Part shown: one piece after another, positions 1 through 51,634 of the stretch
Layout: each line of letters opens with the position of its first letter
Position numbering within the stretch: position 1 is the first letter of the stretch
Source: a virus
Taxonomy: Duplodnaviria; Heunggongvirae; Uroviricota; Caudoviricetes
DNA: 51,634 nucleotides
Virus record (IMG/VR): IMGVR_UViG_3300037851_000307
Span: 1-51,634 of that record
Strand: one strand, 5' to 3'
Notes under the pieces: model-generated
What the model saw: the letters and a program-made list of their open reading frames with translations, nothing else
Database searches by the model: none
Told to the model about the DNA's origin: nothing
Translations under genes and position numbers: made by a program

Positions 1-1
1 A

Positions 2-1105
2 GCGGTGTCAATGATGGTTGATGCCACGTCTGCATTAGCAGATACTAGTGCCGCTGGAAGACTTGGCATTGATGCAAGTGGTGGAATTTCTAGTATGCTA
101 GGAAGAGCAATTGGAATTCGTGGTGATAGATCTGATATTGGAGCTATGACTGCTGCCCAAAATGCTATAAATATAACATCAGGAATGCTTACTGATGATT
201 CGGTTACGTTTTCTAACATGGTTAGAAACACTAGATTCCGTCAGATGGGAATGACTGGATTAGAGGCATCAGCTGCTGGTAAATTAACCACTCAAGACTT
301 AGGTGTAATTGGAGCCGGTGGATCTGCTGCTCAACAGCTGATCATGCAAAGAGGTTTAGTTTCTTTATTAAACAAAGATGGTTCTATAAATCAGAATCAA
401 GTAAATAGTTATTTAAAAACACAAGGTGAATTTCTAGACATTGGCGGTGCAGGCGGTGTAGGTATGACCCTATCTCCTCAAATCGCTGGAATGGTAACTG
501 CTTTTAGAAAAAGAAGAGCAGCTGGAGCATCTGACGTAGAATTATTTAAAGAAAATCCAGAAGCTTTTGGTGCTATGATGCAAACCTTAGAAGGCGGCGG
601 ATCTTCTAGTAATATAGCTGGCGGATTCATGGGTGGAGCTGGAAGTAGTTCTACAACTGGTATAGGTAAGAAGATAGCTGATGGTAAGGTTTCTGCTGGA
701 ACAATGTCAGATGCAGGTGAAGTAACTACTGAAGGTGCAGCTAAGCAAAGAATAAAAGAGATTCAGCAAGCAGCAAGCAAAGGCATGAACTTAGAAAACT
801 TAGCTTCAGTATTCTCTTCAATAGAAAGAGCAATCACACCTGAAAGAATGGACGCATTTGAAAAAGCATCGTCTAATGCTGCAAAAAACATGGAAATTAG
901 CGCTACTAATTTTAAAGAATTATCTAGTCAAGCTGGAGAGCTAAATACTCAATTTATTAAGTTAAAAGAGACGTTAGAGTCACTCAATACAAGCCCTATG
1001 AATTTAGGTGGTTTTAGTACAAAAGGTAATCCAGCTCAAACACGTGAGCAAATTCAAGACTCAATGAACAAAGTTAAACAAAGAGTAGACGGTAAAACAC
1101 AGTAG
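2..1105 (+). CDS. C-terminal part of probable tail tape-measure protein (5'-truncated by window)
   Basis: Frame is open from the window edge. Ala/Gly/Met-rich, low-complexity and helical with a coiled-coil end. Lies directly upstream of hub and spike genes, the usual myovirus order. Confidence 0.65.
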   Translation, partial: AVSMMVDATSALADTSAAGRLGIDASGGISSMLGRAIGIRGDRSDIGAMTAAQNAINITSGMLTDDSVTFSNMVRNTRFRQMGMTGLEASAAGKLTTQDLGVIGAGGSAAQQLIMQRGLVSLLNKDGSINQNQVNSYLKTQGEFLDIGGAGGVGMTLSPQIAGMVTAFRKRRAAGASDVELFKENPEAFGAMMQTLEGGGSSSNIAGGFMGGAGSSSTTGIGKKIADGKVSAGTMSDAGEVTTEGAAKQRIKEIQQAASKGMNLENLASVFSSIERAITPERMDAFEKASSNAAKNMEISATNFKELSSQAGELNTQFIKLKETLESLNTSPMNLGGFSTKGNPAQTREQIQDSMNKVKQRVDGKTQ

Positions 1106-1113
1106 GGTGAGAT

Positions 1114-2910
1114 ATGGCAAACAAAGTAAAAGTTACCACGCCGCATGCTGCTGTTATGATATGGAACTATAGAGATCGTCTAGGTACTGAAACAACTACA
1201 GAAGATCAAGTTAATGCAGTAGAAGAAGTTTTAATAAGTACTGCATCACTTATATCTATAAGCACCGCTAAATCTAAAAGTGAACCAACTGGAAGATTTC
1301 AATTAGTATTAGCTCCAAACAGAAACTGGATATCTACTATTACAGCTGGAAGCTGGTGCTGCATAATGATGTCTCAAAAACCCATCACTCAAGCAGACAT
1401 CGATAAGGCCAATCCAGAAAAAGTTAAGTTTATAGGAAAAATAGAATCAGTTCGCATGACAACCGTAGCAGATCCTGAGACTGGCGCTCAACAAAGTGCA
1501 TATAGAGTTATTGGGGTTGACTGGGGTCATATATTTGAAAACCATGTCTATATTGATCCTTTTATTGACAAAAACAACAACAGCGTTGGTGCCGCAACAT
1601 ATATAGAGTTATTCAATAAGGCAATTGGGTTAGATTCTAGGGCGGAAATAAAGACCACGACAGAGAACATGACATCAATATTGAGTATTGTTGGTCAACC
1701 TTTAAGCAAGGACTTCCAGAGTGCAGGTCAAGCCATAAATAGAGTCGCAAACGTGAATTTCTCATTTGTTATGCCAACAAAGATGAGAGAGTTTTTTGAG
1801 TTCAGTAAGCGTGACAATAGCATTGTTAGAAAAGACAATGTAGTTGAAGCGATCCAAATGTACACAGGTAAGCTTGAATCTTACGATCAATACTTAGATG
1901 TAAAAGAATCATCTGGCTTCATAGATCCAGCTTCCTTTAAGGGCATGAACACGTTATGGCAATTGCTGATAGACAACAGTAATCCAGTTTTAAATGAGAC
2001 GTTTTGTGATATCAGATGGAACCAAAACGGTAGGCCTACTTTAGCTTTATATAATAGAATTAAACCTTTTGCCTATAGAGGTAATAGTTTAGTAGATGAA
2101 CGTTTAGGTCAAGCTCTTGAAAAAGAGACGTTTGGTAATAATAAAAATAAAAAACAAATTGTAGAAGATATCAAGTCAGAAGTCAAAAACATCATGTCTA
2201 AGTTTCAAGATGTACGAACATATGAGATACCTCTTGAAGATGTTATAGATGTGGAAGCAGGAACTAATTGGAGAGATAAGTTTAATTTTATAGAGATTAA
2301 ACCCTCTTGGCAAATATACGATGTTCTTAGTTCTTGGGTAAAAACTGTTGCACAGACAGCAGACGAAAGAGCATTTCAAAGAGAAGGCTTCAGGCCTTTA
2401 ATAGTATCTACGAAGCAATTTCCTTCTCAGGGTGCTAAAAAGGATGCAAAGACACCTAATTCACTGTGGCTTAACATAGATTTGTTAGCTGGATGGAAAC
2501 ATCTACTAAGAGAATGGTTCTTTGATACGCATAGACTATTGAATGGAACGATAAACATCATAGGTCAAAACAACTATATACAAGTTGGCGACAACATCAA
2601 GATAAAGCAAGAAGTATTAGGCATGAATAAAAACATGAACAGTGCTACCGGTAACCAAGAGAGTTACCTATTAGCACATGTTGAAAATATCACACATACG
2701 TTTAGAGTAGATCAAAATGGTGCTAGAACTTGGGTTACCACGATTAACTTTGTTCGTGGCATAATGGTTACGAACAACGGTAAACTTGTCGGAGAAGGTA
2801 AACTAGACGGCAAGAGTACAGACACTAAGGAATCTCAAGATCTTAATAGAGTTAATACCGTTACAACATCATCTGTTGCAGATCCTGGAAAGAGACTAAG
2901 AGGTAAATAA
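1114..2910 (+). CDS. Baseplate hub protein (gp27/Mu gp44-like), 598 aa
   Basis: Sits between tape measure and spike. Beta-rich segments LISISTAKSK..GRFQLVLAP and C-terminal IQVGDNI..YLLAHVENITHTF..WVTTINFVRG resemble hub proteins. Confidence 0.6.
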   Translation: MANKVKVTTPHAAVMIWNYRDRLGTETTTEDQVNAVEEVLISTASLISISTAKSKSEPTGRFQLVLAPNRNWISTITAGSWCCIMMSQKPITQADIDKANPEKVKFIGKIESVRMTTVADPETGAQQSAYRVIGVDWGHIFENHVYIDPFIDKNNNSVGAATYIELFNKAIGLDSRAEIKTTTENMTSILSIVGQPLSKDFQSAGQAINRVANVNFSFVMPTKMREFFEFSKRDNSIVRKDNVVEAIQMYTGKLESYDQYLDVKESSGFIDPASFKGMNTLWQLLIDNSNPVLNETFCDIRWNQNGRPTLALYNRIKPFAYRGNSLVDERLGQALEKETFGNNKNKKQIVEDIKSEVKNIMSKFQDVRTYEIPLEDVIDVEAGTNWRDKFNFIEIKPSWQIYDVLSSWVKTVAQTADERAFQREGFRPLIVSTKQFPSQGAKKDAKTPNSLWLNIDLLAGWKHLLREWFFDTHRLLNGTINIIGQNNYIQVGDNIKIKQEVLGMNKNMNSATGNQESYLLAHVENITHTFRVDQNGARTWVTTINFVRGIMVTNNGKLVGEGKLDGKSTDTKESQDLNRVNTVTTSSVADPGKRLRGK

Positions 2911-3917
2911 TGAGTGATCCAATTGTAAAAGATAGCTCAATATGGCAAGATCCTTTTAGCTTTCAGAAGATGAACTCCACTGATTCTAAGTTAAAAATTG
3001 GAATCGTGAGAACATCTCAATTTAATAAAGATAGGGGTGACATCACTTACATAGTAGAAGTACAAGATGCAGGAGACAAGCTCTTCATTCAATGCCGTCA
3101 TTTAAGAAAGCACGGTGGAGTTTATAACTTTGAAGATTTTACTCTTCAAGATTACAAGTTTGATCAAAAATATGACCCAATTCCTGCTTTTGATACAAAG
3201 GCTGGCGATGCGGTATTGGTTGCTTATTTAAATGGAGATTCTAGAGAGGGCGTGATACTAGGTGGACTTACTCATTCTGCTAGAGCAAGCACGTTAAAGC
3301 CAGAAGATGGTCCACAATACCTATCTCAATTCAATGGGATAGAAACAAGCATCAATAAAGACGGTGAATATACCGTTACATTTAAAGCACAACCTAAAAA
3401 CATCTCTAAACTGAAAGACTCACCTAATGGCAAGAAGATAGTTGCCCCAGAATGGGATAAAGAGGTTGGAACAAGTTATTTTAAGTTTGATAAAGAAGGT
3501 AGCTATACAGTTGCTGACAATGCCACATCTGATCCTCAAAGTCTAAAAATAGACAAAAAGAACGGCAAGATTATCATAACGTCAGGAAAGATAGTTCTGA
3601 CCATGGAAAAGAAAAAAGAGTTGACAACTTTAGTATGTAAAGAGTTAAATATTGCTGCTAAAGATAAGATGAGTACTAAGACTAAAGAATGGTTAACTGA
3701 TGCTTCTGCAACAGCAACCATTAAATCACCTAAGATTGCCTTTGGAACAGACAACATTGAGCTATTAGATCAAATAATAAAAGCAATAGAGGCTATTGGT
3801 AAAGTGACGCCAATAAGTCCTGTTGGTCCATGCGCGCCTATGCAATCTGCTCCACAATGGCCGCAAGTAGATGCCATAAAGAGCAAGATCAACACGATCA
3901 AGGGCACTGTTAAGTAA
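2910..3917 (+). CDS. Baseplate central spike (gp5/gpV-like), 335 aa
   Basis: N-terminal OB-fold-like segment with GDAVLVAYLNGDSREGVILGGL, then short beta-repeat segments. TAATG overlap with the hub gene. Confidence 0.65.
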   Translation: MSDPIVKDSSIWQDPFSFQKMNSTDSKLKIGIVRTSQFNKDRGDITYIVEVQDAGDKLFIQCRHLRKHGGVYNFEDFTLQDYKFDQKYDPIPAFDTKAGDAVLVAYLNGDSREGVILGGLTHSARASTLKPEDGPQYLSQFNGIETSINKDGEYTVTFKAQPKNISKLKDSPNGKKIVAPEWDKEVGTSYFKFDKEGSYTVADNATSDPQSLKIDKKNGKIIITSGKIVLTMEKKKELTTLVCKELNIAAKDKMSTKTKEWLTDASATATIKSPKIAFGTDNIELLDQIIKAIEAIGKVTPISPVGPCAPMQSAPQWPQVDAIKSKINTIKGTVK

Positions 3918-3947
3918 CTTTAAGATATAATGGTTTAGAGGTATTTT

Positions 3948-4958
3948 GTGAGCGTAGAAAATTTAGTTAAACAAGCAAAAGATGTTTTTGTTAAAACACC
4001 TAGACCAAACGCTACCAATAATAGCGTTAGAAGCACTAGTTCTATCAACGATGATCTAGATAAGCAGTTTTACGCAACAGAGCCATCTAATTGGTTCAAG
4101 GCTCCACCTTACGGTTTTAGATGGCAAAACAGAGAAGGCAAGCAGTTCTTCATGATGCTTCCTATTTCGCCTAGCAATATTCAAATTACAACTCATTACG
4201 CCACAAACGTAGTAACAACATTATACGGTACAGTAGAAGAGCATTCTGAGCAAAGATACTTCGACATAAGAATGTCTGGTGTAACAGGAATGACGCCTAG
4301 ATTTGTTGAGGCCATGGAAGCTCAACAATTGGCACAATTAAAAGCCAATAGTTCAACAGGAAGACTATCTTATGGTGACAGCACAGATGGCAGAATTGGC
4401 ATATCATCCGATATTGCCGGTGGCTTTTTTGCTAAAACAATTGGAACGGTTAATGCAGCTTTAAATAAAGCTCAAGATGTGATTAGCGGTCGTGAAGATC
4501 AAAACCGCAGCGGTGTGTTTTTAAATAAAAGTGGTTATTTAGCTTTCCATAGATTAAAAAAGTTTTTCTTAAAATATAAAGCAGATATGGTTGGATTAGA
4601 TCCAAACAATCCAAATGTTATAAACTCTGATGAAAGAAAACCTGGAAGTGATAACAACTTACATCCTTTAATGTTCATGAACTATAAGGATAATTGTAAG
4701 TATCATTGTTCTATACAGAAATTTGACGTTATCAGAGATGCAGCAAATCCGTTGATGTATTCTTATAATATTGTTTTAAGAGCATACAATATTGAGCCGA
4801 TTGATTCTTTGCAGGGTGACGTTGGCAATAGATTGGCTGATTTTGGTCTAGATGGCGTTAAGAGTTCATCTTTATTGACAGAAGTTAAAAACATATCTAA
4901 TGGCGCTAAGCAGATTTTTGGCGCAGCATTAGGTGGAATAAACATATTAGGTAGATAA
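3948..4958 (+). CDS. Probable tail-tube initiator / baseplate protein, 336 aa
   Basis: Motif FMMLPISPSNIQIT..VVTTLYG..EEH..DIRMSGVTG resembles tube-initiator folds. GTG start with GAGG Shine-Dalgarno. Confidence 0.45.
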   Translation: MSVENLVKQAKDVFVKTPRPNATNNSVRSTSSINDDLDKQFYATEPSNWFKAPPYGFRWQNREGKQFFMMLPISPSNIQITTHYATNVVTTLYGTVEEHSEQRYFDIRMSGVTGMTPRFVEAMEAQQLAQLKANSSTGRLSYGDSTDGRIGISSDIAGGFFAKTIGTVNAALNKAQDVISGREDQNRSGVFLNKSGYLAFHRLKKFFLKYKADMVGLDPNNPNVINSDERKPGSDNNLHPLMFMNYKDNCKYHCSIQKFDVIRDAANPLMYSYNIVLRAYNIEPIDSLQGDVGNRLADFGLDGVKSSSLLTEVKNISNGAKQIFGAALGGINILGR

Positions 4959-6550
4959 TGGTTAATTCAAAAACTCACCAGGACATAGCAGATCTGACAT
5001 TGTGGTTCAAATACCGCAACGGCGACAGACTAGTAATGTCTGATGTTCCTAAAATTATTCCATTAAGATGGCAGTACTTTAGAGACAATTGGGAGTTTTT
5101 TAAACCAGAATTGGTGGCAAAAGCTGCCACCTACAATGAACCAGATTATCTATTGTCTCAAATAGAAGATATGACTGATTTTATTGATGCGCAACGTTCA
5201 TCAACTAAAAAATTAAATCCTTTTTCAGATCAAAGTACGTATTTTAGATTCTATGGTATATTTGATGCCATTGAGATAGAGAGTATAGAGTTATCAAATC
5301 AAGAAGCCGACCTCGTTGATGAGGCAATTGCAAAAGTAGCAAACTATAATAAAAATGACTTCTTAAGAATTAAGGGCTCTGTAATTAAAGCCAGAGACAT
5401 AATGGCAGATGAGATTGGTCTTACAGATGAAGATTACAATAGAATTTATAAGAGAAGCCCAGTACCAGAACAACTAAATCCAACCATTAGTGACTTAATC
5501 AAAATGAAGTCGCTGCAAGATACTGTAGGAACGATAGATTACGTTTTAGCCAACATAGCAAGTATAAACACCTCTTTTGTTGATCCTTTTGCATTAGCTA
5601 GAGCCAACGCAAACAATCCTAACTTCAATATGGCTTCATATAAGTCTGGTAATTTAGTCAGATTAAATTATGGAGAAGATCTACAGCTTTTAGCTAAAAG
5701 ATATCTAGGCGATCCAGATAAATGGATTGATATTGCCATAGCAAATGGTTTAAAGCCTCCATATATTGACGAGGTTGGTCAAAAAATCTTATTGATATCA
5801 AATGGTCAAGGAAATCAAATTAATATTAGCGGCACAGATTTAGATGGAAATCTAAACATAGATAAGCTGTTTATTAACCAGGTTGTGTTCTTGCAGTCAG
5901 AAACAGAAAAGTTTCCAGAGCAAAGAACCATAATCAATATTACAGAAGTGCCAGTTAGCGGCGAGATAGTCATTGAGTTAGATGGTGCCGCTGATTTAAG
6001 CCGATTTAAGCTAGCAGAAGATGCCTATCTTAGAGTATTTAAGCCTAACACGATCAACAGTAGCTTTTATATCTTAATACCATCAGAAAGACCATTACCA
6101 GATGATCGGAAAGAGGAAGTGCCTTTCTTCTTAGCATCCTCTACAGAGGCTGAAAAGAGAGCTAAAATCGATTTAGCTATAGACGATAACGGTGAATTGC
6201 TTTTAAACTCTAGTGGGGATTTACAACTTAATTATGGTCTAGCTAACGCAGTTCAAGCTATTAAATTAAAATTAGTCACTGAATTAGGATCATTGCGCAG
6301 ACACGCAGATTACGGCCTAGTTAACATCACTGGTCAATCTACTAGCGACATAGAGGCCCTTAAAAATATCTTAATAGAATCAATTGATGAACAAATAAGA
6401 ATAGACAGTCGATTTGAGCGAGTTGAGTCAATTGATGTGAGATATACCGCTAATGGACCCAATGACCCAGCAGCCTTTACAGTAGCCTTGCAAGTCAGAT
6501 TAGCTGGGTCTTCTAACGTCATACCTATAAGTTTTTCCGTTACTATCTAA
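4958..6550 (+). CDS. Baseplate wedge protein with LysM/gpX-like domain and C-terminal gp25-like domain, 530 aa
   Basis: GEDLQLLAKRYLGDPDKWIDIAIANGLKPPY (LysM/gpX-like) and DLAIDDNGELLLNSSGDL..NAVQAIKLKLVTELGSLRRHADYG..DSRFERV (gp25-like). Confidence 0.7.
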   Translation: MVNSKTHQDIADLTLWFKYRNGDRLVMSDVPKIIPLRWQYFRDNWEFFKPELVAKAATYNEPDYLLSQIEDMTDFIDAQRSSTKKLNPFSDQSTYFRFYGIFDAIEIESIELSNQEADLVDEAIAKVANYNKNDFLRIKGSVIKARDIMADEIGLTDEDYNRIYKRSPVPEQLNPTISDLIKMKSLQDTVGTIDYVLANIASINTSFVDPFALARANANNPNFNMASYKSGNLVRLNYGEDLQLLAKRYLGDPDKWIDIAIANGLKPPYIDEVGQKILLISNGQGNQINISGTDLDGNLNIDKLFINQVVFLQSETEKFPEQRTIINITEVPVSGEIVIELDGAADLSRFKLAEDAYLRVFKPNTINSSFYILIPSERPLPDDRKEEVPFFLASSTEAEKRAKIDLAIDDNGELLLNSSGDLQLNYGLANAVQAIKLKLVTELGSLRRHADYGLVNITGQSTSDIEALKNILIESIDEQIRIDSRFERVESIDVRYTANGPNDPAAFTVALQVRLAGSSNVIPISFSVTI

Positions 6551-6568
6551 TGTAAAAGCGATTGCATA

Positions 6569-6575
6569 GTACAAT
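6569..6575 (+). promoter_or_regulatory. -10 element (G-TACAAT), 7 nt before ATG 6583
   Basis: Member of the recurring motif; no Shine-Dalgarno. Confidence 0.5.
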
Positions 6576-6582
6576 AGTATGC

Positions 6583-9500
6583 ATGGCTGTAACATTAAAG
6601 ACTTATAATGAAATTGTAGGTTCGCTAGCGCGTAAAATCATAGCGAACAGTCCCCTAAACGATATAAACACAGGATCTGTATTATTGCAGTTATTAGAAG
6701 CTGTCGCTGCTAATGACTATGAGAACAATACTGCTATATTAACTGTGTTAGAGTTACTTAACATTGATGCAACTAGAAATAATGATCTAGACGCACGTGC
6801 AGCTGACTTTGGTTTAACTAGAAAAGCTGCCGTAAAAGCCTCAGGTTTTATAACTATCTCAGATTCTAATATCAGCAAGAGAAGTACTGGACTTTATCCA
6901 GTGAAACAGCCACCTATTGCTGGTGCAACGGTTATAAACGTAAACAACGCAGCAGCGTGGTCAAATACTGGCCAACTTTATATTGGCCGCGGAACACCTT
7001 CTTTTGAAGGTCCAATTCCTTATACATCAATAGTTAATAATACGACCTTCTACACAATTAATTTAGGATCTGCTTTACAAAAAGATCACTTGATATCAGA
7101 TATAGTCATCGATGGACAGGGAACAAATGATAGGTTGATTGCTGCTGGCACTATAGTTAAAATTCCAGCTAACAATCAAAATCCAGAAATAGAATATGTA
7201 ACTCTTAGAGATGCAGTTATTCCAGCTGGAGAAGACTCTGTAGTCAATGTTGAAGTTGTTGCTAGAATTGCAGGCGCATCTGGTAATGCAGGCATCAATG
7301 GTATCTCAACCTTTGGTTCACTTCCTTTTACTGGTGCTACAGTTACCAATACTACAGCGTTCACAAATGGACGCGACGTAGAAACAGACGATGAACTTAG
7401 AAACAGAATTAAGTCTTTTGCTCAAACATTAGCAAGAGGAACTAAGCCAGCGATTTTAAACGCGATTGATGGCGTATCTGATCCAGATGACAATAAGCAA
7501 GTCGCTTCTGCCGTTATCACTGAACCAGTAAAGATTGGCGATCCTTCTATTATTTATTTAGATGATGGAAATGGCTTACAGCCATCATATACAGGACAAT
7601 CTGTTGATGAGCTGTTGGCAGACGCAAACGGAGATGAGGAATTACTTCAATTAGCTAATTTCCCTATTCCGAGACCTCAAGTGGTAAATGCTGCAGAAGG
7701 TCCATATGAGCTTCAAGATGGAATGTATCTTAGAGTAACTGTAGATGATGAAGAAGAAACTGTATTCTTTTTTGCAAGTCAGTTCACAAACATATCAGCA
7801 GCTACATTGCCAGAAATTGTCACAGTTATAAACGACAACTCTACAATCTTTAAAGCTCGATTAGATAAAAATTCTACTAGACTGCTTGTTTATCCAACTG
7901 CCTTTGATGCAGAGATAATACAGGTATCACCTATCAGAACCTCTGAATCAGCAGATCTATTTGCAAACAGTGTATTAAAATTTCCTACAAATGAATATAG
8001 CTACATTAAGCTGTATCAAAACAACGTTTTACTTAAAGAAAAACAAAAATCTGCTACGCTACTTACAAATCCTTTTAATACGTGGAACGTTAACGCAACC
8101 AGCAACATTATAATTAGTGTTGATGGAACGCCTTCTCAAGATAGAGAGTTCTCAACTACTGATTTTGGTGGAGCTTCTTTTGCTTCATTGACTTTAGAAG
8201 ATTGGGTTGCCGTATTTAATACTAAATTTGCTGGCTTACAAGCTGAGGCTTTGTCAAGCGGTGTCATGAGAATCACATCTAATAAATCAGGAGCTGAGTC
8301 TCAGATAGATGTATTAGGTGGAAGTCTTTTAACTAAATGGTTTGCAGATTTACCAACAGAAGCACAAGGTCAAACGTCTGACTTTGCATTAAATCGTCAA
8401 AACGGCAATATTAGAATACTAAGAGATATTGCGCCAGGCGATGACTTTACAGCAGGATCTGAAGACACTAAAGGCGCTATCTATTCTAAAGAAACAACTA
8501 CAGGAACTTATAACGTTTCTTCTGATTCAAATTCTCGCCCATCTGAACTAGTTATTGTTGCAGATGCTAAATCAGTGGTACCAAGAGTAATTAGTTTACC
8601 AATTGGCGCAACAATCGACATACAAGATATGGGCAGCGGTGTGATGAGAATCACATCTAGCTCATTAAGCACATTTAAGCAAGTTTTTGCTACTGGCAAT
8701 GATTATGTTTATATCACTAACCGCGGAGACATAGATGGAACTGGCGGCGGAACATGGGCAGATATCGCAAGCTGCGGTTTATTTAAAGTAATCACAAAAG
8801 GCGAACACACAACAGCCGGTTCTGATTCTTATATTGAAGTAACTAATGCCAATATAGTTCCAGGTACCTATACTGTTCAGTCATCAGACGACATACAGGC
8901 CTTCTATTCAGATGCTTATCCTCAAATCTGGAAAGGCACCTTTGTAGACAATCCACCTCTTGAGCCAATTCAGGGCATCGTGGATTCTATAAACGAGAAT
9001 ATTTCAAATGTAATAGCTAGTATATGGAAAACAAATTCAATTAAGTTAACTTCTATTACAGAAAACGAAGGAAGTATTGCAGTACCGGTTTCTGTAGGTA
9101 ATGCAACATTGCTTTTTGACAGCAATCAAGGTCAACAAGTTGGAAATACATCACATGTTGCCAACAGAGAAGCTGACAAAGATGCTGTTACATATTTTAA
9201 GAGAACAACACCAAGTACAGCCAATGTGTGGTTAGATCGTTCTACTTATACAGATTTAAAAGGTACACTGTCGAACGACGCTATTCCTGGCATTAAGAAC
9301 GTAGATTCTTTTAGTGAAATAATCGAATCACCGGTTCTAACAGACAGCAATCTTTCACATGACGATATAGTTTCTTTTACAAAAGGTAACAATAAGGGCT
9401 TATACAGAAGTATTAAGCAAATTCTTTCTGGAGATAGAGTAGGAACTCAATTTGATAAAACTGCTACATCTTTAGACCATATTGCTAATTACGATGAAGT

Positions 9501-12500
9501 GCAAATTTTAGAGTCTTTAAAATTCAGTGGCGATGATAGCATGGTAGTGGTTTTAGATAATGATTCAGTTACTAAAACTATCGACATACCTATGTTTAGA
9601 AGAGGTCGCGTTAATTCTGGCTCTCAATCATTAAGCTTTTTACCTACACAACTGGCGTTTTCTGCAAATGACGTAGACAATGAAGTTGGAGTAGATTTTG
9701 GCACTCCGCAATCTTGGAGCACAACTCTAAATAAAACAGACTTTAAAGACTACAAAGTATTATTTAGAGCGCATAACTGGTATGTAACTGGTGGAGTTGG
9801 ATCTGGCCTTGGCGGGCAGATGTTAGTTCGTGCAGCACAATACGGACCTGTTGGCGAAAATATTAAGTTTGCTATAGATTATCCAACGCTGCCATCAAAA
9901 ACAAACTCAATTGTCTACACAAACACTCCAACAACTACAACAGTTAAATACTTATTTGGATCTGGTACAGCGAGAACCGCAAACATCATTCCCGGTACAA
10001 CATTTGACGTAACAGATTTAGGAAGTGATTTGTTTAGATGGACATTCTCACCAGGTGTAGATTTTTCTACTGTTTTAGTGGGTGATGTAGTTAGTTCTTT
10101 AGATGACTCTGGTGTAAGTGTAAGTAATAGAGGTCAATTTAGAGTAGAGGCGGTTAACGCTGTAGCTAGAACAATTGACGTTTATAATCCTAATGGATCT
10201 CCAACTATAGTTGGGCAACCGGAAATCACCACTGTTACAACAGTTGGTGATGTAGTTGGATCACCTGCGGTAAACGATGTAACAACAGTTGCAGATATAG
10301 CTGGTTCACTAGATGGCACTTATTTTATATTAAGAGACAATGCAGGAACAGTAGCATTTTGGTATGATGTAGATGACAATGGAACAGCAGAACCATTACA
10401 CGGCGCTTCTAGATCTGTTAAGATTTCTACAGTAGTTACTGGCGATAGCGCTAATGATGTTGCTTCTAAGACAGCAGCAGTTATTGGAGTTGACCCAGAA
10501 TTCTCTGCAACAGTAGCATTAAACGTAGTTACTGTGACTAATTTAGGAAACGGTTTGTTATTAGCTGGTAATGCTGGTACTTCTGGCTTTACTGTAACGC
10601 AAACATCTCCAGGTGTTAACGATAATAGCCTAGATAACAAATATTTCATCCTTCAAGACGATTTAGGGTCGGTTGCGTTCTGGTATGACGTGGATAACAA
10701 CGGTACACCAGAGCCATTGCATGGCGCTGATCGGTCAGTGGCTATTACAACGGTGGTTACTGGTGATAGCGCTAATACTGTTGCCTCTAAGACCCAAGTA
10801 GTGGTAAATGCTGATCTAAAATTCAATGCTACAGTGCTAGGTAACGTGGTTACAGTAACAGACGTTAGCAATGGTAACCGACCTACACCATTAGCAGGTA
10901 CTTCTGGTTTTACTTTAAGCACTACTCAAAATGGTTCAGATGGAATCCCAGAGACTATTTTAATTTCAACTTCTTTCAACATTTATCCACTGTTAAATAC
11001 AACAGTAAATGACATAACTACGCTCGTTAATGATGAAAATGACATGTTAAAGCTTGTTGCAGTTGGTTCTACAGCAGCAATAATAGATAGAGCCACAAGA
11101 CAGGAAAACTATGTTCCAGCTGGACCTGGAGACTACAGCGCTTCATTGTCATATGGACACGATCCAGATCCAACCAGTGGATTAAATGAATACGTTAGCT
11201 TATATGATTCTGAAAGTTGGATACTAGGATTCTCTAATGCAAATCCTAACTTCACTTTGAAAAAAGAATTACTATTGACTAACGTTGCACCATCTGTTTA
11301 TGCGATGGATACTTGTCCTAATGATGACTCTGTAGATTTAGGAGAAATGTTTAAGTTAGTTCCCACTACATTAACTAACGTATATCATCATTTAACACAA
11401 AAAGCTTTATCGCAGCTTCCTATTGTGTCAAATGTAGGCATCTCTTCTAATATTAGAAGCGTACAAATTAAATCTAACTTATTGGGTTCTGTTGGAGCAG
11501 TAGAGATTGTTGGCGGTAGAGCTAATTCTGCTTCATTTGATGTTATCAATGAGTCTCAAAAAGTATCAGAACTTGGAATTGATTACTTAGAGACAAAAAT
11601 CAAATCTTTCCCAGATACTTTAAACAAAGGTGACATAATTAAACTAGAAAATGCCACTGGAGTAGATAGATTAAATAGATTAAGCGCTGCTGATTCAATT
11701 GACGTAGTACAGGTAAGTGGAGATACGTTAGAGTACAGATTTAATGCAAAACAGACATTCTTAAATCAATTTGTTAAGTTTTCTATTGCAGATGTTTCTG
11801 CAACATATGGAAGACCTGCAGGAATGGTTTGGAGATGGACTCATAATGATAGTGGAAGTTTGTTTATCATTACTGATAAAACCTCTGGAGTTCCAGGTTC
11901 TTTACCAAACGATGAAATCGCAGCTGGCGGCAGTGATGCTGCCGCCTTAGAAAGAGTGCTGTTAAGCAATGGATCTTTAACTCCACAAAGCTTTCAATTA
12001 ACTGTTGATTCATTGCCAACTCAAGGAGATTATTTTACTTTTAGAAGTGCTTCTGGTGCTACTTTTGCTGTTTGGTTTGGTATCGATGGAAACGTTACAG
12101 CACCAACTGGCGCATCTTATGTTGCTGCTACCAATAAAATTTTAGTAGCCATATTGAGTACCGATACTGAAAATCAAATTGTTTCTAAACTAGCAACAAC
12201 GCTATCTGCTGACAGCAATTTCACAGCTGAGTTTGAATCTTTTCAACAACAAGGCGCTGACTTAACAGATGTGAATGAAGGTGATCTATTGTATGCTTTT
12301 GGAACATTAACTGGATGGAGTTCAGGAAATAAGTCAGGGCAAACTGGAGATGAGGCCGTTGCCGGATTTCCTATTATTGCTGTAAATGTAGCAAGTAGAT
12401 ATGTAGACGTAGTTAATAATTTAGGTTCTGCGATGGCATCAACTCAGGTAGGCTCTGGTACAGTTCAAATAACACCATCGCCTATCATTAAATGGAACTT

Positions 12501-14091
12501 ATCACATGCTGCTCCAATTGAAATTGTGCAAATTTCTGTAACAGGTGGCCTAGCTACAGCAACAACATCTGGCCCACATACGTTGGATGTTGGTAATGTC
12601 TTTTCTCTAAAAGAAAGCGATGTTGTCCCAACTGTTCCTGGTTCTGGAGATGGCACCGTAATATCAGTGTTAAGTTTTAACCAATTTACTTTTGCAACAT
12701 CTACCCCTAACGGTACGTATTTAGGTGGAAACATATTAGAAACTGGTAAACAAAATACAAGATATCAAATTGAATCTCTTGGTTTCAATAACATGATGAG
12801 ATTGAAGTACGTTGATGGAACGGCACCACAATTCTTAGACAATGGTGTAGCAGTTGATGATCTATTGATTATCGGTGGCAATACCTTTAAGAGCAACAAT
12901 GCAGGTTCTTTTAGAATTAGAGCTGTAGACAATACATCTTTAATATTTGAAAATGCTAATGCTAAAGCTCAATTAAACACTGACAACATTGCTTTCAATA
13001 ACAACAATGTTTCTGTAAATTGGGTTTCAAGCAGTGATCAGATTACTAGCTCTGCGGGATCATTTGAAAATCTAGCGATTGGTGATTCTGTTAAAAAAGA
13101 AGAGGATTCTGATTTATTGTATTGTCAAGTGTTAGGCTTCAATACAGGTTTCCCAGAAACTGCAACTATAGTATATCTAAACACAACATATCAAGGCACA
13201 ACTGGATCATCTATAGGTATTAAATACGATCAATTAAATGACGTAGACAAAGGCGTTTACTTAAAAAACATTGAAGATATCACTATCTTAGAAGGTGATT
13301 CTGCTAGATCATCCGATACTCTTTTTGTTTCATCTGTAGCGAACCCTAACTGGTTCAACGTGAACAATACAGGCACTTTTGTGATTCAAGCAGTGGGTAC
13401 AAGTAGCGACTATAGACCATTCTTAAGAGTTCAAAATGAAGTTGGTGTAGCTGAAACAAACAGACAGATGTCAATAGATCCTTTGGGTCTTAAGATAATT
13501 GAAAGCGAAGACAATAAGTTTAGCTCTATTAGAGTAATAGAGCACATTGCCATAGATGAGTTCAATGATCAAAGAAGAGTGATTTACTCTACTCCAGCTG
13601 ATAGAGCTTATAAGTTTTCTCAGTCAAATAAAACTGTTGTCTCTTCTGTTGGTAAACTTGGGTACAACACAGATGTAACTACAGGTATAGATGGTTATCT
13701 ATACTACACTGGCTTAATGCGCACTGTTCAAAGAATAGTTGATGGATTTGAACCAGATCCAGAAACATATCCAGGTCGTAGAGCAATCGGTGGTGTAATC
13801 GAGTTACTTCCACCATTGATCAGACGCGTAGAGATATCTGTAGATGTTACTACTAATGAAGGAGTTAATTTAGGTGAAATCACTAATGAAATCAAGTCAG
13901 TGATCATCAACTATATTAAAGGATTAGGTGTAGGTGAAGATGTCATCCTATCTCAGATAATTGCAAAAGTAATGTCTGTAAGAGGTGTAGCAGCAATCAC
14001 ATTCAACAGTCCTTCACCAGATACTGAAAGAATTGCGATAGCAGACATAGAGAAAGCATTTATTGAAGCAAAAGATATAAGTATAGCATAA
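6583..14091 (+). CDS. Giant Baseplate-J (gp6-like) wedge protein, ~2502 aa
   Basis: N-terminal J motifs (LDARAADFGLTRKAAVKASG, G..GNAG, NGRDVETDDELRNRI, RGTK.AI) and C-terminal J domain (EIKSVIINYIKGLGVGEDVILSQIIAKVMSVRGV). ATG at 6583 is preferred over TTG at 6562. Confidence 0.85.
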   Translation: MAVTLKTYNEIVGSLARKIIANSPLNDINTGSVLLQLLEAVAANDYENNTAILTVLELLNIDATRNNDLDARAADFGLTRKAAVKASGFITISDSNISKRSTGLYPVKQPPIAGATVINVNNAAAWSNTGQLYIGRGTPSFEGPIPYTSIVNNTTFYTINLGSALQKDHLISDIVIDGQGTNDRLIAAGTIVKIPANNQNPEIEYVTLRDAVIPAGEDSVVNVEVVARIAGASGNAGINGISTFGSLPFTGATVTNTTAFTNGRDVETDDELRNRIKSFAQTLARGTKPAILNAIDGVSDPDDNKQVASAVITEPVKIGDPSIIYLDDGNGLQPSYTGQSVDELLADANGDEELLQLANFPIPRPQVVNAAEGPYELQDGMYLRVTVDDEEETVFFFASQFTNISAATLPEIVTVINDNSTIFKARLDKNSTRLLVYPTAFDAEIIQVSPIRTSESADLFANSVLKFPTNEYSYIKLYQNNVLLKEKQKSATLLTNPFNTWNVNATSNIIISVDGTPSQDREFSTTDFGGASFASLTLEDWVAVFNTKFAGLQAEALSSGVMRITSNKSGAESQIDVLGGSLLTKWFADLPTEAQGQTSDFALNRQNGNIRILRDIAPGDDFTAGSEDTKGAIYSKETTTGTYNVSSDSNSRPSELVIVADAKSVVPRVISLPIGATIDIQDMGSGVMRITSSSLSTFKQVFATGNDYVYITNRGDIDGTGGGTWADIASCGLFKVITKGEHTTAGSDSYIEVTNANIVPGTYTVQSSDDIQAFYSDAYPQIWKGTFVDNPPLEPIQGIVDSINENISNVIASIWKTNSIKLTSITENEGSIAVPVSVGNATLLFDSNQGQQVGNTSHVANREADKDAVTYFKRTTPSTANVWLDRSTYTDLKGTLSNDAIPGIKNVDSFSEIIESPVLTDSNLSHDDIVSFTKGNNKGLYRSIKQILSGDRVGTQFDKTATSLDHIANYDEVQILESLKFSGDDSMVVVLDNDSVTKTIDIPMFRRGRVNSGSQSLSFLPTQLAFSANDVDNEVGVDFGTPQSWSTTLNKTDFKDYKVLFRAHNWYVTGGVGSGLGGQMLVRAAQYGPVGENIKFAIDYPTLPSKTNSIVYTNTPTTTTVKYLFGSGTARTANIIPGTTFDVTDLGSDLFRWTFSPGVDFSTVLVGDVVSSLDDSGVSVSNRGQFRVEAVNAVARTIDVYNPNGSPTIVGQPEITTVTTVGDVVGSPAVNDVTTVADIAGSLDGTYFILRDNAGTVAFWYDVDDNGTAEPLHGASRSVKISTVVTGDSANDVASKTAAVIGVDPEFSATVALNVVTVTNLGNGLLLAGNAGTSGFTVTQTSPGVNDNSLDNKYFILQDDLGSVAFWYDVDNNGTPEPLHGADRSVAITTVVTGDSANTVASKTQVVVNADLKFNATVLGNVVTVTDVSNGNRPTPLAGTSGFTLSTTQNGSDGIPETILISTSFNIYPLLNTTVNDITTLVNDENDMLKLVAVGSTAAIIDRATRQENYVPAGPGDYSASLSYGHDPDPTSGLNEYVSLYDSESWILGFSNANPNFTLKKELLLTNVAPSVYAMDTCPNDDSVDLGEMFKLVPTTLTNVYHHLTQKALSQLPIVSNVGISSNIRSVQIKSNLLGSVGAVEIVGGRANSASFDVINESQKVSELGIDYLETKIKSFPDTLNKGDIIKLENATGVDRLNRLSAADSIDVVQVSGDTLEYRFNAKQTFLNQFVKFSIADVSATYGRPAGMVWRWTHNDSGSLFIITDKTSGVPGSLPNDEIAAGGSDAAALERVLLSNGSLTPQSFQLTVDSLPTQGDYFTFRSASGATFAVWFGIDGNVTAPTGASYVAATNKILVAILSTDTENQIVSKLATTLSADSNFTAEFESFQQQGADLTDVNEGDLLYAFGTLTGWSSGNKSGQTGDEAVAGFPIIAVNVASRYVDVVNNLGSAMASTQVGSGTVQITPSPIIKWNLSHAAPIEIVQISVTGGLATATTSGPHTLDVGNVFSLKESDVVPTVPGSGDGTVISVLSFNQFTFATSTPNGTYLGGNILETGKQNTRYQIESLGFNNMMRLKYVDGTAPQFLDNGVAVDDLLIIGGNTFKSNNAGSFRIRAVDNTSLIFENANAKAQLNTDNIAFNNNNVSVNWVSSSDQITSSAGSFENLAIGDSVKKEEDSDLLYCQVLGFNTGFPETATIVYLNTTYQGTTGSSIGIKYDQLNDVDKGVYLKNIEDITILEGDSARSSDTLFVSSVANPNWFNVNNTGTFVIQAVGTSSDYRPFLRVQNEVGVAETNRQMSIDPLGLKIIESEDNKFSSIRVIEHIAIDEFNDQRRVIYSTPADRAYKFSQSNKTVVSSVGKLGYNTDVTTGIDGYLYYTGLMRTVQRIVDGFEPDPETYPGRRAIGGVIELLPPLIRRVEISVDVTTNEGVNLGEITNEIKSVIINYIKGLGVGEDVILSQIIAKVMSVRGVAAITFNSPSPDTERIAIADIEKAFIEAKDISIA
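10309..10923 (+). repeat. Tandem ~107-aa domain duplication inside Baseplate-J (321-nt offset)
   Basis: LDGTYFIL..VAFWYDVDDNGTAEPLHGA..VVTGDSANDVASKT vs LDNKYFIL..VAFWYDVDNNGTPEPLHGA..VVTGDSANTVASKT. A third, diverged copy lies at ~12013-12234. Confidence 0.9.
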
Positions 14092-14098
14092 GGAAACA

Positions 14099-16240
14099 AT
14101 GGCTAATCAAAAGTCAAAAACAGACAGACTGCACGATCAATTATCAGCCTTTTTTAAAACTAGGGACAACCCTAATTGGAAAGCAATAATTGAAGCCATT
14201 GGTGAACAAGATCAGTTTACAGCTGACTTAATTGAAGAAGTCAGAAAACAGTTCTTTGTTAAGACTGCTTCTCGCCCATACCTTGATCGTTTAGGTGCTA
14301 ACTCTAGAGTAGATAGACCTCGCTTTATAGGAATGGATGATCCTACATTTAGAAACTATATTCCTGTTTTAGCATATCAACCAAAGCAAGTAAAACTTAT
14401 TATAGATAGCTTATTAGATATCTTCTTTTTTAAAGAATCTACGACAGCATATATAGAAACCAATGAGTTTTCTCCATATAATTTAGAAGATGGCTGGGAA
14501 TTAGAGATCACTGTAGATTCTTACAAAAATGAAAGAATTCAATTTAATGAAGATGATTTTACTGATATTCATGCTATAACAGCAGAAGAACTAGTTGCTG
14601 CAATCAATCGACAAGCAAAACACTGCTTTGCGGTAGTTTTCAACAATTCAGTAACTAAACAAAAGAGCATTAGACTATTCACCAACACAATAGGATCTAA
14701 AGGATCACTTGAAGTTATTGGCGGTAGAGCTAACATTGGTTTAAGATTTGACGGCTTCATAGAAGACGCTGGAGATGGCAATAACACAGAATGGACCGTT
14801 ACAAAAGTTGGTGATTTAATTACTTTTGAGCATACGGCTGGCAATTCACCAGGCATACAGTTTATTAAAGCTGGAGATATATTTATTAGCGATATCGGTG
14901 ACAACATTGGATCTTTCGTGATTGAAAGTGTTGTTATAAATGAAAACAAATTTAGTTTCAGAAATCTGTTTGGTACTCCAGGTGTATATACACAAGTATC
15001 TGACAGAGAGTCTAAGTTCATCAGACCAATTAAAGCTGTAGCATACAAGAACAAAAGAAGAGCATTAAGCTGGGAAGTTAAACCTGGCGAAATCATAGTA
15101 GAAATGCCTACATCTCCTCCTGTAGTAAGAAGATCTTTAAGTGGATCTATGCACATTAATGGATTAGAGGGATTGATGACTGGGAGAGTTGGGGATACTC
15201 AACTTATATTAGAAGATGCATCGAGTTGGCCAACTGCAGGCTCGTTCGTTATAGAGCCCAAAAACGAAATACAAACTAAAATTGTAACAATATCTGAAAA
15301 CACGACTACAACTAAAATAGTTTCAGGGCGTCTAATAGGCTTTGAACAAAAGTATACTTATAGTGGCAAATCAGGCAACACATTGCTAAATGTAAGTCCT
15401 AACTTGCCGGCACAAGCTCAACTTAATGAATTTAATGTTGTTTCTGTAGCTAGAGATGCTAACAATATAATAACTGTTAACACTGCGACTAATCACAATT
15501 TTTTAGTTGGTGAAAGTGCTATTATTAGTGGAACTACTCCAACAGTAGATGTAAATCCTGCTTTAAACTTAGATATATCAGTTAATGGAACGTGGGTGAT
15601 TACTGAGATAGTGAGTGGTACCTCATTTAAAGCAAAGTGTTTTGGAGATGAGGGGACAGCAACTGGTGGAACAGTTAGAGTTGAAAGAATTGGAATGGCC
15701 GCAAGCGAGTCTAAAGTGATATTGACAGATTCCATAGATGCAGAAATTACTGGCATAAAAGGGCCATATATATGGGATTTATCGGCACCTTTTGTATTAT
15801 CATCATATACGGGTCCACTTGCACAAGAAATCAAAGCAGGACAAATCTTAAAGACAATAGACCTAGGGACTAATAACTTACAGCCTGAAGGTGGAAATTT
15901 AATCTTTGATTACGGCACAGAAAAGCAAGAAGGACCAGTTAAGTACTTATTTAAACCCTCTGACAATACCATAACTATCGATCCAGCTTATGTGTTTCAG
16001 TATGATCACGATTTAAACAGCGCAGTAACAGCAATACGACGTAAAGGGCCACATCAATTAAGAGGAGATGGCTCAGAATATGCACCTTACATCACTGATC
16101 CTTCTGTGGCTAGAGAAATACTACAAGATTTAATTTTGCAAGTTAAATCTGTGGGTATCTTTGTTGAGTTCTTAGTGAGATACCCAGAACAACTGTACGC
16201 AACTATAGATGTCTATAGATCTGGGCAAGACCCTGGTTAA
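14099..16240 (+). CDS. Baseplate wedge partner (gp7/P2 gpI-like) with inserted beta domains, 713 aa
   Basis: Follows Baseplate-J. N-terminal YLDRLGANSRV.RP..MDDPTFRNYI resembles gpI-type wedge proteins. Contains an internal small beta-barrel module (TATNHNFLVGESAIISG..NGTWVITEI). Confidence 0.6.
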   Translation: MANQKSKTDRLHDQLSAFFKTRDNPNWKAIIEAIGEQDQFTADLIEEVRKQFFVKTASRPYLDRLGANSRVDRPRFIGMDDPTFRNYIPVLAYQPKQVKLIIDSLLDIFFFKESTTAYIETNEFSPYNLEDGWELEITVDSYKNERIQFNEDDFTDIHAITAEELVAAINRQAKHCFAVVFNNSVTKQKSIRLFTNTIGSKGSLEVIGGRANIGLRFDGFIEDAGDGNNTEWTVTKVGDLITFEHTAGNSPGIQFIKAGDIFISDIGDNIGSFVIESVVINENKFSFRNLFGTPGVYTQVSDRESKFIRPIKAVAYKNKRRALSWEVKPGEIIVEMPTSPPVVRRSLSGSMHINGLEGLMTGRVGDTQLILEDASSWPTAGSFVIEPKNEIQTKIVTISENTTTTKIVSGRLIGFEQKYTYSGKSGNTLLNVSPNLPAQAQLNEFNVVSVARDANNIITVNTATNHNFLVGESAIISGTTPTVDVNPALNLDISVNGTWVITEIVSGTSFKAKCFGDEGTATGGTVRVERIGMAASESKVILTDSIDAEITGIKGPYIWDLSAPFVLSSYTGPLAQEIKAGQILKTIDLGTNNLQPEGGNLIFDYGTEKQEGPVKYLFKPSDNTITIDPAYVFQYDHDLNSAVTAIRRKGPHQLRGDGSEYAPYITDPSVAREILQDLILQVKSVGIFVEFLVRYPEQLYATIDVYRSGQDPG

Positions 16241-16255
16241 TCGACTCTTGTTGAG

Positions 16256-16262
16256 GTATAAT
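16256..16262 (+). promoter_or_regulatory. -10 element (G-TATAAT) ahead of a leadered gene at 16286
   Basis: Intergenic; same motif as the other sites. Confidence 0.55.
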
Positions 16263-16285
16263 TTAAGAGATATTAGGAGTTTAGA

Positions 16286-19200
16286 ATGGCAGTATTAGGT
16301 CGCTTACTTATAGCAGGCGCAGAAAGAGTAGACTTACCGGATTTATTAAGCATCGATTCATTTGTTGCCGGTGACTTTAAATTTCTTTTAAAAGGTTTAG
16401 TTGGTGATACCAAACCCCTGATATTAAATGGCTTTGATGTCATTAATCCAAATGATGCCATTGGTACGCAGAGCATCTCAATTAGAGTTGCTGACTCCGT
16501 AGTTCTATACCCTGGCTCTAACGCTGGTCCGTTTTTTCACGGTTTACCAGAAGGCAACCAATTTGCACTACCAGTGGTGCCAGAACTTAGAAAAAATGCA
16601 GTCAACTATGTTTACTTAACACTTTCTACGTTTGATACTGCACAGGACACTAGAGCATTCTGGGATCCAGATTTAGATGGCGGTGTGGGTGGTGAATTCA
16701 CCCAAGACATCAATACACAATCTGCTTTAAAAGTAGAAGTTAACGTTTCTACGTCTTCTTTTCCCGCTAATACTGTTCCTGTTTGTATAGTTACAGTAGG
16801 TCCTGCAGTTATTGAGGATATTGAAGATGCACGTAACTTAATGTATCGTTTAGGTTCTGGTGGATTAAATCCAGATCCTTTTAGTAGATTCAATTTTGCA
16901 TCTGAACCTTCAAGCACATACCAACGATCTGAACCTCCTACAAAAATGTCTTCCGCGCTTGATCCTAATGCGTTTCAAGGTGGAGACAAGAACATCAAAT
17001 CTTTAAAAGATTGGATGGATGTGGTTATGACCAAGTTGGCAGAACTTGGTGGAACTACATACTGGTATGAAGAAGCCGCTGCATTAAGTTTATCAGATTT
17101 ATTTATAGATGCTTTAGGTAGTACACACGTATCAAAAGGTCAATGGTCACATAGTAGCGCTACTGCTGGTCAATTGACGTGGACAGAAGATATTCAAATT
17201 AAAAACATCGCTGACAACAGAGATGTAATAATCAGAAGCGGCTCTAAGACATTACAAAATGAAGAAGTAATGTACGTACAGTTAGTTCGCGATGGTGATT
17301 TTAACGGTGGAAGTCAACCAGTTGATTGGTTCAATGGATTAAATTTTGCCAATGGTTTAGTTGGTTCATTTGCTAACTTAGTTAAAGGTGACTGGGTTAA
17401 GAAAAAAGGTGATCCCAATAATTACAATGTAAGAGTAGAAGAGTTTTATGCAAATACTAACTTAACAGGCGGTGTCACAACTCCAGCTCTTGCAAGATCT
17501 ATTAAGTTAAGTTCAAATTATTCTGGATTAACAGAATCTAAATTAGGATCTAGAACGCAAGGCGTTTACACGTCAGCTCAAGTTGTATTAGCAAATAGAT
17601 TTGATGGTACACTAAATGATCTTGGTGGAGACCTACATTGGTTAGCATTAAGATCTGACACGATCATGAACATTAGCAGTATATCTACCTCTACGATAAC
17701 AGGTAACATAACTGATTCTGATGGAACGAAAGCAAAATTTACGATGGTTGGCCATGGATTGGTAGATGGTGACTATATTACAATAGCGGGATCTGCTTTC
17801 TACGATGGAACATATAAGGTTGAAGTTGAAAGCGCCGACGTATTCTACATTGCCACTTCAGTAACAAATAACGAAGTAGGTGTAAGTGGTTACATTGCTA
17901 TTGCAACAACTACAACACGATCTACTGCTGATGGCCTACAGTTAGAATCTGCAAGTCATAATTTTTCTGACGACGACACAATAATCATAGACACTTCAAG
18001 CAGCTATGACGGTTCTCATTTAATCAACACAAGAAGTGCCACTACGTTTAGTTTTGCGATTGGATCAGCTTTACCTGTTGTTAACTCTGGTACTGCTACA
18101 TTAGCAAGAATCAACATTAGATCAAACATAGGATTAGATGAGTTAGTCCAAGGTCAAAGTATTGGAATCGGTACTCCTGATTCTAATAACATCATGTCAT
18201 ATATTGGCATGGGTGGAGCTTCTCAAAGTCATCCAACGTATGATCTACCTCTGTCATACAATACTTTATTAGGTACCGCAGACTACAATGGTCTTATAGA
18301 TGACAATCTAACTGTCAGAGTTGCTAAATTAACAGCAATGATGGCAGATAAAGCGCAGGATAAAACAGTTAAGCTTTTATCTTCTGGTATCACATATACG
18401 GTAAATACAACTAATGGTGCTGCTCAAGAAGTTACATTCTTAGCTGCGGGTGCAACATTGACATTAGTTACACCTGGATCTAATGGAAACGCCACAGTTG
18501 CATTGCCTGATACAGCGCCAGGTATTTCTTTATTAGCTAATCAATTAGCGTACGTTTCGATAAACAGAAACAGCACATCTACGCCATCAATAATCGTTAG
18601 TGATATTGTTGATTGCCCAATAGATGAAAACATCTTTGTTATAGCAGTAAGATTAAGTTCAACTGATGTTTATCTATGGGACGGTTCTCTCGCAGGTCCT
18701 AAAGCTATCAACGGTAATGTAAAAGTAATCGGTGGTGGAGTAGTTTCTTGGAACTCTGGAACTGGCAATTTAAGCTTTACAGCTCCGTTCTATCTTGAGA
18801 TGTCCGGTTTAACTTATGCAGATAACACTATCTCAGCGAGTCCAATTAATTTACCAACAAGCTTAGATGTAGCATACGTAATTCCTAATTTATTATCCGG
18901 TGGACCAGCATTAACAGTAAACGTTGGATCTCTATCATCTGTACCTAAAAATGCTGTAATTATAGCAAGAAGAGAAACTAATGATGTAATTGTGGGCTCT
19001 TCTTCAATTAGATTAGCTAATGGTCAATCAGCTTCGCTATATGCTCAAATGTCAAATCAAAACTTGACGTTTATTGGCGCTACTGGTACTGCAGACAGTG
19101 CTCCTTCGTATTCTTCAAGTATCAGAGGTACAGCAGCTCAAAGTTTAACTGCAAGAGCTGGTGTATTAACTGATGCAATTGGTGATTCACAGGAAGATCG

Positions 19201-20962
19201 ATCAGCTTATTTAAGATCAGACAATCCAGTTACATGGACAGGATCTCAATTACAATTTAGTACAGATATAGTATTAGAAATTATAAATACTAAATCTGGA
19301 ACATTAAAGGCAGCTACAATTCAGGTAGCTAGCAGCCCAATTTCATTAGCAGACAATGAATCAGCGTGGGTTTTAATCGATAGAACTCTTGCTTCAGAAA
19401 ACTTAACTATAAATTTAAGTGGAACTACTCCAATTCCCGCACAAACTCAAGCAAATAAAGATGTAATCGTTATTGCTCGTAGAAAAGATGCTTTGGGTGC
19501 TGGTTATTTACACTTGCCATTACATAAACAGGTTTTAGAACCTGGTCAAACAGTAAGACTTGGTGCCTCTGGATCTGGTGATGGTGGTGGAAACGAAATA
19601 TTAGAAACATTAAAAAACCATTTCATTGATGGAACATTCGACCTTCTTACGCCTAATATATTTAGAATTGATAAAGATGATAAGGTTGACGGAGCGTCTA
19701 CTGGAGCATATAGTTTAGTAACTAGAACTTTTGAGTTTTCTGGTGCTGGACAAACTATGATATCCACTCAAAGCGCCGACGAAACCGAATTCTTAGCAAA
19801 CACAAACGCTTTGGGTGAAGTTGAGTTGATGGCGTTTTGGAACGAAGACTATATAGATACAGCCGCTACATACGCAGTATCTAGAAATGGTGGAAACGAA
19901 TGGCAAACCGTAACAATGGATCGAGTAGGTTCTACGGAGCTATATCGAGCTATCCATAAGTTTACAGATGAAGCCACAAATCAAAACTTATTTACTCAAT
20001 TAGTTTCTGATACAACTAGAGCATTAACAACCACAAATGACCAAGAACTTTCACAAAGATTTGTGATTCCATCTGGAAGTAAGATGTTGGTTAAAGATTT
20101 AATCGTAGCATTGACTAAAACGGGCGCTCCAACAGGAAATCTATATGTTAGTATTTGTACTGATAGCGTTGGCGATCCTGATACTGTTCTTGTTGAATCA
20201 AATGCTATACCTATGACTAGTTTAGTTACAGGTAACAATACGATTGATCTACCAGATGTCTATTTAGCAGCTGGAACATATCATATTAAGTTTAGAACTG
20301 ACGCAACATATAAAGGTGTGTATTCTGCTGGAGTAACTCAAATAGCTGTACAATCTCAAGCTGTTGGCGTTGCGCCTTTCTTAAGAAGATATAACGGCAC
20401 AGTTTGGTCAAATGCCTCTACAGAGAACTTAACTTATACTTTACGTGGAATAACTATAGATTTAAGATTTAGAGTTACAAGTTCTGCTGGCTCTAAAAAG
20501 CTGGATGGATATGGTATCTTCTATGATAAATCTATTGGAAATATTTCAACTGGAATCTTACAAAGAGAAGTGTTTCACTTTGATGGGACAGCTAACTTAA
20601 ATGAGTTCACGCTTACTAAGTTTATCCCTAATCCTGATTTATTAAAAGTGTATGATGTTACCAGTGGACAAGTTTATACATTTGGAGCTTGGACGCTACA
20701 GGGACAAAAGGTTGTTTTTGAAGTAAATCAATTTAATTCTCCTGGAAATCCAATCACTTTAGTGTTTGATCAAACAACTGGTGGTGCTTTTGATAACAGT
20801 GACTTAAACGGTCTATTGTTAGCAAACAATCATTTAGGAAGCACTGATACTAGTATAGATAAATCAGTTAACGGAAGAGGTATCTTCTTAAGGCGACCAG
20901 ATGGAACTTTAAGAGAAATCTGTATAGATGACTCTGATAACATTGTTGTATATAGTGTGTAG
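16286..20962 (+). CDS. Large tail fibre / baseplate-fibre adaptor, 1558 aa
   Basis: Beta-rich, Thr/Ser/Gly-rich and multi-repeat, located downstream of the wedge genes. AGGAG Shine-Dalgarno. Confidence 0.6.
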   Translation: MAVLGRLLIAGAERVDLPDLLSIDSFVAGDFKFLLKGLVGDTKPLILNGFDVINPNDAIGTQSISIRVADSVVLYPGSNAGPFFHGLPEGNQFALPVVPELRKNAVNYVYLTLSTFDTAQDTRAFWDPDLDGGVGGEFTQDINTQSALKVEVNVSTSSFPANTVPVCIVTVGPAVIEDIEDARNLMYRLGSGGLNPDPFSRFNFASEPSSTYQRSEPPTKMSSALDPNAFQGGDKNIKSLKDWMDVVMTKLAELGGTTYWYEEAAALSLSDLFIDALGSTHVSKGQWSHSSATAGQLTWTEDIQIKNIADNRDVIIRSGSKTLQNEEVMYVQLVRDGDFNGGSQPVDWFNGLNFANGLVGSFANLVKGDWVKKKGDPNNYNVRVEEFYANTNLTGGVTTPALARSIKLSSNYSGLTESKLGSRTQGVYTSAQVVLANRFDGTLNDLGGDLHWLALRSDTIMNISSISTSTITGNITDSDGTKAKFTMVGHGLVDGDYITIAGSAFYDGTYKVEVESADVFYIATSVTNNEVGVSGYIAIATTTTRSTADGLQLESASHNFSDDDTIIIDTSSSYDGSHLINTRSATTFSFAIGSALPVVNSGTATLARINIRSNIGLDELVQGQSIGIGTPDSNNIMSYIGMGGASQSHPTYDLPLSYNTLLGTADYNGLIDDNLTVRVAKLTAMMADKAQDKTVKLLSSGITYTVNTTNGAAQEVTFLAAGATLTLVTPGSNGNATVALPDTAPGISLLANQLAYVSINRNSTSTPSIIVSDIVDCPIDENIFVIAVRLSSTDVYLWDGSLAGPKAINGNVKVIGGGVVSWNSGTGNLSFTAPFYLEMSGLTYADNTISASPINLPTSLDVAYVIPNLLSGGPALTVNVGSLSSVPKNAVIIARRETNDVIVGSSSIRLANGQSASLYAQMSNQNLTFIGATGTADSAPSYSSSIRGTAAQSLTARAGVLTDAIGDSQEDRSAYLRSDNPVTWTGSQLQFSTDIVLEIINTKSGTLKAATIQVASSPISLADNESAWVLIDRTLASENLTINLSGTTPIPAQTQANKDVIVIARRKDALGAGYLHLPLHKQVLEPGQTVRLGASGSGDGGGNEILETLKNHFIDGTFDLLTPNIFRIDKDDKVDGASTGAYSLVTRTFEFSGAGQTMISTQSADETEFLANTNALGEVELMAFWNEDYIDTAATYAVSRNGGNEWQTVTMDRVGSTELYRAIHKFTDEATNQNLFTQLVSDTTRALTTTNDQELSQRFVIPSGSKMLVKDLIVALTKTGAPTGNLYVSICTDSVGDPDTVLVESNAIPMTSLVTGNNTIDLPDVYLAAGTYHIKFRTDATYKGVYSAGVTQIAVQSQAVGVAPFLRRYNGTVWSNASTENLTYTLRGITIDLRFRVTSSAGSKKLDGYGIFYDKSIGNISTGILQREVFHFDGTANLNEFTLTKFIPNPDLLKVYDVTSGQVYTFGAWTLQGQKVVFEVNQFNSPGNPITLVFDQTTGGAFDNSDLNGLLLANNHLGSTDTSIDKSVNGRGIFLRRPDGTLREICIDDSDNIVVYSV

Positions 20963-20969
20963 GTGAATA

Positions 20970-22088
20970 ATGGCTAGAGAATTAGTTAAAGAAATACCAT
21001 CGATTAAGAAAAACTATATATTAAATAGTAATTTTTCTCTTTGGCAGAGATCAACTGCTAATCAGGTTTTTGGTGCAAGTATAAGTTACCATGCGGATCG
21101 TTTTTCGTGGGCAGCAGGAACAATTACTGGGCAAGTAACATCTGAAAAAAGAGCAAAAACAGATTATAGCAATAGTACAATAATTCCTGCAGTATGCGAT
21201 GACATACAAAGATACACAGTATCAACTGCACAAGCAGTTTTATCGGCAGGATCAACTGCCGGTCCTTGGTATAAGCTAGAAGGTTCTGACTTAGAAGATC
21301 TTTTACACAATGGCGGCATACAAAGAGGCATTAACTTATCTTTTTATGTTGCGTCATCTGTAACTGGTACATACACCATTGAATTTATAAATAGCGGTCT
21401 TGACAACAGATACTACACAACATATACAATTAACACTGCTAACACTTGGCAAAGAGTAAGTATTAATTTAACTGCAAGTGAATTAATCACTGGAACAAGT
21501 TCTGGAACGTGGAATTACGCTAATGGAATAGGTCTTTATATTAGATTTTGGTTAGCCTGTGGAACAAGTGCTCAAGGCGGAACGCAAAATCAATGGACTG
21601 GATCAACTCCAAATGTATCTCCAGCTCAGGTTAATTTATTAAGCACACTTTCAAACACGTGGGGAATAACTGGCATAATGTTAACTGATGGAAATGTTGC
21701 GCCAACTTTTGTAACTCGCGGTGAATCATTTGCAGATGAACTAAGATTATGTCAAAGATATTATGAAAAGAGTTACAATGTTGACATAAATCCTGGAACC
21801 AATACGTTCGCGGGTTGTTTTTTGGGGTATTTACCATCTGCCATTACAGCAGGATCTGCTTGGTCTACTAATGTACCATTCAAAGTTCCTAAAAGAGACA
21901 CCCCTTCAGTTTTAACATATTCTATAGGTGGAAGCGTGCAAACGACCTCGATAGGTGGAACGCCCTTAAACACGATTACAAGCCGCACAGGAACTACAGG
22001 GTTCACACCAATAAACAACACTGGCTCAAGTCAAGGTTCATTGGGTATTTCTATAGAAGGACATTTTATAGCAGATGCTGAGCTATAA
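20970..22088 (+). CDS. Tail fibre / receptor-binding protein with carbohydrate-binding-like module, 372 aa
   Basis: Motifs KNYILNSNFSLWQR, LSFYVASSVTGTY, CQRYYEKSY are typical of phage fibre jelly-roll modules. Paralog of 24637-25701. Confidence 0.6.
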   Translation: MARELVKEIPSIKKNYILNSNFSLWQRSTANQVFGASISYHADRFSWAAGTITGQVTSEKRAKTDYSNSTIIPAVCDDIQRYTVSTAQAVLSAGSTAGPWYKLEGSDLEDLLHNGGIQRGINLSFYVASSVTGTYTIEFINSGLDNRYYTTYTINTANTWQRVSINLTASELITGTSSGTWNYANGIGLYIRFWLACGTSAQGGTQNQWTGSTPNVSPAQVNLLSTLSNTWGITGIMLTDGNVAPTFVTRGESFADELRLCQRYYEKSYNVDINPGTNTFAGCFLGYLPSAITAGSAWSTNVPFKVPKRDTPSVLTYSIGGSVQTTSIGGTPLNTITSRTGTTGFTPINNTGSSQGSLGISIEGHFIADAEL

Positions 22089-22096
22089 GGAAGATT

Positions 22097-22816
22097 ATGA
22101 GAATTGGTCAAAGAATTAAGCAAGAAAAAATCGGAGCCATCAGTCATTCTGTTGGAATCGTTACACTTCAACCATCTATATTAAATATAGGTGGTCTACA
22201 AGTAGAAACAGATGTGCTATCAAGAACAATTACTTCTGATGTAACCTTAACTGCCAATAACTTATATATGGTTTACGTTGTGCTGTCAGCTGGCGTTCCA
22301 GTTATAAGAATTAGCACTAATGTAAACAGCATTGGTCCTGCTGGATTTTCTAGTTGGAAATTAGTAGGCGCTTTTTACACAAATCCATCTGCGTTATTTA
22401 ATGCTTTTGTAAGTAAATCTTCAATAACTCCAAGTACCTTTAGAGTATTAAACTCTGGTTCTGGAACATACAACACTCCTGCTTATGCTACAGCATTAAA
22501 AATAACACTTGTTGGTGGTGGCGGAGGTGGCTCTGGTGGAGTTGGTGGCGGTGGTAACGGTGCTGTCGGCGGTGGCGGAGGTGGCGGAAGTAAAACTTAC
22601 GCTGACAGCTCTTCTAGATCTGGTTCTGGTGGAGGTGGAGGTTCTTGCATACAAGCATTAATTGTTTCTCCTCTTGCAAGTTATTCATATTCAGTAGGAT
22701 CAGGTGGTTCTGCAGGAGCTGCGGGAACTAATGGCGGCGGCGGAGATACTGGTAGAACTGGCATCATTGTCATCGAAGAAATTAAACCCAACCTTGAATA
22801 CTTAGAGGATTTATAA
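22097..22816 (+). CDS. Glycine-rich tail-associated protein, 239 aa
   Basis: C-terminal LKITLVGGGGGG..GGGGG..YSYSVGSGGSAG..GIIVIEE glycine-rich domain, common in tail modules. Confidence 0.55.
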   Translation: MRIGQRIKQEKIGAISHSVGIVTLQPSILNIGGLQVETDVLSRTITSDVTLTANNLYMVYVVLSAGVPVIRISTNVNSIGPAGFSSWKLVGAFYTNPSALFNAFVSKSSITPSTFRVLNSGSGTYNTPAYATALKITLVGGGGGGSGGVGGGGNGAVGGGGGGGSKTYADSSSRSGSGGGGGSCIQALIVSPLASYSYSVGSGGSAGAAGTNGGGGDTGRTGIIVIEEIKPNLEYLEDL

Positions 22817-22817
22817 T

Positions 22818-23354
22818 ATGGCATTAGTAGCACGACTTCAAACAACTAGAAGCATTACTCAAGGTGATTTAAATCCTGTGGGTATGATAGTACCTAGTAT
22901 GTTAACAGAAGCACAATTTCAAGCATTAAATGGTACATCGTGGGTATTAGCATATGGACAAAGTGTAGCTGGTAGTAGCTACGCAACAGTAACTGGAAAC
23001 ACTAATGTTCCAGACTTAAGAGGTCGCGTTGTTGCTGGAAAAGATGATATGGGTGGATCTGCAGCCAACAGATTAACATCTGGCGGTTCTGGAGTAAATG
23101 GTGCTTCATTGGGTGCAGTTGGTGGAGCCGAAACCCATACTTTAACTACAGCTCAAATGCCGTCTCACTCGCACGTTTTAACGGGATCTAATTGGATGCA
23201 AGGCAATGTGGCCGGCGATGGTACATTTAATGACGGTTTATCGGCACCTAAAAATTATACTACAGACCCAGCAACTTCATCAGTTGGTTCCGGTAATGCT
23301 CACAACAATACACAACCAACAATGGTAGTAAACTATTTTATAAAGATTAACTAA
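22818..23354 (+). CDS. Tail collar domain protein (short fibre), 178 aa
   Basis: GMIVP..WVLAYGQ..VPDLRGRVVAG..HTLTTAQMPSHSH..HNNTQPTMVVNYFIK is the tail-collar signature. Confidence 0.85.
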   Translation: MALVARLQTTRSITQGDLNPVGMIVPSMLTEAQFQALNGTSWVLAYGQSVAGSSYATVTGNTNVPDLRGRVVAGKDDMGGSAANRLTSGGSGVNGASLGAVGGAETHTLTTAQMPSHSHVLTGSNWMQGNVAGDGTFNDGLSAPKNYTTDPATSSVGSGNAHNNTQPTMVVNYFIKIN

Positions 23355-23363
23355 GGATAACTT

Positions 23364-24635
23364 ATGTCATTAACCGGTAAGGGAACATTATCTATAAGAC
23401 GCAAAGATGTAGCAGAACAGAAATCAATTGCCGTTGGTTTCAAGAAGATTCAGTTCGCACACAAAGCAACCTTAGGTGATACTGGTATCAATTTAAATGC
23501 TTTAGTGCTACCACCTGAAATGTCAGGTTTCACTAATCCAAGTCCTGCAGAGATGCTTCAAGCAAATCTTTATTTTTATAGAAAAAACCTTACATTAATC
23601 AGTTCAACTAAAGGTGTATTGATAGATTATTTGTCATACAGTGTTGATAGTTCTAGTCAAATAAATTTTGTAGGCTTTACCGCAGACGACGGCGAAATTT
23701 TTACTGGAATCATAGATGGTAACGCCCGTAGCGGTGTCCAACTTGTTGACGCAGAACCTTTAGTTTCTACTGGTGAATTAGCAGTTGGAGTAACAGATTA
23801 CAACGTAGGACAACTTTTTGAAGTCAATAAATACTCTTCAAGTCAAGTGGGCGCTGTAGTTGTGTACAGAAACGGTGTTCAACAATTTAGAAACACAGGA
23901 AACAGTTCGACTATTTTAGACGGTAACTATTATGAAGTCAATAATGGATCAGGAACTGGTCAATTGATTAGATTCAATAGCGCGCCAGCAATTGAGTCAG
24001 ATAGCATTTTAGTTGTAAGCAATGGCTTAATGGCATACAATCCTGATGGCTCTGCTTTACAGAAAATAGAAAACCTAAGCGGCAAGATTGACAGCATGAT
24101 ACCTACATTAGCCGCATTAGCTAGCGTACCAGAAAGTAATTTTGGTGGTGTAACAAATCCAGATCTAAAATCATTTGGAGATTATGTTTTAACTCAAGCA
24201 GCTAGAATTCAAGAATTAGAAGACATAGCTGATACATATATAAATCAAGTTAGCGCTACAAAAACCGTTGTCGCCAATGCTCAACAACTGATGTCTGGCA
24301 ATTCCGTAACTATTCCTGTTGGTGAAGAATGGGAACTATCAGGCACAGTATCGTTTTTTAACAGTGGCGGTAATGCAAGTTACACTTTTGTTATGGCAGC
24401 TTGGGCAAACGCCAATGGAGATGATGTAACTACTACAACACCAGTTGCGCCAACTGGAAAAATTGCTGGAGAAAGCGATCATAGAATGAGTGTAACAACA
24501 CAAGATCAAATTAAAATACCCGCTCCAACCATTAGATGCACTGGGGGAACTGTTTATTTAGTTCCATTATTGACAGCAGGAATTATTGCAAATGCAAGAG
24601 TTATTACGACAATCTATGCTAGGAGAATAAAGTAA
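23364..24635 (+). CDS. Tail fibre-associated protein, 423 aa
   Basis: Inside the fibre cluster. Beta-rich (VVYRNGVQQFR..YYEV..IRFNSAP), with a central helical/coiled segment and a C-terminal beta domain. Confidence 0.45.
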   Translation: MSLTGKGTLSIRRKDVAEQKSIAVGFKKIQFAHKATLGDTGINLNALVLPPEMSGFTNPSPAEMLQANLYFYRKNLTLISSTKGVLIDYLSYSVDSSSQINFVGFTADDGEIFTGIIDGNARSGVQLVDAEPLVSTGELAVGVTDYNVGQLFEVNKYSSSQVGAVVVYRNGVQQFRNTGNSSTILDGNYYEVNNGSGTGQLIRFNSAPAIESDSILVVSNGLMAYNPDGSALQKIENLSGKIDSMIPTLAALASVPESNFGGVTNPDLKSFGDYVLTQAARIQELEDIADTYINQVSATKTVVANAQQLMSGNSVTIPVGEEWELSGTVSFFNSGGNASYTFVMAAWANANGDDVTTTTPVAPTGKIAGESDHRMSVTTQDQIKIPAPTIRCTGGTVYLVPLLTAGIIANARVITTIYARRIK

Positions 24636-24636
24636 T

Positions 24637-25701
24637 ATGGCAGCAAAAACACCAGAATTAGACATTAGAATTCTTCAGGGCAAAAATAAGATCATCAATG
24701 GAGATATGCGTGTAGATCAGCGTAACGTTGGCAACAGCACAACATTGACAAATGGCGTGTATAATTTAGATCGTTGGGCTGGCCAAAAATCAAATGCTGG
24801 TGTAGTAACAGTACAGCAAGCAACAGATTCAGTTCCTGCTGGTTTTACTCATGCTATGAAGTTTACAGTTGCAACAGCAGATGCTTCAGTAGCAGCTGGA
24901 GATTATGATGGTTTTCATCAATACATAGAAGGCTCAAATTGCGCAGATTTAGATTTTGGAAAATCGACGGCAAAAGATATCACTTTATCTTTTTGGGTTC
25001 GTTCAAGTAAAACTGGAATCTATAGTGGTTCTATAATGAATTCTGCAGCAAACAGATCAAGAACCTTTGAATATACAATCAACTCAGCAAACACATGGGA
25101 ATATAAAACCATTACGTTAAGTGGTGATACATCTGGCGTATGGCTAACTACAATTGCAATAGGTTTACGCGTATTTTTTAGTTTTATGTGTGGAACAACT
25201 TGGCAACAAGCAGCTGGATCTTGGGGATCTGGTAACGTTGTTGGTACAAGTAATCAAGTTAATTGGTTAGATACACTAGGCGCTACTTTTTATATCACCG
25301 GAGTGCAATTAGAGGTTGGAAATCAAGCAAGTGCGTTTGAAAATAAAACTTTTGTTGAAAACTTAGATGCATGTCGCCGCTACTATGAAAAAACATATCC
25401 AGATTCATTAACACCTGGAACAATAAGCACAAATCAGCTACTTTACATATCTAATACATCTACTGGTTCAGCGAGTCCCGTTGGAACATGGTATTACAAG
25501 GTGTCAAAAAGAGCATCTCCGACTTTTACATTTTACAACAGTTCAACTGGTGGAACAGGCACATGGAGAACAACTGGTGGGGTAGACCACAACATGAGTT
25601 TGATCAATAACTATGAAAACTATGTATCGTATCAACCCAATACAGCAATTGCAGCTGGGGTTGCTACAGTAGGACATGCAACAGCAGATTGTGAATTATA
25701 A
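24637..25701 (+). CDS. Tail fibre / receptor-binding protein, paralog of 20970-22088, 354 aa
   Basis: KNKIINGDMRVDQR, LSFWVRSSKTGIY, ITGVQLEVG, CRRYYEKTY. Confidence 0.65.
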   Translation: MAAKTPELDIRILQGKNKIINGDMRVDQRNVGNSTTLTNGVYNLDRWAGQKSNAGVVTVQQATDSVPAGFTHAMKFTVATADASVAAGDYDGFHQYIEGSNCADLDFGKSTAKDITLSFWVRSSKTGIYSGSIMNSAANRSRTFEYTINSANTWEYKTITLSGDTSGVWLTTIAIGLRVFFSFMCGTTWQQAAGSWGSGNVVGTSNQVNWLDTLGATFYITGVQLEVGNQASAFENKTFVENLDACRRYYEKTYPDSLTPGTISTNQLLYISNTSTGSASPVGTWYYKVSKRASPTFTFYNSSTGGTGTWRTTGGVDHNMSLINNYENYVSYQPNTAIAAGVATVGHATADCEL

Positions 25702-25754
25702 TCAGCCCTACAAAATTAGTAGGAATTAAGGTCTAGTAGACCGAAAGAGGAAAA

Positions 25755-26159
25755 ATGAGAATATTAATAGTAAAAAATAGTGATTTAAGTATCGCGTCAT
25801 ATTATGATGCTGATGCCCCAATGTCATACGGTGGTCCATGGGGAGATTCTACGCAGTTTACTCATGTGGTTGTTCCAAATGAAATGGACCCTGATTGTGT
25901 TGTGGTCGTGGATAACGAAGGTATTCTTGAAGCTCAAGAAGATCAAGCATTATTAGATGCTAAAGAAGAAAGACAATGGGAAGCTTTACGTAAAGAAAGA
26001 GACAAGCGTTTAGCTGAGTCTGATTGGACTCAAATCATGGATTCTCCTTTGAGCACAGAGGCTAGAGATGCTTGGATTATCTATCGTCAAGAGCTACGCG
26101 ATATTCCAGAGAACACAGAAGATCCTGCAAACCCTGATTGGCCAGAGAGACCAGAATAA
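25755..26159 (+). CDS. Tail fibre assembly chaperone, 134 aa
   Basis: WEALRKERDKRLAESDWTQIMDSPL..W..YRQELRDIPE..PDWPERP is the tail-assembly chaperone signature. Confidence 0.85.
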   Translation: MRILIVKNSDLSIASYYDADAPMSYGGPWGDSTQFTHVVVPNEMDPDCVVVVDNEGILEAQEDQALLDAKEERQWEALRKERDKRLAESDWTQIMDSPLSTEARDAWIIYRQELRDIPENTEDPANPDWPERPE

Positions 26160-26851
26160 TGCTATACAAAGATAAATATGGATATCCAGTAGAAGCTAGA
26201 TACGACGGTGGAGATTCTGCTGTTCGCATTGGTATTTTAGCGCTATGCGAAAAAGAAAACGACACCAAAAAGATGTCATCATATGAAGTTGAACCAGGTA
26301 TGCTTACTCGCCATCCAACGCAATTTCCTTGGAATAATCCCAAGAATTACTCTAGAGACCAACTGATGTGTTTTTTGGCTGGCTTAAACAAACTTCAAAT
26401 GACCGATTTAGCAAAAAGGGTTTTTTGGTCTCGATTTAAGTCATTTTTCTTTGCTCAAAATATTGAGCGCGATGTACCTGGTAGCAGAAAATATCCATGG
26501 CCACATTGCTTTAACAGAATGGAAGATGGCTTGGAAGAATGTAGGAAATTTGATTTTGCAGATCCGCTCCTTCCAAATCATATCTGGGCCATGATCAAAA
26601 CAGCAAAAATATATTGGTTATATTGGTTTGCACCAATTGGTGTCATGTTTTATATACTTACGCTCATTGGTCATAGTTTGGGTAAACACTACGAAGAAAA
26701 CCAGTTAATCTGCGAATCTTCTATAAACGGTAAATGGGCCTTGTGGCTTTATAAATTGATTAACAAAAAATGGGAATCAGTTAGCTTTAAATACTGGGAA
26801 GATAGAGGCGAAATAGAGTACCACGATATGCTTAAGAAGTTTCTTTCTTAG
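26159..26851 (+). CDS. Hypothetical protein, ~230 aa, helical with a hydrophobic C-terminal segment
   Basis: ATG at 26159 overlaps the previous stop (TAATG), so it is a better start than 26138. Motifs DGGDSA, RHP.Q.PW, SRDQ. Confidence 0.6.
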   Translation: MLYKDKYGYPVEARYDGGDSAVRIGILALCEKENDTKKMSSYEVEPGMLTRHPTQFPWNNPKNYSRDQLMCFLAGLNKLQMTDLAKRVFWSRFKSFFFAQNIERDVPGSRKYPWPHCFNRMEDGLEECRKFDFADPLLPNHIWAMIKTAKIYWLYWFAPIGVMFYILTLIGHSLGKHYEENQLICESSINGKWALWLYKLINKKWESVSFKYWEDRGEIEYHDMLKKFLS

Positions 26852-27002
26852 CGTGTTTAGTTTTTCTAGAATATTTCTTCTTATCTTTAAAGATTTTAGT
26901 AGGTGGAGCAGTTGGCTTTCTTAATTTTTTAAAAAGCCATTGATCTAATTCTTTCGAATTCACTTTTCCATCTTTATTCGGTTTTGGTCTCTTCTTGCTC
27001 AT
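26832..27002 (-). CDS. Unannotated 56-aa highly basic protein with ArfA-like KKKYSRKTKH motif
   Basis: Hand translation: MSKKRPKPNKDGKVNSKELDQWLFKKLRKPTAPPTKIFKDKKKYSRKTKHAKKETS*. GGGG about 7 nt upstream of the ATG. Overlaps the end of the upstream co-oriented gene and fills an otherwise empty gap. Confidence 0.6.
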   Translation of the reverse strand: MSKKRPKPNKDGKVNSKELDQWLFKKLRKPTAPPTKIFKDKKKYSRKTKHAKKETS

Positions 27003-27405
27003 CTAAAACCCCAACATCTTCTAACAAAGCTTGTGTTATATCTATGTACTCTACCAGATCTTTTCCAGGATTGGCGTTAAGAAAAATGTTAGACCATGTA
27101 ATCTTTAATCCTGTTGCGCGCAAATCTTGCCAAGATTGTGCATCGTTCCAAAGTATCTCTAACTTAACATGAGGATCAACCAATTTAAATTGCTCATCTA
27201 ACATCTTACAGTTTGCGGTAAGCATTCTGTCAAAATCTACTGGATCTTTATGAAAACCATACATCTTCTCCATTTCTTTTAAGAAAGTAAAGAAATGTTT
27301 AGCATACGACGCTTTCTTGGCTGTACGAGCCTTCAATTCTTTCAACCGCTTTGCTCTTTTTGCAATACGATCTAGCATCTTTGTTCTCTCAGATCTATTA
27401 GACAC
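26974..27405 (-). CDS. Hypothetical protein, 143 aa
   Basis: Co-oriented and overlapping with the primase gene; basic N-terminus. Confidence 0.65.
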   Translation of the reverse strand: MSNRSERTKMLDRIAKRAKRLKELKARTAKKASYAKHFFTFLKEMEKMYGFHKDPVDFDRMLTANCKMLDEQFKLVDPHVKLEILWNDAQSWQDLRATGLKITWSNIFLNANPGKDLVEYIDITQALLEDVGVLDEQEETKTE

Positions 27406-28270
27406 TTTGCACCTGTTTTAAGAACCATTTAGCGAACTCTTCGTGATTCATTCTTTTCAGAACATCATTCCAATCTTCTTTAGCATCCATAGTTAATGCA
27501 TAATGAGATATTGCGTCTGATTCTTTTAGTTTTTGCAACATCATTAGTCCTGCTTCGTCTGAGTCTGGTGCTCCGATGACTCTGAGTCCTTGTTTTTTAA
27601 GTTCTCCGAGCGTTTCTTTTTGATGTGCTGATAAACCAGAACCGGAACAAGCAATAACCCTCCAGGGACTACGAGTAATACCACCAAATATTTGATTAAG
27701 TGACTGTTGAATTGCCAACGCATTAAAAGCACCTTCTGTTACTATAACACCTTTGATGTCAGTAACAAACTTATCTTGATTCCAATTATAAAACACAAGT
27801 CCTAATCTTGTTCCTGGCAGTGTGTCAATTTTTCTCTCATCTCCATGCTTATCAACCCATGTTTGTAAAAAGCGCACTTGAGCGCCCACAAAAACATTAT
27901 TGTAATAATATGGAAATACAATACCTTTGCGTTCAAGATCGTAGTACATATCGCCTTCGATCTTTAAACCTCTAGATTGAATATACTCGATGCCTGGTTT
28001 TGCTCTAGGATCAGATAGGGTGATGAAATTAGTGGGCCATTCCATCTTATTGACTTCATTTGGTTTTGCCTCTACGAAGTCAAAGTCACCTTTTAGGAAC
28101 TCATTTAATGGGATATCAGCATGATGACAATAAGAATACAAAGAATAACCTCTTTTGCACTTACCTACACAATAAACCCATATTTGTCCATTATCTGGGT
28201 CTATGTGCCAGTGCAAGCAATCATTCTTCTTCCCGTCCTTGCAAATCAGGCACTTTTTGGTACTGATCAT
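27398..28270 (-). CDS. DNA primase (Zn-binding + TOPRIM), 290 aa
   Basis: N-terminal CLIC..CVGKC zinc ligands; TOPRIM motifs IVTEGAFNALA and PDSDEAG. Confidence 0.85.
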   Translation of the reverse strand: MISTKKCLICKDGKKNDCLHWHIDPDNGQIWVYCVGKCKRGYSLYSYCHHADIPLNEFLKGDFDFVEAKPNEVNKMEWPTNFITLSDPRAKPGIEYIQSRGLKIEGDMYYDLERKGIVFPYYYNNVFVGAQVRFLQTWVDKHGDERKIDTLPGTRLGLVFYNWNQDKFVTDIKGVIVTEGAFNALAIQQSLNQIFGGITRSPWRVIACSGSGLSAHQKETLGELKKQGLRVIGAPDSDEAGLMMLQKLKESDAISHYALTMDAKEDWNDVLKRMNHEEFAKWFLKQVQSV

Positions 28271-29276
28271 ACTTACCTTCTACTTCTGTAGCTATTTTAT
28301 CCAATTTTCTTTGGATAATTGATTGTTTAAACTCTTCTGTCATATTTACATAGCGACCCTTATTAAAGCCACATAGTATCCTGTTTCCTTGCATACCAAA
28401 ACGATCTTTATGGATGATAAATTCAGTAGTTTGATCATCGAAATTAGGTATTGCCTCTAATACAACAGTTGATGGCTCTAAGATTGCTGGGCACTCTTTA
28501 ATCCTGCTATCTAAATCTTTATTCTGCCTTTTACCAATAGAGTGCAGCTGAGCAAACACGACAATTGGTACGTTTGAGTTTTTGATATATTGACCAAGCC
28601 ATATACGAAAATCATTCAACACATCATATCTGCTTCTAGTTTTATCTAAAGCAGAATATTGTATAAGCTGATAATAATCTATTAACGCACAAGAGTAATC
28701 AGCGTCTTTTACCGCTAAAAGAGCATTCTTGACGCCTTCAAGTTTAGTGGTTAAACCGTCTTTATAGTTAACATCTAATACCTTTACGTGCTGTGATATC
28801 TCAGGGAATCGCTTCACAATCTCCGATTGAATATTGATTGGCATAGAGCCCTTTTTATAATCATTAAAATTATAACCAAGCTCTAAACAAGCAATACGAA
28901 ACAATACGTCTTGTTTTGATTCCTCGTTTGTTAAAACTAAAGTCTTTTTGCCCTGTTTCCAAAGAGGAAACGTTATGTTTGCGGCTATGGTACTTTTACC
29001 AGAACCAGTATAGGCAGCTATTAGATATAGATTTTCTCGTGTAAACGGGATAGCAGCCGTGAGCGAATCATTGATAAAAGTTATCTTCTCAGACAACATC
29101 TTATTGTATTTAGATATGTCTGTAAACATCTCTTTTAGAGAATCTTTATCACCAAATGAATCAACGTCATCTAGAGATACATCGAGATGAGAAATGTCTG
29201 GCGCAGCCTGCTGATTGTATTTTTTAGGTGCATTGTCCATAATCTGTTTTACTGCCTCAGGAGTTAACTTACTCAT
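28221..29276 (-). CDS. dnaB: DnaB-like (SF4) replicative helicase, compact, 351 aa
   Basis: Walker A AAYTGSGKST, Walker B LIDYYQLI, FAQL and KDRFG motifs; adjacent to primase. Confidence 0.85.
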   Translation of the reverse strand: MSKLTPEAVKQIMDNAPKKYNQQAAPDISHLDVSLDDVDSFGDKDSLKEMFTDISKYNKMLSEKITFINDSLTAAIPFTRENLYLIAAYTGSGKSTIAANITFPLWKQGKKTLVLTNEESKQDVLFRIACLELGYNFNDYKKGSMPINIQSEIVKRFPEISQHVKVLDVNYKDGLTTKLEGVKNALLAVKDADYSCALIDYYQLIQYSALDKTRSRYDVLNDFRIWLGQYIKNSNVPIVVFAQLHSIGKRQNKDLDSRIKECPAILEPSTVVLEAIPNFDDQTTEFIIHKDRFGMQGNRILCGFNKGRYVNMTEEFKQSIIQRKLDKIATEVEGKYDQYQKVPDLQGREEE

Positions 29277-29781
29277 CTTTTTCTCCTAAGTCTACATCTA
29301 ATGGCTGTGTCAAGTCGACCTCTAATTGTTTCATTCTTTGCTGAATCTCTTCAAATGTGATAATTGGAAAAGATTCAGCATATTTTCTTTGTGCTCTGTA
29401 TTCTCTAGCACTCATTTTTCCAAACTGCGGTTCTTCTTTCGGAGATTGGCCGTCGTAGAAAGCATAGAACGATTGTACCGCTGTTTCTTTAATGTCTTTT
29501 TTCCAACCATCTATAAACTCTTGATAAGACTTTTTATCAGCACCTTTTCTTTTCTCTGTTGCATCATAGGTTTTTCTAGCAATAAAGTCAGATGGATAAT
29601 GCGCTTTTGCCGCAGTCTCTATTATCTCATGCGCTGTATCAAAATCTATATCTGCATTAAATAAAGCATTAAACAGATCATCGAAATTAGAAGAAACATT
29701 TGCTCTACTTCTATCTTTGTCTTTTAACTCTGCTGTCCATTTTTCTAAAATGACAGTAGCAACTTTATCAGCTTTACTCAT
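29269..29781 (-). CDS. Hypothetical helical protein (possible helicase partner), ~170 aa
   Basis: Overlaps the helicase start. ATG 29781 has AAGGTG upstream. Confidence 0.6.
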   Translation of the reverse strand: MSKADKVATVILEKWTAELKDKDRSRANVSSNFDDLFNALFNADIDFDTAHEIIETAAKAHYPSDFIARKTYDATEKRKGADKKSYQEFIDGWKKDIKETAVQSFYAFYDGQSPKEEPQFGKMSAREYRAQRKYAESFPIITFEEIQQRMKQLEVDLTQPLDVDLGEKDE

Positions 29782-29974
29782 TGTCATCACCTTCTATAGA
29801 TTGAGAGCTAACTATTTCAGTACTGTCTTTTAAGTTCGTAATGAGAATTTTAGCACTGTTGTGCTCTTTATCGATATGTAACAGCTCTACTTTGTACTCA
29901 TCATTGATGATAAACGGCTTCTTTTTACCAAGCCACCAATAGAGTGAATCCTTGATCTTCTTAGCGTAACCCAT
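29774..29974 (-). CDS. Hypothetical protein, 66 aa
   Basis: GGAGG Shine-Dalgarno before the ATG; first gene of the minus-strand island. Confidence 0.7.
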   Translation of the reverse strand: MGYAKKIKDSLYWWLGKKKPFIINDEYKVELLHIDKEHNSAKILITNLKDSTEIVSSQSIEGDDNE

Positions 29975-30013
29975 AAACCTCCAAACGGTTCAAATAAAAA
30001 CATTCTTTGTTAT

Positions 30014-30049
30014 TTTATACCAAACAAAAAATCATGCCAGCGGTACAAT
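30014..30049. promoter_or_regulatory. Divergent promoter pair: minus-strand G-TATAAA (30020-30014) and plus-strand G-TACAAT (30043-30049)
   Basis: Located at the strand switch. The plus-strand element is 6 nt before ATG 30056. Confidence 0.6.
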
Positions 30050-30055
30050 AGATAC

Positions 30056-31441
30056 ATGAAAGCAACGATAACAAACAAAATAACAGTCATCGAGAATCCC
30101 TCAGATGAACTTAAATTATTTCTAAACAAAGAGCTTTCATATGTTGATAAAGCTAAAAAGTATCAACTTACAAGAATGTCTAGAAATCCATTCACTAAAA
30201 ACTCTGCTCTTTTTAAGAAACTGCAAGCTGAAAGTGAAGGCAACTTACTTAAAGTGCATCCAAGTGGCAACTATCTAGTTATACCATCTGCTCTTTTGTA
30301 TTTGTTAAATAATTTTACAATCTCAACAATAGACAAAAGGTCTACAACAGGAATTACGGTTCCATTGCCATGGGTAAATAAGCCACATGATTTAAGAGAT
30401 TATCAGCAAGAAGCTGCAGATTTAATGGACTCAAATTATAGAGGCATTATCAATTTTGCCACTGGATTAGGCAAGACACTGCTTGCTACACATTCTATTA
30501 AAAGACATAGAACAAAAACATTAGTAGTCTGCCCAACTGATAGCGTGGCAAAGCAGTTTTATAAAGAACTGGTGTCTGCTTTTGGTGAAGTTAAAGTGGG
30601 TTTTTTTGGCGATGGCAAGAAGAAAATTAAAGACATAACAGTTGGCATTGCTGCATCTGTATATAAAAATGTAGATTTATTTAAAAAAGAAAATTTAGGT
30701 CTAATTATTATAGATGAGGCACATCATATTCCTGCATCTACTTTTTATAATATTGCCACTGAGTTAGGTGACGTTGGTAAGATTTTTGGCTTAACTGCTA
30801 CTGACTATAGATCAGACGGTAAAGACATAATGATATCTGCTGGCTGCGGTGATGTTTTAATATCTAAAGACATCAAATGGGGTGTAGCAAACGGTTGGCT
30901 TGCTGAGCCAATATTTATTATCCGTGAAGTAAAGACTGGTGGAAAAGATTTTAGAGACGATAAGCTAAAAAATTATATAGAGCACGTTAGAAACTCTTCG
31001 ATAATGAAAGATCAGATATTAAATGATATTAAAGCCTTTATAAGTAAAGGTAAGTCAGTATTATGTTTAGTTGATGAAGTTGCTCATGGTGAAGAATTGT
31101 CTAAATTACTGGGTATTCCCTTTGCTACTGGAAAAGACTCTAAGTCGCAAGAATACGTAGATCAGTTAAATGCAGGAAAGATACCTGGATTGATAGGTAC
31201 CGATGGTAAGGTTGGCGAAGGTACAGATACTAAAAACGTAGATGTATTAGTTATGGCTAACTTTGTTGCAAGTAAAGGACCAGTTATCCAAGGTGTAGGT
31301 AGAGGACTAAGGAAACAAGGTCAAAAGACTCATTGCATCATACTTGACTATATTCCAGTTAGCTCAAAGATGCTTGAAAGACACGCCTTAAATCGTATAA
31401 AGTTCTATAAAGAAATAACAGACAAGGTGACAATTATATGA
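30056..31441 (+). CDS. SF2 DExH helicase (UvsW-like), 461 aa
   Basis: LRDYQ, ATGLGKT, DEAHH, GLTAT and QGVGRGLR motifs. Confidence 0.9.
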   Translation: MKATITNKITVIENPSDELKLFLNKELSYVDKAKKYQLTRMSRNPFTKNSALFKKLQAESEGNLLKVHPSGNYLVIPSALLYLLNNFTISTIDKRSTTGITVPLPWVNKPHDLRDYQQEAADLMDSNYRGIINFATGLGKTLLATHSIKRHRTKTLVVCPTDSVAKQFYKELVSAFGEVKVGFFGDGKKKIKDITVGIAASVYKNVDLFKKENLGLIIIDEAHHIPASTFYNIATELGDVGKIFGLTATDYRSDGKDIMISAGCGDVLISKDIKWGVANGWLAEPIFIIREVKTGGKDFRDDKLKNYIEHVRNSSIMKDQILNDIKAFISKGKSVLCLVDEVAHGEELSKLLGIPFATGKDSKSQEYVDQLNAGKIPGLIGTDGKVGEGTDTKNVDVLVMANFVASKGPVIQGVGRGLRKQGQKTHCIILDYIPVSSKMLERHALNRIKFYKEITDKVTII

Positions 31442-31656
31442 TGATGAAACGCAAGAAAGAAGAGCTTCTCAACAAGATATACAATCTACATCCTCCAGTT
31501 AATATTCCACAGAGTATAAGCAATAGTCCATTGGGCTATGAACTGCAGCAAATGATTCAAAATGCCATAAAATGGCATACTCAAGAGATTGCTAGAATTA
31601 TAGTAGAAGACTTATATACTCAAGAAGACTTTGAAGAAGATTTAGGACTTAAATAA
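31438..31656 (+). CDS. Hypothetical protein, 72 aa
   Basis: ATGA overlap with the helicase; acidic C-terminus. Confidence 0.6.
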   Translation: MMMKRKKEELLNKIYNLHPPVNIPQSISNSPLGYELQQMIQNAIKWHTQEIARIIVEDLYTQEDFEEDLGLK

Positions 31657-31662
31657 AGTCTA

Positions 31663-31669
31663 GTATAAT
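31663..31669 (+). promoter_or_regulatory. -10 element (G-TATAAT), 6 nt before GTG 31676
   Basis: Recurring motif with fixed spacing. Confidence 0.6.
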
Positions 31670-31675
31670 AGATAG

Positions 31676-33106
31676 GTGTTAACTTTACAGCAACTATCTG
31701 ACATTGGAAAAGAACTAATTGGAAGCCTAGATAAAATTAAGGCTTCCAATGCCAGCATTGCTGAAGTTCAAGCCGAGAGAGAAGCTCTCTTAAAGAAAAA
31801 TAATAATTTTAAAACATTTTACGATAAATTCAACAACATGGCCATGTATTACGAAACAGAAAAAAGATGGCTCGATGGCACAACATATACCCAAATACCT
31901 TGGACCCAAATAGATGATGCAGCTCAAAGAAAAACGGGCAACGTTCACTACACAGGATCTTGGGATAAGTATTCACCACAAATAACAGCAAACATAAATT
32001 CTAATCCTACTTCTACAAGCGGTGGACACGAGAATATTACACTCAATGACACACTACAAAACAGTGGCTTGATTGCTTTAATAGATTTTATGACAACAGG
32101 TCAATCTGGTGTTTCTGCTAACACATTAGATGCACCATACAATCCTGGTGATCCAACTATAACTTTAACATCTGGAACTCAAACTATAGGTAAATATCTT
32201 TTAATATCAGGATCTAGTAGATCTGCTTTAGTTCTTGTAACAAATGCTTCTGGCACAACAATAACGATCACAGAAGTAATTGCACCTACAGGCACAATAG
32301 GCGTTGGTGGATCTGTTGTTGAAAACTTTGGTGGCTTCAGTAATACAGAATTAAATACCCTTACATCTGTGTCTTATCAATATGTATTAAATGAATTAGC
32401 CACAAGAGTCATAAATAGAGTTACAACTTGGGAAACTGTATTAAATAGTCAACTTTCACAACTTAATTTAAATACAGATCCAGACTACTTAACGCAAAAT
32501 AATGCTGCAAAGACATCTATAAATACAGCAAAAACCAATATAGATACCTGGCAAACCCTTCCTAATACTGGAACCCTTGGCACAGACAGCAAATTTACCT
32601 CTAATAATCTACCTTTATTGAGTGCTCAATATACAGCAAGAAACTCATTTAGACCAACTAGGGCAAGTCAAATCACAGCAGCCCTTGGTTTAGCTACCCA
32701 AGATTCTCAAGGCAATATAGGCGGAACTGGGGTTTATTCTAAGCGCTTTAAGGCTATAAGCTTAATGATAAATGGTATCGATGGACCTTTGTATCAATAT
32801 TATGCAAAATTGAAGCAAATCGATGTTTCTAAACAGACCATCCAAAATGAACAACAAAAACAAGAGCTATTTAGTACCTCTGTTAGAAGTGCTCCTTTAG
32901 CAGTAAATGGCACTGGTGCTAATATTGTGTCTGTAAAGAGTTCAAGCGGCTTTAATATCGGCGATACTGTATTACTTATTGCTAACTCACAAGATGACTT
33001 ACAGGCCACTATAACTGGTATATCTGGCAATAATGTTACATTATCTAAACCAGTGCCAAACACATATACTTTAAGTTTAAAGTCTACAATAGTCAAAGCT
33101 ATATAG
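31676..33106 (+). CDS. Probable virion-associated protein (coiled coil + beta modules), 476 aa
   Basis: Thr/Asn/Gln-rich composition like the tail genes. Two small beta-barrel-like modules similar to those in the baseplate proteins (e.g. VKSSSGFNIGDTVLL..ITGISGNNVTL). Confidence 0.45.
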   Translation: MLTLQQLSDIGKELIGSLDKIKASNASIAEVQAEREALLKKNNNFKTFYDKFNNMAMYYETEKRWLDGTTYTQIPWTQIDDAAQRKTGNVHYTGSWDKYSPQITANINSNPTSTSGGHENITLNDTLQNSGLIALIDFMTTGQSGVSANTLDAPYNPGDPTITLTSGTQTIGKYLLISGSSRSALVLVTNASGTTITITEVIAPTGTIGVGGSVVENFGGFSNTELNTLTSVSYQYVLNELATRVINRVTTWETVLNSQLSQLNLNTDPDYLTQNNAAKTSINTAKTNIDTWQTLPNTGTLGTDSKFTSNNLPLLSAQYTARNSFRPTRASQITAALGLATQDSQGNIGGTGVYSKRFKAISLMINGIDGPLYQYYAKLKQIDVSKQTIQNEQQKQELFSTSVRSAPLAVNGTGANIVSVKSSSGFNIGDTVLLIANSQDDLQATITGISGNNVTLSKPVPNTYTLSLKSTIVKAI

Positions 33107-33112
33107 TATAAT
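33106..33112 (+). promoter_or_regulatory. -10 element (G-TATAAT), 6 nt before ATG 33119
   Basis: Recurring motif with fixed spacing; no Shine-Dalgarno. Confidence 0.6.
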
Positions 33113-33118
33113 TAGCTT

Positions 33119-33661
33119 ATGATATCACTTAAAGAACTATTATTAAATAGAGTTGAATTCAAAGATCTCCCAAAAGAGCATCAAGATAATTTAAACACTC
33201 TTTTAGAAAGAATCAATAAAGTGCGAGCTGTATATGGAAAACCTATGAAGGTTAACGATGGTTACAGACGTCTTCAAGATACTCCTAAAAATGGTTCAGC
33301 AACTTCATGGCACTATAAAGGCGCTGCGGTTGACATAGATGATAATGATGCCGGCGATTTTGCTAAATGGGTTGTTAAGAATTTAAAGCTCATGCAGGAA
33401 GTTGGTCTTTGGATAGAGGATGTTCGCTGGACCAACGGATGTGGTTCATGGGTTCATTTCCAAATATATCCTCCTAAATCTGGAAAGCGAGTTTTTATAC
33501 CATCTACTAAACCAGCTTGTAACCCAAAAATATGGGATGGAAAGTATGACCCTATTTTCGACAAAGAAAGTAAAATAAAGGATGTGCTTCCTGATGGTCC
33601 TTCTGATGATGATATTAACGTAACCCTGGAAGAAATCGAGAAAGAAGCACTTAAGAAGTAG
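33119..33661 (+). CDS. Peptidase M15 family cell-wall hydrolase (endolysin candidate), 180 aa
   Basis: VNDGYR..SWHYKGAAVDI..WVH zinc-peptidase motifs. Confidence 0.85.
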   Translation: MISLKELLLNRVEFKDLPKEHQDNLNTLLERINKVRAVYGKPMKVNDGYRRLQDTPKNGSATSWHYKGAAVDIDDNDAGDFAKWVVKNLKLMQEVGLWIEDVRWTNGCGSWVHFQIYPPKSGKRVFIPSTKPACNPKIWDGKYDPIFDKESKIKDVLPDGPSDDDINVTLEEIEKEALKK

Positions 33662-33666
33662 GTGCT

Positions 33667-34254
33667 ATGAAAATTCCTAGAATTTATTTAAGCGCAGTTG
33701 GTGCTATAGATGTCGTCTATGCCCATGACTTCATTAAATTACTTATCTCTTTAAAACAAAAACAAATCGATGAAGTTTTATTAAACAACGCTATTGAAGT
33801 AGCAGTTTTAAATTCTAAACAAATAGATACAGGAGAAGAGCATGTTGAATTTGCTTATCCAGGCGACATTTTTACCGGAGCCTATTTTCCAGCAGATGAT
33901 CCAACTAGGGATTGGGCTTCTGATATTACTAGGATAAAATATCCTTTTCAGAATACAGATGATGATCTAGAGGGTTGTCTTCTTAAACAGTTATATTCCT
34001 GTGTTGATATCTATAAACATGATGACTTAACGGACGCCGTTAATGCTTTTGAAGTTGCGTCTTTAGAGAGCTTAGAAAACTTTGGTAGTCCTACTCACAT
34101 AGTGTTCTTAAAGCCTAAAACTTTCATTGTAGCAAATCCTGAAGAGTGGGAAATTCAAGTTAAAGATTTTAATGGTATAATTAAAGCTGTAATATATCCA
34201 ACAAGAAAACATGCGCGATATGCGATGGAGGCACCTAATGTATTAGATTTCTAA
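33667..34254 (+). CDS. Hypothetical acidic protein, 195 aa
   Basis: Intact ORF with AGGTG Shine-Dalgarno; no recognised motif. Confidence 0.65.
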   Translation: MKIPRIYLSAVGAIDVVYAHDFIKLLISLKQKQIDEVLLNNAIEVAVLNSKQIDTGEEHVEFAYPGDIFTGAYFPADDPTRDWASDITRIKYPFQNTDDDLEGCLLKQLYSCVDIYKHDDLTDAVNAFEVASLESLENFGSPTHIVFLKPKTFIVANPEEWEIQVKDFNGIIKAVIYPTRKHARYAMEAPNVLDF

Positions 34255-34318
34255 ACCCCCTTGAGTAGTCTTATTAAGTATCAAGTATTTCAATCATACA
34301 ACTTAATAAGGAGAAATT

Positions 34319-34657
34319 ATGGAATTTCAAAGAGACCCAAGAAAAGAAAGATTAATAGCTAATATAAAGATTCTAAAAGCAGAACTTAAAGTTCTTGCAG
34401 TAGAAATAAGACAATTAAAATCAACAAGAAAGCAATGCAAAAACGGATATGTTTCTGGTTTAGGCAATAAACAGAACGAGTTTCGTATTAAGCATATAGC
34501 TAGATGTTTGCTTCGTGGAAGAACGTTAGAGCAAATCGAACCAAAGCTAAAAGATCCTATGGATCCAAACCATACATACGTAAGAACGATGGCTGCTGCT
34601 GTTGTAAAGAAAGTCATGGAGGTAGCAGATGGCGAAGCTCTACGTGCTAGTTCGTAA
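34319..34657 (+). CDS. Basic hypothetical protein with HIARCLLRGR..EQIE motif, 112 aa
   Basis: Strong AAGGAG Shine-Dalgarno; overlaps the Pth2-like gene by 29 nt. Confidence 0.75.
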   Translation: MEFQRDPRKERLIANIKILKAELKVLAVEIRQLKSTRKQCKNGYVSGLGNKQNEFRIKHIARCLLRGRTLEQIEPKLKDPMDPNHTYVRTMAAAVVKKVMEVADGEALRASS

Positions 34658-34934
34658 CGAAGATCTTCCAAAGAACTATCAAGCAGTACAAGCTGGGCAC
34701 GCAGTTGCCCAGTTTTGTCTAGAGCATCCAGATAAATGGAAGAACGAAACCCTCGTATACTTAAGAGGTGGAGATCTTAACCAGATATTTGATTGGTGGA
34801 CAGTTCTTTGCGATAATAAAATAAAGGATATGTCTTATTTTCAAGAGCCAGATATAGACTATGAGATGACCGCAATAGCTGTACTGTCTAACGAAAAAAC
34901 AGACGAACTGTTCAAAGATATGAGATTAGTATAA
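34629..34934 (+). CDS. Peptidyl-tRNA hydrolase type 2 (Pth2/PTRHD1)-like protein, 101 aa
   Basis: KLYVLVRNEDL..QAVQAGHAV..W..TLVYL..EPD..MTAIAV..LFKDMRLV matches the Pth2 fold pattern (KMVVVIRNDL..AQGGHA..TAVAI..LKLL). GGAGG Shine-Dalgarno. Confidence 0.75.
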   Translation: MAKLYVLVRNEDLPKNYQAVQAGHAVAQFCLEHPDKWKNETLVYLRGGDLNQIFDWWTVLCDNKIKDMSYFQEPDIDYEMTAIAVLSNEKTDELFKDMRLV

Positions 34935-34952
34935 AGGATATGTACATCCTTT
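34929..34952 (+). promoter_or_regulatory. Candidate promoter (G-TATAAA) and near-palindrome AAAGGATATGTACATCCTTT ahead of the RNA genes
   Basis: Motif at 34929-34935; inverted repeat at 34933-34952 ends one base before the tRNA-like 5' end. Confidence 0.4.
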
Positions 34953-35040
34953 GCGGGTCGTGTACAAAACTCACAGCGAGAAGAGCTTATAATTCTTCAG
35001 CTGTACAAGTTTAGGGAGTGAAGCCCTACGATCCGCGCCA
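34953..35040 (+). ncRNA. Atypical tRNA-like RNA ending in G-CCA, with 13-bp acceptor+T branch and CU-UAU-AA loop
   Basis: GCGGGTCG(T) pairs with (A)CGATCCGC, followed by G-CCA. TAGGG/CCCTA T-like stem has the non-canonical loop AGTGAAG. GAAGAG/TTCTTC stem closes the 7-nt loop CTTATAA. No canonical D-arm. Confidence 0.65.
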
Positions 35041-35052
35041 TTTTTAATTCAT

Positions 35053-35128
35053 GCGTCATTAAGCTCAGTGGTAGAGCTAGTGCCTCTAAAGCACCTGGTC
35101 GCAGGTTCGAATCCTGTATGACGCTCCA
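35053..35128 (+). tRNA. Amber-suppressor tRNA (anticodon CUA) with glycine-type acceptor stem, 76 nt, encoded CCA
   Basis: Acceptor GCGTCAT/ATGACGC + T + CCA; D arm GCTC-AGTGGTA-GAGC; anticodon stem (A)GTGC/GCAC(C) with loop CT-CTA-AA; 5-nt variable loop; T arm GCAGG-TTCGAAT-CCTGT. Confidence 0.9.
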
Positions 35129-35148
35129 TTTTATCTTTTTGATCCTTT

Positions 35149-35300
35149 GGATTGAACATAATCCTGAAAATTATTGCTAACTAATCCCCTCTGCGCGTGA
35201 AACGCGCACATCATTTGTTGGAACAACAAATGTAAGCTAACAGATAGGGTAAGAATAGAGTGGGGTGGATATATCTAGGATTTATGGTACCCGCGAAACA
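35149..35300. other. Hairpin-rich non-coding element (ncRNA or DNA structural element)
   Basis: Perfect hairpins at 35192-35208 (7 bp) and 35212-35232 (9 bp), both with GAA loops. GGATT/AATCC hairpin at 35149-35164. Possible long-range pairing of 35186-35192 with 35257-35264. No ORF. Confidence 0.45.
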
Positions 35301-35379
35301 CTGTTTTTGTAAGTCAAAAATAAAATATTTTTTAACTTTTTTACTTTTTATGTTTTGTATAACGTGACAAGGAGAAATA

Positions 35380-35958
35380 ATGGAAAAATATATCGCTTTT
35401 GATTGCGAGACAGGTGGTCTCGACCCACAGACTAATTCTTTACTTACAGCATATTTTGTTGTTTTTGATAGAAATTTTAACGTGTTAGGTGAATTAGATT
35501 TAAAAATTAAGCCAGATAAAGGCGGAAGTTATGTTTTGACTTCTGAAGCTATGGGCATCAATAAGATCGATATAGTTGAGCATGATAAGAAAGCTATACC
35601 ATTAAGTCAAGCAAAAAGTGATTTATATAACTTCTTGCAAGCTCATAACCCAGATGGTAAATCCAAGTTGATACCAGTAGGTCACAACATCTATTTTGAT
35701 GAAGACTTCGTCTGCAATACTTTAATATCTCGTGCTAACTGGAATAAATTCTGTAGCTATCGTAGACTTGATACTGGAGTTGTATTACAGTTTTTAAAAC
35801 TCACAAAAGTTATTCCAACAGACGTAACTGGTTCTTTGCAATCAATTGTAGAATATTTCAACATCCCTAAAAAGGGAGAATATCATGATGCCAAGACAGA
35901 CACAATCCTGACAGTTAAGATATTGAAAGCAATGTTAAAAGCATCAACAAAGGAATAA
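35380..35958 (+). CDS. DEDDh 3'-5' exonuclease (DnaQ/epsilon-like), 192 aa
   Basis: AFDCETGG, GHNIYFD, LDT and HDAKTD motifs. Confidence 0.9.
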   Translation: MEKYIAFDCETGGLDPQTNSLLTAYFVVFDRNFNVLGELDLKIKPDKGGSYVLTSEAMGINKIDIVEHDKKAIPLSQAKSDLYNFLQAHNPDGKSKLIPVGHNIYFDEDFVCNTLISRANWNKFCSYRRLDTGVVLQFLKLTKVIPTDVTGSLQSIVEYFNIPKKGEYHDAKTDTILTVKILKAMLKASTKE

Positions 35959-35959
35959 C

Positions 35960-36460
35960 ATGAATCAAGAAGAAGCGAAAGCAATGGCTCAAAAGATGTA
36001 TGAAGATATGTATAAGATTGAAGTTGAGGTTATGGAAGATGGAAAACTTCCATCTAAAGCGAACCCTAACGATGCGGGTTTCGATGTGTATGCTACATCA
36101 GATATTGTCTTGTATCCAGGTCAAGTTAAAAAACACCCCTTGAACATTAAGATGAAACTTCCTGTTGGATCATGGGCTCGTATCGAAACTAAATCTGGTC
36201 TTGGTTCTAAGGGTATGATGGTTTGGGCTGGAGTTATCGACGAAGGTTACCGTGGAGTTCCGCATGTCATTATGAGTAACATCAAACATGAGCATGACAA
36301 TGGAATGAAGAACGTTGAACCTATCATGATCAAAAAAGGTGAGAAAGTTGCTCAGATGACCATGAATCCTCATGCTAATGACTTTTACTGTGTTCAGGTA
36401 GAGTCTGTAGATACAAACACTTCACGCGGAGCTGGTGGCTTTGGAAGCACAGGAAAATAG
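35960..36460 (+). CDS. dut: Trimeric dUTPase, 166 aa
   Basis: Five motifs: AGFDV, KSGLG, GVIDEGYRG, AQM, RGAGGFGSTG. Confidence 0.95.
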   Translation: MNQEEAKAMAQKMYEDMYKIEVEVMEDGKLPSKANPNDAGFDVYATSDIVLYPGQVKKHPLNIKMKLPVGSWARIETKSGLGSKGMMVWAGVIDEGYRGVPHVIMSNIKHEHDNGMKNVEPIMIKKGEKVAQMTMNPHANDFYCVQVESVDTNTSRGAGGFGSTGK

Positions 36461-36491
36461 TTTAGATAAAGTTACTGATATTTTGAGTCAA

Positions 36492-36851
36492 ATGTTGCAG
36501 CATCTACCAAAGAGCTGCAATTTTTCTTATGAGATAAAGAGAGAAACCTATCCAGTATTTAATAATGTAGGTCACACGTTGGGAATGCTTAGTGCTTCTC
36601 CCACTGTTCATTTTTCTGTCACTGGACAGACTAATTCTTTTTTTTCAAAGTTTACCTCTATAACAAAGTTAAACTCTTATGTTACAGTTAGTACAGCTGG
36701 TTACTCTACTTCGCGCGCAGAATATATAATTAAAAATTATCCTTCTTTTATGGAAGAAGCAGATAAGTATTACTTTTGGCCAATGTACTCTGAACTCTTT
36801 ACAGAAGAGCTAGAACAAACTATCTTAGAAAACCCACAAAAGAAGGTATAA
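36492..36851 (+). CDS. Hypothetical protein, start uncertain (frame open from 36435)
   Basis: Fills the gap between dut and the methyltransferase-like gene. First ATG is at 36492 without a clear Shine-Dalgarno. Confidence 0.5.
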   Translation: MLQHLPKSCNFSYEIKRETYPVFNNVGHTLGMLSASPTVHFSVTGQTNSFFSKFTSITKLNSYVTVSTAGYSTSRAEYIIKNYPSFMEEADKYYFWPMYSELFTEELEQTILENPQKKV

Positions 36852-36870
36852 CTATGTCCAGGAGCAAATC

Positions 36871-37581
36871 TTGGACAATCTTACGACCCTTTTTCAAACA
36901 AATGTTAGAATTGCCAATATAAACCCTTTAGATAGGGATGCCGTTTGGCCTATGAACATAGAGTGCTGCATCACAAGAATCCCAATTAGAAAAAGGGATG
37001 GCTATGAACCTGAGTTAATTAAGCAACTTATAGCAAAACTTAAAACTCATATGGTTCCAAATGGCATAGTGTTCTTTATCTGTTATGCTCCAACAGAGGC
37101 AAAATTTAGGCCATTTGAAGTCGCAAAGATGATGACTGATGAAGGCTTTACTCATATCGATAATATAATTGTCGAGAAAACCTGGTTCCCAGGTAAACGT
37201 TCAGAAACAAATTTAGTTAACTCTCATGAGTATGTTTTGCATTTCTGTAATGGAAATGTATGGAAATTAGATCGTCTTCCTATTCGTAAATATCTTAAAA
37301 CACCAGAATCTATATCTTGTCCAGGCAATACTTGGAAAGTTGAAACTGGATCACTTGATGAATCTTATCCAATAGATTTAGCAGAGCTCTTAATACGTAT
37401 GACTGATGCCTTGCCGGGATCTATAATTTTTGATCCCTACATGGGAACTCAATCTTCACTAAGAGCTGCTGTAAAACTTGGTCACTCGTTTTATGGCTTT
37501 GAACAAGATTCCCGAAAAATGAAAAAATATGATAAGTTAGCAAAGGATTATGCTAAAACCGGAAAATTTGAGGATGAGTAG
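36871..37581 (+). CDS. N6/N4 DNA methyltransferase-fold protein with degenerate catalytic motif, 236 aa
   Basis: Beta-class layout (..YPIDLAELLI..IFDPYMGTQSSLRAAVKLGHSFYGFE), but CITRIPI stands where (S/D/N)PPY is expected. TTG start with GGAG upstream. Confidence 0.75.
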   Translation: MDNLTTLFQTNVRIANINPLDRDAVWPMNIECCITRIPIRKRDGYEPELIKQLIAKLKTHMVPNGIVFFICYAPTEAKFRPFEVAKMMTDEGFTHIDNIIVEKTWFPGKRSETNLVNSHEYVLHFCNGNVWKLDRLPIRKYLKTPESISCPGNTWKVETGSLDESYPIDLAELLIRMTDALPGSIIFDPYMGTQSSLRAAVKLGHSFYGFEQDSRKMKKYDKLAKDYAKTGKFEDE

Positions 37582-37589
37582 GAGTATAG

Positions 37590-39305
37590 ATGTTATATCA
37601 AAAAAGTAAAGCAAAACAAATTATATCTGATAAAAATGTTTTAAAAGATATTGTTGTTAATACTATTCACGACATGGCAACGATTGTCGGTGCGACACTT
37701 GGTCCTGGTGGAAGACCTGTGTTGATTGAGCGAGATGGATTGTCTCCACTTATTACTAAAGATGGAGTTACAGTTGCTAAATCTTTAGGCGTTGCGTTAG
37801 CGGAGGCTAATTTAGTTGTTGAAGCAGCTAAAGAAATCTGTATCAATACTGCTAAGCAAGCAGGCGATGGAACTACTACAGCTATTGTATTAGCAGATGC
37901 TATTACTACACATGGCCAAGAATTCATCAAAAACAATCCTAAATATAATCCTCAAAGATTGATATCTGAATTACAAGAAGCTTATAACAAGGTTATCGTT
38001 CCGTATTTAAAAGAGTATGCAATTAAAACAACTACAGAAGAGCAATTAAAAAACGTTGCTGCTATTTCTGCTAATGGCGATAATGCTATTGCTGATGCAG
38101 TTGTTCAAGCAGTTATGGCTGCTGGAGATGACGGTACTGTTCTTTTAGAAGAAGGACAAGGCAATATAATGAAAGTTGAAACAAACGAAGGTTATGTTGT
38201 TGTATCTGGTCTTAAAGAATTAGGCCAAATTGGTCCTATTTTTATTAACGATAAAGCTGGTCAGCAAGCAAAGATGGACAACGGCGTAGTGTTTTTATAT
38301 GATGGGTCAATCAACGACTTAAAAGTTCCTGGCATAATTCAAACAGTTATGGAAGGCGGTTCTGATCTATTAGGTAACCCAATTATCGTTATTGCACATA
38401 ATTTTTCAGATGTAGCTTTAGATGCATTTGCTAAAACAACAAAAGGTGGAATAATGGTTGTGCCTATTAAAACACCTATGTCTGGTTTACCAAACTCTAG
38501 ATCATTATTCTTACAGGACATGGCAGCATATACAGGCGCAAGCGTATATGATCCAGGTAATGTTGATGACTTTGATGAAGATGGATTTGGCCGATTTGAC
38601 ACTGCTACAGTCAATATGTATGAATCACTTATAGTCAGCAATCCAGATCCTCAAGCTATTGAGGCGCGTATAGAAGAATTAAAAGCTATTGGAAGAGCTG
38701 CATTTTCTGAAATCGACAGAATGCATATTAGAGCGGCAATTGGTAAGTTAACTGGTGGAGTTTCTACTATTTATGTAGGCGGAGCTTCTGAATTAGAAAT
38801 CAGAGAAAAGAAAGACCGTGTTGAAGATGCTGTTGAAGCTGTTCGTTCTGCTATTGCAGAAGGAATTATCCCCGGTGGATGCTCTGTTCATCTTAAGTTG
38901 ATTACAGAATTAAGAGATCACCCAGATAAAAAAGAATCATGGGCAATCTTAGGGCGAGCTTTAGAAGCACCATTTAATCTATTGATGACAAATTGCGGCG
39001 AAGAGCCAGATATGATTCTTCAGTTGTTAGGCATGAACTTAACAGCTGGTGATCCAGGATTGCCTAAAACCGTGTTTGATGCTAATAGCCACACTATTAC
39101 TGACCCTTTTAAGGCAGGAATTATTGAACCAGCAAAGGTTTGTAGAGTAAGTATCGGAAACGCTCTTTCTGTAGCGTCACTTCTTATAACAATTGGCGGT
39201 ATAGTAGTTGTTCCGCGTGATGCTGGATTAGAAAACCAATTAGCATTAAGTAAGCAGGCATTTCAAGATATGATTGCTGGCGGTGGAATGGGTCAAGGTG
39301 AATAA
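37590..39305 (+). CDS. groEL: Phage-encoded GroEL-like chaperonin, 571 aa
   Basis: TLGPGGRPVLI, ITKDGVTVAK, AGDGTTTA, LTGGV, KKDRVEDAV, GIIEPAKV and a GGM-type tail. Confidence 0.95.
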   Translation: MLYQKSKAKQIISDKNVLKDIVVNTIHDMATIVGATLGPGGRPVLIERDGLSPLITKDGVTVAKSLGVALAEANLVVEAAKEICINTAKQAGDGTTTAIVLADAITTHGQEFIKNNPKYNPQRLISELQEAYNKVIVPYLKEYAIKTTTEEQLKNVAAISANGDNAIADAVVQAVMAAGDDGTVLLEEGQGNIMKVETNEGYVVVSGLKELGQIGPIFINDKAGQQAKMDNGVVFLYDGSINDLKVPGIIQTVMEGGSDLLGNPIIVIAHNFSDVALDAFAKTTKGGIMVVPIKTPMSGLPNSRSLFLQDMAAYTGASVYDPGNVDDFDEDGFGRFDTATVNMYESLIVSNPDPQAIEARIEELKAIGRAAFSEIDRMHIRAAIGKLTGGVSTIYVGGASELEIREKKDRVEDAVEAVRSAIAEGIIPGGCSVHLKLITELRDHPDKKESWAILGRALEAPFNLLMTNCGEEPDMILQLLGMNLTAGDPGLPKTVFDANSHTITDPFKAGIIEPAKVCRVSIGNALSVASLLITIGGIVVVPRDAGLENQLALSKQAFQDMIAGGGMGQGE

Positions 39306-40033
39306 TGGAAACAGTTAAAAATTTTATAAACAATAATCCATGGGCCAAAAATGTAATGTTTTTGGTCATTGGCGTTGCTATAGGCGCAATCTTTTATCCA
39401 ACAAAGAGAATTGAAGAGAAAGTTAAGTCTCATTATGAGCAACTTATGACTCAACAAGCTGAAACTTATAAAACTACTATTGCTTCGTATCAAGAAAAAC
39501 TAGATAAAGTTACACAAGAGAAGCAACAATTAGAAATTGAAACTCATAGAAAGATAACCTCTTTAACTATTCAAATAAGAGATTTAAAGAGCAAAACAAA
39601 AGAGTCATATTACAAAATTGTTCGTCCTGATGGTACTATTGAAATTAAAAAGTTTAAAGAATCAGAGATTAATGAAAGTACTCAGGTCATCTCTTCTATT
39701 AGAGAAGAATTTGATACAAAGATCAAGCAAATCAATGAGAAGTATGAAAAGATACATAGAGAAAGAGTTGAAGCTATAAGAGATGAATTCTTAAGCAGAG
39801 AATCTTCGTATAAGAAAACTATAGCTGACTTAGAAAAGTCTAAAGTTACAGAAGTTAATAAGAAGACTTTTGGCGTTGATGCTGGTATTTTATCTAATAA
39901 AAACTATTATGGTCATTTGTCGGCTGATCTCTTTGGTCCTGTATATGTAGCATTACCTATGCTATATAATCCTGATATTAACTCTCAATCAGATAAGCTT
40001 GTGGGTGGTCTTGGCATAGGAATTCGTTTCTAA
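39305..40033 (+). CDS. Membrane-anchored coiled-coil protein with C-terminal beta-signal (spanin-like candidate), 242 aa
   Basis: N-terminal hydrophobic helix VMFLVIGVAIGAIFY, long coiled coil, and C-terminal amphipathic strands ending GLGIGIRF. Confidence 0.5.
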   Translation: METVKNFINNNPWAKNVMFLVIGVAIGAIFYPTKRIEEKVKSHYEQLMTQQAETYKTTIASYQEKLDKVTQEKQQLEIETHRKITSLTIQIRDLKSKTKESYYKIVRPDGTIEIKKFKESEINESTQVISSIREEFDTKIKQINEKYEKIHRERVEAIRDEFLSRESSYKKTIADLEKSKVTEVNKKTFGVDAGILSNKNYYGHLSADLFGPVYVALPMLYNPDINSQSDKLVGGLGIGIRF

Positions 40034-40034
40034 G

Positions 40035-40041
40035 GTATTAT
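40035..40041 (+). promoter_or_regulatory. -10 element (G-TATTAT), 6 nt before ATG 40048
   Basis: Recurring motif with fixed spacing; no Shine-Dalgarno. Confidence 0.55.
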
Positions 40042-40047
40042 ATACCT

Positions 40048-40401
40048 ATGCCAAAATTTACATTTCATTGTTCAAATTGCGGGCACTCTGCTCAAAAAAT
40101 CACTTCTGTAAAAAGAAGTGATTTACCTTGTGATAAATGTGGATCTTTAATGATTAGGCAGATGCCTACATTAAATGGCGCGGTTCAAGTTACAGAAACC
40201 ATTGATCCATTAACTAATGCAAAATGGAAAAAAGATCAAGAAGAAATGTTGAAGGAACGCCAAGAAGACTACTATTGGGCAGTAGAGGTTCCTAGATTTA
40301 TTCAAACGTACAGTGTTGAAACCTGTTTAGAACAGGGGTGGTGTTACATAGACGATCACGGAAAAATTCAACCTCACACAAAACCACCGCATAAGAGATA
40401 A
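40048..40401 (+). CDS. FmdB-like zinc-ribbon protein, 117 aa
   Basis: MPKFTFHCSNCGH..LPCDKCGS..IRQM pattern. Confidence 0.75.
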   Translation: MPKFTFHCSNCGHSAQKITSVKRSDLPCDKCGSLMIRQMPTLNGAVQVTETIDPLTNAKWKKDQEEMLKERQEDYYWAVEVPRFIQTYSVETCLEQGWCYIDDHGKIQPHTKPPHKR

Positions 40402-40402
40402 C

Positions 40403-42169
40403 ATGAAAATAGTCTCAACAGAAATAAACAATATTTTAAGTATTGAAAGTGCTCAATTATCGTTCGATAACAATGGGCTTGTTTTAGTTGAAGGATGGAA
40501 TTTTGATGATGGAAGGGCTAATGGAGCTGGTAAAACTGCTATCTTTAATGCTATTTGCTTTGGTTTGTATGGAGATGTGCCTAGAAAGATAAACATATCA
40601 GACATCCTGAGACGAGGCGCTAAGAAAGGATATGTTGTTGTTCACGTTGACATTAATGGTACCAAGTATGGCATAAAGAGAGAGAGACCAAACAAGGTAA
40701 CATATTATGTTAATAGTGTTGAGCAGGAAATGACTCAACAGCAATTTGAGACTCACATTAAGCTATCTTATGATCAGTTTTTGGTATCTATGTATACTGC
40801 TCAGAACTCATCAGAGAAATTCATATATAAAAATGACTCTAAGAAAAAAGATTTTTTACTTCAATTACTTAACTTAAATGAATTTTCTTTATGTAAGAAA
40901 GAGGTTGACTCTTTAATTAAAGACATTGAGAAACATATTACAGAATTGTCCTTAAAGCTTAATACAGCTAAATCTAAAATACAGGCGTATGAAGAATCAC
41001 ATGTTGATCCTACAGATTTACAGGATTCTAATACTGCTTTAGATTATCAAATCAGAACGCATATTGCAACCATTAAGACTTTAGAAGGCGTGCAGAAACC
41101 AGAATGGTCAAAGTATGCTGCATTAGAACAAAATATATTAACTAAACGAGCCCAGTTTTTAGATTTAAGATCTAAGAGAACTTCTCTGTTTAATGAATTT
41201 CGATCTTTAACGTCGCAAGATAAACCTTTTGTAGAAAAGGCGCCAGATTCACATTGTCCTGCTTGTGATGAAGCTTTAAATATTAACGGTAAAAATTTAA
41301 TAAAAAACTCTGATTTGGTCGCTGTAAAAAAGCAGCATGAAGAGCATTTAAATGAGATTAGATCTAAGGCGACTGATATCAAGAAGCAAATTGATTCTAT
41401 TGATTTAGAATTGTCTAAAGAGGCGGAATTAGATAAGCTTACGAGCAAGTTGCGTGATAAAAAGATAGATGAGTCTGCAGAATATGATTCTGCGATTAAA
41501 AAAATCAGTGAATTAAAGTCTTTAATAGAAAGACTTAAAGTTACTATTGAGTCTAATGTTAAACGCATTGAAGAACAAAACCTTATTATAAATAAAAAGA
41601 ATGAATTATTGACTTTATGTAAGGCTATTGAAAATCAAATAGATTCTAAAAACCAAGAATTAGAGGTCTTGAATGCTGTTTCTCAGTTGTATTCAACAAC
41701 TGGTGCTCAGGCATACATAATGGATTCAGTAGTTGATTCTTTTAACCAGGTGGTTGGAAAGTATGTGGATATGATCTGGCCAAACGCGTCATATCAATTG
41801 AACTCATACAAGGAGAAAAGTGATGGAGATGTTGTTGCAAGATTTTCTGAAACATTGGTCATTGGCGGTAAAGAATGCTCTATCGGCAGTATGTCGGGAG
41901 GTGAACAGCGGGCTCTTTCTCTTGCAGTTGACTTTGCGATTGTTGATGTTCTTTCTAAGCAATTTGGCATGCCACTCAATCCTATCATCATGGATGAACC
42001 CTTTGAGGGCCTAGATGCAACGGGAAGAGAGGTCGTTATAGAACTGTTAGAAAAATTGGCCGCAGATAGACAGATATGGGTAGTAGACCATGCTTCAGAG
42101 GCTAAGGCTATGTTTTCTAAAACTATGCGAGTTGAGAAAAGAAACGGTATATCCACCATAGTGGTATAA
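40403..42169 (+). CDS. sbcC: SbcC/gp46-like SMC ATPase (recombination nuclease subunit), 588 aa
   Basis: Walker A NGAGKT, coiled coils, CPAC zinc hook, signature MSGGEQ, Walker B IIMDEPFEGLD. Confidence 0.95.
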   Translation: MKIVSTEINNILSIESAQLSFDNNGLVLVEGWNFDDGRANGAGKTAIFNAICFGLYGDVPRKINISDILRRGAKKGYVVVHVDINGTKYGIKRERPNKVTYYVNSVEQEMTQQQFETHIKLSYDQFLVSMYTAQNSSEKFIYKNDSKKKDFLLQLLNLNEFSLCKKEVDSLIKDIEKHITELSLKLNTAKSKIQAYEESHVDPTDLQDSNTALDYQIRTHIATIKTLEGVQKPEWSKYAALEQNILTKRAQFLDLRSKRTSLFNEFRSLTSQDKPFVEKAPDSHCPACDEALNINGKNLIKNSDLVAVKKQHEEHLNEIRSKATDIKKQIDSIDLELSKEAELDKLTSKLRDKKIDESAEYDSAIKKISELKSLIERLKVTIESNVKRIEEQNLIINKKNELLTLCKAIENQIDSKNQELEVLNAVSQLYSTTGAQAYIMDSVVDSFNQVVGKYVDMIWPNASYQLNSYKEKSDGDVVARFSETLVIGGKECSIGSMSGGEQRALSLAVDFAIVDVLSKQFGMPLNPIIMDEPFEGLDATGREVVIELLEKLAADRQIWVVDHASEAKAMFSKTMRVEKRNGISTIVV

Positions 42170-42170
42170 T
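42162..42170 (+). promoter_or_regulatory. Extended -10 (TGG-TATAAT), 6 nt before ATG 42177
   Basis: TGn extended -10 consensus. Confidence 0.65.
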
Positions 42171-42176
42171 AGTTAA

Positions 42177-42623
42177 ATGAGTAACTTTTTAAAGAAAATA
42201 GAGAGTTTAGGTGATCTTTTAAAGCAATTTAATGCTTCTATTAAGCAACCTAAAATGGCCGGCGTTAAACCACCAAAAACTAGTGCCCCTAAGTTACCCG
42301 GAATGCCATCTCAAAATCATAAAGATCCTGTTAAGGTTGCTCAACAAATTAAGGATGCTGGTTCTGGCGCTAAACCTATTGCAATGGAAGCTGCTAACCA
42401 GATTAAAGAATCATATAAAACTTCTAAAAATGGTCAATGGTCAATATCTAAAGCTGAAGTTAAGAAGCCAGAGGCTCCTAAAATAGCTGATGCTTACCAT
42501 ATTCATGTCAATGGTGAAAGAATAACTGATAAGCCATTAACTAGACAGCAAATCATCAAAAGATATGGCTCTGTTCAAAGACTTGAATCTAGTGGGCATC
42601 TTTTAGTTCCACATAAAGATTAG
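42177..42623 (+). CDS. Hypothetical Lys/Pro-rich protein, 148 aa
   Basis: Intact ORF with leaderless-type start geometry. Confidence 0.7.
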   Translation: MSNFLKKIESLGDLLKQFNASIKQPKMAGVKPPKTSAPKLPGMPSQNHKDPVKVAQQIKDAGSGAKPIAMEAANQIKESYKTSKNGQWSISKAEVKKPEAPKIADAYHIHVNGERITDKPLTRQQIIKRYGSVQRLESSGHLLVPHKD

Positions 42624-42629
42624 TATAAT
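42623..42629 (+). promoter_or_regulatory. -10 element (G-TATAAT), 6 nt before ATG 42636
   Basis: Recurring motif with fixed spacing; no Shine-Dalgarno. Confidence 0.6.
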
Positions 42630-42635
42630 TGCCTA

Positions 42636-43187
42636 ATGGCAAAGAAACGTCCTCCTTTTAATCAAAACGCAGCGATTCGATCCGCAATAAGGCGTGTATT
42701 TTCGCGTTCCCCTATTGTCAGGGAGATGATGTCTGCTGTTAGAAGAGAAGTACCTAAGTTTAACAAAGATGGATCTAGAGCTAAGAAAGATGCAGTTCAG
42801 TATCAATGTAACGTGTGTAAAACCTGGACAAAAAGTACAGCTATTGCTGTAGATCACAAAAATCCAGTTATTGATGTCGAAGATGGATTCGTTGATTGGA
42901 ACACTTTTGTTGATAGATTGTTTTGCGGGCCAGAAAACTTACAGGTAGTTTGCGATACTTGCCATCAAGAAAAAACCAACAAAGAACGCTTTGATAGATC
43001 TTTTATTAAAGATCAAGAGATATTAAAAAATATAGAACGAGTAGCCCCAGATTGGGACATTGAATTTGTTACTAAATTTGCTAAAAAATTCACAGCTAGC
43101 AAACTTAGCTTATATCCTAAAGACTTCACAGATCGCATTATTCGCCTTAAAGAACAATTGCGTGGTAGAAATAGGAAGAGCAAATAG
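42636..43187 (+). CDS. HNH endonuclease, 183 aa
   Basis: YQCNVC..VDHKNP..NLQVVCDTCHQEKT. Confidence 0.85.
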   Translation: MAKKRPPFNQNAAIRSAIRRVFSRSPIVREMMSAVRREVPKFNKDGSRAKKDAVQYQCNVCKTWTKSTAIAVDHKNPVIDVEDGFVDWNTFVDRLFCGPENLQVVCDTCHQEKTNKERFDRSFIKDQEILKNIERVAPDWDIEFVTKFAKKFTASKLSLYPKDFTDRIIRLKEQLRGRNRKSK

Positions 43188-43198
43188 AAGGAGATTCA

Positions 43199-43501
43199 AT
43201 GGGAATCAGTAAAGGTAAAGCTAGTAAAGTTCTTAGTCAAAGTTTCGTAGAAAACAATGAAAATGTATCAGAAGATCAAGCCGCAGATGCTATTATTAAG
43301 GCTCAACTAACTATTAAACAGTTAGAGGAAGAAAGAGATGCAGATGAGAAGCTTAATGCTGCCAAGGGTATTGTTAAGGATTTGAATGCTGGCTACAGCA
43401 GTGCGATAAGATATGAGAAGGCAAAAATCAATTTTCTTTTAGAGAAAATACAAGAGATCCAGAACGGGGAAGTTAACCCTACTTCTGGTGCCAATAGTTA
43501 A
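43199..43501 (+). CDS. Hypothetical coiled-coil protein, 100 aa
   Basis: AAGGAG Shine-Dalgarno; heptad pattern. Confidence 0.7.
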   Translation: MGISKGKASKVLSQSFVENNENVSEDQAADAIIKAQLTIKQLEEERDADEKLNAAKGIVKDLNAGYSSAIRYEKAKINFLLEKIQEIQNGEVNPTSGANS

Positions 43502-43512
43502 TTGGAGGACTA

Positions 43513-43851
43513 ATGAGTTTAAAAACAGATTACCTTAACGGCCCTAATGGTTACTATGAACAAATGCAGGATGTTTTTACCCAAGGTGAAAACTGGGTAA
43601 CATCAAACAATGGTGCCATTTCGGCAGCATTGGTTGCAAATGCTGCTAAGGGATTAAGAACGTTTACAGTAAATTTACCTGTTGCTTTTGAGCCAACGAA
43701 TTTACGTCTACTTGGAAATCATTGGCTTTCATTTCAAGCTGGCGTAGTATCTGGTCTTGCTGCACAAGATATTTATAGTTATGAGTGTAATGTCGAATTA
43801 AATACAGATGATGCACTTACAACCAGTATCGACTTGAATTTCACGTTTTAA
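43513..43851 (+). CDS. Hypothetical protein, 112 aa
   Basis: GGAGG Shine-Dalgarno; followed by a terminator. Confidence 0.7.
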   Translation: MSLKTDYLNGPNGYYEQMQDVFTQGENWVTSNNGAISAALVANAAKGLRTFTVNLPVAFEPTNLRLLGNHWLSFQAGVVSGLAAQDIYSYECNVELNTDDALTTSIDLNFTF

Positions 43852-43874
43852 TTTAACATCAAAGCTCTTAATTG

Positions 43875-43908
43875 AAACCCAAGGAAGTATAAATACCTTG
43901 GGTTTTTT
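43875..43908 (+). terminator. Rho-independent terminator-like hairpin
   Basis: AAACCCAAGG / CCTTGGGTTT 10-bp stem followed by a T-run; the loop is AAGTATAAATA. Confidence 0.7.
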
Positions 43909-43923
43909 ATTTTAGGAGATTAG

Positions 43924-46900
43924 ATGACAAAACGTTTTAAGGAACCAGCCCAATTACATAATCACAGCAAATATAGTCTATTAGACGCAGTACCTTCACC
44001 AGAAGAATGGGTTCAATGGTGTCTAGATAGCGGTACTCCAGGTTTTGCAATCACTGACCATGGAACTGCCATCTCAATGTACGATGCAATTCGCTTTCCT
44101 AAGATTATTGAAGATATAAATAAAGAAAATAAAGATCTAAATAAGAAAAACGGTACAAATCTTAGAACAGATTATGATCCAAAGTCTGTTATTGGTATTC
44201 CTGCTGTTGAACTGTATGTTAAATTAAACGCTCAAGATAAAGGCCATTACCATATTACAGCTTGGGCTGTAAGTAATGAAGGTTATCAAAATTTAATGAA
44301 ACTATCTTCGTTGGCTTTCAATGACACAGTTTCTTATTACGGAAACATAAAAGGCCGAGTTACATTTGATTTAATAAAGCAATATAAAAAGGGTTTAAAA
44401 TTCGGCACTGGTTGCATTGCTGGCCCTATAGGGCATGCTTTTGCTTTTGAGGACAACAAGGAACTTGCAGAAGAAAGATTCCTCTTTTACAAAGAGATGT
44501 TTGGCGATGATTTGTATGTAGAGTTTCATTGCGGTGACGTTACACATGAGTTTAATAAGACAACGGGTGGATTTGATCCATTTGAGCCTACTTGTCATTG
44601 CGAAGATGGAAATAAGCAAAAAGCTTACAATAGATTTTTAGCAGACATGATTGATAAGCATGGCGGTAAGGGTATTCCAGTTACCGATGCTCATTTTATT
44701 AAGCCAGAAGATAAGATTATTCAAGACTGTTTACTTAAAAACGGTAATGATAATGGTTGGTACTTTCAAGAGTCTTATCATCAATTTACAGCTGATGAAA
44801 TGTTTAAGAAGCTTAAAATTCATTTAGGCGATTGGTTAACTGAAACTAAGTTTGAGCAGTGGATTGAAAATACATATGAAGTTATGAATGCTGCTGCAAA
44901 CATAAATATTAAGTTTGATTACCACTTGCCTCAAATCCCTATTCCAGATCACATTAAGGCAAAAACCGATGATTATAATGCACAAACGTATTATTTCATG
45001 ATGGAGAAGATCAAAGAACACGGGAGATGGAATAATTCACCAGAATATGTGGCTCGCTTTAAACAGGAGTTAGACGTTATTAAAGATAATGCTACTTTAA
45101 ACTTCATACCGTATTTCTTATTGTATGAAGATATTGGCGCTTTTTGTAGAAGTAAGGGTATCTTGCAAAACATAGCTCGTGGTTCTGCCGGCGGATCTTT
45201 ATTGAGTTATTATCTTAAAATCATACATGTAGATCCTATTAGAGCCAATTTGCCATTTGAAAGATTCTTATCACATGCACGTATTAAAGCTGGATCATTT
45301 CCAGATATTGATGCAGATATCGGTGACGTCGCTAGACCATACGTAATGCGTTTTTTAATGGATAAATATGGACTAGGTTTTGCTCAAATAGCTACTTTTA
45401 ATAAAATGAAGACAAAGAATGCCATAAAGGATTCAATGTACGCTCTTTATGGTAAAAATAGAAACGATCCAGAAGTTGTAGCTATATGTAATGCTATCGA
45501 TGACTCGCCTCAAGGTATTGATGAACATGATTTTTTATATGGTTACACTGATAAAGAAGGTGTTTATCACGAGGGAGAAGTAGAGAAGAAGCAAGTTCTT
45601 GCTACTTTTCTTGATAGAAACCCTGATGTTAAAAACATGGTTGATAAGCTTATCGGTATGCCAAGAGGATGGTCAAGACATGCTTCTGCGTTTGTTATAT
45701 CTACGTTAGATATATCTAACGGTCGTGTTCCAACTATGATAATGGAAGACGCAAATGTTGGTGCTATACCAGTTACTCAGTATGATGCTACAATGGTAGA
45801 AAAATGCGGCTTAGTTAAAGCAGATATTCTTGGTTTGAAAACATTAAGTGTTGTATCTGATTGCGTAAAGATGATTAAAGATAAGCATGGAGTTGACTTA
45901 TTGAGAGAATCTCAACCTGGTCTGTCTTTAATATATGATTTACCTGAAGATCAAGGTGTTTATGCCGATTTTTATCGTAAAGATACAGATTCATCTTTTC
46001 AATTTAACTCTGATGTCATTAAAGGATGCGTTACTGATTTCGTGCCTACTCAGAGAGAGCATTTAAGTACAATGACTGCATTAATGCGTCCTGGTGCAAT
46101 GGACGCAAAAATGGATCTAGGTGATGGAAGCACTGATTCTATCACTGCAGCTAATTTTTATATTAAGGTACGTAAAGGCGATATGGATGTGAGATACATT
46201 CATCCTGATCTAGAGCCTTTCTTGAAAGATACCAATGGTGTTATTGTTTATCAAGAGCAAGTAATGGCTATTTTAGTTGCTATATGTGGATATACTCTTG
46301 AAGAGACAGATACAATTCGTTCTGCTATTGCTAAAAAGAAACACGACGTAATGATGTCAGCTTTTGACAAGATCAGAGAAAACACTTCTAAACGTGGATG
46401 GTCAAAAGAGCAAGCTAATGCGCTATGCGATACAATTATGGCTTTTTCGCGATATTCTTTTAATAGATCGCACTCTTGGGCTTATGCTGAATTGGGGTAC
46501 ATTACGATGTACCTTAAACATCACTATAATTTAGAATGGTGGTGTTCTGTTTTAAACAATGAAGATAAAGAAGATAAGATTAGAAAGTACATTTCTCTTC
46601 TTGGAGAAACTGTTAGACATGCTTCTTTAAAGACACCTACAGATAAATTCACTGTTATTGGTGACTATATTGTGGCGCCTGTTTCTGTTATCAAAGGTGT
46701 TGGTCCTGCTGTCGTCAGTGAACTTGTAAGCAAAGGTCCTTTTAATGATTTAAAGGATTTTATAGATCGCGTTAGTCATAGTAAAGTCAATATCGGAGCT
46801 ATATCTTCCCTTATTAAAGGAAGAGCCGCTGATGATCTAATGAGACAAGATATTCCTTATGCAGAAGCTCGTAGGCAGTTTATGAATGATTATTTGGCAT

Positions 46901-47409
46901 TAAAGAAAAGCAAAACACCTTTCAAGCCAGAAATGTATCAACTAGATCCTTTAGCTATATTTCTAGCTGAGCGTGACTTTAATAAGTGTTTTAATAAGAA
47001 TTTATTAGACGATGTAGATATCTTGAATTCTATTAAGAACACTTGGCCTGGTTTAAAGCCCACTGATAGAAGAGCAATACCATTTACTATGAAAGGTATG
47101 CCAGTTTTAAATAGCATTAAGGTGGCTGAAGGTTTGTTGAATAAAGATTTTGAGCAAGAAGTTGGTTTAATTCTACTGTATGAATCTTCATCAACACGAA
47201 GCGGTGTCTCTAAAAATGGTAAACCTTGGTCGTTAACTTCTGTAACGCTATCTGATGGATATGTTAATTTAGAAGCCACTGATTGGAATAGAAAATCTGC
47301 TTTTAAATGGAATAAGAACTCAATTGTCTTTGTAAGAGGAACTTTGAAAAAAGGTTGGAAAACACCAGTAAGTATAAATATCTCTGAAATTGAGAAAATA
47401 GAAAGGTAA
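43924..47409 (+). CDS. dnaE: DNA polymerase III alpha subunit (family C), 1161 aa
   Basis: PHP domain HNHSKYSLLD..ITDHG, RGSAGGS, PDIDAD, HASA, KADILGLKTL, YQEQVM, FNRSH and a C-terminal OB fold. Confidence 0.97.
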   Translation: MTKRFKEPAQLHNHSKYSLLDAVPSPEEWVQWCLDSGTPGFAITDHGTAISMYDAIRFPKIIEDINKENKDLNKKNGTNLRTDYDPKSVIGIPAVELYVKLNAQDKGHYHITAWAVSNEGYQNLMKLSSLAFNDTVSYYGNIKGRVTFDLIKQYKKGLKFGTGCIAGPIGHAFAFEDNKELAEERFLFYKEMFGDDLYVEFHCGDVTHEFNKTTGGFDPFEPTCHCEDGNKQKAYNRFLADMIDKHGGKGIPVTDAHFIKPEDKIIQDCLLKNGNDNGWYFQESYHQFTADEMFKKLKIHLGDWLTETKFEQWIENTYEVMNAAANINIKFDYHLPQIPIPDHIKAKTDDYNAQTYYFMMEKIKEHGRWNNSPEYVARFKQELDVIKDNATLNFIPYFLLYEDIGAFCRSKGILQNIARGSAGGSLLSYYLKIIHVDPIRANLPFERFLSHARIKAGSFPDIDADIGDVARPYVMRFLMDKYGLGFAQIATFNKMKTKNAIKDSMYALYGKNRNDPEVVAICNAIDDSPQGIDEHDFLYGYTDKEGVYHEGEVEKKQVLATFLDRNPDVKNMVDKLIGMPRGWSRHASAFVISTLDISNGRVPTMIMEDANVGAIPVTQYDATMVEKCGLVKADILGLKTLSVVSDCVKMIKDKHGVDLLRESQPGLSLIYDLPEDQGVYADFYRKDTDSSFQFNSDVIKGCVTDFVPTQREHLSTMTALMRPGAMDAKMDLGDGSTDSITAANFYIKVRKGDMDVRYIHPDLEPFLKDTNGVIVYQEQVMAILVAICGYTLEETDTIRSAIAKKKHDVMMSAFDKIRENTSKRGWSKEQANALCDTIMAFSRYSFNRSHSWAYAELGYITMYLKHHYNLEWWCSVLNNEDKEDKIRKYISLLGETVRHASLKTPTDKFTVIGDYIVAPVSVIKGVGPAVVSELVSKGPFNDLKDFIDRVSHSKVNIGAISSLIKGRAADDLMRQDIPYAEARRQFMNDYLALKKSKTPFKPEMYQLDPLAIFLAERDFNKCFNKNLLDDVDILNSIKNTWPGLKPTDRRAIPFTMKGMPVLNSIKVAEGLLNKDFEQEVGLILLYESSSTRSGVSKNGKPWSLTSVTLSDGYVNLEATDWNRKSAFKWNKNSIVFVRGTLKKGWKTPVSINISEIEKIER

Positions 47410-47411
47410 AA

Positions 47412-47834
47412 ATGGCAAAAGTAATTTTAACAGATTCTAAAGAATCTATAAAAAAAGATGAAATGGTTATTTCTATGCCGTCTTTTATGGAAGAGATTAA
47501 GGCGTCACATAGAAAAGCATCTGGAAAGCAGGTTACATCTGTTCATCACTTAAGAGAGATTGTTACTTTGATTTCTGAGAAGTACGATAAAGATTTTAAT
47601 TTCTACGCTAGAATACCTTATTCTAACTATGAAGGTATAGCTTATCAAACAGATGAAGATATAAGTAAAATCATGTTTAATATTCTAAGTAAGCATAGTC
47701 CTGACTTACTCACAAAGGTAATAGATTACTCTATTAAAAATAGACCGGTTAATGTAAAGACTATTTACTTTACTGGCCCTGAAACTTACTTAAAAATATT
47801 TTTTGATAATGGTATTGCTCTTGAAGAGCAGTAA
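47412..47834 (+). CDS. Hypothetical protein, 140 aa
   Basis: Intact ORF between dnaE and the SSB gene, with GAAAGG Shine-Dalgarno. Confidence 0.7.
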   Translation: MAKVILTDSKESIKKDEMVISMPSFMEEIKASHRKASGKQVTSVHHLREIVTLISEKYDKDFNFYARIPYSNYEGIAYQTDEDISKIMFNILSKHSPDLLTKVIDYSIKNRPVNVKTIYFTGPETYLKIFFDNGIALEEQ

Positions 47835-47836
47835 TG

Positions 47837-47845
47837 TGGTATAAT
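47837..47845 (+). promoter_or_regulatory. Extended -10 (TGG-TATAAT), 6 nt before minigene ATG 47852
   Basis: TGn extended -10 consensus; intergenic. Confidence 0.65.
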
Positions 47846-47851
47846 TTATAC

Positions 47852-47894
47852 ATGCCGTAAAACGGTAGTTAACAATAATGCCTTAAATGGTAGT
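47852..47894 (+). promoter_or_regulatory. Tandem repeat ATGCC-N-TAAA-(A)Y-GGTAGT (two Met-Pro-stop minigenes / hairpins) in the SSB leader
   Basis: ATGCCGTAAAACGGTAGT at 47852-47869 and ATGCCTTAAATGGTAGT at 47878-47894, abutting the AGGAG at 47895. Confidence 0.55.
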
Positions 47895-47904
47895 AGGAGA
47901 CAAT

Positions 47905-48933
47905 ATGTCAAAGATCAATATCAACATGGATTCTTTAAAAGGTAAAAAAGAGTGGAAACGCCACAAGGTCAATCCTGGCCACAATACCTTTCGAATTCTT
48001 CCTCCATTCGGAGATCAAGCCAACGGTTACCCATACAAAAAATGGATGATTATCTGGGGAATGTTAGACCCTGAATCAGGTCGCATGCGCCCTTTCGCTA
48101 GTTCTTTAACTACTGAAAAGCGTTGTCCTGTGACTGAATACGTTGAAGCTTTACAGAAAAAAGCTGAGGCAATCAAAGGCCGCTTGCAAGCTGCTGGTAA
48201 ATCAGAAGCTGATATTAAGGAAGCCCTTAAAGGCATCAACAAAGTTATTGGCAATTTAAGACCAAAAACTGTTTATGCATATAATGCTGCAGACAAATCT
48301 GGCACAGTAGGTATTTTAGAAGTGAAATCTACTGCTCATAAAGTATTAAAAACTTTAATGATGACTTATATCAAGGATTACAATCAAGATCCAACGTCAT
48401 TAAACAGTGATCCAGATGATTCTGGGGTATGGTTTGATTTTATTCGAACTGGAGAAGGTTTTTCAACAGAATATGATGTTGAAAAGCTACAAATGAAAAC
48501 TAAAGTCAATGGTCAACTTACGTTTGTTGACGACAGATCACCTCTTCCTGAAAACGTTGTAGAAAACTACACAGATATGGCCTATGACCTATCATCTATT
48601 TATCAGATTAAGTCATACGATGATCTAAAAGAAATCTTAATGGCTAATCTTAAACAAATCGCTAAGGAGTGTCCAGATGCGATCGTGGATGGTTTCAGTG
48701 ATTTCTCGGGTGTCGGCGAAATTGAGACAGATGAAGGTGCGACGAATAGCCAATCGGGTTCTAAAGAAGCATCATCACGTGTTTCAACGACTCAGGGAAG
48801 CGGAACAAACGGAAAAGGAAAAGTAAATATCAACTTAAATGATGACGATGCAGATGACGAAGCAAAACCGACATCTAAAGCATCAGTTGACGATGATATC
48901 TTTGCTTTAGCAGACAATATTTTAAATAGCTAA
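47905..48933 (+). CDS. gp32-like single-stranded DNA-binding protein, ~342 aa
   Basis: NTFRILPP..CPVTEY..AYN..GILEV..G..F...GEG..TEY pattern with an acidic C-terminal tail. ATG 47905 follows AGGAG. Confidence 0.8.
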   Translation: MSKININMDSLKGKKEWKRHKVNPGHNTFRILPPFGDQANGYPYKKWMIIWGMLDPESGRMRPFASSLTTEKRCPVTEYVEALQKKAEAIKGRLQAAGKSEADIKEALKGINKVIGNLRPKTVYAYNAADKSGTVGILEVKSTAHKVLKTLMMTYIKDYNQDPTSLNSDPDDSGVWFDFIRTGEGFSTEYDVEKLQMKTKVNGQLTFVDDRSPLPENVVENYTDMAYDLSSIYQIKSYDDLKEILMANLKQIAKECPDAIVDGFSDFSGVGEIETDEGATNSQSGSKEASSRVSTTQGSGTNGKGKVNINLNDDDADDEAKPTSKASVDDDIFALADNILNS

Positions 48934-48944
48934 TTGGAGTTAAA

Positions 48945-49415
48945 ATGAGCGGCAAGTCGATAGAGACTGTCGAACACCAACTTCAAACATTAGATATCAC
49001 AAAGCTTGTAGAATACACGAGAAAAATCAGAGACATTGGGAGCCTCAATAAAATGATGGCTCCTATTTATCTGCGAGATTTTATTGAAGCTTATGATGTT
49101 ACTAATTCTATGTTGGCATCGGCAATAAAATGTGAATTGGATGCAGATACAATGCTAAAAACAGCTAAATCAATTGCTTACCTCGATAAGGCAAATGATT
49201 ATTTAGTTGATAAGGGTATTAAAGATTCGGCCTCTGCAAGAGAAAAATACGTAGATCTAGATCCTGATGTTATTAAGGCAGCTAATGTTAAAGCTAGATG
49301 TACTGCACTTGTTCATTTATTAAAGAACAAGATGCAAGAGTTTAGAATGGCGCATGACGACGTTAAGAAGTTGGTTTATGGAGATAATAACGGTAGTTCG
49401 TATGAAGGAATGTAA
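48945..49415 (+). CDS. UvsY-like recombination mediator, 156 aa
   Basis: Helical, with REKYVDLDPDV..LKNK..F..AH..VKK. Sits between the gp32-like and RecA genes. Confidence 0.55.
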   Translation: MSGKSIETVEHQLQTLDITKLVEYTRKIRDIGSLNKMMAPIYLRDFIEAYDVTNSMLASAIKCELDADTMLKTAKSIAYLDKANDYLVDKGIKDSASAREKYVDLDPDVIKAANVKARCTALVHLLKNKMQEFRMAHDDVKKLVYGDNNGSSYEGM

Positions 49416-49424
49416 GGAGAAATA

Positions 49425-49754
49425 ATGAAAAAAGTAAAGTTCACCAGTGCTAGTAAAAAAGAAAACGGTAAAGCAGCTACTACAACTGTAGATAGCTTAT
49501 TTGATGCTCTCACTGGATCAGTTGATCCACTAGAGTTAAGTAAAATTTGCCGCGCCTTATCTAAGCAAGGAACAGAAGCAATTTTAGATATTGAAGGTTA
49601 TCCTGTCGTATTTAAGGCAAATAGGGCCGACACAGATACACTTCGTGCTTCTTGTTTTCCAGCTGTGCTAAAGGCACCTAAAACTGGTAAAAATGGTCCA
49701 GTTTTGTATAAAGTAAATAGTGTACGCGTTATTAAAACCGTAACTGGAGTGTAA
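49425..49754 (+). CDS. Hypothetical basic protein, 109 aa
   Basis: AAGGAG Shine-Dalgarno; abuts recA. Confidence 0.7.
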   Translation: MKKVKFTSASKKENGKAATTTVDSLFDALTGSVDPLELSKICRALSKQGTEAILDIEGYPVVFKANRADTDTLRASCFPAVLKAPKTGKNGPVLYKVNSVRVIKTVTGV

Positions 49755-50864
49755 ATGTCTGTCGAAAAATGGATGTCTAAATTAACCAAAGATTTCGGAG
49801 CTGTTGCGGATTCTTTACCAGAACCAACTGATAAAGTAATTCCATTAGCTAGTCCATCTTTAAATTGGGCCATTGGTAACGGTGGTTTGATTGAAGGAAA
49901 GGCTATTTGTTTCTTTGGTGCTGAGTCTGGTGGTAAATCATTGTTAATGCAATTAACCCTGATTCAAATCCAAAAACAAGATCCAAATGCAATCTGTGTT
50001 TTATTTGATGCAGAATACGCTTTCAATAAAGCCTGGTTCAGGAAATTAGGTGGAGACCTTAACCGTTTAATTGTTCGTCAAACCAACGATCCAATCAAGA
50101 TATTTGATTATATCTATGGAGAAATGAATGAAATGGTACAAGAGGGCGCTCCAATTAAAGCAATCGCCATTGACTCTGTTAAGTCAATCAAATACCCTAA
50201 GGACAATAAGAAACAGTCTACCGATCTCACTATGGGCGGTGGTGGTGCTTCTTACCTTGGATCTGCTCTTAAACATGTTACTCCTGTAATTAGAGAGAAC
50301 AATATTACTTGTGTTTTGGTCCAACAGGTTTATGAAGAGATGGATCAATATAAGGCAATGAGAAATCCCTATAAGATTCCAGATGGTCGTGCTTTAAAGC
50401 ATTTTTGTGATTACATGGCACAAGTAGATAAACTTGAAACTAAAGACGGCATTGTTGAGATGGGTGAAAACCTTCATGGTGGTGCTGCGCAAATAGGCCA
50501 CAAGGTTCGTGTTAAGTTTAAAAAGAATAGAACAGCTGCTCCTTATAGGACTGCTCAATTTACTTTAAACTATGACAGTGGTATCGTGGATACTGGAAAT
50601 GAGACATTTGACTTAGGTAAAAGTTTAGGTGTAATTTTCCATCCAATCAATGAGGAAACCGGCAAAGAAAACGTTCAAATGTGGCAATTTGGTAATTATA
50701 AACCTATTAGAGGTGAAGCCAATATGCGCTCATTTGTAGTCAATGATGTCAAGGTGCAACAAGAGGTTCTTGATGCATGTAATGGCGTTAGTGATGCAGC
50801 CATTGATGCAAGGAATGCTGAAATGACCACTGTTGATGTTGATATTGATTTAGATGAAATCTAA
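49755..50864 (+). CDS. recA: RecA/UvsX recombinase, 369 aa
   Basis: GAESGGKS Walker A, FDAEYA, IAIDSV, LVQQV, GRALKH, KKNR and YDSGI motifs. Confidence 0.95.
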   Translation: MSVEKWMSKLTKDFGAVADSLPEPTDKVIPLASPSLNWAIGNGGLIEGKAICFFGAESGGKSLLMQLTLIQIQKQDPNAICVLFDAEYAFNKAWFRKLGGDLNRLIVRQTNDPIKIFDYIYGEMNEMVQEGAPIKAIAIDSVKSIKYPKDNKKQSTDLTMGGGGASYLGSALKHVTPVIRENNITCVLVQQVYEEMDQYKAMRNPYKIPDGRALKHFCDYMAQVDKLETKDGIVEMGENLHGGAAQIGHKVRVKFKKNRTAAPYRTAQFTLNYDSGIVDTGNETFDLGKSLGVIFHPINEETGKENVQMWQFGNYKPIRGEANMRSFVVNDVKVQQEVLDACNGVSDAAIDARNAEMTTVDVDIDLDEI

Positions 50865-50875
50865 GAAAGGTAAAT

Positions 50876-51463
50876 ATGCTTACTGCTATTGGCGACGTAA
50901 TGAGAGAATGTTATGAAAGAGGCTGGATTACAACAAGAGATGGCAACGCTAGCGTTCGCAGATGTGGTAGCAAGCATATCTATATTACGCCTAGTGGTAT
51001 TCGTAAGAATACTATTAGGGTTGAAGACATCATTAAGATGAAGATAAGCGACAATAATTTAATTATCCCAGATGGATCAAAGCCATCTGGGGAATTGCAT
51101 ATGCACTGGCTGCTGCAGCGTAATGCTACATCAACTAGAGCAGTTCTTCACGTCCATCCTACGCATGTTATAGCTGCTATGCATGCAGGTTGGGATTTAC
51201 AAGAATTGTGTAAGCCGTTTGCTGAGATATACAGATATACAAAAGTTGGCCCAAATGTTCCAGCTATTCCTGCTGTAACTGAAAAATTAGGTAACGTTAC
51301 GTATTTATCTATGTGTCCAAGAGATGTATTGGAATTTGACATTGTGGGTCAAGTTGGACACGGTGTATGTGCTGTAGATAAAGATCCATGGTCAGCATTT
51401 GAGCACGTTGAAAGACTTGATCATATTTGTGAAATCGTATTAAAAAGCGGAGTAAAACCATAA
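50876..51463 (+). CDS. Class II aldolase/adducin family protein (FucA/MtnB-like), 195 aa
   Basis: DGNASVR, YITPSG, PSGELHMH and AVLHVHP metal-binding motifs. Confidence 0.9.
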   Translation: MLTAIGDVMRECYERGWITTRDGNASVRRCGSKHIYITPSGIRKNTIRVEDIIKMKISDNNLIIPDGSKPSGELHMHWLLQRNATSTRAVLHVHPTHVIAAMHAGWDLQELCKPFAEIYRYTKVGPNVPAIPAVTEKLGNVTYLSMCPRDVLEFDIVGQVGHGVCAVDKDPWSAFEHVERLDHICEIVLKSGVKP

Positions 51464-51634
51464 GTGACCATATTGTTTATAGGCGATCCTCATTTAAAGA
51501 TTACTAGATTTGATCTAGCTGTAAACTTTCTTAAGTGGGCAAGTCAAAAAATCTTAGAATTAAAACCTGACATTGTTGTTAACTTAGGAGATACGTTTGA
51601 TACGCACGCGGTTGTACGAAGTGAGCTTCTCAAA
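51464..51634 (+). CDS. sbcD: SbcD/gp47-like metallophosphoesterase nuclease, N-terminus (3'-truncated)
   Basis: Hand translation from GTG: MTILFIGDPHLK..KPDIVVNLGDTFD. Confidence 0.85.
   Translation, partial: MTILFIGDPHLKITRFDLAVNFLKWASQKILELKPDIVVNLGDTFDTHAVVRSELLK

What the first reader, a model, noticed from the sequence alone, without database searches (positions are those of the whole stretch)
26832..47907. Candidate phage translation-termination control system (synthesis of separate elements)
One window holds an amber suppressor, a tRNA mimic, a Pth2-like protein, an ArfA-like peptide, Met-Pro-stop minigenes and many leaderless starts. All act at initiation, termination or ribosome rescue. 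Known biology links them: minigenes cause peptidyl-tRNA drop-off that needs Pth (lambda bar), Pro-stop slows termination, and suppression creates run-through/non-stop ribosomes needing rescue. Hypothesis: the phage rewires termination and supplies its own clean-up factors. The linkage is inference; the elements could be independent.
Basis: inference. Interest (0 to 1): 0.75.

Follow-up and report, generated by a model that had tools for sequence, protein, structure and literature searches.

The report
Amber-readthrough switch beside phage suppressor tRNA
Only part of the proposed "termination control system" holds up: a compact phage cassette whose tiny leader gene must have its UAG stop codon read through, most likely by the phage's own suppressor tRNA, before two downstream genes can be translated, which would give the puzzling suppressor tRNAs of normal-code phages a target.

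Summary
All six listed elements exist, but they are not one system. It consists of an SD-led leader (34238-34264, M-Y-UAG-I-S-K-P-P-stop) with a hairpin hiding the next ribosome-binding site, a helical 112-aa gene, the Pth2-fold gene and tRNA(CUA). In this phage clade the four parts are all present (25 loci) or all absent (34). In distant phages 95 of 101 loci carry a suppressor tRNA, and all 58 Pro-Pro-stop leaders contain UAG. Lak phages, which read UAG as Gln, have UAA plus tRNA(UUA) instead. Modelling says the hairpin opens only when a ribosome passes the amber and sits at the final stop. The ArfA-like peptide, the Met-Pro-stop 'minigenes' (0 of 64 relatives; really a hairpin loop), the tRNA mimic and the leaderless starts are not parts of the cassette. 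The genome is not recoded. What the output proteins do is unknown, and nothing is tested experimentally. I found no published description. This scan had already reported the same switch in other phage genomes; I reached it before looking.

The parts
34227..34231 (+). Shine-Dalgarno (GGAGG) of the leader ORF
   Evidence: sequence; purine-rich SD-like sites precede most homologous leaders
34238..34264 (+). Amber-containing leader ORF, M-Y-UAG-I-S-K-P-P-UGA; overlaps the last codons of ORF 33667-34254 in another frame
   Evidence: 28 clade homologues; amber at codon 3 in 24, K/R before Pro-Pro in 25, all four wobble bases used at both Pro codons, length changes only in whole codons
34269..34311 (+). 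Hairpin pairing the bases just after the leader stop (34269-34279) with 34301-34311, covering part of the ORF112 SD (34309-34313)
   Evidence: a hairpin over the ORF112 start region is predicted in all 28 loci; cognate arm pairs -11.8 vs non-cognate -6.9 kcal/mol
34319..34657 (+). ORF112: helical-hairpin protein with a conserved R-x-x-H-I-A-x-C-x-x-R-G motif; fused to the Pth2-fold domain in 15 of 28 relatives; no named family
   Evidence: (690 homologues)
34629..34934 (+). Pth2-fold protein; keeps the Q-x-x-H motif and an invariant Glu and Thr, but the Pth2 G-K lysine aligns to Gln
   Evidence: model of a fused homologue matches P. horikoshii Pth2 1wn2 at Z 11.0, rmsd 2.5 A over 99 residues
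35053..35128 (+). Suppressor tRNA(CUA) with encoded CCA and U73; separate from the genome's 15 ordinary tRNAs at 105-111 kb
   Evidence: a suppressor tRNA lies within 3 kb in 95 of 101 loci
34953..35040 (+). tRNA-like RNA (9-bp acceptor-like stem, 4-bp T-like arm, G-CCA): real structure, a variable passenger rather than a core part
   Evidence: z -3.9; no relative (best blastn E 0.7); absent in 6 cassettes
47852..47886 (+). Not part of the cassette: two small hairpin repeats in the SSB (gp32-like) leader; the Met-Pro-stop reading is incidental
   Evidence: 0 of 64 relatives keep the stop; a short hairpin after the TGGTATAAT promoter is kept in most
26832..27002 (-). Not part of the cassette: basic 56-aa DUF7230-like peptide with a C-terminal K-H

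Best explanation
The core is a translational attenuator gated by amber readthrough. A ribosome starts at the leader and meets UAG at codon 3. If RF1 terminates there, the hairpin downstream stays closed and hides the ORF112 ribosome-binding site (OFF). If the phage's charged tRNA(CUA) wins, the ribosome runs on to K-P-P-stop, where termination after Pro-Pro is slow. It then sits on the 5' arm of the hairpin and frees the SD, so ORF112 and the coupled or fused Pth2-fold protein are made (ON). The cassette therefore reports the ratio of charged suppressor tRNA to free RF1. The most likely output is a two-domain factor acting on tRNA 3' ends (peptidyl- or aminoacyl-tRNA hydrolysis or binding) that limits or cleans up after suppression. 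Shown by sequence comparison: the architecture, its conservation, the matching of codon and anticodon, and the fold. Inferred: stalling, the direction of the switch, charging of the tRNA. Least certain (about 0.5): the output's activity.
For: All-or-none co-occurrence of leader, ORF112, Pth2-fold gene and tRNA(CUA) in 25 vs 34 loci, patchy on the tree with 9 changes. In wider phages, 95 of 101 loci have a suppressor tRNA within 3 kb. With any internal stop allowed, 58 of 58 Pro-Pro-stop leaders carry TAG, in 90 kb of upstream DNA, against 10 (2 TAG) in 1.1 Mb elsewhere. Selection acts on the peptide: synonymous Pro codons vary, K/R substitute, indels keep frame, and one leader has 15 codons after the amber. 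Modelled SD accessibility is 0.17 free, 0.17 with a ribosome at the amber and 0.58 at the final stop (higher in 26 of 28 loci). Cognate hairpin arms beat all 20,000 permutations. Four Lak genomes (TAG = Gln) have a UAA leader ending in R-G-P or R-G-S-P next to tRNA(UUA); PMC8346664 reports that tRNA in 51 of 51 Lak phages with no TAA recoding. Cultured XacN1, Xoo-sp13 and RAS14 have UAG at codon 3-4, in frame with an HD-like/Pth2-fold fusion gene, and encode tRNA(CUA). Pro-Pro-stop is among the strongest termination-stalling ends in E. coli (10.1101/751305).
Against: The footprint model is my assumption (15 nt upstream of the A site to 9 nt beyond the stop); two loci (L013, L138) did not open in it. 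About 40% of distant loci have no Pro-Pro-stop leader; many have amber leaders ending otherwise (F-W, G-F-P, G-F-T), and some show none. Mycobacteriophages have a Pth gene next to tRNA(CUA) with no leader found. Here the leader overlaps the end of ORF 33667-34254, so ribosomes ending that gene could interfere. The host is unknown. Related sequences inflate the permutation test.
Confidence: 0.75

Rival explanations
1. Same switch, different purpose: tRNA(CUA) is a sentinel or timer. Its build-up, or its survival against host tRNA-cleaving defences, licenses late expression of a tRNA-repair or counter-defence factor, rather than a factor that cleans up after suppression. This competes only with the output step of the best explanation.
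For: The tRNA often has its own -10 box a few bases upstream, so it is probably made independently of the attenuator. Its acceptor end varies (discriminator A 19, U 12, G 10, C 1 among 42), so the inserted amino acid seems not to matter. HD-like domains are fused to or next to the Pth2 fold in several phages; HD domains occur in tRNA-end repair enzymes (own knowledge).
Against: No HD-like gene in this genome (the record is 69% complete and the search had no positive control). A Pth2 fold points more directly to peptidyl-tRNA.
Confidence: 0.3
2. One reading: suppressor, tRNA mimic, Pth2-like protein, ArfA-like peptide, Met-Pro-stop minigenes and leaderless starts form one coordinated termination-control programme.
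For: All elements exist in one 21-kb stretch. Leaderless helicase starts are commoner in cassette-bearing loci (22/24 vs 14/28). The 56-aa peptide has the K-H motif shared by ArfA and BrfA (PMC8012679).
Against: The ArfA-like peptide is distributed independently of the cassette and has no ArfA match. Minigenes are not conserved (0/64). The mimic is dispensable. Most loci without a leaderless helicase start fall in two clades, so shared ancestry confounds that excess. No TAG depletion.
Confidence: 0.06
3. The cassette is a precursor or remnant of TAG-to-amino-acid recoding, and the tRNA serves to read TAG in ordinary phage genes.
For: Suppressor acquisition by standard-code relatives of recoded phages is a published model (10.1101/2021.08.26.457843). 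One relative has an in-frame TAG inside the HD-like gene after the cassette (L102).
Against: Coding density is highest under code 11 (94.4% vs 92.8% for code 15). TAG share is unchanged. The in-frame TAG junction at 42623 ends in TAA in the two relatives checked. In fully recoded Lak phages the cassette persists with UAA.
Confidence: 0.07
4. The leader is not translated through: the conserved C-C-N-C-C-N-stop is an RNA-level element (an anti-SD look-alike of the 16S rRNA 3' end) and the TAG is incidental.
For: CCU-CCU-UAA resembles the 16S 3' end (own knowledge), and it occurs in several leaders.
Against: Third positions take all four bases, which would break anti-SD pairing; frame is kept across indels; the internal stop tracks the tRNA anticodon.
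Confidence: 0.04

Closest known systems
Leader-peptide translational attenuation (ermC, cat/cmlA, secM-secA; TnaC stalls at Pro-stop) and RAPP/RGPP arrest-peptide uORFs (PMC12992588, PMC10987492, PMC10951233)
   Same: A short uORF stalls a ribosome on the 5' arm of a hairpin and unmasks the next gene's SD; the arrest end is proline-rich.
   Different: The input is not a drug, metabolite or secretion force but readthrough of an in-frame stop by a tRNA encoded in the same cassette. The leader is 8 codons and ends K-P-P-stop, not R-A/G-P-P. It is phage-borne.
prfB (RF2) autoregulation by frameshifting at an in-frame UGA (own knowledge)
   Same: An early in-frame stop senses release-factor activity and gates expression of a translation factor.
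   Different: The bypass is by a dedicated suppressor tRNA, not a +1 frameshift; the stop is UAG/RF1; the output is a separate gene pair behind a hairpin.
Stop-codon recoding in phages, code 15 (crAss-like, Lak; 10.1101/2021.08.26.457843, PMC8346664)
   Same: A phage suppressor tRNA overrides a host stop codon and can gate gene expression.
   Different: This genome uses TAG as a normal stop; the only conserved target found is one leader codon; the tRNA has no fixed amino-acid identity.
Pth2 peptidyl-tRNA hydrolases (PF01981) and the PTRHD1-like branch (the latter from own knowledge)
   Same: Same fold (Z 11.0 to 1wn2) and the Q-x-x-H motif.
   Different: The G-K lysine is replaced, the D-A-G-x-T loop is replaced by E-P-D, and an N-terminal helical partner is added.
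Orphan suppressor tRNAs of standard-code phages (XacN1, PMC5852040; Zeta crAss-like, PMC12386605)
   Same: tRNA(CUA) in a genome with no recoding and no known target.
   Different: A conserved target is identified here; in XacN1 itself it is the start of ORF364.

Membership tests
Leader-peptide translational attenuator | Translatable uORF with its own SD, conserved at the peptide level | tested here: met
Leader-peptide translational attenuator | Hairpin sequestering the downstream SD, within reach of a ribosome at the stall site | tested here: met
   (computed folding and arm-swap test)
Leader-peptide translational attenuator | Signal-dependent ribosome stalling that induces the downstream gene | not testable with these tools
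   needs toeprinting and reporters
RAPP/RGPP arrest peptides | R-A/G-P-P motif | tested here: not met
   window leader ends S-K-P-P-stop; R-G-P-P occurs only in some distant leaders such as L268 and L289
Pth2 (PF01981) | Pth2 fold | tested here: met
Pth2 (PF01981) | Conserved catalytic Lys of the G-K motif and D-A-G-x-T loop (catalytic roles from own knowledge) | tested here: not met
   Lys aligns to Gln; E-P-D replaces the loop
Pth2 (PF01981) | Peptidyl-tRNA hydrolase activity | not testable with these tools
   needs an enzyme assay
ArfA (PF03889) | Sequence match to the family profile | tested here: not met
ArfA/BrfA-type rescue factor | Basic C-terminal tail with K-H motif | tested here: met
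   sequence of 26832-27002(-); motif described in PMC8012679
ArfA/BrfA-type rescue factor | RF2 recruitment on non-stop ribosomes | not testable with these tools
   needs an in vitro rescue assay
Code-15 recoded phage | In-frame TAG in many genes and higher coding density under code 15 | tested here: not met
lambda bar-type toxic minigenes | Conserved translated two-codon ORF | tested here: not met
   0 of 64 relatives keep the stop
Amber suppressor tRNA | Cloverleaf with C32-U33-CUA-A37 loop and CCA end | tested here: met
Amber suppressor tRNA | Aminoacylation and readthrough in the host | not testable with these tools
   host unknown; needs a suppression assay

The most novel reading that the evidence does not exclude
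Phages across many unrelated lineages carry a portable sensor of translation termination: a dedicated suppressor tRNA competes with the host release factor at one test codon and so controls a new Pth2-fold factor acting on tRNA or termination. The test codon and anticodon are swapped together (UAG/CUA to UAA/UUA) when the phage recodes UAG. This would be the original job of many phage suppressor tRNAs and a plausible stepping stone to full stop-codon recoding.
Probability: 0.45. Interest if true: 0.9.

Novelty: new variant of a known kind. Interest (0 to 1): 0.78.

Why it matters
Papers ask why standard-code phages keep 'non-functioning' suppressor tRNAs (PMC12386605), found no target for the XacN1 tRNA(CUA) genes (PMC5852040), and report an unexplained UAA suppressor in 51 of 51 Lak phages (PMC8346664). 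This cassette gives a concrete target for the XacN1 and Lak cases (Zeta crAss-like phages were not examined). It makes the question testable with a simple reporter and in cultured phages (XacN1, Xoo-sp13, RAS14). It would be a natural genetic switch built on competition between a suppressor tRNA and a release factor, and it points to an uncharacterised Pth2-fold protein family.

Tried and rejected
Recoding: codes 15 and 4 give lower coding density. In-frame TAG junctions at 33106 and 42623 follow from the geometry TAG-TATAAT-N6-ATG; the 42623 junction ends in TAA in the two relatives checked. ArfA identity: Pfam, PDB and the 5.8-billion-protein search found only the protein itself (sensitivity is limited for 56 aa). 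Gly identity of the tRNA as a general feature: discriminators vary. The tRNA mimic as a known RNA family: no Rfam match. ORF112 function: no useful family or Atlas hit, only generic helical-hairpin matches; a profile comparison with the upstream ORF of one distant locus was not significant, so those ORFs are only suggestive relatives. Complex prediction of the fused protein with E. coli RF1 gave no answer either way. A first iterative HMM script timed out. No RF-1-family gene in this record (69% complete). The genome-contig scan gave 9 scattered MAG contigs with no consistent host lineage. Ten literature searches, four of them aimed at this arrangement, found no description of the switch; the library lacks most subscription papers. 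Cassette-negative status was judged on the helicase-to-methyltransferase interval, not on whole genomes.
Full report
Setting. The window is the first 51.6 kb of a 115,634-bp virus record, estimated 69% complete; complete relatives are 166-177 kb. It is an uncultured phage whose DnaE-like polymerase has no relative above about 30% identity among the top cultured-phage hits. It uses the standard code: coding density is 94.4% under code 11 against 92.8% under code 15, and 25 of 144 ORFs end in TAG. Fifteen ordinary tRNAs lie at 105-111 kb; tRNA(CUA) at 35053-35128 stands alone.

Checking the listed elements. The tRNA(CUA), the tRNA-like RNA (z -3.9), the Pth2-fold ORF and the leaderless starts (17 observed vs 6.5 expected) are real. 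The 56-aa 'ArfA-like' ORF has a basic K-H tail but matches only DUF7230, below threshold, and not ArfA. ATG-Pro-stop occurs 14 times against 8.2 expected, within the simulated range of 4-18.

The missing piece. Two relatives found through GroEL showed the same order as the window: ORF112, Pth2-fold gene, tRNA(CUA). In front of each is a short SD-led ORF with an in-frame amber that ends K-P-P-stop. In the window it lies at 34238-34264. I then collected 102 non-redundant clade loci through the conserved methyltransferase-like gene. Among the 59 that span helicase to methyltransferase, 25 have all four parts and 34 have none (the one apparent gap, L112, has a divergent Pth2-like ORF). Presence changes at least 9 times on a helicase plus methyltransferase tree of 50 loci, so the four parts move as a cassette. 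ORF112 and the Pth2-fold gene are fused in 15 of 28 loci.

The leader is under selection as a peptide read through the amber. In 28 leaders the amber is codon 3 in 24, K or R precedes Pro-Pro in 25, both Pro codons use all four third bases, the final stop is TAA, TGA or TAG, and insertions of up to 10 codons keep frame. Each leader is followed by a 48-62 nt spacer that folds into a hairpin over the ORF112 start region. Mean modelled probability that the SD is unpaired is 0.17 for free RNA, 0.17 with a ribosome footprint at the amber and 0.58 with it at the final stop (higher in 26 of 28; Wilcoxon p 4e-8). Cognate 5' and 3' arms pair at -11.8 kcal/mol against -6.9 for swapped arms, beyond all 20,000 permutations (relatedness inflates this). 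Pro-Pro-stop is a known strong termination-stalling end in E. coli (10.1101/751305).

Beyond the clade. Searches with ORF112 and Pth2-fold alignments gave 101 non-redundant loci, counting one Lak locus and some clade members, from contigs of up to about 470 kb. Ninety-five have a suppressor tRNA within 3 kb, CUA in all but the Lak locus. A pattern allowing any internal stop found 58 Pro-Pro-stop leaders in 90 kb upstream of these genes, all with TAG, against 10 (2 TAG) in 1.1 Mb of other DNA. Many of the remaining loci have amber leaders with other ends; some show none. Two natural variants test the logic. First, in four Lak genomes, where TAG means Gln, the leader has TAA, ends in R-G-P or R-G-S-P, and sits next to tRNA(UUA). 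PMC8346664 found this TAA suppressor in 51 of 51 Lak phages without TAA recoding. Second, in cultured XacN1, Xoo-sp13 and RAS14, an SD-led M-K-(K)-amber is in frame with an HD-like/Pth2-fold fusion. In RAS14 the homology continues upstream of the annotated GTG with no ATG after the amber, so the full-length protein would need readthrough. All three encode tRNA(CUA); the XacN1 paper found no target for it. Mycobacteriophages have a Pth gene near tRNA(CUA) but no leader that I could find.

The output proteins. An AlphaFold2 model of a fused homologue (pLDDT 90.7, pTM 0.83) has a long helical hairpin followed by a Pth2 fold. The top ten Foldseek hits are the Pth2-family structures TA0108, MJ0051, AF2095, Bit1 and S. 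solfataricus Pth, and VIA gives Z 11.0, rmsd 2.5 A over 99 residues to 1wn2. The Q-x-x-H motif, a Glu and a Thr are invariant, but the Pth2 lysine aligns to Gln, so hydrolase activity is uncertain. The helical part has no informative match. Forty-two distinct tRNA(CUA) genes share G1-C72 in 40 cases but use A, U, G or C at position 73. This suggests that readthrough matters and the amino acid does not.

What is not part of it. DUF7230-like peptides occur in 2 of 6 complete relatives, one with the cassette and one lacking it at the syntenic site, and were not found in two complete cassette-bearing genomes. None of 64 relatives' SSB leaders has Met-Pro-stop. What is conserved there is the promoter and a short hairpin; in the ten most similar leaders ATG-CC-N is followed by varying sense codons. 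This fits an SSB operator like that of T4 gene 32 (inference from own knowledge). The tRNA mimic has no relative. The same slot holds other structured RNAs in other loci, or nothing in six. Leaderless helicase starts occur in 22 of 24 cassette loci and 14 of 28 without, with most exceptions falling in two clades; the cassette's own protein genes are SD-led. TAG makes up 13.0% and 12.3% of stops with and without the cassette.

Mechanism and confidence. OFF when RF1 terminates at the amber; ON when tRNA(CUA) reads through, the ribosome pauses at Pro-Pro-stop and the SD is freed. Architecture, conservation, codon-anticodon matching and fold are shown. Stalling, the direction of the switch and charging of the tRNA are inferred. 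The output function (clean-up or feedback on suppression, or a sentinel role against tRNA damage) is open.

Relation to what is known. It works like leader-peptide attenuation and, in logic, like prfB autoregulation. It is not a RAPP/RGPP peptide by motif (PMC12992588), not a recoded phage, and not a canonical Pth2. I found no published description. The scan's own notes report the same switch and the amber-at-codon-3 variant in other genomes. I had recorded the leader and the co-occurrence before opening them, and they are not counted as evidence.

Noticed in passing
L363:940, L364:937, L365:940 (XacN1 ORF364, Xoo-sp13 gene 327, RAS14): SD-led M-K-(K)-amber start in frame with an HD-like/Pth2-fold fusion gene in cultured jumbo phages that encode tRNA(CUA); the annotated starts lie downstream of the amber.
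   Followed up: partly
L224:1734-2797, L347, L368, L369 (Lak A2, B7, C1, B6): Ochre version of the cassette: tRNA(UUA), then a leader with in-frame TAA and an R-G-(S)-P motif resembling SecM-type arrest ends.
   Followed up: partly
L102:7217-7714: HD-like gene right after the Pth2-fold gene carries an in-frame TAG where homologues have Arg.
   Followed up: no
L250:2805-2885, L246:2811-2889, L249:2810-2886, L255:2824-2902: tRNA-like genes with enlarged, irregular anticodon arms directly upstream of the amber leader in a subclade.
   Followed up: partly
L225:3563-3707, L226:3765-3932; also L009, L011, L013, L015, L017 and L038, L101, L105, L119 between the Pth2-fold gene and tRNA(CUA): 145-170 nt tRNA-like genes with large insertions, and at least two other recurring structured RNAs without an Rfam match.
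   Followed up: no
window 47840-47900: SSB leader: promoter TGGTATAAT followed by one or two short hairpins whose stem bases appear to covary across relatives (seen by eye, not counted); candidate autoregulatory operator.
   Followed up: partly
window 33104-33119 and 42621-42636: The upstream gene's TAG stop abuts the -10 box of a leaderless promoter, which puts the next gene in frame.
   Followed up: partly
window 36871-37581: Methyltransferase-like gene is among the most conserved clade markers (58-86% identity) although it appears to lack the usual catalytic motif.
   Followed up: no
genome 106947-107038 (-), outside the window: 92-nt tRNA with UAU anticodon and a long variable arm.
   Followed up: no
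window 35149-35290: Adjacent perfect hairpins after tRNA(CUA); one scores as terminator-like.
   Followed up: no
L241:5020-5316: A cassette-bearing relative encodes an RNase P class A RNA inside its tRNA cluster.
   Followed up: no
L349:2477-3087, L367:1477-2173: Ceeclamvirinae mycobacteriophages have an annotated peptidyl-tRNA hydrolase followed by tRNA(CUA), with no amber leader found.
   Followed up: partly

What the first reader, a model, noticed from the sequence alone, without database searches (positions are those of the whole stretch)
34953..35040. Non-canonical tRNA-like RNA: 13-bp acceptor+T branch, G73-CCA, UAU loop, no proper D/T loops
The ends fold as 8/5 (or 9/4), giving the 13-bp branch that typifies tRNA-Sec rather than the 12 bp of normal tRNAs. 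The discriminator is G and CCA is encoded. The T-loop is AGUGAAG (no UUC) and there is no D-loop GG. The middle folds either as weak D-arm + 6-bp anticodon stem (loop CU-UAU-AA) + 4-bp variable arm (AGCU/AGUU), or as one long rod (ACAGC/GCUGU, AACU/AGUU). G73 plus a variable arm are SerRS determinants, so it could be serylated like described allo-tRNAs and misread AUA. Alternatively it is a non-translating decoy for anticodon nucleases, synthetases or the neighbouring Pth2-like protein.
Basis: partly seen in the sequence, partly recalled or inferred. Interest (0 to 1): 0.8.

Follow-up and report, generated by a model that had tools for sequence, protein, structure and literature searches.

The report
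Orphan tRNA mimic before phage suppressor tRNA
An 88-base RNA gene in an uncultured phage copies the amino-acid-accepting end of a tRNA but lacks the parts needed to read codons; it sits between a peptidyl-tRNA-hydrolase-like gene and a stop-codon-suppressor tRNA, a spot where a few unrelated phages carry other tRNA look-alikes, and its job is unknown.

Summary
The structural observation is correct and is not a chance fold. Window 34953-35040 (+) has a 13-bp acceptor/T branch (8/5 or 9/4), then G and an encoded CCA. It has a non-canonical T-like loop (AGUGAAG), no D-arm, and a 6-bp stem capped by CUUAUAA. It lies 12 nt upstream of a genuine tRNA(CUA).

The interpretation as a seryl-chargeable, AUA-misreading tRNA is not supported. 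The proposed variable arm does not form: the rod-shaped three-way junction is 8-10 kcal/mol more stable. No tRNA, tRNA-Sec or tmRNA model matches it. AUA makes up a third of the phage's own Ile codons.

The element is an orphan. The closest relative has only a terminator hairpin at this position, and no homolog was found, so covariation cannot be tested.

The same slot (PTH2-like gene, then the slot, then tRNA-CUA) holds unrelated NCCA-ended tRNA look-alikes in at least three other phages, including a cultured mycobacteriophage. This scan had already noted that class on other DNA.

Best reading: a non-decoding acceptor-end tRNA mimic that is an optional accessory of the cassette. The main rivals are a neutral relic and a structure that replaces the terminator.

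The parts
34953..35040 (+). 88-nt tRNA-shaped element (the finding)
   Evidence: three-way junction closed by a 9-bp stem, MFE -32.8 kcal/mol, z -4.3; the only >=13-bp NCCA top half in the genome
34953..34961 (+). acceptor-like 5' strand GCGGGUCGU; pairs with 35028-35036
   Evidence: pair probabilities 0.87-1.00
34962..34966 (+). 5-nt single-stranded connector GUACA where a D-arm would be
   Evidence: no D stem and no GG
34967..35012 (+). long rod of 5+5+6 bp (AAACU/AGUUU, ACAGC/GCUGU, GAAGAG/UUCUUC) with small bulges, capped by the 7-nt loop CUUAUAA (34986-34992), which contains TATAAT
   Evidence: pair probabilities 0.71-1.00; the alternative variable arm has probability 0.00
35013..35027 (+). 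T-like hairpin AGGG-AGUGAAG-CCCU with a non-canonical loop (no UUC, no U54-A58 type pair)
   Evidence: probabilities 0.61-0.92
35028..35036 (+). acceptor-like 3' strand ACGAUCCGC
   Evidence: the last 10 nt of the element (ATCCGCGCCA) are identical to the 3' end of the phage's tRNA-Asp
35037..35040 (+). discriminator G and encoded CCA
35041..35052 (+). T-run and spacer TTTTTAATTCAT before the tRNA; a T-run followed by ..CAT also stands in relatives L153, L148 and L149
34934..34951 (+). small hairpin AAGGAT-ATGTAC-ATCCTT directly after the stop codon
   Evidence: fold with flanks
35053..35128 (+). canonical tRNA(CUA) amber suppressor, the cassette's RNA gene
   Evidence: 60.1 bits; compensatory stem changes against L153
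34629..34934 (+). PTH2-like 101-aa gene of the cassette
   Evidence: followed by tRNA-CUA in most of about 130 loci; PF01981 matches 6 of 8 family members, best E 6e-11, though not the window's own copy
34319..34657 (+). 112-aa upstream partner ORF that overlaps the PTH2-like gene
   Evidence: syntenic in L148, L149, L153 and L154

Best explanation
The element is a lineage-specific tRNA mimic that does not decode. It is made as part of the PTH2-like / tRNA(CUA) cassette transcript. It folds into a Y shape: a 13-bp acceptor/T helix ending in G-CCA, plus one long rod. Host tRNA-end enzymes most likely release it, with RNase P cutting at G1 and exonucleases trimming to the encoded CCA.

It has no D-arm and no T-loop, so it cannot form the tRNA elbow and its rod is too long for a decoding tRNA. 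It can therefore meet only proteins that read the acceptor end: the neighbouring PTH2-like hydrolase, synthetases, or host enzymes and toxins that act on the CCA end or the aminoacyl ester. In that role it would be a decoy, competitor or substrate, not an adaptor.

Shown: the structure, its non-chance nature, its position, its absence from relatives, and the recurrence of unrelated NCCA-ended mimics in the same slot. Inferred: transcription, processing, and any binding partner.
For: - The structure is real and rare: z = -4.3, and it is the only >=13-bp NCCA top half in the genome, against 0.04 expected per genome.
- It lies 12 nt upstream of a genuine tRNA on the same strand, with no credible ORF across it.
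- All five helices are free of mismatches, and it folds more stably than the phage's real tRNAs.
- A model built from it finds only canonical tRNAs as its weak best matches in 80 kb, so its architecture is generically tRNA-like.
- Non-decoding reading: the rod fold is favoured by 8-10 kcal/mol and the V-arm has probability 0; no tRNA or tRNA-Sec match; AUA is 33.5% of Ile codons.
- Slot recurrence: NCCA-closed units end <=30 nt upstream of the cassette tRNA-CUA in 7 of 82 unique loci, against 1.7 +/- 1.3 in shuffles.
- Four of those cases are convincing and unrelated in sequence: the window; L094 (Rfam tRNA 44 bits, 5-nt 'anticodon' loop); L148 (hairpin with G3.U70 + ACCA); and the cultured Mycobacterium phage ScoobyDoobyDoo, which has three units including a 13-bp hairpin + ACCA.
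Against: - No homolog was found, so there is no covariation evidence.
- The closest relative, L153 (neighbouring protein 85% identical, flanks near-identical), has only a terminator hairpin here.
- L001, L150, L151 and most of about 130 cassette loci have no such element, so the cassette does not need it.
- L149's element is only borderline similar (p about 0.01 global, 0.05-0.1 local). It lacks the T stem and CCA and is not found by the model.
- Perfect stems could equally reflect a recent origin.
- The slot enrichment is modest, and three of the seven hits are weak A/T-rich stems.
Confidence: 0.45

Rival explanations
1. Neutral relic. It is a decaying or recently arisen tRNA-derived insert, for example built from a copy of the phage's own tRNA-Asp 3' part plus a palindromic expansion. 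It sits in a fast-turnover slot and has no function of its own.
For: - It is absent from the closest relative and from most cassettes.
- The slot holds different, partly degenerate RNAs in each relative: L149 folds weakly, L160 has z -0.7 and L148 z -1.95.
- Its loops have lost every tRNA consensus feature.
- Its 3' 10 nt and its T stem match the phage's own tRNA-Asp.
- Mukai et al. describe allo-tRNA(UAU) pseudogenes and inactive copies (PMC5389517).
Against: - All 29 predicted pairs are intact, with no mismatch inside a helix, and z = -4.3 is better than any of the 16 real tRNAs. A decaying tRNA should lose stems as fast as loops.
- The exact NCCA end is retained.
- Unrelated NCCA-ended units recur in this slot in other lineages.
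Confidence: 0.27
2. Structural punctuation. The element replaces the intrinsic-terminator or 3'-stabiliser hairpin that relatives carry between the PTH2-like ORF and the tRNA. It would protect the upstream mRNA's 3' end and/or guide RNase P/E cleavage of the polycistronic transcript. Its tRNA likeness would matter only as a processing signal.
For: - L153 has a canonical terminator (8-bp stem + T8) at exactly this position.
- A stable helix followed by a T-run and ..CAT precedes the tRNA in the window, L153, L148 and L149.
- The window has no other terminator-like hairpin in the slot.
Against: - The T-run starts 4 nt (GCCA) after the closing stem, and that stem encloses 66 nt of structure. Both are poor for intrinsic termination, and the scan does not call it.
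- A simple hairpin would do the job, so this reading does not explain the T-like hairpin placed flush against the acceptor strand or the exact N-CCA, which also follows the L148 hairpin (ACCA).
Confidence: 0.18
3. A working, non-canonical decoding tRNA. This is the first reader's main idea: charged with Ser (or Ile) and reading AUA, delivered by EF-Tu or a SelB-like factor.
For: - The loop CU-UAU-AA has U33 and A37 on a 6-bp stem, and G73-CCA is encoded.
- AUA is a frequent codon in this phage.
- 8/4 tRNAs occur in phages, and allo-tRNAs can be serylated (PMC5389517).
Against: - There is no D-arm and no T-loop motif, so no elbow.
- The V-arm is not predicted, and the cloverleaf is 8-10 kcal/mol worse than the rod.
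- No hit to tRNA or tRNA-Sec models at E<=10.
- A 13-bp branch disfavours EF-Tu (established knowledge; PMC5389517 introduction).
- No SelB, SerRS or other class II synthetase core was found in the 115 kb held.
- Ser at AUA would hit about 23 codons per 1000 of the phage's own genes.
- The phage already has a canonical-bodied tRNA(UAU) at 106947-107038.
- The allo-tRNA(UAU) species tested by Mukai et al. were inactive in translation.
- It is not conserved in relatives.
Confidence: 0.05

Closest known systems
Bacterial tRNA-Sec (8/5, 13-bp acceptor domain)
   Same: 13-bp acceptor/T branch, G73, encoded CCA, 6-bp anticodon-type stem with a 7-nt loop.
   Different: No 6-bp D-stem with a 4-nt loop, no stable long variable arm, a non-canonical T-loop, loop triplet UAU instead of UCA, and no match to Rfam RF01852 at E<=10. 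No Sec machinery was seen.
allo-tRNA(UAU) group (Mukai et al. 2017, PMC5389517)
   Same: Irregular tRNA-like genes with a UAU loop and G73 or U73. They are probably not used in translation, are sporadic, and are linked to mobile or conflict loci; related 8/4 tRNAs occur in phages.
   Different: allo-tRNAs have a 12-bp branch (8/4 or 9/3), a long D-stem with a tetraloop and a long V-arm, and they score highly against the tRNA-Sec model. The candidate has 13 bp, no D-arm, no stable V-arm and no model hit.
NCCA-ended tRNA mimics between a PTH2-like gene and tRNA(CUA) in other phages
   Same: Same genomic slot and strand. Each is a closed helix ending in N-CCA and none has a usable decoding body. 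One mycobacteriophage unit is also a 13-bp helix + ACCA.
   Different: No sequence similarity. Those units are minihelices or keep a canonical T-loop and lack any anticodon-like loop. The candidate has a non-canonical T-like loop and a long rod with an anticodon-like 7-nt loop. No published description of this class turned up in the library searches.
tmRNA tRNA-like domain, including the TLD-only tmRNA of mycobacteriophage DS6A (PMC4131195)
   Same: Same order of parts: acceptor strand, single-stranded 'D' connector, long helix in place of the anticodon arm, T-arm, acceptor strand, NCCA.
   Different: No G3.U70/A73 alanine identity (G3-C, G73), no canonical T-loop, and no tmRNA hit by ARAGORN or Rfam.
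D-armless mitochondrial tRNAs (e.g. nematode mt-tRNA-Ser; PMC7609411)
   Same: The D-arm is replaced by a short connector. ARAGORN's mitochondrial mode reads part of the region as a TV-loop tRNA(UAU).
   Different: Those have a 5-6 bp anticodon stem and fit the ribosome through flexibility. Here the rod has 16 bp, the branch is 13 bp, and the setting is a bacterial virus.
Phage T4 RNAC and RNAD small RNAs (PMC9697503)
   Same: Small phage-encoded RNAs of unknown function. That they lie beside the T4 tRNA genes is my own knowledge.
   Different: No sequence or structural relation was tested, and the T4 RNAs are longer.

Membership tests
Canonical tRNA (Rfam RF00005) | Cloverleaf with D-arm, conserved G18G19, and a T-loop (T54-Psi55-C56...A58) forming the elbow | tested here: not met
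   No GG in the D region, T-like loop AGUGAAG; no RF00005 hit at E<=10 on a 501-nt search; not called by ARAGORN down to -ps60
Canonical tRNA (Rfam RF00005) | 7-bp acceptor + 5-bp T stem (12 bp), discriminator, CCA | tested here: not met
   13 bp (8/5 or 9/4); the discriminator G and the CCA are present
tRNA-Sec (RF01852) | 13-bp acceptor domain (8/5 in bacteria) | tested here: met
tRNA-Sec (RF01852) | 6-bp D-stem with a 4-nt loop; long variable arm; UCA anticodon; D/T-loop contacts kept (PMC7609411) | tested here: not met
   No D stem can be drawn (2 weak pairs at best); V-arm probability 0.00; loop triplet UAU; no RF01852 hit at E<=10
allo-tRNA (Mukai et al., PMC5389517) | 12-bp branch as 8/4 or 9/3 | tested here: not met
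   13 bp
allo-tRNA (Mukai et al., PMC5389517) | [quoted passage not shown] | tested here: not met
   defining features taken
allo-tRNA (Mukai et al., PMC5389517) | G73 or U73 discriminator; UAU is the commonest anticodon group | tested here: met
tmRNA / TLD-only tmRNA | G3.U70 with A73-CCA (AlaRS identity), canonical T-loop, SmpB-binding D-loop | tested here: not met
   G3-C82 pair, G73, non-canonical loop; no tmRNA hit
PTH2-cassette NCCA-ended tRNA mimics (class seen in this scan; not found in the literature searched) | Lies between the PTH2-like ORF and tRNA(CUA) on the same strand, closed by a helix of >=7 bp that ends in N-CCA, without a decoding-competent body | tested here: met
PTH2-cassette NCCA-ended tRNA mimics (class seen in this scan; not found in the literature searched) | Conserved among relatives through compensatory changes (claimed for the mycobacteriophage units in earlier notes) | tested here: not met
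   No homolog in L153, L148-L151, L001 or in 130 cassette loci
Intrinsic terminator | G+C-rich hairpin with a short loop, followed within 0-2 nt by a T-run | tested here: not met
   Not called by the scan; the closing stem encloses 66 nt and is 4 nt from the T5 run. L153's hairpin at the same site does meet the definition

The most novel reading that the evidence does not exclude
The candidate and the unrelated N-CCA-ended look-alikes found in the same slot in other phages (a mycobacteriophage, L094, L148, perhaps L160) form one functional class: acceptor-end tRNA mimics that work with the PTH2-like hydrolase and the amber-suppressor tRNA. They could be decoys or buffers against host enzymes that attack the CCA end or the aminoacyl ester of tRNAs. 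Alternatively they could be competitors that set how much of the suppressor stays charged. On this reading phages recruit such mimics again and again from different starting sequences.
Probability: 0.3. Interest if true: 0.8.

Novelty: new variant of a known kind. Interest (0 to 1): 0.5.

Why it matters
If the element is functional, it is an example of a phage RNA that keeps only the 'business end' of a tRNA, placed inside a cassette built around a tRNA-ester hydrolase and a stop-codon suppressor. That would point to a conflict or control layer acting on the tRNA acceptor end, distinct from the known phage answers to anticodon nucleases. The 13-bp helix would suggest a way to keep such an RNA away from EF-Tu and the ribosome. 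For annotation, it shows that tRNA finders and Rfam miss this kind of gene completely. If it is a relic, it documents how fast the RNA content of this slot turns over.

Tried and rejected
- ARAGORN at relaxed thresholds, intron mode and tmRNA mode: no call for the element on its strand. The mitochondrial mode gave a partial 69-nt 'TV-loop tRNA(UAU)' that ignores the real ends.
- Rfam at E<=10: nothing on the element.
- Homolog searches:
  - blastn against GenBank phages hit only the neighbouring tRNA.
  - IMG/VR pattern scans gave chance hits only: L095 lies inside a coding sequence, L152 between other tRNAs.
  - About 130 cassette loci from IMG/VR and metagenomes hold no look-alike.
  - The covariance model R1 found nothing in relatives or in the phage's own genome.
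- Closer relatives reached through neighbouring proteins:
  - L153, L148-L151, L154 and L160 were read.
  - The contigs carrying P0002, P0003/P0123, P0008, P0011 and P0013 returned no DNA.
- Class II tRNA-Ser ancestry: one tRNA-Ser (L090) shares a collinear block through the variable-arm region. After per-tRNA normalisation, tRNA-Ser genes as a group are no closer than any other tRNAs, so this was rejected as a systematic signal.
- tRNA-Asp ancestry: the 10-nt identical 3' end gives p = 0.008 uncorrected, which is not significant after correction. Kept only as a hint.
- Promoter in the loop (TATAAT): no -35 element, and the scan does not call it. Not pursued.
- attP or host-tRNA 3' fragment: rejected because the T-loop is non-canonical.
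- Small ORFs across the element: 20-24 aa only, judged not credible.
- RNA ligase family search: the control did not ring, so it is uninformative.

Full report
**What is there.** Window 34953-35040 (+) reads GCGGGTCGTGTACAAAACTCACAGCGAGAAGAGCTTATAATTCTTCAGCTGTACAAGTTTAGGGAGTGAAGCCCTACGATCCGCGCCA.
- an 8- or 9-bp closing stem;
- a 5- or 4-bp hairpin with a 7-nt loop, AGUGAAG, set flush against the 3' strand of that stem, giving 13 bp in all;
- G, then an encoded CCA;
- no GG where a D-loop would be;
- a 6-bp stem capped by CUUAUAA.

The element begins 18 nt after the stop codon of a 101-aa ORF and ends 12 nt before a canonical tRNA with anticodon CUA (35053-35128; 60 bits). The window belongs to a 115.6-kb IMG/VR virus record estimated at 69% complete, with 37.6% G+C and 16 ARAGORN tRNAs.

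**Is it more than chance?** Yes.
- The fold energy is -32.8 kcal/mol, z = -4.3. That is better than any of the phage's 16 real tRNAs, whose mean z is -1.5.
- I wrote a scanner for a 'tRNA top half': a 7-9 bp stem, a 4-5 bp hairpin with a 7-nt loop flush against the stem's 3' strand, then N-CCA.
- It recovers 14 of the 16 called tRNAs, two further uncalled elements, and this one.
- This is the only branch of 13 bp or more. Simulated genomes give 0.04 such hits each.
- It also lies next to a genuine tRNA on the same strand.

The rod is the minimum-energy and centroid structure. The cloverleaf scores -23.2 kcal/mol, or -24.5 without the two D pairs, and its variable-arm pairs have probability 0.00.

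The RNA is therefore best described as a three-way junction: a 9-bp acceptor-like stem, a 5-nt connector (GUACA), a 16-bp rod with small bulges, and a 4-bp T-like hairpin. Without a D-loop GG or a T-loop motif it cannot build the tRNA elbow. The rod has about 17 stacked layers, against about 10 for a D-stem plus anticodon arm (inference from standard tRNA geometry).

**Recognition by models.** ARAGORN does not call it at any threshold on its own strand. Rfam gives no match to tRNA, tRNA-Sec or tmRNA even at E<=10 on a 501-nt search. By contrast, two odd tRNA-like genes in other loci pass the tRNA gathering score: L094 with 44 bits and L081 with 31 bits.

**Context.** The 101-aa ORF belongs to a family in which 6 of 8 aligned members match Pfam PTH2 (best E 6e-11), although the window's own copy does not. 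A tRNA(CUA) follows this gene in most of about 130 loci from IMG/VR and metagenomes, usually within 0-35 nt. TAG ends 16 of 84 long ORFs in this phage, so its genetic code is standard.

**Conservation.** None was found.
- The closest relative is L153. Its PTH2-like protein is 85% identical, 27 nt up to the stop codon are identical, and the D and anticodon arms of the tRNA(CUA) are identical.
- In the slot, L153 has only a textbook terminator hairpin (GAAGGGTC-TATTCT-GACCCTTC + T8). The alignment shows a clean replacement of that hairpin by an 18-nt hairpin plus the 88-nt element.
- In the same alignment, the acceptor and T stems of the tRNA(CUA) differ by compensatory changes. That tRNA is clearly under structural selection, which gives a useful contrast.
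- Other relatives: L001, L150 and L151 have nothing in the slot. L154 has the tRNA inverted. L148 has a different 242-nt structured spacer. L160 has a 146-nt RNA with a perfect acceptor, a canonical T-arm and ACCA that no program calls.
- L149 has a spacer of about 70 nt with borderline similarity to the candidate (global z 3.0, p about 0.01; local p 0.05-0.1). It has no T stem and no CCA, and the covariance model built from the candidate does not find it.
- That model finds only canonical tRNAs as weak best hits in 80 kb (E 0.4-10), and nothing else in the phage's own genome or in five relatives' full records.

**Ancestry.**
- Against 228 unique tRNAs the candidate is generically tRNA-like (mean z 1.1), with no preference for any isoacceptor class.
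- The best normalised match is the phage's own tRNA-Asp. It shares the last 10 nt (ATCCGCGCCA) and the AGGG/CCCT T stem. This is p = 0.008 uncorrected, so it is a hint only.
- If true, G73-CCA is inherited from tRNA-Asp and is not a seryl determinant.

**Against a decoding role.**
- The structural points above all argue against decoding.
- AUA makes up 33.5% of Ile codons, 23 per 1000 codons. A Ser-inserting AUA reader would damage the phage's own proteins.
- The phage already has a canonical-bodied tRNA(UAU) at 106947-107038.
- No class II synthetase core or CCA-adding enzyme is encoded in the 115 kb held.
- Mukai et al. found that allo-tRNA(UAU) species, the nearest published analogues, did not work in translation. 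They define allo-tRNAs by a 12-bp branch, a long D-stem and V-arm, and high tRNA-Sec model scores. The candidate meets none of these.

**What lifts it above a mere relic.** Prompted by earlier notes of this scan (e1-5412088, e1-5435058, e1-4035529), I checked a cultured phage myself.
- In Mycobacterium phage ScoobyDoobyDoo (MZ820085.1), the 180-nt unannotated gap between the annotated peptidyl-tRNA hydrolase and tRNA(cta) holds three head-to-tail units, each closed by a helix and ending in N-CCA:
  - a 13-bp hairpin + ACCA;
  - a 7-bp acceptor with a canonical T-arm + GCCA, with no D-arm and no anticodon;
  - a 7-bp acceptor + ACCA.
- Across 82 unique regions upstream of cassette tRNA(CUA) genes, 7 carry an NCCA-closed unit ending within 30 nt of the tRNA. 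Shuffles give 1.7 +/- 1.3, with a maximum of 5 in 200.
- Four of the seven are convincing and unrelated in sequence: the window, L094, L148 and the mycobacteriophage. L148's hairpin (GGGGAAUC...GAUUCUCC-ACCA) carries the alanine acceptor signature G3.U70 + A73.
- The slot therefore recruits acceptor-end look-alikes repeatedly but sporadically.
- My literature searches found PTH2-like genes described in mycobacteriophage tRNA arrays (PMC5966550) and a TLD-only tmRNA in phage DS6A (PMC4131195). They found no description of these mimics.

**Verdict.**
- Probability 0.45: a non-decoding acceptor-end tRNA mimic that is an optional accessory of the PTH2-like / suppressor cassette. Its processing and its partners are inferred, not shown.
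- Probability 0.27: a neutral relic.
- Probability 0.18: a structure that merely replaces the terminator or stabiliser hairpin.
- Probability 0.05: a working AUA-reading tRNA.

It is not a member of the tRNA-Sec, allo-tRNA or tmRNA families. It is a new variant of the broad kind 'tRNA-like RNA'. It is also a structurally distinct instance of a slot-specific class that this scan has already met on other DNA.

Noticed in passing
L006, L007, L011, L013 (homologs of window 34629-34934): Four of eleven IMG/VR homologs of the PTH2-like gene carry one in-frame TAG each, at different codons (49, 33, 66, 34). Three of them (L006, L007, L013) lie directly beside a tRNA(CUA); none was called in L011. In those phages the hydrolase-like gene itself would need the suppressor. 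The window's copy has no in-frame TAG.
   Followed up: partly
genome 106947-107038 (-), outside the window: A 92-nt tRNA with anticodon UAU has a class II shape: a long variable arm with a GCGC/GCGC stem, canonical D and T loops, and discriminator A. Ile tRNAs are normally class I.
   Followed up: no
L160:465-610: A 146-nt RNA in the same slot has a 7-bp acceptor, a canonical T-arm (GGUGG-UUCAAGU-CCAUC) and ACCA, with a D-arm that looks split by an insert of about 60 nt. ARAGORN and Rfam call nothing, and no separate tRNA(CUA) is present on this 1087-nt contig.
   Followed up: partly
L148:2607-2634: The hairpin GGGGAAUC-(8 nt)-GAUUCUCC + ACCA + U5 carries G3.U70 and A73, the alanine acceptor-helix signature. 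It lies 19 nt upstream of the tRNA(CUA) and follows a cloverleaf-like structure of about 100 nt.
   Followed up: partly
L161:1539-1712 (Mycobacterium phage ScoobyDoobyDoo MZ820085.1, 29778-29951): Three unannotated head-to-tail N-CCA-ended units lie between the annotated peptidyl-tRNA hydrolase and tRNA(cta). The first is a 13-bp hairpin whose loop reads CUAAA.
   Followed up: partly
window 35192-35208 and the matching sites in L001, L148-L151, L153: A G+C-rich hairpin (GCGCG-UGAAA-CGCGC) about 65 nt downstream of the tRNA(CUA) is kept in all close relatives, with changes that preserve pairing. A second hairpin follows it (CATTTGTTGGAACAACAAATG). It may be a phage-specific transcription signal ahead of the exonuclease gene.
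   Followed up: no
genome 107039-107108 (-) and 99356-99447 (-), outside the window: The scanner finds two more top-half + NCCA elements that ARAGORN does not call: a 70-nt 7/5 element in the tRNA island and a 92-nt 7/4 element.
   Followed up: no
L045:2067-2130 and L055:2047-2110: An HDV-like ribozyme (RF02682) matches at 37-38 bits (gathering score 44) just downstream of the cassette tRNA(CUA) in one group of IMG/VR phages.
   Followed up: no
L077:1827-1900: One cassette carries a tRNA with anticodon UCA (opal) instead of CUA after the PTH2-like gene.
   Followed up: no
window 34822-34834 and 34932-34944: A 13-nt direct repeat, ATAAAGGATATGT, occurs once inside the PTH2-like ORF and once across its stop codon, just before the element.
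   Followed up: no

What the first reader, a model, noticed from the sequence alone, without database searches (positions are those of the whole stretch)
35053..35128. Amber-suppressor tRNA(CUA) built on a glycine-tRNA body in a phage that still uses TAG as stop
The loop is a canonical C32-U33-CUA-A37-A38. The acceptor has G1-C72, C2-G71, G3-C70 and U73, the established bacterial GlyRS acceptor determinants, and the D-loop (AGUGGUA) and T-arm match tRNA-Gly architecture. Known natural phage amber recoding is TAG->Gln, so TAG->Gly would be different. Yet 9 of the 47 stop-bearing genes I called end in TAG, and 1161-2500-aa genes contain no in-frame TAG. This points to selective or timed readthrough, rescue of amber-containing genes elsewhere, or sabotage of host termination, rather than a code change. 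An extra base between acceptor and D stems (UAA) and an A27-C43 mismatch may tune its efficiency.
Basis: partly seen in the sequence, partly recalled or inferred. Interest (0 to 1): 0.85.

Follow-up and report, generated by a model that had tools for sequence, protein, structure and literature searches.

The report
Phage amber-suppressor tRNA in hydrolase cassette
This is a real stop-codon-reading (UAG) tRNA in a phage that uses the normal genetic code; the evidence does not show it to be a glycine tRNA, and it is the third gene of a widespread phage cassette whose other two genes encode a Pth2-type tRNA-ester hydrolase and a small helical partner.

Summary
ARAGORN and Rfam (60 bits) both call a tRNA with a CUA anticodon at 35053-35128. 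It has the stated acceptor stem, U73, an encoded CCA, an extra base after position 9 and an A27-C43 mismatch. The phage uses TAG as a stop codon (25 of 150 ORFs).

The "glycine body" reading is not supported.
- In 16 related tRNAs of the same clade, only G1-C72 is constant.
- G3-C70 occurs only in the window and one relative.
- C2-G71 is lost in the closest relative.
- U73 becomes A or G in others.
- The phage's own tRNA-Gln and tRNA-Glu also carry U73.
- The tRNA body resembles no single isotype.

The context matters more. The two genes directly upstream encode a small basic helical protein and a Pth2-fold hydrolase (pLDDT 97.5; top structural matches are all Pth2). In 51 of 67 unrelated phage loci holding this hydrolase, a suppressor tRNA lies just downstream. 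Their acceptor stems and discriminators are highly diverse. A complete relative (176.5 kb) also uses the standard code.

This scan had already noted the same tRNA-hydrolase pairing on other DNA (at least 185 genomes), often with an in-frame TAG in the hydrolase gene. This window has no such TAG. I found no paper describing the link. The inserted amino acid and the purpose of the cassette remain unknown.

The parts
34319..34657 (+). Gene for a small basic all-helical protein (112 aa, 'N-dom'), the first gene of the cassette
   Evidence: 61 homologues with an invariant motif around K-H-I-A-x-C-x-L-R-G-R-T-x-E-Q-I-E. AF2 model pLDDT 89.6, helices only, with no PDB fold match. Fused to the hydrolase in 8 loci and present next to it in 51 more.
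34629..34934 (+). Gene for a Pth2-fold hydrolase (101 aa). It overlaps the first gene by 29 nt and has its own GGAGG-N6-ATG start signal
   Evidence: AF2 pLDDT 97.5. Foldseek top 14 PDB hits include the named Pth2 entries Bit1 1q7s, 1xty and 3erj and structural-genomics entries such as 2zv3, at TM 0.70-0.80. Pfam PF01981 is recorded on several homologues and matches the L003 homologue at threshold. PHROG 3668 'hydrolase'. Overlap geometry.
34953..35040 (+). tRNA-like element ending in G-CCA, between the hydrolase gene and the tRNA; probably a lineage-specific insertion
   Evidence: Absent at this position in L081 and L001. No paralogue in the genome, and it folds into a long closing stem with a T-arm-like hairpin. 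Not called by ARAGORN or Rfam. Its membership of the cassette is uncertain.
35053..35128 (+). tRNA with anticodon CUA (amber-suppressor type), U73, encoded CCA
   Evidence: Syntenic orthologues with compensatory stem changes.
35192..35208 (+). Conserved GC hairpin (GCGCG-UGAAA-CGCGC) followed by a T-rich tail; likely the end of the cassette transcript
   Evidence: Terminator-like site in the scan. The hairpin is kept in L081, and also in L001 despite divergent flanks.

Best explanation
The feature is a functional, elongator-type amber-suppressor tRNA. It is the third gene of a conserved phage cassette: a small basic helical protein, a Pth2-fold hydrolase, then the tRNA(CUA). The phage translates its own genes with the standard code.

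Shown here:
- The tRNA is real and under purifying selection on its cloverleaf and on the loop CUCUAAA.
- It lies apart from the phage's 15-tRNA cluster and directly behind the two protein genes, on the same strand, before a conserved hairpin.
- The same order recurs in most phage loci that hold the hydrolase.
- Acceptor stem and discriminator drift freely, even between close relatives.

Inferred:
- The three genes are co-transcribed.
- A host synthetase charges the tRNA. Which one cannot be read from the sequence, and it probably differs between relatives. For this copy Gly, Gln/Glu-type or U35-driven Lys/Gln charging are all possible.
- The tRNA reads UAG in competition with RF1.
- The hydrolase, with its partner, cleaves the ester bond of acyl- or peptidyl-tRNA. 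It would do so either on this tRNA, setting the level of read-through, or on the peptidyl-tRNAs that read-through produces.

In some relatives the hydrolase gene itself needs UAG read-through. In this window it does not, so both would be made together. What the phage gains from read-through is not known.
For: The tRNA is real. Selection: of 20 predicted pairs across 17 clade tRNAs, 16 show compensatory double changes while the loop is constant.

Cassette: a suppressor tRNA (50 CUA, 1 UUA) lies within 1.5 kb downstream on the same strand in 51 of 67 viral loci found with the hydrolase alignment, mostly under 100 nt away. Lak megaphages have a UUA suppressor about 700 nt upstream of their copy. 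The cultured Mycobacterium phage Myrna has gp84 plus a tRNA(CUA) about 130 nt downstream.

Hydrolase fold. The partner is fused in 8 loci and adjacent in 51.

The family's tRNAs work as suppressors: 12 of 73 loci carry an in-frame TAG in or just before the Pth2 domain of an otherwise conserved gene.

Standard code: for this record; for the complete 176.5-kb relative G002 (TAG ends 42 of 259 ORFs, and there are no genuine in-frame TAGs in 74 shared genes).

No fixed identity: among 59 cassette tRNAs N73 is A 26, U 16, G 14, C 3, with unrelated acceptor stems. Some phages carry two tandem copies with different N73 (L013, L016, L060). The closest-clade orthologues differ too.
Against: Nothing here is experimental. 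Transcription, CCA-end integrity, charging, decoding and the hydrolase's substrate are all untested. The record is only about 69% complete, so targets could lie in the missing part. In this window neither cassette gene contains a TAG, so no read-through target is known for this phage. A suppressor should be costly to a phage that ends 17% of its genes in TAG. Median read-through extensions are short (7 codons) but no shorter than after TAA or TGA. The extra base at 9a and the weak 27-43 pair could mean low activity. The link between hydrolase and tRNA is genetic linkage only.
Confidence: 0.55

Rival explanations
1. One reading: the tRNA is charged by host GlyRS through U73, G1-C72, C2-G71 and G3-C70, and inserts glycine at UAG.
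For: All four acceptor determinants are present. The phage's own tRNA-Gly(UCC) has the same G1-C72, C2-G71, G3-C70 and U73. Bacterial Gly identity includes U73, G1-C72 and C2-G71, and an E. coli tRNA-Gly amber suppressor depended on U73 in vivo (PMC9976931).
Against: C35 and C36, which are also Gly determinants (PMC9976931), are replaced by U35 and A36. The acceptor set is not conserved in orthologues: L081 has G2-C71 and U3-A70, L083 has A3-U70, and L084, L086 and L088 have A73. U73 also occurs on the phage's tRNA-Gln and tRNA-Glu. The body is no closer to Gly than to Lys, Arg, Ala, Thr or Val. In-frame TAGs in relatives' hydrolase genes fall at variable columns, mostly with a Lys/Glu/Pro consensus, and never at the conserved Gly.
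Confidence: 0.12
2. The tRNA and the hydrolase are independent translation-support genes that merely share an operon. Pth2 recycles peptidyl-tRNAs in general, and the tRNA suppresses UAG for an unrelated purpose such as disturbing host termination.
For: PTH2 is found in many jumbo phages and has been read as part of tRNA repair and ribosome rescue (PMC7824862). Distant homologues in Aeromonas phage 65 and Klebsiella phage K64-1 have no tRNA beside them. Many loci are tRNA-rich, and four loci (L031, L034, L066, L072) carry a tmRNA, three of them with no CUA tRNA nearby.
Against: The neighbour is specifically a suppressor tRNA in 51 of 67 loci, usually the very next gene, although suppressors are a small minority of phage tRNAs (1 of 16 here, 2 of 34 in G002). 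In this phage and in G002 the suppressor sits with the hydrolase, far from the main tRNA cluster. TAG codons inside the hydrolase gene in 12 loci tie its synthesis to the suppressor.
Confidence: 0.15
3. The tRNA is a remnant or forerunner of TAG recoding (code 15), and recoded genes lie in the missing third of the genome.
For: The record is about 69% complete. Lak megaphages, reported as TAG-recoded in the cited recoding papers (not checked here), carry a related hydrolase next to a suppressor tRNA. Suppressor tRNAs correlate with recoding in gut phages (bioRxiv 10.1101/2021.08.26.457843).
Against: The baseplate and tail-fibre genes present here are intact under code 11, and a 1558-aa ORF among them ends in TAG. 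TAG is not depleted as a stop (17%). The complete clade relative G002 shows no TAG-specific gain in coding density (0.905 to 0.919, against 0.916 for TGA) and no genuine in-frame TAG in 74 shared genes. The 67 loci together end 111 of 731 ORFs in TAG. No RF or aaRS domains were found.
Confidence: 0.05
4. The tRNA is not mainly an amino-acid donor. Together with the hydrolase and its partner it forms a UAG-specific termination or rescue device that does not need RF1: the tRNA recognises UAG and the hydrolase frees the chain.
For: It would explain why only the anticodon loop is conserved while the acceptor stem and discriminator drift. It would also explain why the genomes keep TAG as a stop, why a hydrolase of the tRNA ester bond is the constant partner, and why three of the four loci with a tmRNA lack a nearby CUA tRNA.
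Against: This is pure inference. Pth2 enzymes are known to act on free peptidyl-tRNA, not on the ribosome. In-frame TAGs inside hydrolase genes of relatives require true read-through with an inserted residue. Nothing suggests that RF1 is limiting in infected cells.
Confidence: 0.1

Closest known systems
Suppressor tRNAs of stop-codon-recoded phages (TAG read as Gln, 'code 15'; crAss-like and Lak phages; bioRxiv 10.1101/2021.08.26.457843, PMC9523058)
   Same: A phage-encoded tRNA with a CUA anticodon in a phage whose host uses the standard code. Lak phages also hold a related Pth2-like gene near a suppressor tRNA.
   Different: This phage and a complete relative are not recoded. TAG ends 16-17% of ORFs and conserved genes hold no in-frame TAG. 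No single amino-acid identity is evident.
Orphan tRNA(CUA) genes of the standard-code jumbo phage XacN1 (PMC5852040)
   Same: Suppressor tRNAs in a cultured phage that uses code 11. In-silico read-through found no target, as here.
   Different: In XacN1 the suppressors sit among 56 tRNA genes in the terminal repeats, and its peptidyl-tRNA hydrolase (ORF295) is not described as adjacent. Here the tRNA is solitary and directly follows the hydrolase gene. I did not inspect the XacN1 DNA.
PTH2 (PF01981) peptidyl-tRNA hydrolases of archaea, eukaryotes and jumbo phages (PMC7824862)
   Same: The neighbouring 101-aa protein has the Pth2 fold and the family's V-R-x-D-L and A-Q-x-x-H-A type motifs.
   Different: It is shorter than cellular Pth2, mostly below Pfam's threshold, paired or fused with a helical partner of unknown fold, and genetically tied to a suppressor tRNA. 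The jumbo-phage survey does not mention that link (0 occurrences of 'suppressor').
prfB (RF2) autoregulation through an in-frame UGA (from general knowledge)
   Same: In 12 of 73 relatives a termination-related gene carries the very stop codon whose decoding it could influence. That is the logic of a feedback loop.
   Different: The codon is read through by a tRNA rather than bypassed by a frameshift. The window's own copy has no in-frame TAG, so the analogy does not apply to this phage.
Engineered E. coli tRNA-Gly(CUA) amber suppressor (McClain et al. 1991, as reviewed in PMC9976931)
   Same: A CUA anticodon on a tRNA with G1-C72, C2-G71 and U73.
   Different: That tRNA has a true tRNA-Gly body. 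Here the body has no isotype affinity and the determinants are not conserved in orthologues.

Membership tests
tRNA (Rfam RF00005), elongator type | Cloverleaf with a 7-bp acceptor stem, D arm with GG, T loop UUCGAAU and a 7-nt anticodon loop with U33 and purine 37 | tested here: met
   60.1 bits against a gathering score of 29; ARAGORN structure. Departures: one extra base after position 9 and an A27-C43 mismatch.
tRNA (Rfam RF00005), elongator type | Stems maintained by compensatory change in relatives | tested here: met
   16 of 20 pairs show double compensatory changes across 17 clade tRNAs.
Amber suppressor tRNA | Anticodon CUA in a normal loop context | tested here: met
   The loop is CUCUAAA, as in 40 of 59 cassette tRNAs.
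Amber suppressor tRNA | Is aminoacylated and decodes UAG in vivo | not testable with these tools
   Indirect, family-level support only: conserved hydrolase genes with in-frame TAG in 12 of 73 loci.
Bacterial tRNA-Gly identity set (PMC9976931) | U73, G1-C72, C2-G71 (and G3-C70) | tested here: met
   Read directly from the sequence.
Bacterial tRNA-Gly identity set (PMC9976931) | C35 and C36 in the anticodon | tested here: not met
   The anticodon is C34 U35 A36.
Bacterial tRNA-Gly identity set (PMC9976931) | Determinants conserved among orthologues, as expected for a fixed identity | tested here: not met
   Pair 2-71 is C-G in 13, G-C in 2 and A-U in 2. Pair 3-70 is G-C in only 2 of 17. N73 is U in 7, G in 6 and A in 4.
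Bacterial tRNA-Gly identity set (PMC9976931) | Body closest to tRNA-Gly | tested here: not met
   Nearest of 88 phage tRNAs: Lys, Arg and Ala at 0.73, Thr and Gly at 0.70, and the phage's own Gly and Val at 0.68. BLAST hits are of mixed isotype.
Phage stop-codon recoding module (code 15) | In-frame TAG in many conserved genes; low coding density under code 11 | tested here: not met
   Density is 0.944 under code 11 and 0.925 with TAG as sense. The complete relative G002 behaves alike.
Phage stop-codon recoding module (code 15) | Phage release factor or aminoacyl-tRNA synthetase genes | tested here: not met
   No PF00472, PF00749, PF00587 or PF00152 match in the record, which is about 69% complete.
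PTH2 family (neighbouring gene 34629-34934) | Pth2 fold | tested here: met
   Foldseek probability 1.00 and TM 0.70-0.80 to 2zv3, 1q7s, 1xty and 3erj.
PTH2 family (neighbouring gene 34629-34934) | Passes Pfam PF01981 gathering score | tested here: inconclusive
   The window protein has no Pfam hit. The L003 homologue scores 23.1 against a cut-off of 23, and several database homologues carry PF01981.
PTH2 family (neighbouring gene 34629-34934) | Peptidyl-tRNA esterase activity | not testable with these tools
   Conserved R9, D12, Q21, H24, E73-P74-D75 and T81 resemble Pth2 motifs. That resemblance is from memory and was not aligned here to a solved active site.
Suppressor-gated Pth2 cassette (earlier notes of this scan) | tRNA(CUA) next to a Pth2-like gene | tested here: met
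   118 nt separate the gene's end from the tRNA in the window. The pattern holds in 51 of 67 loci.
Suppressor-gated Pth2 cassette (earlier notes of this scan) | In-frame TAG early in or inside the Pth2-like gene or its leader | tested here: not met
   Neither 34319-34657 nor 34629-34934 holds an in-frame TAG. 12 of 73 related loci do.

The most novel reading that the evidence does not exclude
The three genes form a self-contained device for UAG codons that does not depend on which amino acid the tRNA carries. The tRNA supplies codon recognition. The Pth2-fold enzyme, positioned by its helical partner, cuts the ester bond of that tRNA. The cassette would then either terminate or rescue translation at UAG without RF1, or hold read-through at a set level by feedback. 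That would explain why the acceptor stem and discriminator evolve almost freely while the anticodon loop and the hydrolase are kept.
Probability: 0.12. Interest if true: 0.9.

Novelty: new variant of a known kind. Interest (0 to 1): 0.6.

Why it matters
Suppressor tRNAs in phages are usually explained by stop-codon recoding. Those found in standard-code phages, such as XacN1, have had no explanation. Here the suppressor is one part of a conserved three-gene cassette with a tRNA-ester hydrolase, present in phages from about 25% to 59% GC and from under 50 kb to over 400 kb, and in at least one cultured phage (Myrna). That points to a dedicated and so far undescribed way in which phages handle UAG decoding or termination. 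It also cautions against reading amino-acid identity from the acceptor stem of a single phage tRNA: in this lineage the acceptor half turns over very fast. If the hydrolase proves specific for the suppressor, the cassette could serve as a compact natural controller of amber suppression.

Tried and rejected
1. Megablast of 18 kb of the window against 50,697 phage records found nothing. An exact 32-nt tRNA pattern in viral contigs also found nothing.
3. TAG-split genes in this genome: five TAG-ended ORFs have long in-frame extensions. Each is explained by an abutting or neighbouring gene with its own start (an HNH endonuclease; TAG directly followed by ATG in two cases) or by an extension with no called same-frame gene. 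This reading was rejected.
4. Programmed +1 frameshift joining the two cassette proteins: the hydrolase frame is +1 in 41 of 51 split loci, but nearly all have their own start codon within or just after the overlap, many with a visible Shine-Dalgarno-like motif, so ordinary coupled initiation is the simpler reading.
5. A decoy for TacT-type toxins that acetylate Gly-tRNA through U73 and G71 (PMC9976931): rejected because L081 has C71 and other orthologues have A73 or G73.
6. Fold of the helical partner: no PDB match with E <= 0.001.
7. Complex prediction of hydrolase plus partner returned no verdict (score 0.01). This is evidence neither for nor against binding.
8. An Rfam E-value scan of 34900-35400 found only the tRNA. 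The downstream conserved stretch has fold z -1.4.
9. Inferring the inserted residue from in-frame TAGs in relatives' hydrolase genes: only 9 sites, all at variable columns (5 with a weak Lys consensus, 2 Pro, 1 Glu, 1 insert). This is too weak to name an amino acid.
11. Gp23 (PF07068) rang nowhere, including the controls, so it says nothing.

Full report
**The object.** ARAGORN finds a single tRNA in the window, at 35053-35128 on the + strand, with anticodon CTA. Rfam's tRNA model matches it at 60.1 bits, about twice the gathering score.
- The sequence gives acceptor stem GCGUCAU/AUGACGC, discriminator U73, an encoded CCA, D loop AGUGGUA, T loop UUCGAAU and anticodon loop CUCUAAA.
- Both programs place one extra base between the acceptor and D stems. 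Both leave A27 opposite C43.

**The genome.** The window belongs to a single 115,634-bp viral contig with 37.6% GC. It carries 15 more tRNAs, all clustered at 105.7-111.0 kb, about 70 kb from this one. CheckV rates the record about 69% complete.
- Under code 11, long ORFs cover 94.4% of it. Reading TAG as sense lowers that figure to 92.5%.
- Of 150 ORFs, 25 end in TAG, nine of them in the window. The median in-frame distance to the next stop is 7 codons after TAG, TGA and TAA alike.
- Five TAG-ended ORFs with long extensions are accounted for by neighbouring genes with their own starts or by extensions with no called same-frame gene.
- The first 26 kb encodes baseplate and tail-fibre proteins with intact ORFs of up to 2509 aa. 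A 1558-aa ORF in the same block ends in TAG.
- No release-factor domain and no class Ic, IIb or II synthetase domain is present.

**Relatives.** No cultured phage is close at the DNA level. Protein-guided searches found syntenic loci. In each locus that reaches upstream far enough, except L002 and L005, a tRNA(CUA) lies at the same place.
- An RNAalifold analysis of 17 clade tRNAs recovers the cloverleaf. Of 20 pairs, 16 are kept through changes on both sides, while the anticodon loop is invariant apart from one C38.
- This rules out a sequencing error and a decaying pseudogene.

**Amino-acid identity.** The same alignment argues against the glycine reading.
- Only G1-C72 is constant.
- Pair 2-71 is C-G in 13 tRNAs, G-C in 2 and A-U in 2.
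- Pair 3-70 is G-C only in the window and L001.
- N73 is U in 7, G in 6 and A in 4.
- The closest relative, L081, has 85% identity in the neighbouring protein. Its tRNA has a D arm, anticodon arm and variable loop identical but for one base, including the extra base and A27-C43. Its acceptor and T stems, however, are fully replaced (GGUCCGU/ACGGACC).
- L084 shares the extra base and the D arm but has A73.
- Within this phage, U73 is also carried by tRNA-Gln(UUG) and tRNA-Glu(UUC), not only by tRNA-Gly.
- With the anticodon masked, the body is about as close to Lys, Arg, Ala, Thr, Val and Gly tRNAs (0.67-0.73). BLAST hits are of mixed isotype.
- The Gly determinants C35 and C36 (PMC9976931) are absent by definition.

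**The cassette.** The gene ending 118 nt upstream (34629-34934, 101 aa) folds with pLDDT 97.5. Its 14 best PDB matches include the named Pth2 peptidyl-tRNA hydrolases Bit1, 1xty and 3erj (TM 0.70-0.80). Pfam PTH2 is recorded on several homologues.
- The gene before it (34319-34657, 112 aa) encodes a basic all-helical protein with a strongly conserved motif and no recognisable fold.
- The two are fused in 8 loci and adjacent in 51. When adjacent they mostly overlap by about 29 nt, and the hydrolase gene keeps its own start signals.
- A search of viral contigs with the hydrolase alignment returned 67 loci from very different phages. In 51 of them a suppressor tRNA (CUA; UUA once) lies within 1.5 kb downstream on the same strand, usually within 100 nt.
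- Lak megaphages and the cultured Mycobacterium phage Myrna show the same neighbourhood. In Myrna the tRNA is annotated as tRNA-Ser.
- Across 59 such tRNAs the loop YUCUAAA is kept, the acceptor stems are unrelated and all four discriminators occur (A 26, U 16, G 14, C 3). Some phages have two tandem copies with different discriminators.

**Are the other carriers recoded?** Together the loci end 111 of 731 ORFs in TAG. G002, a complete 176,504-bp clade relative with terminal repeats, a fused cassette and two suppressors set apart from its main tRNA cluster, has 90.5% coding density under code 11 and 42 of 259 ORFs ending in TAG. It has no genuine in-frame TAG in the 74 genes it shares with this phage.

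**Earlier notes of this scan.** After I had found the cassette, the index showed that the same pairing had been noted many times on other DNA: 248 notes in at least 185 genomes. Those notes read it as a 'suppressor-gated' PTH2 gene with an early in-frame TAG. I tested that reading.
- 12 of 73 loci have a TAG in or just before the Pth2 domain, or between the two domains.
- The window and its near relatives have none.
- The TAG sites fall at variable columns and do not identify the inserted residue.
- They do imply that tRNAs of this family act as working suppressors.

**Literature.** Suppressor tRNAs in standard-code phages are on record without explanation (XacN1, PMC5852040). PTH2 in jumbo phages has been read as ribosome rescue with no mention of suppressors (PMC7824862). 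Recoding papers link suppressors to code change. I found no description of the tRNA-hydrolase link. The library does not cover all journals.

**Conclusion.** The tRNA is genuine and selected, and the standard-code statement is right. The glycine identity is not supported. The most informative fact is the tRNA's membership of a conserved hydrolase cassette, here in a form without an in-frame TAG. How the hydrolase and the tRNA interact, which residue is inserted and what the phage gains are inferences that need the experiments listed.

Noticed in passing
window 34953-35040: tRNA-like RNA ending in G-CCA, with a long closing stem and a T-arm-like hairpin, inserted between the hydrolase gene and the tRNA. 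It is absent from L081 and L001 and has no paralogue in the genome. L014-L016 carry a different kind of odd tRNA-like gene (81-96 nt, enlarged anticodon arm, G73-CCA) 100-200 nt upstream of their fused cassette gene.
   Followed up: partly
window 35129-35330: The noncoding stretch after the tRNA is far better conserved against L081 than most of the intergenic flank around it. It has two hairpins (35192-35208, also kept in L001, and about 35212-35232). It matches no Rfam family and its fold z-score is only -1.4.
   Followed up: partly
window 35053-35128 compared with L081 3346-3421: Mosaic tRNA evolution: the D arm, anticodon arm and variable loop are identical but for one base, while the acceptor and T stems are replaced with full compensation, as if the top half of the tRNA had been swapped.
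   Followed up: partly
G000 108017-108092, 110932-111006 and 107938-108014 (beyond the window): The phage's own tRNA-Gln(UUG) and tRNA-Glu(UUC) have U73, like its tRNA-Gly. From general knowledge this is unusual for bacterial-type Gln and Glu tRNAs and may say something about the host's identity rules.
   Followed up: no
window 42177-43187; L001 4835-5251: An HNH endonuclease gene (42636-43187) lies in frame four codons behind the TAG of an unknown 148-aa ORF. L001 has an Endonuclease VII-like gene inserted between its cassette gene and the tRNA. Both are likely mobile insertions.
   Followed up: no
window 37590-39305: Phage-encoded GroEL-type chaperonin (PHROG 5725, E 1.5e-106), conserved at about 62% identity in five related viral contigs.
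   Followed up: no
L091 (NC_011273 33522-33593): In Mycobacterium phage Myrna the gene annotated tRNA-Ser (MYRNA_86) is called by ARAGORN as a 72-nt tRNA with anticodon CUA, about 130 nt after the Pth2-like gp84. It is probably misannotated in the record.
   Followed up: partly
G000 106947-107038 (beyond the window); G002 134394-134486: tRNA-Ile(UAU) genes of 92-93 nt with a long extra arm occur in both this phage and its complete relative.
   Followed up: no
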